DNA from: Protoeuglena noctilucae
Lineage: Eukaryota
Length of the DNA: 64,000 bases
Assembly (NCBI GenBank): GCA_958009085.1
Contig: OY253679.1
Coordinates: 868,001 to 932,000 of the forward strand
Reading direction: 5' to 3'
In this document: piece after piece, positions 1 through 64,000 of the stretch
Numbering within the stretch: position 1 is the first letter of the stretch
Layout of the letters: every line of letters starts with the position of its first letter
Notes under the pieces: generated by a model
The model's input: the letters and a program-made list of their open reading frames with translations, nothing else
What the model was told of the DNA's origin: nothing
Databases searched by the model: none
Translations under genes and position numbers: made by a program

Positions 1-12944: not shown

Positions 12945-13053
12945 AAGCACAGCTGGCATCACACAGGGAGTGGTCGTGCTCTCCCGAGATGGACGGACAC
13001 CAGTGCGCCAGGCACCGCTCCCCGCAAGCAGCTTCCTCCGCCCCAAACCCCAC

Positions 13054-13893
13054 CTGGTCCTGGGGCGTGGACAGGTTGATCTGGCTCTGCATCGCTCCCG
13101 TGACGGCGTTCGTCTGCACGTCCAGCGACTCGAAGATCTTCTCGAACTGCTCCATGTTCATCTGGATGCGCTCCAGCGGGGTCGCAGCCAGCGCCTTGGA
13201 CAGCGTCCCCACCACCTGCGGTCCAGGGGGGTCCACGAAATGACGGTCGGCCGACGGGAGGGTCCAACCTCCACGCAGCTGTCGGCGCGCTCCCCAAGCC
13301 GAGCCTCGCCTGCATCATGTTCTTGTTCACGATGTTCATCTTGGCCTGGCGCTCCATCATGCCCGCCACGGCGTCGATCTGGGACCCCAGGCGCATGTAA
13401 TTCAGCTGCTCCTGCTTCTTCTGAATGCATTCCTGCGACGCGACGTGTCTCAAAGCTCCGTCAGCCCTCCGGCTTCCCAGCGGGCCCCGGCAGAGCACAT
13501 TCACGGCACGTGGGGGTGCCTGCGTGCGCGAACCCGCCCCACCTGCCCGTAGATGCGCGCCCCCTCCAAGTTGCCCTTCTCAATGGCCTTCTTAATTTTC
13601 ATTCGCGCCGCCTCCATGTCCTTCTCGCACTGCGGGCGGTAGAGCACGGTGGGCGGGCCTCATCTCCTGCCCCAGCGGGGCCCATGCTTCGCGGAGTCAT
13701 CTGCAAAAACCCAGACTCCACGCAAACCTGTCGTCGCCCGCGCGAGGCGCAGGGAGGGAGGGCGGGGAGGACTGCGAAGGACACTGCGCCGCCCTGCGCG
13801 CACCTTCGTGGCCTGCCGGGCCATCTGCTTCCCCAGGAACTTTAGATTGAAGATCTGGTCCAGCATCTGGTCGTCCTTTCGGGACCCGAACAT
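13054..13893 (-). CDS. CHMP1: ESCRT-III-associated CHMP1/VPS46/DID2 (3' end in gap)
   Basis: MFGSRKDDQMLDQIFNLKFLGKQMARQATK|CEKD...KIKKAIEKGNLEGARIYGQ|ECIQKKQEQLNYMRLGSQIDAV...MEQFEKIFESLDVQT...STPQDQV. Confidence 0.9.
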
Positions 13894-14194
13894 CGCGAAG
13901 CCCCGCTCTGACCGTGCCCCGTGTGAGGGCGCTCCCAACCTCCTGAGACGGCCCAGGGAGGAACTGCCGGCACAGCGCGGACTCTACGAAGCAAAAGAAG
14001 CCTCCCGTCTCAAAGGCGCGACGAGAGCGGGCGAGCTCACTGTGCCGGGGGTGGACTGCGAGGGGCTCGGTCTGCTCGCGGCGCTCGAATGACCTGCGTC
14101 GAGAGTATCGTTCTTCCTCGACCCCGGCGTCGCTGGCTTTCTCTTGACACCCGCGGCCCGTCCAGCATCGGGAAAACCGCGAGTCTGGCGTCAG

Positions 14195-14280
14195 TAGGAT
14201 CATCCCCGTGATACCCAGGAATCGTGGGGATCATCCCGCTGATCCCGGGGTATCAGAGGGATCATCCCAGTGATCCCACT
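14195..14280. repeat. Left subterminal repeat array of the transposon
   Basis: GGATCATCCCCGTGAT, GGGATCATCCCGCTGATCCC and GGGATCATCCCAGTGATCCC. Confidence 0.85.
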
Positions 14281-15542
14281 GACGACACAGACTGTAATGT
14301 AAACCCTCATTGAGCCCAGTGATTCCAGCCGCGCGCCCGATCTCCCTGGGGAGGCCGTTTTACGCGGCGCGGTTACGGCCACGGCGCACCCGGGATGCGA
14401 GAGGCCGCTGGGAGCAGTTTCGCGGCATTTCGTCGTGGTCGGGGATCGCGGGGAGCGGGGCCCACTCGGGAGCGCAGCGGCGCCGGAAGCGTTAGCCGAG
14501 GCTATCCCGCCGCCTATCTTCCTTCTCGGCCGCGATCAGACCTATCTTGATCGCGATCGGACGCATCTTTTGGGCACGCGCGCTCCGGGGCCCGCGCGGC
14601 CCGGGGGGCTCCGTTCGGCCCGTAATCGCTCCCTAGCGTAGCTATTGGTATTTCAATCCCTACGCCGAGGTTACATGACCATCCGTGACGCTCTAGGCAA
14701 CGCACTCATGCACGCACATGCAGCCGGACTCGGGCGGCCGCAGGCGCGACGGGAGCGCGCAGCGACCACCGCCAGAGGCACCGACCGCTTGTTCCGGACG
14801 CTGCCGCTCCATCGGGGAGCGGCGCTCCGGCACTCGGGCCAGGCACTCGGGAGATGGTGGCGTGCGCGACTCCGCCGTGCCGACGGCCGCCCCAGGAGTC
14901 GATGACCACCGCTGCGGGGCGCCGCGGACGCCAGATGACAGACAAGGGGCATGGGTCGGCGGACGAGCCATGGCGGGCCCGGCCAGCACCCGACCAGCGC
15001 CGGAACTTGGGACGGGGTGGCACGTGCGCCTGCGTGCTTGTTAGGCGAAGTTAGAGTCAGTCTCGGGGTGAGAGAGTGCAGGCACGGTGCCAGGTACAGT
15101 AAGCAAGTACAGAGATACCACGCTGGCGGACCAGCCCTTCGTCCCTCCCAGCCAACCAACCCCCCCTTGCACACCTGACCGTGTCGCAGACCCCACCGGT
15201 AGCGCAGCAGACCAACCGCGCACCTCGGGGACAGCGACAATGTCCGACCTGATCTAGTCATGCGTATGCTGCATCTCACCTCACGGGAGCTGGCCCCTCC
15301 CCTCCCCAGCCACGTCAGCACACCTCGCAGATGGCTCAGCAGCAGGCTGCACTCTCACCCTAGAGAGGGACGATGATCCAGCGCTGTTCGCACCAGCAGC
15401 GCCGAGCCTCGCCTGTGCGCGGTGCTGTCGCTGCAGCCCTGCAATCCACCCCCGCTTGCCTGGAGGACTGACGACCCCTGAGCCTGCCTGACCCACAGAG
15501 CGCGCGCTGGACTTTCCTCACCTCCGCTTCCACGCCCTCACC

Positions 15543-18500
15543 ATGCCCGCCTTGAACCCTGCATCGCAACCTGCGCTGCAGCTCACCATGCTCGAATGCG
15601 ACGCGTGTGGAACGCAATTCGATACCCCGGCCAAGCTCGCCCGGCATCAGCAAAGATGCCCTGCGCTGTGGGGCTGGAGATATGGCGAGGAGAGCCGCCA
15701 GGAAGCACCCCGCCCCGCCGCCCCACACGAACACTATGTCTCTCCGTCTCTGCGAGGCTCGGACGGGCTGGCACGCGACAGCGCCAGCGCGGGACCAGAC
15801 CAAGAACTGCGGGAGGAAGACGGGACGGCGGACGTTGCTGCGGGCAGTGATGGCGAGAGCGAAGATGTAGGACTCGCGTGGCTCCACTACGCCGACACGG
15901 ACGTGGACATGGACGTGGACATTGACTCGGAGAGGGGTGAACCGCCCGAGAGCGCCGGAGCGCATGATGCGCCCCAAGAGGACGCTCCTGGAGTCTCCTA
16001 CCTTCCTGCGCCCGGGGAGTACGAACCGCTGAAGCTGCCGGAGGACCTGGAGGCATGGCGGGCCAGGAGCAGGGACAGTGACGATGAGTACCTGAGCCAA
16101 CTTGAAGCAGGGGCGCAGTTCATGGCATCGCTGACGGCAGCGCATTTCGATTGCTTCGTGAAGCTGCGCCCCGACATCCGCGACGACCTTCTCGACCTCG
16201 GGCGCTCCCACCGCACGTTCCACACCTCACTCAACAGCATCCATGGCCAGTACGAGGTGCGTCACGCCGCGGTGCCGCTTGTGTCGAGGGCCTCGGACGC
16301 GGCCGAGGGGGCTGACGCCAACCAGTGCACGCACGGCCTGCAGGTTTTGCAAGAGGAGGGCAGCACAACCATCATCTACCAAACGATAACGGTGCTGAGG
16401 GACATGCTGGTGCACGCGGAGCAGATCAAGCCCAAGACGCTCGTTAAGTTGATGCGAGACTTCAGCGAGGCACGGGAACGGTCACGCCAGGCGCGGGCGA
16501 GACCACATGAGACGCATCCCAGCATCCACGAGAAGCTCACCTTCTCCCGGGCGAAGGGGTATAGCGACATAGCCGAGGCTGTCGCTGGCAAAGTCCGCCC
16601 CGAGCTGCACGCCCGGCTGCTCCTCGTGCCCGTCGCGTACAGCATCGACGGGGTGGAGATGACCAAGGGCGCATCGACGACGCCCATCCACATGCACCTC
16701 CTGTCGCCTTGCAAGGCCGTGAGGACAGGGACGCCGCGAACCGTGGCCACCGTCGAGTCCATGAAGGCGAGAGGAGGATTGCCGGCGTTGCAGCCCACAC
16801 GTCCACCACCACGCCGCGTGTATGAGTTGTCGCTCGAGGCCCCCGCAGGTGTCCGGGATCACTCCGGGGTCACAGGCAGACCTGAACAACAGAGAGGTCA
16901 TCCAGCGGCGGCTGGCTGCCGTGGACCGGCAGCTGATTGGCGTGGCGAGGTCCGGTGGGGTGTGGATGACCCTCCCCGACGTCGGGAGAGTCATCGTCTT
17001 TCCCGTCTTGGCGGCGCAGCTGAACGACATGATGGCCAACTCGTCCACGCTGGCCGTCAGGTCGTGCCCGCTGTGCCTCCAGGATGACTGCCGCACGCCT
17101 CGCACCGTCGCGCTGCATCGCCTCCAGGTGCAGCACATCCTGTGCTTGAGGAGGGACGTGGGGACGGCCAGGGCAAACGAACAAGCCAGGGAGAGCAAAA
17201 TTCATCCTGTGGTTCCTGCCCTGTCGTACTGGGACGAGTTCGGGTCGGACTTGTATCAGGGCCAAGCACCTGACCCCATGCACACCGTGGAACTGGGAAT
17301 GTTGGGCAAGACTGTTCCCTTCTGCATACTGACCGTCCTCTACAACAACGCGGCAGCGGGAGAGTCTGCGACAAAGGCAAACGCCCTCTTGGCTGCGTTC
17401 GCATCGATCATTGCGGATGCCAAGGTGAGCTGCAGGTCAGGCAATGGCGTGCGTTGCCTGCAGTGGCGCCGCAGCTGCTCGGTATTCACCTGGCATGTCC
17501 ATCGTCGTGTGGGTGGAGCGCAGGCCCCGGCATGGATCCACGCCCGTCCGTGGGGCGAGACCTTCCAGATCGTGCTGAGCCTCGTGGACCCGTTTGGGAA
17601 GATAAAGGCGTACGAGGCGAGGTTCTTGATCCAAGCTCTGCCTTTCGCCCTCGTCGAGCTCTTCTCTCGAGGCGAGGCCGACAGTCAGCGCTGCGAGGGC
17701 ATCGGGAGGAGCTGCGGGTATCGCGATGCGGGCCGGGGAACCCCGGGAGTGTTTCCCCACCACCACATCCCTTGCAGAGCCTACGGGCAGCAAAGACGTG
17801 CACGACGAGAGGGTTGGGCTCGTGGCCGTAGCCCTGGCATGCCTTCAGCTCTATGCCGAATGGTCCCTGGAGAGCGCCACCATCGCAGGGGCGCAGGCGG
17901 CGGACGCGCAGCTGAATAAGGTCCTCCACGTGAGGCCTTCTCCAACACCAGCCCCACCGTTCGCTGCCCCTTACTCACTCTGGAAGCCTTGTCGCTGCCG
18001 TGTCGCCGCAGGTCGTGCTCAAGACGCTGCTGCGTGGCCACGAAATCGTCCGCACGGAGAAGCCCCTCTTCAGCAAGATCGAGAACAGCCAGAAGTGCCA
18101 CGCGCTTTCGCATTTCCCTGCAGTGGTGGCGAGGAACGGCTCCATCATGTTGGGCAGCATGAACGACGCCGAGCGCATGCACAAGCCCATTGCCAACGCG
18201 CGCACGAACGGCAAGGGCGACGTGCAGGTACAGGCAAGAAGCGCCGCCCAGCGTAGGCGACGCGGGGAAGCCCACGCAGGACGCGTTTCTTGCGACTCAC
18301 ACGTCTCGATGCGGTCGCACGGCGCTCGACCCGCGTGCCATGCTGAGCCGCGCTGGACTGACCCCCGAGCCCTGTCGCAGGCGAGCACCAGCGTCATCTC
18401 TCAGAGGGCGGCCTCCGTCATCAAGAGCCGGGCGAGGGCGGAGCAGCCGGTCCCGTCCCAGCCCGAGGACCAAGTGAAGGGCGTGAAGACCGTCCTGAAG

Positions 18501-19046
18501 AAGAACGACCTGTGCAGCGAGGGACGCGCGGAAGACTTCGTTTCTAAGGCGGACCTCCTGAACGCCCTCAAGGGCGCGGGGCTTCCCTGCCACGTCTTGG
18601 GCGAGGTCGCGCTGACCTCCACGGTCGAGATCGGGACGGCCAGCGGGGACCGGGCCAGGATCGTCGCCACCGACGAGACCCTGTCCTTCGTCGAGTACCT
18701 CCCGGTCAGGGGCACGCTGCAGACGGGCAGGGTCGTGTGCGGGGTTGAGGCGAAGACCAGCTCCGGTGCCGGGACCTTCCTCTGCGCCCTGGTGGCCCCG
18801 GTGCACAGGGCCCCATGCGACCTGAGGTACCTGTCCAACCAGTGCTTGTCGTTCTACACCAACCTGGGAGCGCTGCAGCCTCCCCAGCTGTCGCTCCTGG
18901 AGCCTGCGGAGGGCGAGGCTCTGAAGTGCGTGCCCCTCCGCAACCTTCGGCGGCAGCTTCACGCCGTGAAAGTTGCTGGGAAGCTTCTTCACTGCGGCCA
19001 CGTGCAGCAGGTCTGGGAGCACCACGCCAGCGGCGGCGAGGAGTAG
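15543..19046 (+). CDS. Plavaka/CMC-type DDE transposase, ~966 aa, 7 exons, N-terminal zinc finger
   Basis: Exons 15543-16256, 16344-16766, 16849-17424, 17524-17671, 17778-17929, 18012-18233 and 18381-19046 splice in frame (2901 nt). Motifs: CDACGTQF..LARHQQRC (zinc finger), YSIDG (D1), QLNDM (D2), CPLC, PDPMHTVELG (DxxH), KCHALSHF..V..NG and DAERMHK (E), plus a C-terminal beta-rich region ending VPLRNLRRQLH. Confidence 0.85.
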
Positions 19047-19590
19047 GTGACCCCAGGAGCTCCCCGATGCTCGCGGTGCCAGGTCCCCGACGCCGGCGAT
19101 GTCATCTGTATCGAGATAATTCTCCGAAGCCAGCCCCGCGCCCCCATCCGCAGCGCCATGACGGCGGGGACGGCTCACCTCCCATGCAGCAGCCACCTCC
19201 GTGCGGCGTAGCCGGCAAAGGCGCCGCAGCTAGCGAGATTTAGGTCACCTCAATCCATAGGCCAAGCGCTGCGTGCCCGATCGCGGCCGCGGCGGCGGTA
19301 GGCCTGGTCGAGCACGGGGACCTCCCCGGCGCCCCCGGGGCCCCGGCGAGCCCGCGAGCTCCCGCTCATCGCATAGATATGGACATCTCACGTTGAACAG
19401 CGGCGGCGCAGGGGAAGCGGACCCCGGATGCGTCGACGGCCCCCGTCTGCATGCTGGAGCAAGCTTTAGGACGCGAGAGGGGCCTCCGAGGCAGTCATTA
19501 GCACCAACTAGCAAATGTGCGGTCTCTCCGCCTCCTCTCGAGCCCCCTGAGCAAACGCGGGGGCGCGCACGCGCGTCAGGGCCGCGGCCC

Positions 19591-19710
19591 GGGATCGCTG
19601 GGATCACTGCGGCAGTGGCGGGGATCGCCGGGATCACGGGGATGATCCCGGCGATTCCCGGGGATCACTGGGATGAATCCAGTGATTCCCGCGATCCTTC
19701 TGATCCGAGT
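19591..19710. repeat. Right subterminal repeat array of the transposon
   Basis: GGGATCACGGGGATGATCCC, GGGATCACTGGGATGAATCC and further GGGATC units, which are reverse complements of the left-end units. Confidence 0.85.
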
Positions 19711-20130
19711 GACGTCAAATCGCCGGGTTTTCCCGATGAAGAGCGGATCCCAGGAAGCCTAGGGCAATCACGTGCCCTCCCCCTGCCAGGGGCGGCCAAC
19801 TCGAGATGAATGGGCCTGCTTCGCGTGCCAGATCCGTCAGAGAAGCGAGTTTAGTCGCGGCGCTCGACGGCCTGGAGCTCTGCGCACCAGCAAACGCGGA
19901 GACCTGCGCGTGCCCTGACGGCCGTGCGTGCGCCGTCTTTGCTCGCGTCCCCCGGCTTTGCTTCGGCAGCCGACTCGCCCGTCGCGATATCCGTACGTTC
20001 GCGCATCGGATAGGTCGGCGTCTCGTCCAGAGGCAGCTTCTCTGCCCCGCGCGCGCCCGCGGCCGCCGCACCTGCGCCCGTCGGGGCGACCCCGCGCGCC
20101 GCGCCCGCCTGCCCGCCGGAGCCGCGCACC

Positions 20131-23100
20131 ATGCGGAAGAAGATCGACTCGCGCATCCGCACGCTGGTGGATAACTGCGTGAAGACCGGCGAGCGGTCCA
20201 TGTTCGTCATTGTCGGGGACAAGGGGCGCGACCAGGTCGTCAACCTGCACTACATGCTCAGGTGCCCGCAGCGAGCGTTGTTACAACTCCGCCTTTATTA
20301 ATTATTCACCCCTGTGCGTGTCGGAGCGACCCGCGCGGCTTTCCGGACGCGCGGCACCTGTTTCCGCGCTCCGCAGCAAGATGCAGGTCAAGGCGCGGCC
20401 GAGCGTGCTGTGGTGCTACAAGAAGGACCTGTACATGTCATCGCACAAGAAGAAACGCATGCGGCAGATCAAGCAGATGGCGCAGCGGGGGCTCCTGGAC
20501 CCCGACCAGGAGGACCCCTTTTCGCTGTTCGTGGCCGCCACGAGCATCCGCTACTGCTTCTACAGCGAGACGCACCGCATTCTGGGCAACACGTTCGGCA
20601 TGTGCGTGCTGCAGGACTTCGAGGCGCTCACGCCCAACCTCCTCGCGAGGACGATCGAGGTGACGAGAGTGGCACAGGGTGGACGAACAGGGTGGCACGG
20701 TTTGGTTGGTTGTTAAGAGCAGCTTCTGTTCTAAGGGTCACTGCCACTCCTTGTGTGTCTCTCTGTTTGGCTCTTGCTGTCATCGCCACTGCACCCTTCT
20801 TATCTGCACCACCACTCACCTCCCACCACACCCACCTCCCCTCAACCCCCCACCACACCCACCTCAAGCCCCTCAACCCACCCACCCCCACCCCAACCCC
20901 CCGCAGACGGTGGAGGGCGGCGGCATGATCGTGCTCCTGCTCTCCACCCTCACCTCCCTGACGCAGCTCTACACGCTGTCGATGGACGTCCACGCCCGCC
21001 TCCGCACCGAGTCTCACCACGACGTCGTGGGCCGCTTCAACGAGCGAATGGTGCTTTCGTTGGCGAGCAACCCCAACTGTATGTTGGTCAACGACGAGCT
21101 CAACCTGCTCCCCACCTCCTCGCTCGTGCGGCACATCGCGCCGGTGCCGCCCGATTTCAAATCGGCATCGGATGATTCGAAAAGGGAGCTGGGGGAGCTG
21201 CACGCGGCGCTGCAGGACACGCAGCCTGCGGGGACGCTCGTGGGGGCGTGCAGGTGAGAGTTGGGTTGGGGTGGGGGTGTGGGTGTGGGTGTGGGGGTGG
21301 GGGTGGGTGTGGGTGGGTGTGGTGGTGTGGGTGTGGGTGGGGGTCCTGGGTAGTGGTGGTGGGTGGAGAGGGGTGCATTCAGGGCACTGCTATGCTTGCG
21401 ACCATCGCCTGCAACCATAGCTTTTCATAGTACTGAAAACCAATTCCCCCCACCCCCAATCATCAGGACGCTCGACCAGGCCCGCGCGGTGGTGACCTTC
21501 CTCGACGCCGCATCTGAGAAGACCCTTCGATCCACCGTGGCACTCACGGCGTCGCGAGGGAGGGGCAAGTCGGCGTCATTGGGGCTGGCGGTGGCGGGGG
21601 CGCTGGCCATGGGGTACGCCAACGTGTTTGTGACGGCGCCAAGCCCGGAGAACGTGCGCACGCTGGTGAGGGTACTGGTGGGGGAGAGGGGTGTCGGAGT
21701 AGAGGGAAGGTGCGGACGCTGGTGAGGGTATTTTTGGAGAGATCAGGGCGTGGTGTGTGGTGGAGTTCGAATATGTACGTTACAGGTAGTGTCACTTTTG
21801 ATTCATGTTCATTGCATCACAACACCACCTATCACACATCACACATCACCTGTCATACACCACACCCCCACCCTCGCCCTCTTCCCCTCCCCCCCCTCCC
21901 CCAGTTCGAGTTCGTCTTCAAGGGCCTGGACTCCCTGGGCTACAAAGAGCACCTCGACTACGAGCTGGTCGAGGCCACTATGCCGGACAACAGCAAGTGC
22001 GTGGTGCGCGCCAACGTCTTCCGCGACCACCGGCAGACGGTGCAGTTCGTGGACCCCCAGCACAGTGAGAGGCTCAGTCAGGCGGAGCTGCTGGTCATCG
22101 ATGAGGCGGCCGCCATTCCGCTGCCGGTGGTCAAGAGGCTGCTGGGGCCCTACCTGGTGTTCTTCGCCTCCACGGGTGAGCTGATTATCTGCATATATGT
22201 ACTGTGATTACAGCTGTTATTTACTGTGTTGGTGACACGCCTGGTGTTCTTCGCATCCACGGGTAAGGAGGCATGGCTGTGTAATTGGATGTGTGAATGG
22301 ATGGGCGTTGAGGAGCATGTGAGCGGGTGGGCCACCGCCCCCCACCTAACCGTCCCCACCCCACCCCTTCCCCACCCCCACTCACCCACCCCCCACTCTC
22401 CCCCACAGTCAACGGCTACGAGGGCACCGGCCGCTCCCTCTCCCTCAAACTCATCAGCCAACTGCGCGACCAATACAACGCCTCCCTCACTGCCACCACC
22501 ACTGCTACCGCCACCGCCACCCCCACCCGCACCTTCCGGGAGGTCAAGCTATCGACTCCCATCCGATACGCCCCGGGGGACCGGATCGAGTCCTGGCTGC
22601 ACGAGCTTTTGTGCCTCGACGCCGCCGACCGCGTTCCGCCCCTCCCAAAGGCGCTCCCCCACCCCAGCGACTGCGAGCTGTACTACGTGCAACGAGACAC
22701 GCTGTTCTCCTACCACCGAGCGTCCGAGGCCTTTCTGCAATCGGTCATGGCTCTGTATGTGGCCAGCCACTACAAGAACACGCCCAACGATTTGTTGTTG
22801 CTGGCAGACGCGCCCGCTCACCACCTTTTCGTGCTGCTGGGGCCGGTCGATGAGGCCAGCAACGCGCTGCCGGACGTGCTGTGCGTGGTGCAGGTGGGAT
22901 GGGATGAATGAGCAGGGGTGGGGTGTTTGTGTGCGATATGCAATGTGACGAGTCTTGTGCCATGCGCACTGCACTGCGATGTTTTGGGTTCGATCACATG
23001 AATCGCTCATCATCATCGTAAATGTTATCATCTGCAGGTGGCATTGGAGGGGGCGATATCGAGAAAGGCAGCAGCCGCGTCGCTGGCGGGGGGGAACATG

Positions 23101-26100
23101 CCGCAGGTGAGGGAGTTTGATAAAGATGGGAATCGGTGATGTTGGTATGGATGTTGACATTGTTACTAATATAATATAATATAATATAATATAATATAAT
23201 ATAATATAATATAATATAATATAATATAATATAATATATAATATAACATCAACCCTTCTTATCCCCCCATCTATTCTCAGGGCGACTTGATCCCCTGGAC
23301 CGTGGGGCAGCAGTTCCAGGACCCTGACTTCCCGGGCCTCTCTGGCGCCAGGATCGTGCGCATCGCCACCCACCCGGAGCTGACCCGGTCGGGGTACGGC
23401 TCGCGGGCCGTGGCGCAGCTGGCCGAGTACTTTCAGGGACACATGCAAGGGCTGGGGGAGGAGGAGGGGGATGAGGGGGAGGGGGATGGGGAGGTGAGGG
23501 GGGTGGTTTGGTTGTTGTGTGGGGGGGTGCTGTTGGGGGTGGCAGTGAGGGTGGCAGTGGGGGTGGAGAGGTGAGGTGGGTTTGTTGACTGGGGCAGATG
23601 CGGGGGCTGGGGGAGGAGGAGGGAGATGAGGAGGGGGATGAGGGGAGGTGAGGGGGGGTTGTTGTTGTTAGGGGTGGCGGTAAGGGTAGCAGTGGGGGTA
23701 GCAGTGGGGGTGGTAGTGAGGGTGGCAGTGGGGGTGGCAGTGAGATGTAAGGAAGCAATAACATTGACATTTGAGTGTAAACAGTCTTTTCTCTGTTATC
23801 ACCTCACAGGGATCCAAGGGCAGCGGGGCGAAGGCCAAGAGCGGTGGGAAAGCGAAGGGGAGCGGTGACAAGAGCGGGTCTAAGGATAAGGGCAGGAGTG
23901 GGGATAAGGATAAGGATAAGGATAAGGATAAGGATAAGGATAAGGATAAGGATAAGGAGTCGAGGCTTCTGACGGAGCAGATCCAGCCCAGGCAGGGGCT
24001 GCCGCCCCTGCTGACGCACCTGGCCGACAGGCGAGGATTACATGTGGGGGTGTGTATTGATGTGTGGTACTGAATCATGTCACGTCATGTAATTGTAACT
24101 GGTCATTTCAAGTGATTGTTACAATGATAATGGTGCTGCTTACGGCGCATTGAGACCCAAGCTACCCCACTGCCACCCTCCCTGCCACCCTCACCCCCAC
24201 CTTCACACCCCCACCCCACCCCACTTCCCCCCCAGGGCCCCCGAGCCCCTGCACTACGTGGGCACCTCCTTCGGCCTGACTCAGGACCTGTACGGTTTCT
24301 GGCGCAAGAACGACTACCTGCCAGTGTACCTGCGCCAGACGCCCAGCGACGTTACGGGGGAGCACACCGTCATCATGCTGCGCCCGCTGCAGGCAGACGA
24401 GGCGAGCGGGATGGGAATACTGTAGTTTTATGGTTATATTTAATAAGCAAAACTATGATATAACATTATATTTATCAGAAATTATACTTTGTTTATTATC
24501 AAAATGATACATATTATAATATTTTCTGTTATTATTTCCACTCACCCTCACACATCCTCTCCCCCAAACCGCAGATCCAGGACGCCTCGTGGGTCCATTC
24601 CTTCGTCTCGGATTTCCGCCGCCGATTCGTGTCGCTCCTGGGCGGCCCCTTCCGGTCCTTCTCGCCCGCCATGGCGCTCACCTTGCTCGACCCCAAGATC
24701 ACATTCGCGGAGAGGGAAGCCTCGGTGCATGGCAGCGGGGGTGGCGGTGGGGGTGGTGATAGGGGTGGCAGTGGGGGTGGTGACAAGGGTGGCGATAAGG
24801 GTGGCAGTGGGGGTAACAGTAACAGTAACGGTAATGTTAAAAGCATCGATGGTAATGCGGATGTCCCGAGGGTGGTGAGGGCGGACGGGGAGGTGGTGGA
24901 CGCGTATGACATCAAAAGGCTTCAAGCATATGCCAACTCGCTGGTCGACTACCACATGGTCATGGACCTCGTGCCCGCGGTGAGAATGATATTTATGATA
25001 AGTTATTAAGTTATTTTACATGATACTTCATTCTCCATGAGTTGCATGTGACACAACTAGCACAGGGGAACAAGTGGCATGCGGTATCACCGACATCGAC
25101 TAGTATTAGTAAATAGTACTAGTAAGTACGAGTCAGTATCATTAACTATTGCCGACATACCTCTCCCCTTCCGCAGCTGGCCAAGGCCTACTTCGCCCGT
25201 CAGATCCCCGTCACTCTCTCTTACGGCCAGGCTGCCATCCTGCTGTGTTTGGGACTGCAGATGGCGGACGTTTCAACGGTGGAGAGGGCGCTGTCGCTGC
25301 CGGCCAACCAGATTCTGGCGCTGTTCAACAAGGTGAGGGGGTGGTGGTGAATGGAAGATTGTGCTTCTATTCATGTCACATGGTATCTCATCTCCCCATC
25401 ACTCCCAGACCATCCGCCGCCTGTACCAGCACCTGCGTGCGTCCAAGGAGGCCGCGGTGGAGAGGTCATTGCCCGCCAGGCACAGCCATGCCCCGGAGAT
25501 GGGGGGGCCGATGGGGGACTTGGATGCCGAATTGGACGAGGGGGCCAAGGTGAGGGGATACGGGGAGTGAACTTGATCTTACAGTCTAAAATGTCGTAAA
25601 TGCACTGTTTGTGGTGTGTCGATGGCAAGGGGACCCAAGGGGACCCTGCTCTGTAGTACTACGCTTGCACTCACCCGCCGACTGTAACAGAACCCCGACC
25701 ATAGTTACGATCATTCGGCACGGCTGTCATCATTGGTTATAATTATCGTCATCACTATGTCAACCCCCACCATGCTTTGCTCCCCATCTCAGGCGGTTCG
25801 CGACGCCATGGCGTCCCAGCTGGACCCAGCTCTGCTGCAGCAGTATGCCATTCGGGGTGACGACGACGATTTGGCAGAGGCGGTGGGGGGGGCGTCGCTG
25901 GTGGCGGGCAAGGTGGTGTCGGTGAAAAGCATGGGGCGGGAGGGGGAGGGGGAGGGGGCGGCCATGCTGTACCAGGCGAGATGGGGTGTGGGGTAGGGGT
26001 GTGGAGTGTGATGTGTGTGAAGTGGGACGATGTGTTGGCGATGCTGTACCAGGCGAGTTGGGGTAGGGTACAGTGGGATTTGAAATGTGCTATGCGGAGT

Positions 26101-26343
26101 GTCTGCGATGGGGTGGGGTGTTGATGATGCTGTACAAGGCGATGGAAAGTAGGGTGCACTGTGCAGCGATGGTTGTTCATACTAATTATAAATAACCTTT
26201 ATAACCACCTTGTCTCGTCATCCATGCTTTTGCAGAAGAAGGCGAAGAAGGGTGGCAAGGGCGACGGTGGAGGCAAGCGCAGGGGAGAGCACTCGCACAA
26301 GCACGGCGGTGGCGGGGGCGGCAAGAAGCACAAGCCGCGATGA
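20131..26343 (+). CDS. NAT10: RNA cytidine acetyltransferase NAT10/Kre33 (about 15 exons)
   Basis: MRKKIDSRIRTLVDN...FVIVGDKGRDQVVNLH; ARPSVLWCYKKDL; QDFEALTPNLLARTIE; TASRGRGKSA; VIDEAAAIPLP; STVNGYEGTGRSLSLKL; SHYKNTPNDL; GARIVRIATHP...GYGSRA. Lys-rich tail. Confidence 0.97.
23167..23246. repeat. (TAATA)n microsatellite in a NAT10 intron
   Basis: About 80 bp of near-perfect TAATA units. A shorter copy lies at about 62843-62869 in an ALB3 intron. Confidence 0.95.
23902..23957 (+). repeat. Coding (GATAAG)n repeat encoding a DK dipeptide run in NAT10
   Basis: GATAAG units translate in frame as DKDKDKDKDK. Confidence 0.85.
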
Positions 26344-26548
26344 CGATGGGCCATGCATGACGAGCGCAGTGGTGGTGGTTGCGAGATTGATGGATCGCGC
26401 ATTGAAGGGCACATGGATGCCGATAAGATAGTTGAAACAAAAGCAGCTGCGATTGCGATTGAGCTGCGACCATTAATGTGCTTCTGTTCGGCACCTACCC
26501 GTCAACGTCCCACTTAGTACACACACACTTGTTAAACAACCCGCTCGG

Positions 26549-27208
26549 TCACACGAATGGGCCGGGGAGGTCCCACCCGGCCAATCCCTGGCGCAGTTTC
26601 CCCGCCCGGCACGCCGCAGCTCCTGTGGGGAGGGGCAGCGCCGCGGACGCCTCCGCCTCTGCCCTGCGCGCCTGCCACGCGACTCTCTGCTGCTCCCAAT
26701 CGTGCAGTCGGCGCACCCACGGGCGGCCCCTGCGCGGAAATTGGTTGGAAAGTCGCATCGCAGAGCGAAGCTCGCCAATATCACGCGAGGCAGCGCGCGC
26801 TGCGGCTAGCGGAGCGCATCGCCGTGATATATGCAAGCGCAAGAGCATACACGCCACCACTCACTCCTCTCCGGCACTCTGCGCGAGCGGGAACTCCGCG
26901 GACCCCGCGTCCAGGGCCGCCTTCGCGCCCGCCGAGGCAATCGAAAGCCCGGCCGTCGTCGTCCGCGTGGTCCAGACCTTGCACGTGAGCGATAGCGCCG
27001 CCAAGTCCCGGCCCTGCGCAAGCGGATACGCCGTGCGGGATGGGAAGAAGGCAAGCGAGCATGAATGGTCGCGTTTACACGGCCGCAGCGCTGTAAATGT
27101 AACGCCACGCACCCGCAGATTGCTCAAGATGACGATGAGGATGTCGTCGGGCAGCGCCAGCAGGCTCGGGCCATCCGGCGGGGGGCCTGGGCCGTCCACA
27201 TCGCCCAT
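26549..27208 (-). CDS. Small F-box-like protein (3 exons inferred)
   Basis: SLLALPDDILIVILSNL|..GRDLAALSLTCKVW fits an F-box motif. Last exon RPWVRRLHDWEQQ...GPFV-TGA. Confidence 0.6.
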
Positions 27209-27714
27209 GGTCGCTCGACGCGCTCGCTCCGGACCAGAGGCCGAGTGTGGTTGAGCGTATGTACACAAACACACGCGACGCGACTGACTTTGAGATCTGC
27301 CGCGGCCCGACTGGAGCGATTCGCCAGAGCAAGCGGTGACTCAGCGCCAGGGATGCGTGGCTCGTCGATACGCGCGCGCGACGCCACCATCGGTCAAACA
27401 GAGCATTGCTTGTTAAATGGTCTTCCACCACAAACGTCGAGGGCCCTCGGGACGCTCGGGAGGCGATTTAATTTCTTTGGGTGAGGTGTCGCGCGCATTT
27501 CCGAGGCCACTCTGCGTCGCGGGCAGTTCCTCGCCCCCGACGAGCTCGTCACGACAACGACGCTTCTTTCGACCTCGCTGCGTCGCGCGAAGCTGTTAGC
27601 TCCGCTGCGGGACGTTCCCAGAGCATCCGCCTGGAGTGAGACCGCGCCTGGCCCATCGCGCCCGCCGGACCCCCCGCAGGCCAGCTGCGATCCGGTGACA
27701 CGCACGAGGGGCAC

Positions 27715-29818
27715 ATGGCGGCCGCGGCCCCGGGCCCAGGGGCCCAGCGCCTGAGCGAGGACAACGTGGCGAAAGCGTCGGGAATCGACACGGGAGCGGC
27801 GCGCGCCGTCGCCCGCATCAACACGAGCAATGCGGAGACCGAGACGGACACGGTTTCGGTCCTGGCGGAGGGCTCGGCCGGTCCCACGAAGTGCTGGGCT
27901 CCCCCGCAACCCGGGCGGCGCCGCAAGGCGAGTCTCTGCGCCGCGCGGGCCCCTCCGCTTGCCATGCGCGTGACCATACCTGCGAAATACGCAAAGCTGT
28001 ATCGCAGATTGAGTCTGCAGATGTCGACATGTGCTGATTCTTGCTCTGCATAGCGTGGCTGTGAGCAATCACCTTCATACTTACCAAATGGCATCTGTCT
28101 GCAGATCATCATCGACACGGATCCCGGCGTGGACGACGCTTTGACGATCTTCGCGGCGTTCAACAGTCCCGACGTGGAGGTGTTGGGCCTCACGACGCTC
28201 TTCGGCAACTGCCGCACGGGTGAGGGTCGGGGGTCAGGGTGGGGGTGAGGCTGAGGCTGAGAGTGAGGGTGAGGGTGAGGGTGGGGGTGGCAGTGGGGGT
28301 GAGGGTGGGTGAGGGTGAGCGTGGCAGTGGCAGTGAGGGTGGCAATGTGAGCAACGCTGTGTTACCCCACCCCACCCCATTCCTCGCCTCACACAGAGAC
28401 GTCGACGCGCAACGCTTTGCTTCTGTGCGAGATGGCGGGCCGGGCGGACGTACCCGTGGCAGAGGGGGCGTATGGCCCGCTGATGGGCGGCGTGGAGACG
28501 AGGGTGGCGGACTTTGTGCACGGGCGTGATGGGCTGGGGGACTGCGGGGTGTCGCGGGAGCCCGTTGCTGTGGCGCAGGAGTGCAGTGCGGCGCACTTCA
28601 TTTGCGAGGTGAGGGGTGGGGATGAATGGGGTGGGGTGACACGGCGCTACTCTCACTACCACTGTCACCCTCACTGCCACCCTTCACTGCCACTATCACT
28701 GTCACTCTCACCCCCACTGTCACTCTCACCCCCACTGCCACCCTCACCCTCACTGCCACTCTCACCCTCACTGCCACCCCCACCCCCACCCCCCACCCCC
28801 AGACCCTCACCCGCTACCCCGGGGAGGTGACCATCCTCGCGATCGCCAGCCTTACCAACGTGGCCCTCGCCATGGCCCTCGATCGCCACTTCAACGACAA
28901 GGTCGGGGAGGTGGTCGTGCTGGGAGGTGCTTATCGCGTGGCTGGTAACGTAACCCCTGCTGCCGAGGCTAACATATGGCACGATCCGGAGGCGGCAGAC
29001 GCGGTGTTCACGAACTGCACCAAGGTCCGGGCGCTGGGGCTTGACGTGACGCACCGTGTTCCGCTGACGGCCAAGCAGCTGGCGGGGCTGGAGGGGCAGG
29101 GGCGGTTCGGGACGCTGGTGGCGAGGGTGTCGCAGGTGAGGGTGGGGTGTGAGTGACTGATGGGGTGTGATGGGTGGGTAAGGGTGTGGTGTGGTGTGTG
29201 AGGTGTGCCTGGTGGGGCATGAGAGAGATGGTTCAGAGGTTGCTAGCAAATTCGGGTCTCGCATTACAGGTGCCCGATTTATCATCTCTCAACCGCAGCA
29301 CTATTCCACTACTTTGAACTGACAACACCGCTCTCATCCACATTCAATCACCCCACCTCCCCCCCGCAGTACTACCTCAACTTCCACCGGGAGAGCCAGG
29401 GCATTGACTATATTCATGTCCACGACCCCACGGCACTCGTGGCCATCTTACACCCCGAGTACTTTGCTTACGATCTCGGCCCTGTCGTGGTGTGCCTGCA
29501 AGGGCCCATGCGGGGCAAGACCATCCAGGTGACGGTTGTGGTGCGGGGTGGGAGTGAGAAGGGATGTGGAAGGAATGTAAGGTTGCGGATTGTGAGACTC
29601 TTTGCAGGGTGATAAGACAGGATGCATTTGTGCACATGGTGACGACACAGATGTCGTTCGCAATTACATGCTCCCCCTTTCCTTCTCCCCCGCAGGACCC
29701 CCGCACGCGCAAGTTCGGCTTCCCGCACGAGTGGAGCGCCCGCCCGCCGGTGCTGGTGGCCGCGGACGTCGACCCCCGCGCTGTGCAAGCCAAAGTCATC
29801 GACCTACTCACCGTGTAA
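27715..29818 (+). CDS. Inosine/uridine-preferring nucleoside hydrolase (uridine nucleosidase-like)
   Basis: IIIDTDPGVDDA; LGLTTLFGN; VADFVHGRDGLGD; SLTNVALA; VLGGAY...GNVTPAAEANIWHDPEAA; GLDVTH; VHDPTA. Stop TAA at 29816-29818. Confidence 0.92.
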
Positions 29819-30074
29819 CCACCGTGTAGTCTCTTTCTCTCGTATCTGCCCCATAAGATCGACTGAGGTTATCATCGGATGCGCTTGTATACCTGCATAT
29901 GTGCTAGAAGATGCAATAACGCAGCCGCGGCGCCACCTGGCTGCGCACCAGGTTGCGATGGGAACACGCTCGGTGGCACGACCCTTGCGGTGGCCGCGAC
30001 GATGGGTAGTCGACGCGATTGAATCAATGCTTCCTAATTACAATTACTGCGCTCGCTACTTCGCCATCCGCCCT

Positions 30075-30717
30075 TCATTTGCCGCTCTTGACGCCGCCCA
30101 TGAACGTCGCGGCGTCCGGGACGCTCCCCGAGAACGTCGCCGAGCTGAAATCGAATCCCGGATTCTCCTCCTGGAATCGCTGCAGCATGAGACGCCTCCG
30201 GTCCTCCTCCACGCCCGTCGCGCCCTCCCCGCCGTGGCCCTCAAAAGCACCCGGCCACGCCTCCCCGCGGCGGGCCTTCTCGAAGGTCACGTGCAGCTCG
30301 CCGTCCTCCAACGTCCACATACTGTCGTCTACCTTGATTGGCCCGGCCAAAGCGTGGCTGCGGGGGCGCAGGAACGCCCGCGATGTGCGTGCTGCAAGGG
30401 CTGCACGTGCGCCCCGAGGAGCACGTTAAAACCGCACCTCAGGTACGGAGGGTTTCCCTTGATGCCGACCGAGAAGGACGCGTGGTCTATCTTGACGTCG
30501 AGCATCTTGGCGCTCACGCCGGGAGGCACCTGCGGGGCAAGCAGACGCGCCCGGTCGTGCGCGCGCGAGAATAGCCAGTATGGATCCGGCGGACCCTCAT
30601 CGGACGCACCTGAATAAACACCTCCACCTCGCGCAGCGACTGCTGCCACTCGTAGACCAGCCGCCCATTGTACTCGAACCGATGCCGCACGGACCCCACC
30701 AGCTCCTCCGCCGACAT
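30075..30717 (-). CDS. NUDCD2: NudC domain-containing protein 2-like (CS domain)
   Basis: YEWQQSLREVEVFI...GPIKVDDSMWTLEDGELHVTFEKA...RRRLMLQRFQEENPGFDFSSATFSG. Confidence 0.85.
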
Positions 30718-30948
30718 CCCGAGGGCGATGTCACATCCGCTGCGTACGTCGGCCGGGGATTCTGTTTCCGGTTATGCTCACCAGCGAGGGATTCGAGGCG
30801 AATACGTGGTCAATTGGCGCGGGAGCCCCTACTTGCATCAGAAACCCTGCAAAACGCAGGGAATCAAGAGCTCTTGTGGAACGCGGGGCATCCGCAATGC
30901 ACGTGACCGTGGCCTAGCTGCCACGAGCGATTGCTTCACTGCCCGTCC

Positions 30949-33147
30949 ATGCCTCCGGGAAAGACTTGTGCCTTCTTCCTGCCGCAAAAGGGCCGACATT
31001 GCAACCTCGTGCCCCGTCACGGGGAGATATATTGTTCCGTCCACCTCTTCGAACTTACCGGGCAGGGACAGCAGCGTGTGCCGTGCCCCCACTGCTCCAC
31101 CGGCGTGTTATCCTCTGTGCTTCAGAAGCACATTAAGCAGGTGCCCTGCGCCCCGACCGTACGTTTCTAGTCCTCCTAAGTCGCGCCACGCCACCGTCAT
31201 CGTCGACTCGGTTGCTCGCTCCGTGTGCGCAGTGTCCCGCTTGGCGGCGCGAGGCCAGCGACCGCGAGAGCGCTTTCTTTCACCCCGGCGTGAACGCGGG
31301 AACCGACGATGAGGGCTGCGCGCAGCTGCGGAACGCAGTGGGAGAGCGTTTGGACCCGGCGTCGGGCCGGCAGGACCCGGGGCGCTACGGGGAGCGCGCG
31401 GCCGAGTGGCGCGTGTCGCTGATCGAGTCTCGGGGCGGCCCGCCGTACCTGCGCGCGCTGATGGACCGCGTCGTTGCGGCCCACGCGACCATATGTACAT
31501 CCTCTACCGCAATTGAGGAGCTCTGCCCGCCGGAGGGGCAGCGGGCGCTGACGCCGGACCCCTCGAAGCCGGCCCCCGCCCGCCACGCCGCCCAAAACGT
31601 CTCCATCGTGGCTCACATGGCCAGGCGGTCACTGTGCCGCCTCGTCCCCGACGACGAGGCGCCCGGGGCGTGCGCATACGACGTCAGTGAGTCGCAGACT
31701 CCCTGCAGGGTAGTCTCTCTGAAGCGCCTGCGAATGCATGTGCCCCTGGGTACCAGGTGTATGGTTGCATGACTTCGACGCATCACATGTGCTAATAACC
31801 GTGCATTGCTGACTTCATATACAAGTCTTAGATACAACTCTTATTGCCACCCTCGTCACCCCTACGTGCGTTGTCGCATCATCCACACAGCCAAGGCTCA
31901 ATCCACAAGCCCGCCCGCAGTCGAGTTCGGCGCCGGCAAGGGCTTCCTGTCCTCTGCGCTGGTCGAGATGGCCGGGGCGCCCCAGTCGCTGCATCTCCTC
32001 GACACGGGCGCATTCAAACGCAGCGCGGACCGCGTGTTGCGTCGGTCTGTCCCGGGATTCAAACGCCACCGATGCAACGTGATGGACTTCGACCCAGTTA
32101 AGGGTATGATGAAGGGAAACGCGGGGGGGGCGGGTTCGGGGGGTGCGGGGGCGGGCGGGAAGGGTGCAGGGACGTTCGACAGCAACAGGGATGGTGGCGG
32201 GGTGGGCGGGCGTGACTGGGTGGGCATCGGGAAGCACCTTTGCGGTGCGGCGACGGACCTTACGCTGCGATGTTGTGCCCGGTCACGGGCGGGACAGGGT
32301 AGGGCAGGGGTGGTGGGGGGTGCAGTGAAGGGTACGGTGGGGGATGCTGTGGGGGGCGTGGCAGGGGCGGCGGGGAGCGCGATGGGGGGTACGGCGGGGA
32401 GCATGGTGGAGGGTGCGGTGGGGAGCGTGGTGGAGGGTGCGGTGGGGAGCGCGGTGAAGGGTGCAGTGGGGGGCGTGGCAGGAGGTGCGGCGTGCGTGGG
32501 GGTGGCGGTGGCGACGTGTTGCCACCATCGGTGCACGTGGCGTCATTTCTGTGGGAAACAGGTCCTTGTCAGTCTGGGATTCGACGCTGTGGATTTTGAG
32601 GTCCTATGCTGGATGTCTGGATGGGCCTTGAGTGGGCATAGGGGCCAGGGGGGCAAGGGGGTTGCGGTGGGCGGGATGATGGCAGTGGGGTTGAGAACGG
32701 TGAAGCTGAGAGTCGAGGAGATAGCGAGAGTGAGGGCGAGGGTGGCGATGAGAGCGAGCGTTGTGCGGGGTTTCTGGCGGAGAGGGGCGACGTCGGTGGG
32801 GCGGGCGAGGCACGGTCCCGGCATCGTGCTCTGGTGGTTGGGCTGAGTCAAGAGGAGCGGGGGCGCGTGGGGGCCATGTGCAAGCAGCTGCTGGACGGCG
32901 CGAGGGCGGCGTGGCTGCGGTGAGCAGTGGGAAGGGGTGGCGGTGTTGTGAAGGGTTGGTGCTAACACAGGTATGGACGTGGGAGGGTGAGAGGAGGGTG
33001 GCATGGCGCATGCGCGCGTGACTCCCATCCATTTAATCATCTCCTTCCTCTTTCGGTCTCAGGAGCCACGGCTGTGCGACGGAGGTGGTGGCATACTGCC
33101 GTCCTTCGTTATCGGGGGAGAACCGACTGCTGGTGGGGGGGTGGTGA
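30949..33147 (+). CDS. TRM13: tRNA position-4 2'-O-methyltransferase TRM13 (apparent frameshift near 32650)
   Basis: CCCH finger CAFFLPQKGRHC...YCSVH; RVPCPHC...LQKHIKQC; VEFGAGKG; GKHLCGAATDLTLRC; ATCCHHRC; MSGWA; then in another frame GAMCKQLLDGARAAWL and YCRPSLSGENRLL. Confidence 0.88.
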
Positions 33148-33550
33148 CACGCATGATGCCATGAGCGCAGGAATTTGCTTGCTAGGAGAACGGAAGCCTT
33201 GATGAAAGCCTTGCCAAGTGTCCCATGCAACGCACCAAGTGCCCCGTGCCAGTGCATGCGGCGCTTCAAGTGCCGCGATTGTTTGCGTTCGTATTCGTTA
33301 TCAACAAGTGTAACAGACACAGGGGCCTAGCAACCCCACGGGCCTCTCAATGCTTCCCGTGCATACGGAGACTTTAGTAGGTTCACTAAACCTAGCTACC
33401 GCACCACGTGCCACCGCCCGGGCAGACGGCAAGCACCAGCACAAGTGCACTCCCACCCCCAACCCCACACCCACACCACCCCACCCCTTGCCAATCAGTC
33501 TTGCCCAGCGTGAGCCCTCTTCTCCTTTCCCACCCCCCCTCGCATCTGCA

Positions 33551-36423
33551 TCACAGCGCCCCCGCATGCTTGAGCTTCCGCAGCGTGGGGTCGTGGATCC
33601 TCTCCCTCGTGCGCCCGTCCTGGTCCTTCACACTCTTGAACCTCGGCATGTCACTCCTTGACTTGGGCAGGGGCATCTCCCTGAACCAGGGGTGCGCGAG
33701 GGCCTCGGTGGCGGTCAGCCGGGACGAGGGGTCCCAGGCCAGCAGGCGGGATAAGAGGTCGAGTCCTGCCTCGGTCATAGTGGGGTAGGAGGTGACGCCG
33801 ATGCCGGCCGCGTGGGAAAAGCGCTCGGCGAGGCGGGAGCGGGGGTTGCAGCGGGACCAGGAGACCTCCTGAGAGGGAGGGGAGGTGAGGGTGGTGGTGG
33901 TGGTGGTGGTGGAGAGATGGCGTGGTTGTTGAAGTGGTTATGTAGAGTGGTGGGTAGCAGGAGCGAGGAGGCGTGCGCTAATGTTAAGCCCCCGATCACC
34001 AGCACCCTTCCTCGCTTCTCGCTCCGCTTCACTGCAATCACACACAAGCGCCCGCATCCGCCGCCCCTCACCCGCGACCCCGGCAGCGACCGGAAGCCCG
34101 GCCAGATCTGCTCCGTGGGCGCGCCGAGGAGATCGCAAAACTGCGTGAGCATGTCCAGCTCCGACTGGCCGTTGAAGAGCGTCTCGTGGAGCATGAGCTC
34201 CGCCATGATGCACCCGCAGCTCCACATGTCCGAGGCCGGGCCGTACTTGGACGCGCCAAGCATGATCTCGGGAGCGCGATACCACGCCGTGCACACCCCG
34301 GGCGTGTAGTCGGCCTGCGGACGGACGGCGGGAAAGGGGCAGGAATGGGCGCACGGCTGCCGATGGGTGCGGCTGCACCAAGCTGCACGCTACAGACCTG
34401 CCAAAAAACCCGCAGCGACATTTGAAGTGTCACAGTAACTTGCACTAGCAGGGCCGTCCGGCTCTCGGATCTCGGCATGTACCCAAACAGCGCAACATAC
34501 GGTCCCCAACCCAGCCCTCTTGCCTTGGCGTCTGAGGAGAACTGCCGGGCCATGCCGAAGTCGCAAATCTTGAGGAGCCCCGTGTTGCTAAAGAGGATGT
34601 TGTGGGGCTTGAGGTCCCGGTGCATGACCCAGTTGTCGTGGAGATACTCGATGCCCCGCAGCAGCTGCACCATGAGCTGCTTGATCTCCGAGAGCTGGAA
34701 CGGCTGCGGCATTTCCTCCATCAGCGTCTTCAAGTCGTGATCCATGAACTCCATCACCATGTATATCTGCGCGCAGAGACGGACGGGGAGCGAGGAGTGA
34801 GCCGCACCGCGCGCGCCACCCTCCTGCCCACCCTGCACGGCCTCGCGGCGCGCCCCGCCTCCCGCGCTCCGCTCGCCTTGTCGATTTTGCTCCCCACGAC
34901 GACCTCGCGCACGCCCACGACGTTGGGGTGCCGCAGCGCCAGCAGCAAGTTGAACTCGCGGACCGACGTCTGAGGGAAGCCCTCGCGCTCCCGGTGCATT
35001 TTGACCTGCTTGAGCGCGTAGATGCGATCCGTCTGCGAATCGCGCGCGCGAAACACCGTCCCGAACGTCCCCTCGTCCACCATGTTGAGCTTCTCGAACT
35101 CTTCCACGCTTCGGCACTCGTTCCATATCGACACGTCACCCAGCCCGTCGTCCGCGTCGCTCCCCGCGCCATCCGCCGCTCCCCGCGCTTCTCCGTTCTC
35201 GGCCTTCGCGCCAGCCTCGTCCGCCCCCGCGGCGCGGGCGTCCCCTAACTCCTCGTCCCCCTCCCCCTCCCCCGCCCCCGCCTCCGCCACCTCCCCTGCG
35301 CCCTCGTCACCCCTCTCCACAGGCTCGCCGCCCGCCTGCGACCCGTCCTGCGACATGTCCTCCTCGTCGTGCCACAGCGGGGCCGCGCGGCCAGGGCCCC
35401 GCGAGTCCCGCCCCCCGCCCAAGTCGGCCCCACCGTCCGCCACCAGACGGCTCCGGAAAGCCTCCGCCTCGGCCCGAATCCGCTCCGCCTGACTCAGCGG
35501 GCGCTCCGGCGCCTTCGACGCCGCCGACGGGCTCGGGGAACGCCGCGGAGACCGCCGGGGGCTGCTGTCGATCTCCCCGCTCTCTGCAGGTGCCGAAAAC
35601 GGGACGTGTGGACCTAACTGAACGCCCATCGACGCCCCCAGACATAGCTGTTGTGCTACCAACTCCACTCGCCTCGACTTTGAGACCGCTCGCGCTGCCG
35701 GGAGCGCGAACGCGACCGCTGCTGGCTCCCCCTCCACGACATCGGCGACTGCGACCGCGCCGGCGTCCCCCCGCCCTGCTGCGCGGCGCGTTCCTTTGCT
35801 GCCTTGACCACCTCCGCCAGCAACGGGTTCTGCGCGACCAGGAAGGGCGGCACGGAGGCGTTATTGGCCACGACAACGACAACCAGCGCGCGTGGCACGC
35901 AGCTTCCACGATCCGATCCCGCTCCGCGCGCTTCAAGCGAGGAATGCATTCTTAAACGAAGGAGCAGCGTGCATCTGCCCCCGCACCTTCACCGTCGGCG
36001 GGGGAGGTGGGCCCCGGTCCCGGGACGGCTGGCCCCTGTCATTCCGCCACTCCCTGTCCCTGTCCCTCTCCCGATGCCGCTCCCCATCCCTGTCCCTATC
36101 CCTGCCCCTGTCCCGGTCCCTCTCCCTATCCCACTCCCCCTTGGCGGGGCGGTACCCGCGTGCTTCCGCCCGCTGCTCCCCAAACCTGCGAGCAAGCCCT
36201 CGGGACGCAGATGTCACGCGCGCGTCGGTGAGATATACGCGAAAGAAGTTGATGCGCGCGTGTCGAGCCTCGCTTGTCCCCGGGAGCGCCTCCCGGGCAG
36301 GAACGCGCAGCGACAGGCGAGCAGGCCGCGAGCCGCCCGGCCGGCAGGCTCCCACCTACGCCGATCTCGTCTGTCGCCCCTGTCTTGGGGAAAGTCTCCT
36401 CGCCGACCCTCCTCAAATGCCAT
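33551..36423 (-). CDS. Cyclin-dependent kinase of the CDK10/11 (plant CDKG-like) group with RD/RS-rich N-terminus
   Basis: [41 protein letters not shown] (PITSLRE-like); [36 protein letters not shown]. Confidence 0.9.
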
Positions 36424-36800
36424 GGCCTTGGCCGGGCGGCGGACGGGGGCGCGGCGCGTGCTCCGCTCGCCACCTCCACCAGCCAATCCGCGAAGCGATC
36501 ACTGACCGGCCTGGCAGGAAGGCTGGCGTCGGAAGTCAAGCGCGAAAGGCCTGCCATAGGCGCGGGTCCGCTCGCTTGGGCCCAGCGGCGCGCGCCAGGC
36601 CTGCCAGTGCCCTCCCCCGGCAGACGCTCAGGTTCAGTTTCACAACGCGATGCAATGCGCCAGGGCAAGCAGGAAGGCTCACGTACCCGACTGGCCCGGC
36701 ATTTTGCGCAGCAGGAGGGCCAATTGCACCCTTCACTCCCACATCACGACACATCCACATGTCCGTCAAAGCAGGTGGGCATACAGGAAGGCCAGGCATG

Positions 36801-38501
36801 CTATGCCCCCCTTGGAACCCCCATGACCTCCCCGCCGCCTTCGGGCGCCTTGGCCGTGCCCGGCCGCGGCACCGCCGGCCTCGGCTCCTTGTCTCCCCGG
36901 ACCTCGGTCTTTGCCGACTGCCTCTGCCGCCACTCCTTGATGATCTCTCCCAAGTCCCTGCAAGCGAGCGAGCGTAACAGAGTCGTGAGTGGCAGTGTGT
37001 CATGAGGTGACGCTGGGCATTGATCAGCTACGCAAGGCGAGGGGGCACGGCGACCAAGGCGACCGGGGCAGCGGGCGTGCCACATGCCCCTTCACGCTTC
37101 CTGAGCTACTTCTCAGTAACCAGCCTCACCCGACGAAGTGCCCGACGACGTTGAGCTGGTTGATGGGGTTGCTCTCGTCCGGCGGGTGCGAGATGTTGCT
37201 CTTCTTGCAGCACCGGGAGTAGAGGTTCGAGGTGGCCATGCACACCTGACCGTGCTTGAGCATGTTCTCCGAAAGGTTCCGCAGATTCGTGTCCTTCTCC
37301 AACTCCTTGTCCCTGTTCAGGAAACACACAGGAAGAGATTTGCATTGGCACCATGCGCAGCACCAGGCACGGCTTTGCTCACTTAATAACTGCCCGTCAA
37401 GCATGCGCGACTCGTTCGGCTCCCTCACCGCACTTCCTGCTCCACGGCCTCCTCCTCCTTCTTCAGATTCGCGATCTTGTTCCGCAGACTCTGGATCTCG
37501 TTCGTCTTGGCCTTCAGGTAGCTCTGGTACCTGGTGCGCTCCTGCTCATGCGCCACGCGCTTACTCTCGTTCTCCGCCTTCAGCGTCGCGTTCGTCGACT
37601 CGAGGATGCGATACCGGTCCGAAATCTCCTTGATTTCGTGGAACTCGTCCGCGACCTCGAGCGTGTGCTCCAGGAAATGCGTGTAGGCCATCATCTGCGA
37701 AAAGCGACATCGAGCGCAAACATTCGCAGACATCCGACGCGACAACCAGCCCCAAACCTTGCGATATCTGCTTGGGACCTTTCATGAAACCCTAACCGCA
37801 CAACGCCGGAAGAGAGCAGAGCAGCCGCAGCCCCATGCATCAGCACCCATCCTGTGACCCTTCCCGCCCTATCATCCTCGCCTGCGTCTCCAAAACCTTG
37901 ATCACGTGCTCCTTCTGGGCCTCTAGCCTCCGGATCTCCTCGCTGAGCGCCGCAGACTCCTCCGCTAGCTTAGCCGCGGCCTTGCCCTCCTCACGCGCCT
38001 TCTTGTCATGCTGCATCCGCTTCTTCTCGTTCTCTTGCAGAAAATTGGAGAACTTAATGAGCGACTCCTGGAGGTCCATGTCCCGGCGCTTGAGCTCCTC
38101 CTCGCGGCGCTGCGCGGGGCGTGGCAGATGCGGGTGTGAGGCAGGGGCGGGGCAACCGGGCGGGCTGCTGGCGCGCGGAGCTCAACTTAGCACGCGAGAC
38201 ACATATAGTTAACACCCGTTTCCCGTCTCGCCTTGAAGATGTCCTCCTTGTGCGCAAATTCGGACTTTTGTGCCTCGAGCGTCTCCTGCACCTCAAACAT
38301 CTGCCGGCGCTTCTCCATCAGACGCGTGGCGGGCGTCACATGTTCCAACACGAGGAACTTGGGTTCCCTGCGGAGGCGGCGAGGGTCATCAGCGTGCCGA
38401 GGCGATGCGGAGGGCCGCAGCAGCGCATGGACATGGAGTGGCGCGTGCCCCGGGCCTTGGCCGCCCAATATGCTGCTCGCCACGTCTCACCCAGTCGGCA
38501 T
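36801..38501 (-). CDS. CFAP73: Cilia/flagella-associated protein 73 / CCDC42 family (DUF4200)
   Basis: LVLEHVTPATRLMEKRRQMFEVQETLEAQK...|RREEELKRRDMDLQESLIKFSNFLQENEKKR; FHEIKEISDRYRILESTN; GQVCMATSNLY. Confidence 0.8.
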
Positions 38502-39043
38502 GACTCCTCGCCTCCTACCCTCGGCCCGACAGGGCCTCCCCTATCCTCCCCGCCACGCCCAGGGGCCCCCAAAGGCGCGCCCCCGTGGAGGCCCGAAGGC
38601 AGCCCTGGAGCTGCCGCGGGTTAGCCCCGCCGCCCCCCTCGCTGTCTCCTGTGAAAAGCGACGGCAGAGGAAGGGCTCGCCGCGCCTTCCACAGCCGCGC
38701 GGGCCACAACATCGCTGAAATGTCCAGGCGGATGGCGAGCTGGGCCAGTGTGCACCTCTGTCAATGTCAGTGGCTTCGCAAGGGACGCAGAGATATACAA
38801 CAAACTCACCTACACCAGCGCCTGGGTCCCTGTCCTCGCTAGGCCACGTGAGTCCAGGGCGAATGTGCGTCCCTGTTGCTGAGCCTCAATGCCGACCTGC
38901 GAGCGGAGCGCGAGGCTACTGCGGTGCTCTGCCGTTCCATGTTCACGCATGCATAGTGAAACTCGTCGCACGAAGCTTTGCGCGCCAGCTCCCGCCTCGC
39001 ATGTCACCTGGCCGATGCGTGCTCCGGTGAGCCGTTTACGCGT

Positions 39044-39069
39044 ATTAAGTGCACACGTGTGCACTTAAT
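39044..39069. promoter_or_regulatory. Perfect 26-bp palindrome centred on CACGTG, in the divergent CFAP73/VPS50 intergenic region
   Basis: ATTAAGTGCACACGTGTGCACTTAAT equals its own reverse complement. The regulatory role is inferred only. Confidence 0.5.
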
Positions 39070-39596
39070 GGACGCCAGCGACCTAGGTTCCGCCCAAGTC
39101 GTCCTTCACTTGCTGTAAGAGCCCTAGGGTTCCGGCCCTCTTCGCGGGGAGTCGAGCCACATCCGCGGGGATCGCTGGAGTCGTCTTTGTTTCCCGTCCG
39201 ATCTGCATCCCATCGCGCGATCGCCACGCGCGCCTTGGCTTGTCAGTGGTGGGCAAGCGCGGTTGATGTCGTAGGTCCTCTGGCCAGCCAGTTCCGTAGC
39301 GGTGGGGTCCGGACGTCGAGCTGTGTCGGCACAGCCCACGGCGTGGCTGCATCATGGGCGTCATCCACGGCGCGGTGTAACGACCCTCCCCTGGACCAGC
39401 TTCTCGCCTGCTGGAGAATCCCGGGCGCAAAATGGCAGCTCTTCCTTTCCAGCTAAAGGACAGGTTGAAGCGCGTCCTGGGCGTGGGCCAGGATGCCCCG
39501 GGGCATAGGTGAGCGACGTGCGTGCGGGGCCGCGCCACGCTCTCCGCGAGACGAGCCCCGCGCCCGTCCCGTCCCCCCTCCGCGCCGCTCTCGCTT

Positions 39597-42500
39597 ATGA
39601 TGAGTGGCGGCATCGCGTCCCGGCCGGTGTTGCGTCCGTCCTCGCGTCGCTCGCTGCCCGCCCGCCCTCCCCGCTGCGTGCACCCTTGGTGCGCCCCCTC
39701 GCCTCGCAGCCGGACCGAGAGCGGCAGCAACATCCTCGCCAAGATGGAGGAGCTCGAGACGGCGCTCCGCGACACGGGTCCGACGCGCGAGGAGAAGCAG
39801 CAGCTGCTCGCGGCCCTGCACCCGTCGTTCTTCGACCCCGCGGGCGACTGCGCCCTGCAGGCGCTCCAGTCGCTGCCCGCGAACCCTACCGCGGATGCCA
39901 GTGAGTGCATCCCCGCGGCCCGCGCCCTCCCGCGCGGCTGGCGCGCGCGCTGCGGGCCCGCTGCAGGACCGACCGCGTTTCCCCTCCAATGCGCTTGCTT
40001 ACTGCCGATCCCCGCCATCCTCGCAGTCGAGAAGGTCATCGAGAATTACCAAGGCGTCCTGGACATCGTCGGCGGGGAGCTCGCGGACCACGTCTTGGCC
40101 AATTACGACGAATTCGTCGAGGGAGGTGACGATGGGGAGGCTATTGCGCTTAGATCCCCTCGCAAGCGGCGACGGAAGTAGTATCCGTTACTTTGCTATC
40201 TCTTGCGCTTTCCATCGGTCGCCTTCCTGTTCCAGCCAGCCGCCTGCGCCGACTGCCCCACCGCTCACGCAGCGAAGTGGGCCCCCTGCCTCTGTGCAGC
40301 GCTGCGGGCATCGCTGCGGTCGTCGCGACGCACGCCGTCCTGCGTTTCGCGTCCCCGCAGTGAACGAGGTGTCCCGCGTGGACAGCACGATCCAGCTGGC
40401 GGCCGTGCTGGCCCGCAACTGCCGCCGCCGGCTGGCCATGGCGCTCGAGAGAGTCAAAGTGGACCTGGACATTGCGCACATGTCGCTGAGGAAGAGGAAC
40501 CTGTTACAGGCGAGGGATGGGCTGCGAGATGGGCTGTCATGCGAGCGAAGACCGACGTTGGCTCACACGTCGTCGCAGCTCCCCACAGCACCCTCACTCT
40601 TCATGCATCTCAGCACACAAGCACCATCCTAGCACCCCTTCCCACAGCACCCTTCCCTCCCCCTCCCCCCCCAGGTCGCCTCCATCATGCAGCGCCTCTT
40701 CGCCGCCCGCGGCCTGATGCAGCGCGTGAGCGAGGCCAACAAGTCCAGCGACTTCGCCGCCGCCGTCCTCGCCTGCGCCGATTGCTCCGCGGGCATCGAC
40801 GATCTCGGTCCTTTGTTAGTCGCTGAGGATTTGCAGGCATCCATAAGGGCAGCCATGGAGGCCACGTTACGCGTGGTGGAGGAGGCGCTGTTTCTGGCAT
40901 GCGCCGACTTCGCGCCCCGGAGGTACCTGGGGCCCCTGCAGACGTACCTGGTGCTGGGGGAGGCGAAGGTGAGAGGGGGTGGGGGGTGGGGGTGGGGGTG
41001 GGGGTGGGGGGATGAGTGGGTGTCTGTGTAAGGGTGGGGATGTGGATACGTGCCTGTGTGGCTCAGGTGCACTGCTGGAGCAAGACACCTGCCCCTCTCC
41101 CTGCCAGTGACCCACCCGCCCATCTCATACCCATCCCCAGGAGTTCACCGACAAGATCCAATCGGCCCTCACCCGCGTCCCCATGGACCGAATGATGTCC
41201 GTCATGCGTGCCTACGCCCACGCCCCCACCACCACCGCCACCGCCACCCCCGCCGGCCCCCTCACCTCCCCCCGTGACCGTGCCCTCCGCTCTACGTCCA
41301 CGCTATCGCCCCGCGACGCCCCCGGCCCGGGCGACCTCCTTCGCCAAGACTCCGCCAGGCACTCCCTGGGAGTGCTGTCGGGCGCCCTGCCGTGGGGCCT
41401 GGGTGCCCAAGCATTTCAGGACGCCTGCTCCCATCTGCCGCCCGATCGCGTGGAGACGTGTCTCTTGTCTGCGTGTGACGTGGCGGTGTCGATCATGGCG
41501 TCCCTGCATCGGATGGAGAGGTGGAGCCGGAGGGGGGCGGTGGCGATTGGGGCGGAGGGGACGGGGGAGGGGGGTGGGAGTGCGGGTGCGGCCGCGGGTG
41601 GGGGTGCGGGTGGGGAGAAGGGAGGGTTGTCGGGAACTGCGGGCGGTGCGGGTGCGGGTGGGGGGAACGCAAATGCGGGTGTGACGGATGGGGCGGATGC
41701 AGCGGTGGGGGTGGACGAGGATGAGGACGGGGATGCAGGGGGCGGGGAGTGGCGCGTGTCCTACGGGGAGCTCTTAGCTGTATCCGGGCAGGAGCTGGAG
41801 CGTGCGTTTGTGTCGGGGTGCCTGGCCCAAGCGGCCGCGACGGTGGCGGGGGGGCGGCGCATGGTGTGGGAGAGTCTGATGCGCCGGGTGTTGTCGCTGC
41901 TGAGCGCGCCCGCGGCGTTAGACTCCCTGGGCTTCCAAGGCGCACTGAGGTGGACCCAGGGTTTGGAGGAGGTGGGAGCGGCGTTCACGGGGCAACGGGG
42001 CGGCACGCTGCACGCGCACCTGGGCCTCGTGCACCGGCAGCTGTTCTCCGCGCACCACCGCCACGGCATGGACGTCCTGCGGTCGCTGGCGCAACGGGAG
42101 ACCTGGCATGCGGTGCGGCTGGCCGATGCGATGGGCAAGGCGGTTGTGAGCCTGCGGGAGGTGCTGGGGAGGGCGCAGCCGGGGTCCGCGGTGTTCGGGG
42201 CGTGGGGGAGGGAGCGGGGGGAGGAGGAGGGGGGCAGGGGGGGCGACGGGGGCAGCGAAGGTGAGGGGTAGTGGGGTGGTGGGGGATAGAGGTAAGGTGG
42301 GGCTGTTAGGTGTGGTTTGGATGTCTTTGCTCCATCAATTTCGCTGTCTTAATTGGCAGCTGTCATGCAATCAGCCGCTTGATGTGTCGAACCTTCACAA
42401 CGCCCTCGCAACCACCCCAGCCCACCACCTCCCACCCAACACCTCACTCCCACCCCTCGTCCCCTCCCCCGCAGCGCCCACCGCCAACCACGCCCACCAC

Positions 42501-45090
42501 GCAGACCACCCCCTGGCAAACACACCCGGCGACGCACCCCACATCAACGGCCACTCCCCACGCGCTCGCCTACCCCCCGGCTACCCCCCCCGCCCGCTAT
42601 CCGAGGTCCCTATTCCCGCACTGAACGATCTGGTGCAGGGAGGCGGGCCTTTCAAAGAGGGCGGGTGGCTGAGGCAGCTGACGGGGCCGGCGTGGGCCTA
42701 CGATGTCGGCCCCCAGTGCCGCCCAGCCGTGGCGCCCGGGGCTGCGGAGGAGGCGTCGGGGAGCGGGAGGGGCGGCGCGGGGGCGGATGCGGGCGCGGGA
42801 CAGGCGCGGGGGTCGCGGGGGGGTGGGGGCGGGGGTGGGGTGCCGCGCGATTTGCGGTATGCGGGGGGTGGGGGCGAGGCTGGGCGCGGGGGCGGGGGCG
42901 GGTGGGGCCGCGGGTGGGGCGCGGGAGAGGCGACGGTGACCGCCACGTCTGCCCGGGTGGAGCGCATGTGGGCGTGTTACTTGCACCTGTGTCTGACGTC
43001 ACAACTGCCAGTGGCCGACCTTCTGGACGCCGCGGCCCAGGCGGCGGAGGTGCTGCTGGTCGCGGTGTTTCAGGCGTTCGGGGATCCCTGGGGCGGGGCG
43101 CCGGTGGGGGGCGGCGTGGGGGCGGGGGCGGGTGCGGGTGCAAATGCGGGTGCGGGGGGTGGCAAGGCGGCGACGGTGGACGTTCCCATGCCGGCGCGGC
43201 TCAGAGCGGCGCTGCAGAGGGCCAAGGCGCGCGTCGGGGACGTGCGGGCGGCGGCGGTGGTGGCGGCGCCGGCGGCAGCGGCGGCATCGCCGGCGAAGGG
43301 GGTGGGGGCGGGGGGCGGGGTGCCTGGGGTAGCGGCGCTGCTGGGGCGGGGAGGGGGCGCGGAGGACGGGAAGCGGGCGGACGGCGGCGGCGCGACGTGG
43401 CTACAGAAGATGCGGCTGCCGGGAGTGACTGGTATGGGTGCGGGTGGGGCGGTGGGTACAAGTGTGGTGGCGGGTGCAGTGGCGGGTGCGGAGGGTGCGG
43501 GTCAGCGGCAGGGGTCGCAGGGGCTGTGCCTGCTGCCGCGGGCGTCGGCTCTGCGTGCCGTGGAGCGTCTGTGCGCGCTGGTGGGGGAGGCACGGGGGCA
43601 GATCCGGGCGCTGTGCCTTGGGGTGGACGCGGGGGGCAAGGTGGACGAGGACGGGTGAGGGTGGTGGGGGGGCTTGGTGGGTGGGGCGGGTGTGGGTAGA
43701 GAGGTGGATGAGGACGGGTGGGGGGTAGGAGGGGGATGATAGGGGGTGGTGAGGGGTAGCAAGGGTGTTGGGGTGGTGACGATTTGGTCCCCACCCACCG
43801 TCTCGACCAGAGCAATGCACCATTCATGCACTCCAGTCACCTCAATAAGCCATGTACCATTCATGCGCCCTCGCCCTCCCTCCCGCAGCATCGTGAGGGA
43901 CGGCCCCACCTCGGCATCCAGCGACACCTCCCACCTCGCGGGGGAGAACACGGTGAGGGACTGCTTGATATGAGAGATAAGAGCTTAACTGTCCAGTTAC
44001 TGACTAGTTACCACTGCCAACGCGCCCCTTTCCGCTCACCTCTCCCCCCATCCCACCCACCACCACCATCACCCACCACCCACCACCCCCTCACCTCCCA
44101 CGCCATCACCCACCCCTCTCCCCCAGGCCGCTGCCGAGGCCCTCTTTGCCGTCGTGGACGCCTGTGCTGACCTCCCCGCCCACGTCATGTCCGTGGCGGC
44201 CGTGCAGGCCACCTCCGTCGCCTGGCTGCCCGAGCGCGTGGCTGCCACGAGGTATGACCTGGCCGACGTGGGCGTGCACGAGTCCCCTTGGGTGGTGGAG
44301 CTGCAGGGGTGCTTGTCCGCGCTGCGGGCGCGCGTGGACGGGGAGATGGGCGCGGGAGGGGTTGCGAACAGCGCATCGGGCGGCAAGGGGGCGGGGAACG
44401 GGGTAACAGTGGCAAAGGATGGGGCGGGGGTGGCGGAGGCGTGGGGCGTGCCCAGGGAAGCGGTGGACGAGGCTCTGGGTCTGTTCTGGCGTTCCGTACT
44501 CGGCGTGGTGTGTTCCGCGATCGTCGAGGGGCTCTCGCGCGTGCGGCGGTGCACGATGGAGGGCCGCAGCCGGATGATGCTCGACATGCAGATGCTGTCA
44601 GCCCACGCGAGGACGCTCGTGCCGCCCGGCTGCCCCGTGGACACGTTCGTCGTCGATGAGTACGTGCAGGGGTTCTATCTCGAGGTGTCGGTGAGTGGAT
44701 GGGAGCGTGGGGATGGGTGGGTGATTGCGGGTGTGGGTGGGTGATGGGGTGGTAGCGGGCGATGCAGGGTGGGTGCAGCTTTGTTGTTGGGGAGCGAGTA
44801 ATGATGCGATGTGCTGTATCCTGTGTCTGTATAGTTCCGACTAGCTGCTGCATTACACTGTTGCTGGGGCTGTGTGGAAGCGAAAGCGGTCGACTTTGGT
44901 GCCGACCGTCGCAAACCCGGCCCGTCTGTCGCAGGAGCTGATCCTCTGGCTGCGCTCCAAGCCCCAGTACTCGAAGCGGCAGGTCGTGTCGCTCGTCTCG
45001 ATCGTCGCGGAGCACCACGGCATGAAGAAGCGGCAAGTCAAGGACCTGATGTCGCACGTCGACCCCGCAGCGGCCGAAATGCTCACGTGA
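39597..45090 (+). CDS. VPS50: Syndetin / VPS50 (EARP complex subunit)
   Basis: N-terminal LDIVGGELADHVLANYDEFVEG...NCRRRL. C-terminal IVEGLSRVRRCTMEGRSRMMLDMQ, VDEYVQGFYL and ELILWLRSKPQYSKRQVVSLV are typical of the syndetin C-terminus. Confidence 0.85.
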
Positions 45091-45705
45091 CGGCGCCGGG
45101 AACCTGCTTTGTGGCATGACTATGCGTTTACACTGCATTTGCGGACGAGCGGGCGCCGCAGCGGGGCCCCTCGCGCGCGCGGGAGGGTCCTGTCGCTGGC
45201 ACGCCAGTGTGGTCCTGCGCGAGAGCGATCCGACGGCAGCTTTGCAGCTAGGGAGCGAGACGCGAGTGTATGGATGGTCTACGACAGCCCGCGATGCGCG
45301 TTGAATAGATTCGACTGTTGCGTGAAAGGGAACGGGCACTGCGTGCGCGTGGCAGGCCCGCACGGCGCGGAGCAAGAGGAATTATCGCAACCTGGTCGTC
45401 AGTAGCCTAACAATAGCGAACTGCCGAGCGTAGGCGAGGGCATCGCGCTCCCGGGCGAGCGCGGGCGGGACACGGGCTACACGCAGGCCTTCCTCAGGAA
45501 GGACGGGGGCGACATGGGGGACACCAAGGCGGAATACCAAAGTTAAGTACAGTCTTCGCTTGTTGGCTGCGCAGCGGTTAGCCATCGGGGCCCCAGCGCG
45601 CCGAGGGCGCCCGGCAAAGTCGCTCCCGCATTTTCACGCGCTCCTCGGGCCCGCAGGCTGCGCAAGGCGCATGGGAAGCTGGCGGAGTCGGTGGAGAGCG
45701 AGGGG

Positions 45706-47781
45706 ATGGTGGGTCGGAAGAACAGCATGACGATTGGGGAGAAGCTCACGCTGGTGCAGATGGCGGTGCTGTGGCAGGACAAGGAGATCCGCTTCGAGGC
45801 GGACAAGAGGAATTTAATCCTGGTTTCGGGGGAGGAGGTTCTCGTGCGAATATACAAGGCCGAGGACGTCAAGGGCGGGGAGGGGAAGGCGAGGGCGCGG
45901 GGTATTGAGGTTTGACACACTTTGCTGAGCTCGTTGTGCTTCTCTTGTTCGCAAGGATAAGCGCCCGTGCCCCTCGCAGGTCGGTTCGCTGTTCGTGACT
46001 TCGCTGCGCGTGTTGTGGCTCGCGCGCAAGGACCTGGAGCACAAGGCCTCGACGAACCTCAACCTGTCGGTCGGCCTGGGGAGCATTTTCGACCTGAACG
46101 TCGTCACGCGGGAGTCGCGGGTCACCGGGAACGTCGCTCGGCTCGAGGCAAGGCGCAGGCCGCGTCGCGGAGGCACAGCGCGGGGCGCAGAGCTGCGCAA
46201 ACACGCGACTCAGCTGCACAATTAACAAGCTTCGTTTTCGCGATCGCGCGCGCAGGTATTGAGCCGGTTCGAGAACAGCAAGTACCAGTTCATCTTCAAC
46301 TGCACGACGTCGCAGATGGGCAAGCTCGAGGCGACGAAAAAGGTCTGGAAGGCGTTCCAGGCGTCGCGGCTGTACCGGTGAGGCCGGATGGGGTGGTTGT
46401 TGCTGTTGCTGTGGCTGTGACTGCACCGGTGAGGCTGGGTTGCAACAGCTACTCCTGATGCTGTTGCTGATGCTGTACCAGCGAGGCTTGGTTGCTGTGT
46501 CAATGGTACGCAACCCCACCACCCACCACCGCCACCCTCAACCCCACCACCCCCCTCCCTCTCAGCGAGCTCAAGCTCCGGGGCTCCTTCATCCGCGACG
46601 GCGAGCTTATCTGCCTCCCCGGCGAGAGCCTCATCAACAAGATTCCCAACGTCATGAATCTGGCGAACAACCAGGGCAACATGGGCACTTTCTACCTCAC
46701 CAACGCCCGCCTCGTGTGGTGCGCCAACCACAACGAGTCGTTCAACGTCTCTATTCCCTTCACGCAAATACTGGCGGTCAAAGTGCGCGAGTCCAAGTTC
46801 GGGCCGGCACTGGTCGTGGAGACGAACCCCAAGGCGGGGGGGTACCTGCTGGGGTTCAACACCAACCCGGGGGAGAGGTGAGAGCGGATGGTTGTTGATG
46901 GAGTTCAATGCTTACTTAAACGAGCGGTGAGTGGAGAGGGTATCCGCTGGGACTGAACACACATCCAGTCATGATGTTTTCTTATTTAACTCACAGTAGC
47001 TTTTAACTCCATGCCAATTCACCCCCCCCAGACTGGAGGGGGTGTACCGCGAGGTGCGGACGGTGTGGAAGTCGGGCGTGTCGCGGCCGGACCTGGGGAC
47101 GGCCACGGTTCAGGACATCATTGCGGAAGGTACGTGCGTGCATTATCTTGAATCATTGGCTATAATGGGATAAAGGTTCGTGATAGTGGCTCAGTGGGTG
47201 TTTGTATGGGCGGGGTGGCAAAGGTGCAGGACATCATCGCGGGGGGTGGGAAGTTATTGTCATGGATTATTGGTTATAATGGCTTGTTTATTATGATGGG
47301 TGCGATAGTGACTTGGTGTGCGTTTGTATGGGAGGGGTGGCTATGGAGCTAAACGAATTAGTCAGCTAATCAATTCATTCCCAATTCCCGCAGAGGAGGA
47401 CCGGGAAGAGGCATTAAAGATGCTTGAGGACGTGCAAATCACCGACGCGCCCGAGGTGAGACGGGGAGTTGCATTCAGATTCAAATGCAAACTCACTCGC
47501 GTTCACTTATTGTCACTAGCACAGTACTATCACTCTCATTGTCGCTTTTACTCATAGACTCACTCGGCACCCTCTTATTGCCAGCCAAAGATGCCATATC
47601 TGTTAAGTGCCATATCTTATCCCTCACCCTTCCAACCCAGGCCCGCGACACGCTGCTCAGCTACATCCTGGAGCAGGGCAGCACCTCCAGCAAAGCCCCC
47701 GTCTATTCGGCCGAGTTGGGGGTGGCCATCGAGCCACTCAAGATGGACATGACCCTCGACGAGCTGTGGTCCGTGCTTTGA
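45706..47781 (+). CDS. BBS5: Bardet-Biedl syndrome 5 protein (BBSome)
   Basis: LWQDKEIRFE; EDVKGGEGK|VGSLFVTSLRVLW; LYRELKLRG; NLANNQGNMGTFYLTNARLVW; SKFGPALVVET...GGYLLGF; PVYSAELGVAIE...TLDELW. Confidence 0.93.
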
Positions 47782-47928
47782 ATTTGAATGATGAAGGGAG
47801 ATCAGAACAGTTATCTATGTTCATTAAATTTCAATGGCAGTTTTAATATTTCAAAAGCAACCACACGTTATTTCAATAGCAACTAGTGACGTCCAAAACA
47901 TCACAACCACCGCCATTCGCCACCACCG

Positions 47929-50345
47929 TCACCCCTCCACCCCCCGCCCCCGCGACCCCCCCGCCCCTTGCAACCCCCCCATCTCCTCTTCCCAATCCCA
48001 ATCCGTAATCTCCCTCGGCAACTCCCGCAGAGCCGCCTCGCCCCCTCTCAGCACCGCCCCCGCCACCCACTCCCCCACCAATGCGTGGTACACCAGCCCT
48101 CGCGAACCCAAGCCACAGAACACCCAAACCTGCAGAGAATACGAGGAATATATCTTGCGTTTTTTCAAGTATACATGATCTATATGCACAGTATGCTTGA
48201 CCTCTTCTCCACCCCCCAATCGCCCACACCACTCCCCCCCTCACCTCCTGCCCATTTCCTCCACCCCCCAGCCGTCCCACCAGCGGCAAAGCGCCGTGGC
48301 GCGTGCGCCGGGGTAACCCCCGCACCCCCGCCCGCACCCACACCGCCCGCCACCCCACCGCCGGCCGCCACAGCCGCCCTGCCTCCCCCACAAGCCCCGC
48401 CACTGCTGTTGTTTCATCCAAGTGGTCTTGGTCTTTCAAACCCCTACTGCTGAATTTGAAATCCCTAGTACTCCCCGCACCCTCGTTCCGTGCCTCACCC
48501 CCACTGTCACCCCTAACCCCACCATCTCTCATCAACCTCGCAGCCCCTCTCGCACCCACCGCCCACCCGTGCCCGCCCCCCACCGCCGCGGCTGCGTCTC
48601 TAGCTGACAGTCCGTATGTCTTGGTCGCACCCACCACCACTCTCCTGTCGCCATGTGCGGCCAGGTAGGTCGGTCCCAAAAGGGAGGGCGCGTGGGGTGG
48701 GTAAGTGTTTGTGGCATCATAACTGGTGTTAGTGGTGTTGTTGATATCACCAGCCTTGGTATAATTCGTATGTGTATGAGCAGTATTGGTAGTTTCAGCA
48801 GTAGTAGTAGCATGACTATCGTTGTAAGTCAGATTCTGATGGTAGTCGTTGGGTTCGATTTCCGCCGTGAAGCCGTGGCACATTTCCATGGGCAGGCGAC
48901 CGCGGAGCTCAGCTGCGAAGGAAAGGGGTGAGGGTGAGGGTGTTGTTGTTACAAGAGCAAGGGTGAGGGAGGGAGAGGGGTGGGGTGTAAGTGGTGAGGA
49001 CAGCGAGTAATTAGGGGTAAGGAGTGATAGTGGTCATTATATTCCACACGTCACTCGTAGCACATTCCGCATCACACCGCATCACACATCACATCACGTT
49101 CCACATCACATCCCACAGCACGTGTCACCGATGTCCGCCGACGCGGCCCCCGCGGCCACCACCACCCTGTCGAATTCTGGCAGGTCCCTCGCGATGCCAG
49201 AAACGCGCCTGTCCCGGTCCAGCGCCACCTCAGATCCCCCCCTCTCCGCCTCTGCCTGACAGGCGGCCCACAGGCCACGCATGTAGGACTGGGGGTTCAA
49301 AACCACTCCATCGGAAATGAACAGAGCTCTGTGTGTAGTTGGGGAAAGGATGGTGATGATCATGGGGCTCACGATTGTAGTAAGTAGCAGTGGGGACAAC
49401 CCTTAGTACACAACCCCACCCCATCTTTCCCTGCTCTAGCTCCCCTCACCCACCACCCCTCACCCACCCCCACTCGCTCTCACCCCAGCTCTCCCTCCGG
49501 CATCACCACTCCCGGTAGCAGCGACACCGCTGTTTCGTTGTCCACCGCCCTCGCCCCTTCATCATTCACGTCCACCCCCGCCCCTGGGCCCCAGGCTTTG
49601 CGGAATGCCGCGGCCTGTTTCGCATCGCGCGCTGGCCTGTGATGATCGAGGAGTATGGCAAAGAATAGATAGTAGCACACACAGAGACGGTGGCAATGGC
49701 TGGGTATAGCAAATGCACAAGTGCACAGCTTGCCCGTGGTATGGCGTCACTTTCGCTGCCATCTTTCACAGCAACCCACCTCGCCTGAGGATTCCGGTGC
49801 CGCGGATGACGTCGGGCTCGTAACGCGCGGCTTTCTGCACCAATGCCAACGTGGCACGCACGCCCTCCCTCCCCCGCCACAGCTCCGTGCCTTTCGGCGA
49901 GTAGGGATGCAGGAGGCCCGCGGAGGCACCGGAAGCGCCGCCTCCGATGCCCGCCGCGTCCAACTGCGGGCGCGTCGAGGTCGCCAGGAGCTTGGAAGGC
50001 AATAACTGCAGCAGCCACCGCGGGGCTTGTTGCTGCGATATCATGCTGCTTTGTGGGTCGCGATGATAGGACATGTGTATCATAACTTCATCGGAACACG
50101 GCGTCGGCGTAGAGGCTCACCAAAGTAATAGAGATGCGGGTTTGCGAGGTGTGGGCCTTCTCGAGCAAGTGCCAGCACGTGGCGAGGCCGGCGAACCCCG
50201 CGCCCACGATCGCGCACGATAGACGATCCGAATGACAGCTGCGGACGCGGATATTGCCGATTCCGCGCGCGCGCCGGCCACGCACGGGCACGCTTGCATC
50301 GACGAGGCGGCTACTCACGCGACGCCGCGTCTGGCCTCCCTCCAT
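47929..50345 (-). CDS. FAD-dependent oxidoreductase (DAO/glycine oxidase-like)
   Basis: AIVGAGFAGLATCWHL (Rossmann GxGxxG); GIGGGASGASAGLLHPYSPKG; VVVAAGA; VVGATK; AGVRGLP...GALPLVG; VFCGLGSRGLVYHALVG. Confidence 0.85.
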
Positions 50346-50799
50346 CCACGGGCGGAGACCCGGGGCGAGAGCTGCAGGAGAGGGCGTCTGGGCACGAGGC
50401 CGCGGCAGGGCAGGAGAGGCCAGTCCATACCCGCTCGCGCTCCCGACCTTTCAGCAGCTCTCGGGTCTCGAGTAGGAGCGCCTACAACGTGCCGCCCCTA
50501 TGCGACTGGCTAGAGATGGATGCGCCCGACGTGCATGCAGAGCGACGAGCAGTCTTGCGAAGAGAGATGAGCCGGGTCAGCCAGGGTACGCCCCGCGTCT
50601 CTGACAGGGCTCCCTACAGCGCGCTTTCGTCATGGCAGCCTCCCGTGCGCACGATACGTGAGTGCCTCAACACCGCACCGGCATAGTGCAGCTTTTCACA
50701 CCGCACCCGCCGCTGCGTTGTGAGTTTGACGCACACGACGCGCACTCGGGCGGCTAGGCCGGACGGTGTCACCCTGGGCTTCCCCTAGCCTCTCCCGGC

Positions 50800-52367
50800 A
50801 TGCGCATTGCTCTTCCCTCTCCGCCGGCACGCTGCGTTCGATGCCACTCCCTCCCGGGGCTCGCCGCCCCTCCGATTGCGCCCCTCCGCACCCTCTACCC
50901 TCCCACCGAGGCGCATCACGCGGGTTCCTTCGCCATCGACGGCCACGAAGTGCACTTTGAGTGCCGGGGCAATCCTCGCGGCGCACCGGTGCTGGTCTTG
51001 CACGGCGGCCCGGGCGCAGCGTGCTGGCCCCGTCACACGCAGGTGCGGCGCGGCGCGGACTCCGCCTTGCCAGCTGCTGCGCGCGGCATGTTGTATTTAT
51101 CATTCTCCGCGTTCTCGCACCCTCGAAGTTCTTCGACCCGAACCGGTGGCGCGTGGTGCTCATGGACCAGCGCGGTTGCGGATCGTCCAAGCCGCGCGGC
51201 CGCTTGGCCGGCAACGACACCTGGAGATTGGTCTCCGACATCGAGGTGTTGCGTCGGCAGGTCGGCGTGCGGCAGTGGGGCGCCGTGATGGGCGGGTCGT
51301 GGGGATCGACGTTGGCGCTTGCCTACGCATCGCAGCACCCGGACCGCGTGGCCGGCCTGGTCCTGCGGGGCGTCTGCCTGATGCGTAGGATCGAAATGGA
51401 GTGGTTCTTTGGTGGCGGAGCGGGGCAGCTGCGGCCCAAGGAGTTCGCTGCGTTTACGGGGCATGTGGCAAGAGGCGACAACAGTGGCGACGAGTTGTTA
51501 TCGCGTGTGACGGCAACGGACGTGCTGCGGGCATACCTGGCGGACCTGACGGCGACGGACGGGGCGCGGCGGGCGCAGGCGGCGGGGCGGTGGGCGGCGT
51601 GGGAGCATGCGGTGGGGTCTTTGCGGGGACGGGCGGTGGATGGGGCGGAGGGTGGGGCGCAGGCGTGGTGGGTGGTGCGGGAGGCGGAGTTGGCGGCGGG
51701 GCAAGCGGGGTGGGGTGCGTGGGGTGCGGGGTGGGGAGCGGGGGGTGCGGGGTGGGATCGGTTGGGTGCGGGGGGTACGGGGTGGGATGGGTGGGGTGAC
51801 GAGGACATAAGCCTGGCAGCAGGCGCTTTGCGGGACTTTCCTGGGGACCCTGGCCTGAGTCATGGTCAGGCGCAGGCGCTGCTGACGGCGTGGTACAGCC
51901 TGCATTTGGGGTTCGGGGCGGCGGAGGGCGTGGGGGCGGGGCTGCCGTCGATGCGGGGCGTCCCGTGCATCGCCGTGCAGGTGAGTGGTTGTTGTAAGCA
52001 AAAAAGAAAACGTGACTGGTGGAATGTGATTGCTGCATCGGGTGGGTTGGCGGTCACAGTCGGTCGCTTTGATGGTACTACACGCATGGCACGTTGTCAG
52101 GCGCACCATGTTACCCACAGTCGAGTGCCCCCACCGTACCCCTTGCCCCTCTAACAGCGATACCTCTCAACCCTCACCTTCACACACATACGCATGCAGG
52201 GTGCGGAGGACCACGTGTGCCCCCTCTTCACGGCGCAAGACATCCAATCGCAATGGCCCGAGATGGACTTGCGCATCGTCCGCAACGGCGGGCACAGCAT
52301 GTACGACCCCCCCATCACCGACGCCCTTCTACATGCCACGGACGATTTGGCGAGGGTCCTGGCTTAG
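50800..52367 (+). CDS. Proline iminopeptidase (alpha/beta hydrolase); start uncertain
   Basis: GNPRGAPVLVLHGGPG; FFDPNRWRVVLMDQRGCGSS; GGSWGSTLALAYASQHP; LVLRG; VQGAEDHVCP; GGHSMYDP. Confidence 0.92.
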
Positions 52368-52778
52368 CGGCGACCAACGGGTCCATCAATAAGCAGGGAT
52401 CTGTGTCGGTGCCTGTGACGCACACACAGTATCAGCGCTACCCAGTGGCAAGCGCCCGTCGACACGTCGACATTTTGAGGAGTTTTGTGTCACTGCACGC
52501 CACCTTTGTTTCTACTCGTGCTACAACGCTCTCGTGACGTGTACCTTTGCAGCTTTGCACTCCCCGCTCACGCACTCTCTCCTCCGTTTGCTGCTTTCCT
52601 CTACGACCCTCTAATCCTTCACTGGCCCTCTTTGTCAATGGAGAGGTCTCTGATGTTAAGAGATACCACCTGCCAGCGCCCGTCCCTGTCAGATCTCCAA
52701 GTAGCATAGCTGACACAAACATGCTGCTTGAAAAGCTACTCACGCCACCACGCGCTGCCTGACACCACTAGAACCCTT

Positions 52779-54582
52779 TCAGAAGTGTCTGAACCCGCTC
52801 ATCGCCCCCGCCGCCGCGAACGCCAAACACCGCCCACCCGGCATCACCAGCGCCGCCCAATCGTTCTCTCCGCCCCCGTCCACAAACGTGCTGTGCTCCG
52901 CCGCACCCCAGGCGATAGGGCCCCCAAGCGAGCCCCACCCCGCCACCGCACCAAACGCCGCATCGCCTTTATCCACAGCCGCAGTCACGGCAGCCAGTGA
53001 AGCGCGGGCGTGGGAGGGAGGCACCAAGCCCGACCAACGTGTCACGCGGCACGTCTGCGGGGTGGGGTGGTGGGGTGGGTGGGGTGGGGTGTGACCTACC
53101 TACCAGTGAGGGTGCGTGCGTGGGGTGTATTGTCGTATTGTGTGAGGGTACATAGTGTGACTGGAGTAGCGCTCGTGGTCACACTCACTTGCCCACCCCC
53201 CTCTGTAACGCCGAATGGGTGTCTTGTGTCCACCGCCTCGTCCCCCAGCATGCAGAACGCGACCCCCAGCTCCTCAAACAGCGTTGCAGTGTCCTCGGCA
53301 CCCTCGCCTAGTGCTGTCAGCTCCCTGTGGGTGCGGGGTGAGGCAAGGCATGTCGATGCACTGCTGCACTCCCCTCCCTGCTGCCCACCTCACCAATGCA
53401 CTGTCACATACTCACGCCTATTGACGCCCACTCCCGCCTCTGCCCATGCACAGTACTGTGACCCTCACCTGGTCCCTGCCTCTACCCCACCTCTGCCCAC
53501 AGACTGCGACCCTCCCTCACCTGTCTCTCAAATCCCTTACGCAATCCGCCAGGCCGCATCGGACGGTGGCTGACTCGATGACAGGGTGGCAGAAGGACGC
53601 CTGGTCGTTTACCACGTCATCACCCTCCAAGGGCACGCAGCCGGTGTCAGAGTACCGTGTCAGAAGCATCCCTGTCGCTGGCAGAGTCCCCAGGCGCTGG
53701 GACACCCTCGCTGCCCGGGCGCTGCACGCGGGACGATCGACCACAGCTGCTTGCGATCATGCCAACGACACACATAATGCATATACCATGATGTCATGGG
53801 TATTGCATGCCAATTCCAGTGCCCACCACGCCTCACCTGTCGGGTTTCAGGTACTCTTTGCTGCCCAGGTCGACGTCAGCAACGTAGCGGTCGGGGTCAC
53901 ACGCGGACCGGGCGCCCGGCAAGCCCAGGCGGGAGTGCAGGTCCGCATTCCTAGGTGGAAAGGAGAGAGAGCGAGGGGTGGGTTGTAATAGTCACGGCGC
54001 ATGGACGGAAGCGAAGGCTCACGGGGCTTGTGCATGTCATCGTCAATGCTGATGCGCCCCTCACATGTGCAGGCGCAGCTTCCTGCCCGGCCCGAGGGCG
54101 ACCGCGAGCGCCCCGGTGGCGACCGCTGCGGGAGACGAATCGGAGACGCCGACGACGCGGGCCGCGGACCCATCGGCGGCGGCGGGGCCGTCGTTGCTCG
54201 CCAAAAAGCCGGGCGCGGCAATGTCCCTGCGCGCGGCGCGTCGGGGGAAGTTTGTCGCGTCCGCGGAACTGTGATGGATTTATCATCGTTATTTGTACTC
54301 CCGCGAGTTACCGGAGGCTCCCCAGGTACTCAAAGTGGAAGAGAGGAAGGGCCATCATGGCTTGAGGGTCCACGGAGGACTGGGCGAGGAACGGGAGGGA
54401 TCACCTAAGCTCACGATGCATAGTCGAATGCATAAATAGCAGGCTGGACATGAAGCCGCGCTCACGTCAGCGGGGAGGAGGACGGAGAGCGCTCGGTTGA
54501 CGGGGTGGGCGTCCAACCAGGAATGCAGGTCCGCGGGCCGCGTGAGGGTCACCGCGAGGCGCGCACCCTCTACTTTCGGCAT
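52779..54582 (-). CDS. RPP40: Ribonuclease P/MRP subunit p40-like
   Basis: Spliced pieces HPVNRALSVLLP; ADLHSRLGLPG...RYVADVDL; LFEELG; RWSGLVPP; GWGSLGGPIAWGAAEH...GGENDW. These resemble conserved RPP40 blocks from memory. Middle exons are uncertain. Confidence 0.65.
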
Positions 54583-55007
54583 GGCAGATTACGCTTGTGC
54601 GACGGGGGCCAGGGAAGCGCCGCGTACGCAGCGGAATGCGCGACTCCCCGCTGGCATTTGCGCGCCGCAGAGTCGCGCGGCGGAAGGGTTTTGAGGAGAC
54701 TGGATGCAGCTGGACGATGCGTGAGAGAGCGAGTTGTCAGCTTCTGGTCCCTGATGGAGGTTTCGCTGCCGTTTGACAAGCCGGGCCGGCGGTGTCAGAA
54801 CTGGAACGTGCTGTGGGCGGCCGAGAAACGCGCCCGGGCGACGTCGATCGACGCCAGTGGGAAGCCGTCGCGCACCGTCATCGCAGAAGTCGACGCGGTC
54901 GCTGCAGTTCCGCGCGTCGCTCCCAATTCGAACTCAAACTTGGCGCAGCTCGCGGGCTCGCGGTCGCCTCCGGCGGGGCCAGCTGGGGATTTCCCCACGC
55001 GGGTAGG

Positions 55008-58000
55008 ATGACGAAGCAGGGGGAGACGGGGGTGTACATCCCGAAGTTGCCGGGATGCGAGCCGTGGAACCCCATGGTGAGGCTCCCGGGGCGATTGGTT
55101 CCGCCCCCACCTGCTCAACGTGGTGCCTTGACAGTGCTTTAACTGCGGAGGGGCGCCGCGGTGTCCGGCAGCGCCAAAGGCGCTTGCTGCCCGCGGCCGC
55201 GGCACCAACATGTCTCCGCCCGGCCCGGCGCCGCTCCGCCGATGTCCTCCCGGACTCGAGCGCACAGCTTTTATTCTGCAACCAGCAAGCCATGCGCGGC
55301 CGCTGGTGGCCCTGGCGACGGCCCCGGGGCTCGCGGATGCCTCCCAAGGCCTGCCCCGGGTGCTTCCGCGCCATCCCCGCGCACCCGAGGCTCGCGCTCC
55401 TCCATCTCGCTGGGTCATCGGCAGAGATGGATGGCCATGTTGCTACTGGAGCCGTGTGGCACCGCCCGCGCGTCCCCCGCGGGGTCACTCGCCGGTTTCG
55501 CCCGCACGTCCATGCCTTTCTCCCGCTCGCGTCGTCCCCTGCTGCTCCCTTCCCCCGGCACCTTCCCTGCCGGTTTCTTTTTCGTCACTCGAGGATTCGC
55601 TGCAGGAATAAGCGTCGCAGCGTGCCCAGCGGCGCGCCCGGACAGGTCCTGCCAGCGGGCAGGCGAGCAACTCGCACCCCGGTCCCCTGCGCCCGCAGTC
55701 GGCGCAGAAGACGCGCACGACGCGGCTGACGTACCGCCACGGAGTCCCCCAGGTCGAGGACCCGATCCGGCCGAGCGTGGACGGGGAGGGCGCGGGCACG
55801 GGCGTGGACCTGACGCAGTCGCAGCTGCTCAAGCTGGGGGCCGTGAGCGACCTCACCGTCGCGCCCAAGGTCACGGACGTCACACACTGGGATTACTACG
55901 AGCCGCAGGTGCGATTTAAACGCCGCAGAGACCCCATCGACCACCTGCATGTCTTGACCACTACAAGCGCTCCCCAAGGCCCTCTCAAGCGCGTTTACTG
56001 ACCACCTGTACCCTTTCCGACCCATTTTTGCAGGTCCCGCAGTGGCTGGCGTTCGACCGGCGCGTGCTGCGCTTCTTCGCCTTTTTCAAGGAGCCCGTGG
56101 TCGAGTCGGCTTCCGAGAACTTCCGCGTCAGGCGCGTCACCATCTTCTACTATCTGGAGGACGGCACAGGCGAGGATGCAGATGTGTGATCTATGATACT
56201 TATAAGATGGTGGGATGGTGGGGTGCGGGACGAGCTGTGTGTCTGGTGGTAAGCATGGCCCTGAGGGACACGGTTCGAGCATCTGCGTTGCTGCAGCAAG
56301 GGACCCAACCGTTCCAGTTGTACTTTTAACTCTAGCGAGTACTGTATATGCCACCCTAACACCAATCGTAGTTACTTATATTCATATAATCTTCACACAC
56401 ACCCCCTGTCACCGCAGTGCACATGGGCGAGCCCCGCGAGGACAACTCGGGCATCCCCCAGGGGGTCTTCCTGCGCCGGCACATGGCGGAACTGGACTCG
56501 GGGGAGCCGCTGGGGATCGAACACCTGACCGTCGGGGCGGGTGAGCGTGCCAGATGGGTGTTCGTGGTTTGCGATGTTGTGGAGAGGTGTATCGGCGATG
56601 GTCACCCAGCCATCTCCGCTGCCCACACCCACGCACCGCATTCCTCACCCTCTCCTGTTTGCTCTCTTGACATAACCGCACCCAACCGCACCTGCCACAT
56701 CACCCACCTCACCAGTCAACCCCCCCCCCCCAACTCCCCTCTCCTATACCCCCCCAGACCTGTCTCTCTACGGCCGCACCTTCCACATCACCGGCTGCGA
56801 CGCCTTCACGCGCGAGTTCCTGACCGCCCAGGGCATCGCGGTGGCACCCGACGAGGCCGCGCCGGAGGACCCCCACAGGATGAAGGAGACGGCCAAGGTG
56901 GCCATGCGCAAGAGCCACCGGGCCATGGTGCGGTGAGTGACTAGTACACGTGTAGTTGTTAATATGTGAATGTATATGACCATGATGCGGTGAGATTGCA
57001 GTTGTGTGTGGTACTGGTGTGGGTGACTGAGCGAGCACTGCCCTCTTCTCATGCACCCCTACCGCAGCGCCAAGGCCCTGGAGCACCTGCGCAATCCCTC
57101 ACACACTCCCACCCATATCAATTCAAATCAATTCATATAGCCTCACCCATATCCCCCCCAGCGCCAAGGCCCTGGAGGACCTGCGCAAGTTCTTTGACTA
57201 CGACCGCAAGGTGCTTCGTTTCTTCGCCGTGTGGGACGACCGCAAGAACCTGTATGGGGACAACCTCGCGTACGTGCTGCACTACTACCTCAGCGACGAC
57301 ACGGTCGAGGTCAACGAGGTGCACGCACGCAACACGGGCAGGGACCCGTTCCCCAAGGTGAGAGGGGTGGTGTAAGTGTTGGTGTGGCTGGGTGTCAGTG
57401 ACTGAGTGAGTGTCAACGGGGTGCACGCCTGCCCAAGAACCGCCACCATCACTAGCGATGTCAGAAACACTTTTTAAAAGCCATAGTAGCTGCATGTAGA
57501 AACCGCCCCCACCCCCCCCTGCAGCTCCTGGCCCGTGGTCGCCTGCCCAAGAACCACCAGGACACGAGCGCCTTCCTCAGCCGCGCCATCCACTACTACG
57601 ACTGGTCGGACTTATCCATCGGGACCACCGTGAACGTGTGGGGCAGGCCACTCTTCCTGTACGACTGCGACGCGTTCACGAGGGCTTGGTACGTGCGGCA
57701 CGGGGTGCCCGAGGAGCAGCTGCGGGCGGCTAAGGTGGACGTGGAGGCGAAGCTGCAGGCGAGATTGGCAGAATGGGGAGATGTTGCGATATATGGGTGA
57801 ATTAGGACATGGTACAGGGTGAGGTGGTGAGAGGTGGGGGTGCCGGAACAGCTGAGACCGTCCACTGCTCTCCCACACACATATACATACACAATAGCCA
57901 CCATCCCACACCTCTGCATCCCCCAGATCCCCAAGGCCACGGTGGCCCCCAACTGGTCTCTGTTGATATTATTGCTCATAATACCATTCCCATTCATAAA

Positions 58001-59427
58001 TATCCCCCCACCCCCCCTCATTCCAGATCCCCAAGGCCACGGTGGCCCCCGACTGGTACGGCATTGGCAGCGAGCGTGATCAGATGCAGAGCGTGAACAG
58101 CCTCATCCCCAAGCCCCCCAAGTTCAATTGGGATCAGTTCATGGAGCACGGATCGAACGTGCTGAGGTTCGCGGCAAGGCTCGTCGAGGCCGAGGGGTGC
58201 CGGTGAGGGTTTGGGGTGGTGTGTCCGGTGGGGGTCACGGGGATGATGTGAGAGCGAGGGTGCTGGTGAACGAAATAGAGGTGAAAGAAATAGGACTAAG
58301 AAAGCGGGCGGCCTCGCCCAAAACCCTCCCTCACATCTCCAACCCCTCCCACTCACCACCTCACACCCACCCCTCTCACCTGACTCACCCATACCAACCC
58401 AACCCCGCTCTTAAACCCCCCCCAGCCTGCTCCCCGCCGACGACGTGCGCGAGTTCATCATCACGTACTTCTTGGCGGACGACACGATTCAGATCTACGA
58501 GCCCCCCATCCGCAACTCGGGCATCATCGGGGGGAAGTTCCTCGAGAGGACCACCGTCAAGAAGCCCAACAGCATCCACGTGGTGAGAAATTGTGTAAAG
58601 TACTACCATGTCCAACATACGTATCTCCACCGACCACTCACCCTTAGCCCTTTCAATCACCCTCATTGCTACCCCCACTGCCACCTCCACTCACCCCTCA
58701 CACATCACCACATCACACCCCGCCCACCCCCCCCAGGAGTACCGCGCGCGTGACCTGGCCATCGGGGGCCACCTCGTGACCCTCTCCCGCTGCTTCGAGC
58801 TTTACGACGCGGACGTCTTCACGTTCAAATTCATGGAGCAGAACTGCAGGGACTTCCCTCAGGCGGACGCAGCGAGGGTGCTGGGCAAGTGCCGGGCGGC
58901 GGTGGGGACGGCCGAGGTGAGGGGAGGTGGTGTGAGGGGGGGTGTTATAGAGAGAGAGTGGGGGTGGCTGAGGGGGTAGTGATGGTGAGGGGGTAGTGTG
59001 GGTGCTGCGCAGTCGGGTTGATAGAGAGGAGAGTGGGCGCGGTGTGTCTGGGCGTCGCGAAGGGATTGTTACTAGAGCGCTACTAGACAGCTTTTGTACC
59101 ACCTTATCATCCGACATCCATACCAATAACAATCGCCCCCACTCACCACTCCACTCACCACTCACCATACCACACCCACACCCACTCCCCACCCCCCCCT
59201 CATCCCCCCAGGCCCGTGAGGCGGTGCAGTCGGTGATCGCCGAGTCGACGGACGCCTCCACGGGCGCCGTGCCGCTGCCGGACGTGGCCGCGGCGTTCGC
59301 GGCGGCGGGGTGCGACCTCACGCCTCATGAGCTGGTCACGCTGGGGAGGAGGCTGGGGGACGAGCGGGGCAAGGCGCCCATCCCGGCCGCGAAGCTGCTG
59401 CAGGAGGTCGGGCTTAGCGGGAACTAG
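55008..59427 (+). CDS. RIB72/EFHC-family axonemal protein with three DM10 domains
   Basis: PKLPG N-terminus; WLAFDRRVLRFFAFFKE...YYLEDGT|VHMGEPREDNSGIPQGVFL; YDRKVLRFFAVWDD...YYLSDDTVEV...NTGRDPFP; FLADDTIQIYEPPIRNSGIIGGKFLER. Confidence 0.92.
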
Positions 59428-59645
59428 AAGAAATGGAAGTAGAAATGGGAGTTGTAAATAAGGAGGAGCTTGGCTGCGTCTGGGGCGCGGTGGGAGGGGA
59501 GCGGGGATGGGTGTTGCCCTGATGTGCCGTCTGCCAGACTCTGGCGCGGTCGCGGGCCGCGCGCGCATCGGGCGCCGCGATCGGCGGCGGAGGTTGAAAG
59601 AGGCGCGAGCGGCGAACGGGCCGGGCGATCGGAGCAGCGTAGAAA

Positions 59646-61599
59646 ATGCAGTTGGCTCGATGTGGCGCTGCCCCTGCAGCGCGCCCGCTCGTGCGCGGGA
59701 GTCGCCCCGCAGCCGCGAGGGCGGTCTCCGTGCAGGTACGACATGCGAATGTGCTCGCATCCCAGTCCGGGCGCTTGCCGGGGGGACGCATGAGCCCGGC
59801 GGGGTCGCGCACGGGCTGGCCAAACCTCGCCCCTCCCCGCTGCCCTCTCCCGCGCGCAGGCGGCCATCATGAAGGAGAGGGGCGCGTATACGACGAAGGG
59901 GACGGTCAGGAAGGCCAACGAGGACGTTTTCGAGGTCTCGGTGTCGGACGCGGGGCCCTTCTTGCAGGCGCGCGTTAGCGGCAGCGCCGCGGCGCCCTGC
60001 GGTCACGGAACTCGGCGCGAGCGGCGCGATGCAATTTTTTGTTGCGTTAAAAGGCCCCCGCATGCGATTCGCTGTGATCGTCCGGGTCCCGAGGCGGAAC
60101 GCGGCGTTGCTTTCCCTACCGCAGTACTGCGGCGTGTTTGACGGGCACGGGGGCTCCGCGACGGCTCTGTGGCTCAAGAAGGAGCTTCTTGGATACATCG
60201 AGGAGGAGTGGTGCGTGGCGGGGCCCGCAGCGCTGCGCCCGGGCGCTCGCGCGGCCGTCGCTGTGCATTGTGCGATTTCTTCCGCCCTTCGCGCACGCAG
60301 GCAGGCCGGCAACCCCGCGCGTGCCCTGCAGCGCGCCTTTCTGGCGGCGGACCGTCAGATCCTGAGCGCGAACAGCGGCCTGTTCGGGATGATGGGCGAG
60401 CGCGGCATCGGTGGGTCCAAGTGCGGAGCGACCGCAGCTGTGGCGGTGGTGTATGAGGAGAAGGGCGGCGTGAAGCTGGCGACGGCGAACTGCGGCGACG
60501 CACGGATCCTGCTCGTGAAGTCGGACGGGTCGGTGGAGGCGCTGTTCGAGGAGCACGTCCCCGACAATGAGGCCGAGAGGAAGGCGAGCAGTTAAAGGGG
60601 TGGGGGAGGTTTTTTATGGGGAGTGCTTGTCTATGGAGAGTGGTTGTTTATGGAGAGTGGTGTCTATGGAGAGTGGGGTGACTGACTGATATTGATGGAT
60701 TGTCTATGTGTGGAGTGACTGGTTCATAAATGGTCTGTTGGTGGGGTAACGATTTTGAGTACCGCCCCTTCTATACCCCTATCCACCATGTTGTCAACCC
60801 ATTCAGTACTGCCCATTTCCACTAAACCCCCGCAGCGCATTGAGAAGTACAACCCGAACCCCAAGATGCCCCTGGTGCGCTTCGTGGGCGGCACCTGGCG
60901 CGTGGGCGGACTGCTCGCCCTCTCCCGCGCCTTTGGCGACGCCTATTTGAAGTCCTCTCTCCAATTCGAGGGCGTCCCGCTGGGATCGGACGGCTACTCG
61001 TCCGGATTCGGGGTCATCGCGGAGCCCTACGTGGCGGTGCGGGATTTGACGAAAGACTGCACGCACGTGGTGGTGGCGTCGGATGGGCTGTTCAACGAGG
61101 TGCAGGTGAGAGATGAGGGACAGGGGTAATGAAGGGTGCTTAAATGTGAGTGAATGGGGTGAGGAAGACTGAGTGCACGTGAGGCTGGTCATCGCCTGCA
61201 TACGTCTGATGACGCCACCCAGCCCATCACTGCCACCACCGCACCACCACCACCCCAACACCCTTCACCCCACTCACCCTCACCACCCCCACCCCCCCCC
61301 CCCCCCCCCCCCCCCCCCCACTCACCCCTACACCCCCCACTCACTTTACCACCCCTGTACCCCCCAAACCCCCCCAGCGCGGCGGCGGCGGCGGCCTGAC
61401 CAACGAGGAGGTGGCCGCCATGTGCAAGTCCCAAGGCACAACGTCTAGCAACGAGCTGGCGATTCAAATGACCGAGAAGGCGGTCGAAGCGGGGTCCACG
61501 GATGACGTCACGGTGTGCGTGCTGCGGCTGGACAGCGCGAGGCTGCCGGAGGGGGTGGCGGGGGCGGCGGCGGGGGCGGGGGGGGTGGGGAGCGCGTGA
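59646..61599 (+). CDS. PP2C/PPM-type protein phosphatase, probably plastid-targeted
   Basis: Transit-like exon MQLARCGAAPAARP...; RKANED; GVFDGHGG; CGATA; ANCGDAR; GLLALSRAFGD; VVASDGL; GSTDDVTV. Confidence 0.9.
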
Positions 61600-62394
61600 G
61601 GGGTTGGGGGGGCGTGTGAGGGACGGGGAGAAATTAGAGCTGGGGTTGGGGTGCGGGGACGGAAGGAGTGGGGGAGCGCGTGAAGGGGGGGGGGGAGTGA
61701 GGAGAGACGGGGTTGGGGTTGCGCGGGGGTAACGTGCTGTGGCAAGGGTTATGGCAAGTCACGTTTCTGTTTGCAAGCGGTGGGCAACACGCTTGACAGC
61801 AACACGCTTGACATACCTGAAGCCTTTTGTTTCTATCCTGAAACGTGCATGATGTGCCTTTTCACTACTAGCGATGGGTGATGAGCAAGAGGCCTTCGCC
61901 TTTGACCCATCTTACATCCCTGCCAAGGGCGTCCCTTGTTTCAAACAAAGCGGCCGGGTTCCAAACAGCAGCTGCCGGACGACGCCACGCTCTCAGTCCC
62001 GCGCATCAGCAGCACGCTTGGCAGGCACGCACTCTCAGTCTCGGCACTAACAGGGTATATCCCCCGTGCCTCTCAGCCCGCCAGTCAGGGTCTGTAGTGA
62101 GGTAACACCTATGCAACAACATGCCCTGTTTTGTCAGGCCCCGTCTTTAACAGCAGGAACAGGGCAGTAACAGGTTGGTAAGAGGGTGGTATTGCAGGGT
62201 CTGTGGCAAGCCTCAGGTAACACCCCCTCTGTGCTCATCAGTATCCCACTCTCTTCAACCAGCAGCGTTGAATGTAACTGCCGAAGAAACGAACGACATG
62301 CACCACAGCAGCACCCCGCTACCCCACATGCACGCACACGCCTCATCGCAAGGTGCCTCCAAGCTCTCTCGATTGCTCCCACAATCTCTCTCCC

Positions 62395-64000
62395 TCAATC
62401 GCTCGATTGGGAGGAGGAGGAAGAAGATGAGACGGGAGCGGATGCCACGTCAGCCTGCAGGTAAAGGGAGGGGTAGTAAGAAATGTGGGTGGGTGGCGAG
62501 GGGGGGGTTAAGCGCATCACACACGCCCACCCTCACAACCCCACGGAATATCAAACCTTAACGCTCACCTTGTCCCCCTTTCCGCTCCCTGCTTCCTTCT
62601 CCCCCCTCCGCCCCTCCCCACCGCTCCCCTCCGCCTTCACCACCCCCCCATCGTTCCCCTCCCTCTCCCCCTTTCCCTCGTTCCCCGATTTTCCCTCACT
62701 CCCCGATTCCGCCGCTTTCCTGGCCCGGAACTTGTCCCCCTTCTTCTTCCTAGCACCCATCTCCTTGCCCTTGCCCGTCCCGCCCTTGCGCACCTCCTTG
62801 GCCTGGCGCTCCTCCTCGGACTGCGATATAGATAGAGAGGGAATATAATATAATATAATATAATATAATCACCTTACAGGCGCATCGCTCCATTATAAGT
62901 ATATTATTACTATTATTATATCAACCATATAAACACGCGCATCTACCCCTCACCAGCACGACCGGCTTGCTGCGCGCCTCGATGGCCTGGATCTTCTGCG
63001 TGATCGACGCCTCGATGCCTGGCTTGAGGGTGTTGCGCAATATGACCTGCTGTCCCGTGGTCAGCACGTTGTTGACCAGCCAGTAGAGGGTCAGCCCGCT
63101 GGGGACGTTCAAACTGAACCAACCCAACATGAGGGGCAGCGCCTGTAAGATGAGCTGCACCTGCTTCTGGCTCGGGTCGTCCGTGTTGGTCTGCAGAGGA
63201 AATTGGAAAATGGCATTTATGAAAATATATTATTATGATTATAGTAATAATGATGATATAACGCAGTGCGATGTTACCAGTTTCACCATGCACGCAGTTG
63301 TGTTAACCTGAAGTAAACAAATCCACCAGCTCATCACCCCTATTAACACCCCTCGCCTGCGGCGAGATGATCTTCTGCGATGCGTACTGCGACAGGATGA
63401 GCAGGACCGGCAGGATCAGGTACGCCCCCGCGTCGTGCCACCCCACGGGTGGCTGCCCATCCTCAAATGGGAACAGCCACGACAGCCCCGACCCGCCCTG
63501 TCGGTCCATCGCCGATACCGGGCCGCTCAATGTGGGGATCCAGAAGAAGCCCTCCTTCAGCAGCCCCTGGTCGGCCGCGTTGGTGAGGGCGCGGTAGAGG
63601 CCAATCCAGACGGGCAGCGTGACGAGGGTGGGCAGGCAGCCCGCCAGGGGGTTGACCTCGGCCTCGCTGCGGGTGTTTCAGGGGATGGGAGTTGTAACAA
63701 TAACAATGATTGTAATGAACATAAGTTACTGTTACTATCAGTTGGTCAAATGTTAGTCAATCAGTGAAGCGCCCTTGCTCTTTGCCAATCCACCAGTCGC
63801 TGCCCCGACTGCCTCACCGGTACAGCTGCAGCTGCTCCTGGTCGGTCACTCCCACCATCACTCTCACTATATCTATATCTATAACTATAACTATCGCTAC
63901 ACCCATCTACTTCACTCACCGGTACAGCCTTGCCGTCTCCAGCTGCAGCTGCTCCTGGTTGGACCCGAACTTGGCCTGCAGCTCCTTGATCTTCGGCTGG
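62395..64000 (-). CDS. ALB3: ALB3 thylakoid insertase (YidC/Oxa1 family); 5' part lies beyond the window
   Basis: QPKIKELQAK...ETARLYR|EAEVNPLAGCLPTL...WIGLYRAL...EGFFWIP; GLSWLFPF...PPVGWHD; LPLMLGWFSLNVPSGLTLYW; KGDKFR. Confidence 0.93.

Follow-up and report, generated by a model that had tools for sequence, protein, structure and literature searches.

A G/C-skew wave at splice sites of a GC-rich, green-alga-like DNA window: autonomous domains that extend into silent codon positions

Many introns in a stretch of GC-rich, green-alga-like DNA begin with G-rich and end with C-rich sequence, and codon choice in the adjoining exons seems to follow suit. This locus raises the question of what holds such a wave in register with splice sites. 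A sequence-only reading proposed that G and C tracts pair with one another across introns and/or exons, thereby defining splice sites and constraining codon usage. The analysis described here covers one 64-kb window, meaning the whole stretch of DNA analysed, whose transcripts have a GC content of 65%. It indicates that the wave consists of skew domains centred on individual splice sites, which do not behave as pairing partners and which may keep those sites locally unfolded.

The HMM gene models built for this analysis predict 143 exons and 105 introns (71 on the + strand, 34 on the - strand). Coordinates quoted earlier were recovered within 1 nt for the introns 7418-7642, 40969-41140, and 58917-59211 and for the exons 46566-46877, 20907-21253, 22409-22893, 28803-29135, and 58737-58916. 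The long VPS50 exons fared less well, as the HMM splits 41141-42260 at a G-rich, in-frame stretch of 129 nt and puts the following acceptor at 42657 instead of 42473. High-GC DNA is rich in open frames, so the skewed exon ends could in principle be intron. All six frames contain open frames, and the long VPS50 exons are ambiguous. However, this reading is hardly credible, since the NAT10 exon borders match tblastn alignments of six homologues with contiguous query coordinates, Pfam profile coordinates run contiguously across junctions of NAT10, the hydrolase, BBS5, and EFHC (30 of 44 exon translations have Pfam matches), and the silent-site pattern described below persists in 28 Pfam-supported exons.

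The skew itself is confirmed and is stronger than first described. In the 97 introns that measure 80 nt or more, with the donor hexamer and the last 3 nt left out, G/C skew averages +0.306 over up to 60 nt at the 5' end and -0.338 over up to 60 nt at the 3' end (Wilcoxon p = 1e-9 and 4e-11). The 5' skew is positive in 72 of these introns, the 3' skew negative in 79, and both hold in 57; both ends are strongly skewed (>0.3 and <-0.3) in 30. At least three GGG occur in the first 50 nt of 34 of 81 introns and at least three CCC in the last 50 nt of 36, and the reversed layout of these runs occurs in 0 of the 81. By thresholds for the wavy and plain classes that, like the limits of the "wavy region," were set post hoc with the data already seen, 37 introns are wavy and 50 plain (median length 219 vs. 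146 nt; GC.57 vs..66).

Tandem repeats, imperfect and with a period of 6, 12, or 18 nt (TRF), make up the arms of these introns; in wavy introns the arms are built of hexamers such as GGGGTG and CACCCC, and in places they straddle the junction (23454-23502, 44053-44129). Their units resemble donors (GTGAGG, GGGGTG) or acceptors and branch sites (CCTCAC, CACCCC), and the G arms are rich in both G (.44) and T (.26). GTGAG occurs 23 times against 12.5 expected. The suggestion that introns are quasi-palindromic holds in part: CTCAC is enriched in the last 60 nt (25 vs. 14.9 expected), but occurs there in only 15 of the 37 wavy introns, and, of the 30 leading 5'-arm hexamers, 17 have their reverse complement among the 30 leading 3'-arm hexamers. 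G4 motifs follow the orientation of the wave in 50 of 59 intronic cases.

As had been claimed from individual exons, the skew reaches synonymous positions of conserved exons. Divided into quintiles, 72 internal exons have fourfold G3/(G3+C3) values of.53,.53,.60,.67, and.67, and the gradient is positive in 41 of 68 usable exons (p =.0013). The 28 Pfam-supported exons show a positional gradient as well (quartiles.35,.44,.63, and.72; 19 of 27 positive, p =.0027). The ratio is.33/.37/.41 after C-rich acceptor arms vs..64/.64/.68 beside plain arms (p = 4.5e-8), and.75/.74/.71 before G-rich donor arms vs..58/.61/.60 (p =.0015); beside plain introns it is about 0.6. Codon positions 1 and 2 are nearly flat over all internal exons (.55-.57 by quintile). 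GC3 stays near 0.9, so the shift is a pure swap of G and C. Low-complexity in-frame inserts of matching composition also occur at exon ends. The skew runs on unbroken over the splice site. Exon fourfold G3 tracks the adjacent arm both at acceptors (Spearman.62, p = 8e-12) and at donors (.36, p = 3e-4), and in regression the adjacent arm has an effect (b =.29, p = 2e-6 and b =.21, p =.002), in contrast to the distal arm (p =.98 and.32).

One comparison, of a single gene (NAT10) with a single relative (L001), bears on the tie to splice sites. In seven NAT10 exons, G3 in the last third minus that in the first third is +.33 to +.76, whereas the same intervals of L001, which there lack introns, give -.03 to +.32. 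Over all 13 intervals of L001 NAT10 no sawtooth was found (mean difference -.02, p =.85). These values support the view that the sawtooth goes with intron presence, in line with the proposed link between skew and splice sites. The wave is, however, not uniform over the range 20660-61380 to which it was assigned. The first one to three introns are plain in VPS50, BBS5, EFHC, PP2C, and the nucleoside hydrolase, every intron is plain in genes A, C, D, E, and G, and so are most of those in gene I (33.5-38.6 kb). Half of all introns, among them the initial introns of most genes, lack the wave at equal window GC. Wavy introns also lie beyond that range, at 6508-7642 and, on the - strand, at 62821-63919. 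The main features are collected in Table 1.

Table 1. Introns and exons with and without the skew wave (positions within the window; intron skew as first/last end; exon G3 at fourfold sites).
Feature	Position	Strand	Values and evidence
Wavy intron, (GTGAGG)x11 at 7477-7542	7418-7642	+	skew +0.90/-0.95; TRF
NAT10 wavy intron, C/A-rich 3' arm, arrays 20807-20901	20660-20906	+	skew +0.52/-0.91; TRF; tblastn; TmcA_N 119/120
NAT10 exon, C3-to-G3 sawtooth	20907-21253	+	G3 0.35 first third, 0.91 last; Pfam TmcA_N
NAT10 wavy intron, (GGGTGG)n-type 5' array 21262-21366	21254-21466	+	skew +1.00/-0.64; TRF period 6/12/18
NAT10 wavy intron	21666-21904	+	skew +0.74/-0.90; L001 intron at about the same protein position
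NAT10 intron, strong C arm 22355-22402, weak G arm	22176-22408	+	skew +0.13/-0.95; TRF
NAT10 exon, largest sawtooth	22409-22893	+	G3 0.10 first third, 0.76 last; Pfam NAT10 helicase, GNAT_acetyltr_2; C-rich in-frame array 22479-22527 encodes T/A-rich insert (TRF)
NAT10 one-armed intron, G arm only	23494-23809	+	G excess 141, C excess 6; flanking exons homology-confirmed; G-rich array 23454-23502 spans donor (TRF)
Hydrolase intron, donor-like 5' arm (GGGTGA)x17.8 at 28218-28323	28220-28396	+	skew +0.81/-0.28; TRF; IU_nuc_hydro 37/41 over junction
Hydrolase intron, long C/A-rich array CACCCC/CACTCT 28649-28801	28609-28802	+	skew +0.08/-0.91; TRF
Nucleoside hydrolase exon, sawtooth	28803-29135	+	G3 0.27 to 0.92; Pfam IU_nuc_hydro E 1e-31
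Gene I, last intron, wavy	33869-34071	-	skew +0.54/-0.95; gene's other introns amplitude -0.40 to +0.73
VPS50/syndetin-like wavy intron, (GGGGGT)n 40975-41010	40969-41140	+	skew +0.95/-0.59; TRF
Long VPS50-like exon(s), C-rich start, G-rich end	41141-42260	+	HMM in-frame 129-nt intron 41574-41702; weak Vps54_N match; G3 0.03 to 0.82 in 41141-41572
First two BBS5 introns, plain, both GC-AG	45889-45979, 46148-46255	+	amplitude +0.39, +0.25
BBS5 exon between plain introns, no wave	45980-46147	+	G3 0.64 to 0.54
BBS5 wavy intron	46378-46565	+	skew +0.42/-0.80; BBL5 profile 131/133 across junction
BBS5 exon, sawtooth	46566-46877	+	G3 0.20 to 0.73; Pfam BBL5 E 6e-41
EFHC one-armed intron, C arm only	58583-58736	+	G excess 3, C excess 63
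EFHC intron, largest amplitude	58917-59211	+	skew +0.95/-1.00
Three wavy introns, minus-strand gene	63667-63919, 63191-63356, 62821-62953	-	amplitudes +1.38, +1.17, +0.82 in transcript orientation

If pairing organised the wave, G domains would bind C domains across introns and/or exons to join splice sites, and codon choice would lengthen the helices. For the 25 two-armed introns, 32.4 pairs join the first 70 nt to the last 70 nt in the MFE structure, vs. 10.7 in whole-intron shuffles, and the MFE lies modestly below that of the shuffles (mean z -1.10, p =.0018). The complementary hexamers of opposite arms also favour pairing, as do a slight own-partner specificity between the 5' arm and the downstream exon start (p =.007, one of four tests) and the precedents of fish (AC)m-(GT)n and human GGG/CCC introns described by Lin et al. 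(2016; PMC4691745). However, shuffles that preserve position quarter by quarter nearly match the folding (31.0 arm-arm pairs; mean z -0.53, p =.059), which comes close to the lack of difference that the sequence-only reading had itself named as telling against it. Nor do the arms come as matched sets. In a small sample, the 44 introns of wavy gene parts, G and C arms occur together in 14 vs. 14.2 expected (OR.93, p = 1), and co-occurrence across exons is 13 vs. 11.4 expected (p =.27); the window-wide excess within introns (17 vs. 11.9 expected, p =.02) is accounted for by regional classes. Of the 64 introns that reach 140 nt, 32 have a G excess and a C excess of 15 or more each, giving complementary simple repeats at both ends, but 17 of the 64 are one-armed, and the two excesses show no positive correlation (rho -0.18). 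A 5' arm is predicted to pair with the 3' arm of its own intron no better than with foreign arms (-40.8 vs. -39.9 kcal/mol, p =.25), exon-flank G3 is independent of the distal arm, as the regression indicates, and G3 at an exon end is uncorrelated with G3 at the next exon start (rho.01). Pairing as the organising principle is thus not borne out and must be considered improbable.

Two further explanations were weighed. The G/U-run and C/A-run domains may be putative position-dependent enhancers that mark donor and acceptor from the intron and exon sides, either by binding run-specific proteins or as arrays of extra U1/U2 sites, with accessibility incidental. Arms made of donor- and branch-like hexamers, up to GTGAGG x11 and GGGTGA x17.8, and the surplus of GTGAG and CTCAC fit such a platform, as does arm autonomy, which is equally expected if accessibility is what matters. 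G- and C-rich intronic enhancers of human short GC-rich introns, moreover, work without the predicted stem-loop (Murray et al., 2008; PMC2481429). The exon signal, however, sits on every third base and builds neither G-runs nor C-runs, and only one template-strand G4 motif lies within exons. This explanation, which the present data do not separate from accessibility, is judged unlikely on balance. Alternatively, slippage may enlarge microsatellites seeded by splice signals while purifying selection merely sorts their orientation, with G-rich donor-like arrays allowed to persist beside donors and C-rich ones beside acceptors, and a mutation bias tied to non-B DNA, R-loops, or G-quadruplexes around the arrays may leak into exons. 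The array periods, the junction-straddling arrays, the strongly oriented G4 motifs, the composition-matched inserts at exon ends, and the greater length and lower GC of wavy introns are all consistent with such a neutral origin. Against it stands the exon effect, a mutual swap of G and C by transversion at steady GC3, which is large (0.33 vs. 0.75) at silent positions within conserved domains. Near donors there is no excess of T3 (fourfold T.03; NNY T/(C+T).14, the same as beside plain arms), which does not agree with C-to-T deamination, and no structure-linked mutation bias is known to predict the swap. A neutral cause is judged quite unlikely.

The reading preferred here, with a probability of about 0.4, sees in the wave a set of autonomous skew domains, each centred on a splice site, which are not pairing partners and which keep the sites locally unfolded. 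At many sites the domains extend about 100 nt to either side, G-rich and C-poor at donors and C-rich and G-poor at acceptors. The arms would have grown by slippage out of the splice signals themselves, and the exon halves combine silent choices between G and C with the low-complexity in-frame inserts. A transcript of 65% GC would otherwise fold tightly; separating G from C would block hairpins between a site and its own flank, leaving the splice site on a stretch unable to fold on itself, where U1, U2AF/U2, or run-binding proteins could reach it. Exons would have acquired their skew secondarily, in adaptation to the adjoining arm, and selection for accessibility, rather than mutation bias, would be the cause.

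Predicted folding of 80-nt windows at junctions was compared with shuffled ±200-nt context and with plain sites of equal GC. Wavy acceptors are predicted to fold at -15.2 kcal/mol vs. -23.1 for shuffles (weaker in 28 of 31, p = 4e-6; mean z +1.54) and -25.6 for plain acceptors. The predicted effect at donors is small, -22.4 vs. -25.6 for shuffles (weaker in 21 of 32, p =.048; mean z +0.63) and -27.7 for plain donors. Redrawing the exon fourfold G/C sites alone at plain frequency makes predicted folding stronger, from -19.5 to -23.5 at acceptors (26 of 29, p = 3e-5) and from -28.4 to -30.3 at donors (22 of 32, p =.04). Weaker local folding is an arithmetic result of the skew and therefore does not prove selected accessibility. 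Additionally, the G arms, with their G and T content and 26 coding-strand G4 motifs in intron 5' halves, can form G-U pairs and G-quadruplexes, so the donor domain is not truly structureless. Accessibility also leaves the wave-free half of the introns at the same window GC unexplained.

The wave has partial counterparts in known systems. For short GC-rich introns, McCullough and Berget reportedly described G-triplet and C-rich splicing enhancers within the intron. As with such enhancers in the account of Murray et al. (2008; PMC2481429), GC-rich introns here carry G motifs just within the 5' splice site and C motifs ahead of the 3' splice site; the human case tested there did without the predicted G/C stem-loop, which agrees with arm independence here. 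Unlike those enhancers, the present arms form tandem arrays that can reach about 100 nt and lie in only about four of ten introns, and the skew runs about 100 nt into exons at silent sites. The teleost (AC)m-(GT)n and human GGG...CCC introns of Lin et al. (2016; PMC4691745) likewise carry complementary repeats at opposite ends and a predicted bridging helix, as do the two-armed introns here. However, the co-occurrence that defines them is absent from the wavy gene parts, the orientation here, G/T first and C/A last, is opposite to that of the fish introns, and the exon flanks are involved. Introner elements, as characterised by Gozashti et al. (2022; PMC9860276), also form a distinct class of about 200 nt with reverse-complement-like ends among ordinary introns. 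An all-against-all blastn of 64 introns of the 64-kb window produced 39 HSPs, every one within low-complexity arms, and no common core such as those elements have. A further difference is that at least one wavy intron position is common to a relative.

Exon-end skews known from other systems are alike at both ends and modest in size. The skew here takes opposite G/C preference at the two ends, is large in amplitude (0.33 vs. 0.75), reaches 60-100 nt, and varies with whether the neighbouring intron is wavy or plain. In Ectocarpus, codon and amino-acid use shifts with distance from the junction, which was ascribed to splicing, and synonymous usage varies with that distance here too; the skews treated in this source are purine-rich enhancer signals toward exon ends (Wu et al., 2013; PMC3787667), and the reversal of sign between exon start and exon end argues for a signal other than purine-rich enhancer hexamers. 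As a precedent for accessibility, fungi prefer weak local pre-mRNA folding at splice sites and stronger folding farther off, an effect that spans 12-33 nt and for which low GC is only suggested as the means (Zafrir and Tuller, 2015; PMC4574748). The junction windows here are similarly predicted to fold more weakly than context-matched controls, and their distal parts can pair. Unlike in the fungal case, the effect here would come at constant GC, from the separation of G and C over about 200 nt.

Introns in the window carry opposite G/C skews at their two ends. Among 97 introns that are 80 nt or longer, scored without the donor hexamer and the final 3 nt, mean skew is +0.306 over the initial ≤60 nt (Wilcoxon p = 1e-9) and -0.338 over the final ≤60 nt (p = 4e-11), which bears out the sequence-only reading that introns begin G-rich and end C-rich. 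The 5' skew is above zero in 72/97 introns and the 3' skew below zero in 79/97; both hold in 57/97, and both are strong in 30/97. This skew extends 60-100 nt inward, further than the span of the splice-site matrices. The skewed ends, a G arm by the donor (G.44, T.26, A.18, C.12) and a C arm by the acceptor (C.475, A.22, T.21, G.10), consist of imperfect tandem arrays with a repeat period of 6, 12, or 18, such as GTGAGG x11, GGGTGA x17.8, GGGTGG x13.7, and CACCCC x15. The most frequent hexamers are GGGGTG, GGGTGG, GGTGGG, and GTGGGG in 5' arms and CCCCCC, CACCCC, CCCACC, CCACCC, and CCCCAC in 3' arms. Literature support for the earlier statement that such intron ends occur in chlorophytes was not found, nor was a description of a skew wave of the present kind in green algae.

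All results come from this single 64-kb window (65% GC), its own gene models, and public relatives of one gene. Local G/C skew varies across 100-nt bins with an SD of 0.318, against 0.128 after shuffling. Because open frames are present in all six frames, a purpose-built HMM gene finder was used, with a codon model, splice-site weight matrices, semi-Markov introns, both strands with exon-level strand resolution, and self-retraining. Its models comprise 143 exons and 105 introns (71 +, 34 -) and recover the exons read by eye in NAT10 and BBS5. Six homologues meet at the predicted NAT10 borders with contiguous protein coordinates (tblastn), and the same mapping revealed two NAT10 exons that the HMM had missed. 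Pfam matches were obtained for 30/44 exon translations, and profile coordinates run on across junctions (Table). The genes include NAT10, a nucleoside hydrolase, a VPS50/syndetin-like gene, BBS5, an EFHC-like gene with DM10 domains, PP2C, and others; in VPS50, long low-complexity exons leave the gene-model structure ambiguous. The assembly contains a 200-N gap (Table).

Table. Coordinates of features in the window, in Pfam profiles, and on the relative's contig L001
Feature	Coordinates	Strand	Detail	Source
Exon stretch	22411-22893		G3 0.10 to 0.76	
Exon stretch	28803-29135		G3 0.27 to 0.92	
Exon stretch	46567-46875		G3 0.20 to 0.73	
TmcA_N junction	119/120		profile coordinates	Pfam
NAT10 helicase junctions	42/43, 121/123		profile coordinates	Pfam
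IU_nuc_hydro junctions	37/41, 104/108, 211/219		profile coordinates	Pfam
BBL5 junctions	39/42, 87/92, 131/133		profile coordinates	Pfam
DM10 junctions	42/46, 57/60		profile coordinates	Pfam
Example GC donors	24031, 25976, 46148, 56170, 57759, 60584	+		HMM models
Example GC donors	63356, 38231	-		HMM models
NAT10 introns of L001	L001:407-504, L001:1474-1568			
In-frame exonic arrays	23454-23502, 22479-22527, 41221-41254, 42204-42234, 23902-23958		period 6, 12, or 15	
AT-rich intron centre	23167-23238		perfect (TAATA)14	
AT-rich intron centre	62842-62869		perfect (AATAT)5.6	
Tandem duplication	4135-4409		132 bp, 2.1 copies, 100% identical	
Identical introns of the duplication	4173-4250, 4305-4382		78 nt	
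Assembly gap	12745-12944		200 N	

Amplitude, the 5' skew minus the 3' skew, looks bimodal across introns. With thresholds and regions picked after seeing the data, introns of amplitude >0.8 were classed as wavy (n = 37, median 219 nt, GC.57) and those of amplitude <=0.5 as plain (n = 50, median 146 nt, GC.66; length difference p = 7e-4). Amplitude is lower in introns of higher GC (rho -.49, p = 5e-7) and shows a weak increase the farther an intron lies into its gene (rho.21, p =.04). The initial 1-3 introns are plain and later ones wavy in VPS50, BBS5, EFHC, PP2C, the hydrolase, and gene models B, I, and K, and every intron is plain in gene models A, C, D, E, and G. The centres of wavy introns include AT-rich microsatellites, in sharp contrast to the GC-rich arms of the same introns.

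Predicted introns that start with GC instead of GT number 21/105 and share a tight AG/GCGAG(G/A/T) consensus. Their share is kept even with a 2% prior for GC donors in the model, and Pfam-contiguous exons flank several of them, as in BBS5. At about 20%, the proportion of GC-AG introns would be unusually large. Such donors were ruled out as a correlate of the wave (7/37 wavy vs 11/50 plain introns, Fisher p =.79). An introner origin, checked among the window introns only, was rejected for the window. The unit of one perfect tandem duplication is a small exon plus a 78-nt intron.

The skew continues into synonymous codons, as the sequence-only reading had proposed. Across 72 internal exons, the fourfold-degenerate G3/(G3+C3) ratio is.53,.53,.60,.67, and.67 by quintile, with a rise in 41/68 exons (p =.0013). 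In the 28 Pfam-supported exons this sawtooth runs.35,.44,.63, and.72 by quartile (positive in 19/27, p =.0027). By distance from the junction (0-30, 30-60, 60-100, 100-160, and >160 nt), the G3 fraction downstream of C-rich acceptor arms is.33,.37,.41,.30, and.29 (32 exons), against.64,.64,.68,.71, and.66 downstream of plain ones (56 exons; p = 4.5e-8). Upstream of G-rich donor arms it is.75,.74,.71,.61, and.62 (34 exons), against.58,.61,.60,.54, and.62 upstream of plain ones (52 exons; p =.0015). GC3 is about.9 in every class and T3 is not elevated near donors; thus, the exon shift is a pure G<->C exchange. With no rise in T3, an exon skew through C-to-T deamination or R-loops was rejected. 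The first and second codon positions vary little along exons. No description of an intra-exon G3/C3 sawtooth was found in the literature. Nucleosome-phased mutation was set aside by reasoning alone: exon and intron dyad patterns are opposite, and a single wave period is about two nucleosome repeats.

Some exons contain in-frame arrays encoding low-complexity inserts whose composition matches the wave, T/A/P-rich after acceptors and G/E/D-rich before donors. One array spans the donor at 23493/23494. All these exonic periods are divisible by 3, which would let a splice site shift inside an array with the frame intact.

Relatives of NAT10 separate the sawtooth from the protein. Its best-matching proteins, 54-76% identical, come from green algae and streptophytes, which makes the source a green-alga-like eukaryote; no identical annotated NAT10 protein was found among the matches, the best being 76% identical. 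Of 80 metagenome loci fetched, NAT10 was mapped on 21, and the close relatives among them were just one overlapping contig pair, L001 and L002; most mapped loci, intron-poor or with short introns at other positions, were left out. NAT10 on L001/L002 (76% identical in the query exon, GC.73-.755) has introns at only two window positions, both about 98 nt and C-rich almost throughout. In the seven window exons between wavy introns, G3 moves from first to last third.35->.91,.36->.87,.20->.68,.09->.73,.33->.88,.14->.90, and.38->.71; in the matching L001 protein intervals it moves.21->.18,.38->.40,.20->.45,.38->.70,.60->.62,.08->.30, and.20->.29. The sawtooth is absent on average from L001 (mean change -.02 across all 13 intervals, p =.85). 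Thus, in one gene and one relative, it accompanies introns rather than being a property of the protein. In the first two NAT10 exons (20131-20659), G3 drops along the exon, opposite to the wave, and this reverse trend is conserved (window.71->.43 and.80->.56; L001.67->.17 and.82->.47). Another high-GC relative has an intron (L038:8665-8926) in which (GT)n sits close to the 5' end and (CAACAC)n close to the 3' end; the layout recalls fish introns and has the G/T-first order of the window.

It had been suggested that G and C tracts pair across introns or exons, defining splice sites and constraining codons. Introns are partly quasi-palindromic in vocabulary, with reverse-complement partners for 17 of the top 30 arm hexamers and 25 CTCAC in the final 60 nt against 14.9 expected, but CTCAC occurs in only 15/37 wavy introns. 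The MFE structures of 25 two-armed introns join the first 70 nt to the last 70 nt by 32.4 pairs; dinucleotide shuffles of the whole intron give 10.7, and quarter-wise shuffles that keep the composition gradient give 31.0. The MFE is modestly below the whole-intron shuffles (mean z -1.10, p =.0018; z < -2 in 5/25) but not significantly below position-preserving ones in the same introns (mean z -0.53, p =.059).

Partnership between arms is where pairing as the organizer fails. An arm pairs no more strongly with its own partner than with arms of other wavy introns (-40.8 vs -39.9 kcal/mol, p =.25), and exon ends show no specificity for the next exon start (p =.95); among four such tests, the one that set the 5' arm against the start of the downstream exon had p =.007. 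The excess of G and the excess of C show no positive correlation in 32 two-armed introns (rho -.18), and 17/64 introns are single-armed, including homology-supported ones such as 23494-23809. Co-occurrence of arms is the criterion applied to fish introns (PMC4691745). Both arms occur together in 17 introns window-wide (11.9 expected, p =.02), in 14 inside wavy gene parts (14.2 expected, OR.93), and across exons in 13 cases (11.4 expected, p =.27). Exon-flank G3 follows the neighbouring arm (b.21, p =.002; b.29, p = 2e-6) and shows no effect of the one at the far end (p =.32 and.98); G3 at an exon end has no correlation with G3 at the start of the next exon (rho.01). Together, the partner, stoichiometry, co-occurrence, and exon-flank results indicate autonomous domains at donors and at acceptors.

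Predicted local folding is weak at wavy junctions. In 80-nt windows, wavy acceptors reach -15.2 kcal/mol against -23.1 after a +-200-nt context shuffle (weaker in 28/31, p = 4e-6), and plain acceptors of equal GC reach -25.6. The corresponding values for wavy donors are -22.4 and -25.6 kcal/mol (weaker in 21/32, p =.048), with plain donors at -27.7. Redrawing exon fourfold G/C sites alone at plain frequency makes junctions fold more tightly, shifting acceptors from -19.5 to -23.5 kcal/mol (26/29, p = 3e-5) and donors from -28.4 to -30.3 (22/32, p =.04). Weak junction folding is a necessary outcome of separating G from C, and the result is thus one of consistency, not selection. Judged by motif, G arms would still be able to form G-quadruplexes: 50/59 intronic motifs track the wave, of which 26 are coding-strand motifs in 5' halves and 24 are template-strand motifs in 3' halves. 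The window holds 113 canonical motifs; exonic ones number 35 on the coding strand and only 1 on the template strand.

The preferred explanation, at a probability of roughly 0.4, is that autonomous skew domains are centred on splice sites. Arms would have expanded from splice signals by slippage, and exon flanks would afterwards have adapted to them through silent G<->C choices; a splice site with an adapted flank would avoid a hairpin with that flank and stay on a stretch unable to self-fold. A protein or snRNP platform on the skew domains predicts the same patterns and is indistinguishable here from the preferred explanation; it is considered rather improbable. A mutational origin of the skew would fit the tandem arrays but not the transversion-only exon signal, and is somewhat less probable still. 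G/C pairing is unlikely: predicted helices fit it, yet by the present reckoning it fails all partnership tests. That gene modelling created the pattern is very hard to credit, such an artefact being unlikely for conserved exons. None of these explanations accounts for the wave-free half of introns and the wave-free 5' gene parts.

A broader and more tentative possibility is that this alga marks its splice sites with a 'skew code'. Domains of about 200 nt centred on donors and acceptors, strictly G(/U)-only and C(/A)-only respectively, would form a second layer of site definition in one of two coexisting intron classes, strong enough to dictate G- or C-ending codons over much of the exon and steering in-frame repeat growth. 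The inserts may then be Gly/Glu-rich before donors and Thr/Pro/Ala-rich after acceptors.

The usual view is that splicing affects silent sites only weakly and no farther than some tens of nucleotides from a junction. In this window, the ratio of G- to C-ending codons moves from about 1:2 to 3:1 inside single exons of conserved domains, tracks the neighbouring intron arm, and disappears where the relative lacks the intron. If genome-wide, the skew code would be among the largest position-dependent synonymous-site effects known in eukaryotes, and exon-intron structure would be readable from composition alone. It would offer gene finders a compositional signal in GC-rich algae, as well as a clean natural system to measure silent-site selection on pre-mRNA properties, one that could tell apart accessibility, protein-binding, and pairing models. 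Codon choice would then depend on position in the exon, calling for caution in codon-usage and transgene design. That single genes mix wavy with plain introns would prompt the question whether introns are recognized in two different ways.

[quoted passage not shown] It is also similar to the GGG...CCC arrangement of human introns (PMC4691745), and its folding has a parallel in fungi, whose splice sites show weak local structure (PMC4574748). The exon half is akin to reported splice-linked exon-end skews (PMC3787667), but its sign pattern, size, and reach are different, as is its dependence on the class of intron.

Follow-up and report, generated by a model that had tools for sequence, protein, structure and literature searches.

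Introduction

Inverted repeats in the introns on either side of an exon, pairs of Alu elements for example, favour back-splicing of that exon into a circular RNA. McCullough and Berget reportedly described G triplets that act as intronic splicing enhancers in GC-rich short introns, and cases of Introners are said to be known from Micromonas and Aureococcus.

Intronic splicing enhancers consisting of G-runs or of C-rich sequence are treated in the work of Murray et al. In zebrafish, repeats of the type (AC)m-(GT)n bridge introns (Lin et al., 2016, Genome Res 26:12). A minisatellite in intron 7 of human F7 is reported to have a first unit that spans the exon-intron boundary, each of its units carrying a pseudo-donor (PLoS Genet 2:e138). 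A survey of Introners discarded low-complexity families, which can arise when microsatellites expand (Gozashti et al., 2022, PNAS 119:e2209766119).

Here, we describe two neighbouring introns, A and B, from a GC-rich marine alga. Both belong to a gene for an inosine-uridine nucleoside hydrolase (IUNH), and each resembles the reverse complement of the other. The gene lies in a stretch of 64 kb that was analysed as a whole, hereafter called the window. An element spliced in both orientations would bear on the question of intron gain; the evidence presented here does not support one. Instead, the introns of this alga are two-faced in composition, with tandem repeats of the donor consensus at their starts and its exact complement at their ends, and A and B are probably ordinary spliceosomal introns of the hydrolase gene.

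The hydrolase gene and its introns

The IUNH gene lies on the forward (+) strand of the window, and its structure was compared with P0121, a protein of 384 aa that had been predicted from contigs of a metatranscriptome. Exon 1 (27715..27927) begins with an ATG at 27715 and encodes residues 1-71 of P0121 with 100% identity. It is followed by intron 1 (27928..28104), which has a GC..AG donor (GCGAGT...TGCAG); P0121 joins 27927 to 28105, and in an RNA contig 27925 is joined to 28103, the difference being a 2-nt AG ambiguity. Exon 2 (28105..28219; residues 72-109) contains the DTDPGVDD motif of IU_nuc_hydro (Pfam PF01156, E = 3.2e-11). Intron A (28220..28396; 177 nt, GT..AG) and intron B (28609..28802; 194 nt, GT..AG) enclose exon 3 (28397..28608), which is 212 nt long, runs from phase 1 to phase 0 and encodes residues 110-180. 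Exon 4 (28803..29135) gives the stronger match to PF01156 (E = 1.9e-31). The rest of the gene, likewise placed by P0121, consists of intron 4 (29136..29369), with a G/T-rich start (GTGAGGGTGGGGTGTGAG...) and a C-rich end and a GC skew of +0.94 at its 5′ end and -0.74 at its 3′ end, exon 5 (29370..29528), intron 5 (29529..29695; GTGACG...CCGCAG) and exon 6 (29696..29818), which closes with a TAA stop codon at 29816-29818.

The conceptually spliced product is 100% identical to P0121, including the stretches ...GNCRT|ETSTRN... and ...HFICE|TLTRYPGEV, where A and B are removed. RNA contigs of a second study carry the junctions; in one contig, 28608 and 28816 lie thirteen letters apart, which fits a 28608|28803 junction, 28803-28815 having been masked as repeat. 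An earlier sequence-only reading of this DNA had delimited A and B at the same boundaries, which are thus borne out, and the sequences that it quoted are present at the positions it gave.

Horizontal transfer of the gene was considered and set aside; in alignments, the IUNH protein is equidistant (38-46%) from bacterial homologues and from longer, probably eukaryotic, ones. P0122, a protein of a related species, is 75% identical. A metagenome scan with exon 4 gave 596 pattern matches and 258 relatives, and among the 80 of these that were retained no close relative of the gene was found, all being at most 54% identical. Scans of the 64-kb window for Rfam families and tRNAs found none.

Mirrored arrays in A and B

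Tandem arrays detected by TRF make up most of both introns: 71% of A is an array of the GTGAGG/GTGGGG/GTGGCA type, and 79% of B is one of the complementary CCTCAC/CCCCAC/TGCCAC type. The G-type array of A (28218..28344; TRF rows 28218-28323 and 28262-28344), in which GTGAGG, GTGGGG, GCTGAG and GTGGCA units recur with periods of 6 and 12, begins at the 5′ splice site. The C-type array of B (28649..28801; TRF rows 28649-28789, 28660-28791 and 28709-28801), built of CCTCAC, CCCCAC, TGCCAC and TGTCAC units with periods of 18, 12 and 6, ends at the 3′ splice site. Behind its array, A has a C-rich tail of 52 nt (28345..28396) that contains (CCCCA)3, CCTCGCCTCAC and the 3′ splice site ACAG; ahead of its array, B has a G-rich head of 40 nt (28609..28648; GTGAGGGGTGGGGATGAATGGGGTGGGGTGACACGGCGCT), the portion of B that escapes masking. 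A is nearly all 5′-type array with a short C tail, and B is a short G head followed by nearly all 3′-type array. The AG-free zone measures 43 nt in A and 187 nt in B, and A contains ten overlapping starts of G-quadruplex motifs. The 12-mer GTGAGGGTGAGG, with at most one mismatch, occurs 30 times in the window, compared with 0.61 occurrences expected from dinucleotide shuffles.

A reversed resembles B because the G-type and C-type arrays are reverse complements of each other. The mirroring noticed in the sequence-only reading is real: the reverse complement of A aligns with B at a local score of 108-116, compared with 21-26 in direct orientation, and the similarity spans both introns, positions 1-174 of A matching 28796-28603 with 71.6% identity over 194 columns. 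Between 28100 and 28900 there are 102 inverted-repeat pairs, the longest of 90 nt with 77% complementarity and another of 36 nt with 92%. The non-repetitive core reported in the same reading is also as described. In A (28340..28374) it is the stretch where G-type gives way to C-type sequence (GTGGCAATGTGAGCAACGCTGTGTTACCCCACCCCA), in the region where the branch point would be expected, and its reverse complement aligns without gaps to the mirror core in B (28627..28661) at 28 of 35 positions, the mismatches being six transitions and one transversion.

Such an arrangement recalls the G-run and C-run enhancers of GC-rich introns, where G-runs lie just past the donor and C-runs lie ahead of the acceptor, the two being complementary and able to pair. 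The algal runs differ in that they are tandem hexamer or dodecamer arrays of up to 125-153 nt that abut the splice sites, and in that their units reproduce the donor consensus, GTGAGG, and its exact complement. A further likeness is to the F7 minisatellite, also a tandem array that begins at a functional 5′ splice site and continues with donor-like units, of which the first is the one used; the F7 unit, however, is 37 bp long and confined to a single locus, whereas the algal units are of 6 and 12 nt, occur in many genes and have a complementary 3′ counterpart.

Polarity of introns across the window

The introns of the 64-kb window were collected with a simple purpose-made gene finder, which yielded 47 introns in 15 genes on both strands. 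The acceptor score of this finder favours pyrimidines within the last 20 nt. For the IUNH introns in the set, all four agree exactly with P0121; the predictions were also compared with the boundaries given by tblastn for NAT10, and the donor of IUNH intron 5 was placed 12 nt away from the true site.

Runs of G and of C are distributed unequally between the two halves of these 47 introns. GGGG occurs 122 times in 5′ halves and 26 times in 3′ halves, and CCCC 6 and 238 times; the corresponding counts are 313 and 74 for GGG, 38 and 428 for CCC, 24 and 8 for GTGAGG and 3 and 19 for CCTCAC. The polarity of GGGG/CCCC and of GTGAGG/CCTCAC persists when A and B are removed. Of 45 introns, 39 have a positive GC skew over their first 60 nt and 42 a negative one over their last 60 nt, and both signs are kept in 29 of the 38 introns of at least 130 nt when the measurement is made outside the acceptor-scoring window (-60 to -24). 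TRF arrays are present in 22 of the 47 introns, where G-type segments lie nearer to the 5′ splice site (16/19) and C-type segments nearer to the 3′ splice site (10/10). The introns of all genes examined follow this rule of position for the two kinds of unit. One of them, an intron of a tryptophan-synthase-beta-like (TrpB) gene at 7416..7642 (+), which served as a comparator, has a (GTGAGG)n array at its 5′ end and is C-rich towards the other. Further occurrences of the dodecamer GGGTGGCAGTGA and of its complement are at 22488, 23537, 23671, 24170, 24737 and 58658, and in one DNA run from this organism the summed contig depth climbs from about 90 to 6200-7300 where the NAT10 arrays lie.

Since introns here tend to be G-rich at the start and C-rich at the end, the reverse complement of one intron resembles other introns in general, and screens for intron similarity in such a genome will yield false ‘inverted copies’. 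The A-B mirror is, in our judgement, an extreme case of this window-wide pattern and not a mobile intron, a reading that we hold to be the probable one. A limited literature search, which extended to intron repeats in Emiliania, found no prior account of algal introns with G-rich 5′ and C-rich 3′ arrays.

About 40% of the predicted donors (18/45) have GC instead of GT; in Emiliania, GC-AG introns amount to 56%. A haptophyte source, suspected because of the GC-AG introns, was rejected: the best named matches of the NAT10 protein are all in green algae and plants (69-78%), and the best 120 include no haptophyte.

Origin of the resemblance

It is rather likely that A and B each carry a repeat of a kind common in the local introns, in a copy that is unusually long. 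The 5′ parts of introns contain G-rich hexamer and dodecamer arrays of units resembling a 5′ splice site (GTGAGG, GTGGGG, GTGGCA), often starting at the donor, and the 3′ parts carry complementary C-rich units (CCTCAC, CCCCAC, TGCCAC), free of AG, up to the acceptor. Such arrays may have grown in place through replication slippage, their orientation presumably being set by splicing: after the 5′ splice site, G-runs and donor-like units may be tolerated or even helpful, and ahead of the acceptor, C-rich tracts free of AG would be required. If arrays arose by slippage in place and splicing fixed their orientation, the resemblance of A to B would therefore need no copying from intron to intron.

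Is there nevertheless something private to this pair? The sequence-only reading had offered a local inverted duplication or conversion as one source of the mirror. In the form considered here, inverted duplication, template switching or gene conversion would have placed a reversed copy of one intron's repeat block, switch region included, in the next intron some 400 bp off, and both arrays would then have diverged by slippage. A and B do top both the local and the global rankings of reverse-complement similarity, with a local score of 108, the runner-up reaching 67 (rank 1 of 990 pairs) and an end-to-end identity of 71.1% against 64.7% (rank 1 of 509). The core match, with 28 of 35 positions and six of its seven mismatches being transitions, ranks 16-21 among 2162 tail/head pairs, within the top 1%. 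The order of units matters slightly: when it is shuffled inside either array, the end-to-end identity is still 68%, so the real order gains about 3 points, and the observed value is reached in 2 of 300 shuffles with 6-mer blocks, 4-6 of 300 with 12-mers and 8-17 of 300 with 18-mers. Moreover, the two most array-dominated of the 47 introns are the neighbours A and B, a placement that by our reckoning is open to 33 of the 1081 intron pairs, or about 3%.

Other comparisons speak against such an event. B is as similar to an array in the TrpB gene 21 kb away (78.2% over 133 nt, 101 bits) as it is to A (98.7 bits). After TRF masking, A-B still ranks second of 1081 pairs, but a 21-nt G-tract is all that remains aligned, and A against TrpB 6508-6787 scores higher. 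Very few k-mers are shared by A and B alone (1 of 40 shared 10-mers, 3 of 37 11-mers and 4 of 31 12-mers), and B has more private k-mers in common with an array at 48440-48640 than with A. The higher-order periods differ as well, being 6/12 in A and 18/12 in B, and neighbouring introns in general have no excess of reverse-complement similarity over other introns (median 18 vs 17, p = 0.08, or 0.13 without A-B). At its outer end the match extends into exon 4, where the first 11 nt, ACCCTCACCCG, look like array units yet encode T-L-T-R, which is, as far as alignment with homologues tells, ancestral coding sequence. A specific kinship of A and B is weakly indicated by these sequence comparisons, and we regard a duplication or conversion as unlikely, though worth keeping in view.

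A duplication reaching into the exons was considered separately, as CGGGTGAGGGTC at 28217 mirrors GACCCTCACCCG at 28802; it was rejected, the exon-4 part being the T-L-T-R that aligns without indel to T-V-R/N-x of the homologues.

The other source named in the sequence-only reading was an Introner-like mobile element, which would insert in either orientation, carry or recruit splice sites and so have made both A and B. The two introns are like Introners in being similar over nearly their whole length between the splice sites, in opposite orientation and in a marine alga, a geometry accepted by Gozashti et al. (2022), and the ends GTGAGG...CCTCAC look like an inverted terminal pair. These ends are, however, also generic array units, and neither site has a duplicated flank. 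The similarity itself is that of low-complexity sequence, the tandem array occupying 71-79% of each intron, and sequence of this class was filtered out in the published pipeline. When the 47 introns of the 64-kb window are masked, they have no unique core in common, the top scores being due to (CCCCA)n or G-tracts; the other 45 all stay at or below 65% end-to-end identity with A or B, and an Introner family, in the sense of at least four introns in unrelated genes, was not found among the 47. Unlike Introners, A and B thus belong to no multi-copy family of unique sequence in the window. They also differ from Introners in their sites, which show no evident target-site duplication and have no coding indel, no residue being duplicated or inserted at either position relative to 11 homologues in an alignment of 12. 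Finally, orientation follows position within the intron in every gene examined, a rule that random insertion in both directions would not yield. The idea of a bidirectional element is not supported, given the low-complexity nature of the similarity, the masked introns and the undisturbed coding sequence, and we consider it highly improbable.

A predicted duplex around exon 3

If, as we prefer, the arrays of A and B grew in place, a predicted by-product is that the surplus G-array of A would pair with the surplus C-array of B in the pre-mRNA over about 150 bp, looping out exon 3. The sequence-only reading had foreseen an exon-looping geometry, and in silico this is upheld. The minimum free energy (MFE) is -383.4 kcal/mol, compared with -287.1 +/- 7.5 in shuffles (z = -12.8), and the MFE fold pairs A with B from end to end. 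The predicted ddG is -172.8 kcal/mol, with 147 cross-exon pairs, which ranks A-B first of 57 pairs of neighbouring introns; besides A-B, seven of these pairs have a ddG below -60. Very stable duplexes that loop out an exon are thus predicted where long G- and C-arrays occupy neighbouring introns.

Taken singly, the introns fold less conspicuously. Compared with shuffles, A has z = -1.35 and B z = -0.47; the median for single introns is also -0.47, and values below -2 are found in 10 of 47. Predicted pairs that bridge the two ends of one intron are, on the other hand, more numerous than in shuffles (median 28 vs 12.6), with at least 10 in 38 of the 47 introns. Within introns, the 5′ skew and the 3′ skew do not co-vary (Spearman -0.01, n = 38), and complementarity between tail and head is similar whether they come from the same intron (median 15) or from different ones (median 14). 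As in the zebrafish AC/GT introns, complementary simple repeats thus lie at opposite ends of an intron and predicted folds join both ends; the algal introns differ in that they are singly no more stable than shuffles by the median z, in that their 5′ G-richness and 3′ C-richness vary independently, and in that the long partners in A and B face each other across an exon, an arrangement not enriched in zebrafish. The likeness to exons circularized by Alu-type repeats lies in the reverse-complementary flanking introns, whose predicted pairing brings the splice sites of exon 3 together; the repeats of A and B differ in being low-complexity arrays and not dispersed transposons.

Could the complementarity itself be under selection? 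The duplex might then regulate exon 3, either through a skip that shifts the reading frame or through back-splicing into a circle of 212 nt. Its rank, its z-score and the end-to-end pairing of two introns that alone are not unusually stable would all agree with this. All mRNA seen is normally spliced, which tells against it, although the four sequencing runs examined, all of assembled contigs, are blind to back-splices, rare isoforms and levels; the folding is a thermodynamic prediction that ignores co-transcriptional splicing and the G-quadruplexes in A; and any G-array can pair with any C-array, as the seven other neighbouring pairs illustrate, so that the pairing may be a by-product. We therefore hold selection on the duplex to be doubtful, and the growth of arrays in place, with pairing as its consequence, is the reading kept here.

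A wider proposal would be that complementary hexamer arrays anchored at splice sites act as an RNA-structure code, in which pairing within or between introns would set which splice sites are paired, and A and B would form a switch for an exon-3 circle or for a frameshifting skip that lowers enzyme output. This seems more doubtful still. If it were true, the alga would have its own equivalent of the zebrafish AC/GT introns and of circular RNAs driven by Alu pairs, built from the 5′ splice site repeated in tandem. On the predicted duplexes, the IUNH gene and two exons of NAT10 are candidate sites at which to find algal circular RNAs or splicing that depends on structure.

Two Introns with Mirrored Arrays

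The gene for an inosine-uridine-preferring nucleoside hydrolase (IUNH) runs on the + strand through six exons: 27715-27927, 28105-28219, 28397-28608, 28803-29135, 29370-29528 and, for the coding part of the last, 29696-29815. Pfam family PF01156 matches exon 2 (E = 3.2e-11) and exon 4 (E = 1.9e-31). The exons, together with intron A (28220-28396, +) and intron B (28609-28802, +), follow P0121, a protein of 384 aa predicted from metatranscriptome contigs; since it matches the conceptual IUNH splice at 100% identity, the boundaries of A, of the 212-nt exon 3 and of B are fixed, exactly where a reading of the sequence alone had placed them. In RNA contigs of a second study the exon 1-2 junction is present, and positions 28608 and 28816 lie thirteen letters apart, which fits the junction 28608|28803. 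Intron 1 (27928-28104) is of the GC..AG type, as P0121 and an RNA contig both confirm.

In A, a tandem array of GTGAGG, GTGGGG, GCTGAG and GTGGCA units (periods 6 and 12) begins at the donor, occupies 71% of the intron and gives way to a C-rich tail of 52 nt, while B starts with a G-rich head of 40 nt and continues to the acceptor as an array (79%) of CCTCAC, CCCCAC, TGCCAC and TGTCAC units with periods 18, 12 and 6. The claim that the two introns mirror each other was borne out: aligning B with the reverse complement of A gives local scores of 108-116, compared with 21-26 in direct orientation, and 28100-28900 holds 102 inverted-repeat pairs, the longest being 90 nt and 77% complementary. The core named by that reading is correct as well: the reverse complement of 28340-28374 agrees with 28627-28661 at 28 of 35 ungapped positions, and of the mismatches six are transitions and one is a transversion. 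Before the acceptor of B, AG is absent for 187 nt, the longest such zone among 47 introns of the window (median 48), so that the branch point of B might sit much farther upstream than usual.

Polarized Introns Across the Window

As a null set, genes were mapped by Pfam on high-GC3 open frames and with a small splice-aware gene finder, which gave 78 introns within genes of Pfam-fixed strand and 45 after stricter filters; two array-rich introns (7416-7642 and 23491-23810) were added by hand to make 47. The four IUNH introns in the set are all exact, and exon boundaries of NAT10, another gene in the window, agree with tblastn; for IUNH intron 5, absent from the filtered set, the finder's donor is 12 nt off. 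GC skew is positive in the first 60 nt of 39/45 introns and negative in the last 60 nt of 42/45. Because the finder's acceptor score prefers pyrimidines in the final 20 nt, the skew was also measured outside that stretch; with the 3′ side taken as -60 to -24, both signs hold in 29 of the 38 introns of at least 130 nt. The 5′ and 3′ intron halves contain 122 vs 26 GGGG, 6 vs 238 CCCC, 24 vs 8 GTGAGG and 3 vs 19 CCTCAC, a polarity that persists without A and B and tracks gene strand, minus-strand genes included. Arrays detected by TRF occur in 22/47 introns; G-type segments (GTGAGG-like) are closer to the donor in 16 of 19 cases and C-type segments (CCTCAC-like) closer to the acceptor in 10 of 10. 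Introns of this window thus open with G-rich and close with C-rich sequence, the units of the two ends being complementary to each other, and therefore the reverse complement of one generally resembles others; none of the 47 is as array-dominated as A and B.

Units of the A/B type are present throughout the window on both strands. GTGAGGGTGAGG, with at most one mismatch, matches 30 times, against 0.61 expected from shuffles, and arrays of the dodecamer GGGTGGCAGTGA or its complement lie at 22488, 23537, 23671, 24170, 24737 and 58658. B aligns to the (GTGAGG)n array of intron 7416-7642, 21 kb away in a tryptophan-synthase-beta-like (TrpB) gene, with 78.2% identity over 133 nt (101 bits), and to A with 77.7% over 130 nt (98.7 bits). 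Over the NAT10 arrays (23002-24335), the contigs of a DNA run of the organism add up to a depth of 6200-7300, against ~90 elsewhere, a rise that fits many genome-wide copies, and many contigs link these arrays to other places; because of this depth and these joins, the GGGTGGCAGTGA-type minisatellite seems to be highly repeated in the genome.

GC donors, usually ~1% in plants and animals, make up 18 of the 45 filtered predicted introns (27928-28104, 24031-24235 and 24402-24574, for example). This share is far above that norm and resembles reports of GC..AG introns for Emiliania (given as 56%) and pelagophytes (~14-17%).

Origin of the A-B Resemblance

How did two consecutive introns come to mirror each other? 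The sequence-only reading offered an Introner-like element spliced in both orientations, or a local inverted duplication or conversion. Introners, by the criteria quoted from Gozashti et al. (2022), show boundary-to-boundary similarity in either orientation in families of at least four introns; that account drops low-complexity families and notes that microsatellite expansion can mimic Introners. A and B share the boundary-to-boundary similarity, but their arrays (71 and 79%) make them the kind of low-complexity sequence that is dropped. No family sharing their sequence was found among the 47 introns, and homologue alignment revealed neither a duplicated flank nor a coding indel at either site. 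Moreover, unit orientation is strictly tied to position within the intron, unlike the outcome of two-way insertion; selection on splicing signals would be expected to produce such a link. The Introner reading is thus not supported.

A local inverted copy or conversion between A and B specifically is weakly supported, and we regard it as unlikely but far from negligible. In its favor, A-B is first of 990 in local reverse-complement score (108; next 67), first of 509 in global reverse-complement identity (71.1%; next 64.7%, the TrpB intron vs B) and second of 1081 after TRF masking, although the masked alignment is only a 21-nt G-tract and masked A has a better-scoring partner in another intron, by way of (CCCCA)n. 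With three scoring schemes, the match between the A tail and the B head placed 16th to 21st of 2162. Shuffling the order of 6-mer blocks within either array equals the observed identity in only 2/300 trials (4-6/300 for 12-mers, 8-17/300 for 18-mers), but shuffled sequences still keep 68% identity, so that unit order is worth about three points. The two largest arrays are adjacent, and neighbors form just 33 of 1081 pairs, by our estimate ~3%; reverse-complement similarity of neighboring introns is nevertheless generally no higher than that of others (median 18 vs 17, p = 0.08; p = 0.13 without A-B). It also tells against a copy that few shared k-mers are private to the pair (1/40 10-mers, 3/37 11-mers, 4/31 12-mers), that an array at 48440-48640 shares more private k-mers with B, and that the higher-order periods of the two arrays are unlike.

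An outer-end match running into exon 4 (GACCCTCACCCG) was considered as a duplication trace and rejected as ancestral coding sequence; T-L-T-R of exon 4 aligns without indel to T-V-R/N-x in eleven homologues.

We explain the resemblance mainly by an intron architecture that spans the window, and probably the genome: complementary arrays anchored at splice sites, with A and B as the extreme cases. Of this, the position rule, the arrays directly adjoining splice sites and normal splicing are observed. Slippage would have expanded the arrays from motifs near splice sites; G-runs and donor-like units past the 5′ splice site may have the role that G-triplet enhancers play in GC-rich introns, and C arrays would serve as AG-free, pyrimidine-rich 3′ regions. 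Complementary AC/GT repeats are described as bridging zebrafish introns, and GGG/CCC pairs as occurring in 16% of structured human introns (Lin et al., 2016). Similarly, predicted folds of the window's introns join their ends, with a median of 28 bridging pairs vs 12.6 in shuffles and at least 10 in 38/47. Stability of single introns beyond shuffles was not found (median z = -0.47, 47 introns), nor did 5′ and 3′ richness co-vary.

Predicted Looping of Exon 3

The G-array of A exceeds the pairing capacity of its own C tail, and the reverse holds for B. The proposed looping out of exon 3 held up in silico: the predicted fold of 28220-28802 pairs A to B end to end, with an MFE of -383.4 kcal/mol against -287.1 ± 7.5 in 100 shuffles (z = -12.8), a thermodynamic prediction that leaves out co-transcriptional splicing and G-quadruplexes, of which A has 10 motif starts. 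The predicted gain over parts folded separately, -172.8 kcal/mol with 147 cross-exon pairs, is the highest among 57 neighboring pairs. Next come two NAT10 exons also flanked by complementary arrays, between introns 20660-20906 and 21254-21466 (-108.5 kcal/mol, 106 cross-exon pairs) and between 23648-23823 and 24031-24235 (-94.7 kcal/mol, 65). Inverted pairing across an exon is a geometry favoring back-splicing or skipping, and a skip of exon 3 would cause a frameshift. The IUNH mRNA seen is linear only, in assembled contigs that are blind to circles and skips.

Host and Local Repeats

The host is a marine alga with GC-rich DNA (56-73% per 2 kb), and about half of the window's sampled words, equal to the exon share, occur in marine metatranscriptomes. 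Among named sequences, a NAT10 exon is matched best by green algae and plants (69-78%). Leaving aside the self match and a single relative at 75%, IUNH exon 4 finds its best matches among unnamed or bacterial sequences (Rhizobium and others, ~45-58%), and the full-length protein is 38-46% identical to bacterial sequences and to two longer, probably eukaryotic, ones alike. BBS5 and DM10-domain (EFHC-like) genes, found by Pfam at 45547-47000 and 55612-58750, suggest a flagellate life stage.

A G-type array at 24730-24826 (GGGGGTGGCGAT and similar units) is in frame within the NAT10 coding stretch, where the gene finder calls an intron (24727-24870) with a weak donor; the array represents a Gly-rich insertion in the coding sequence or else an unrecognized intron. 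A perfect (GGATAA)9.5 in a NAT10 exon (23902-23958) would encode a Lys-Asp repeat. NAT10 introns also carry AT-rich islands at 23167-23238 and 24420-24540, in a region of 65% GC, consisting of (TAATA)14.4 at 100% identity and an AT-rich stretch of ~120 nt. An assembly gap of 200 N occupies 12745-12944, and the segment 4135-4409 holds 2.1 copies of a 132-nt unit at 100% identity, whether from a very recent tandem duplication or through an artefact of the assembly.
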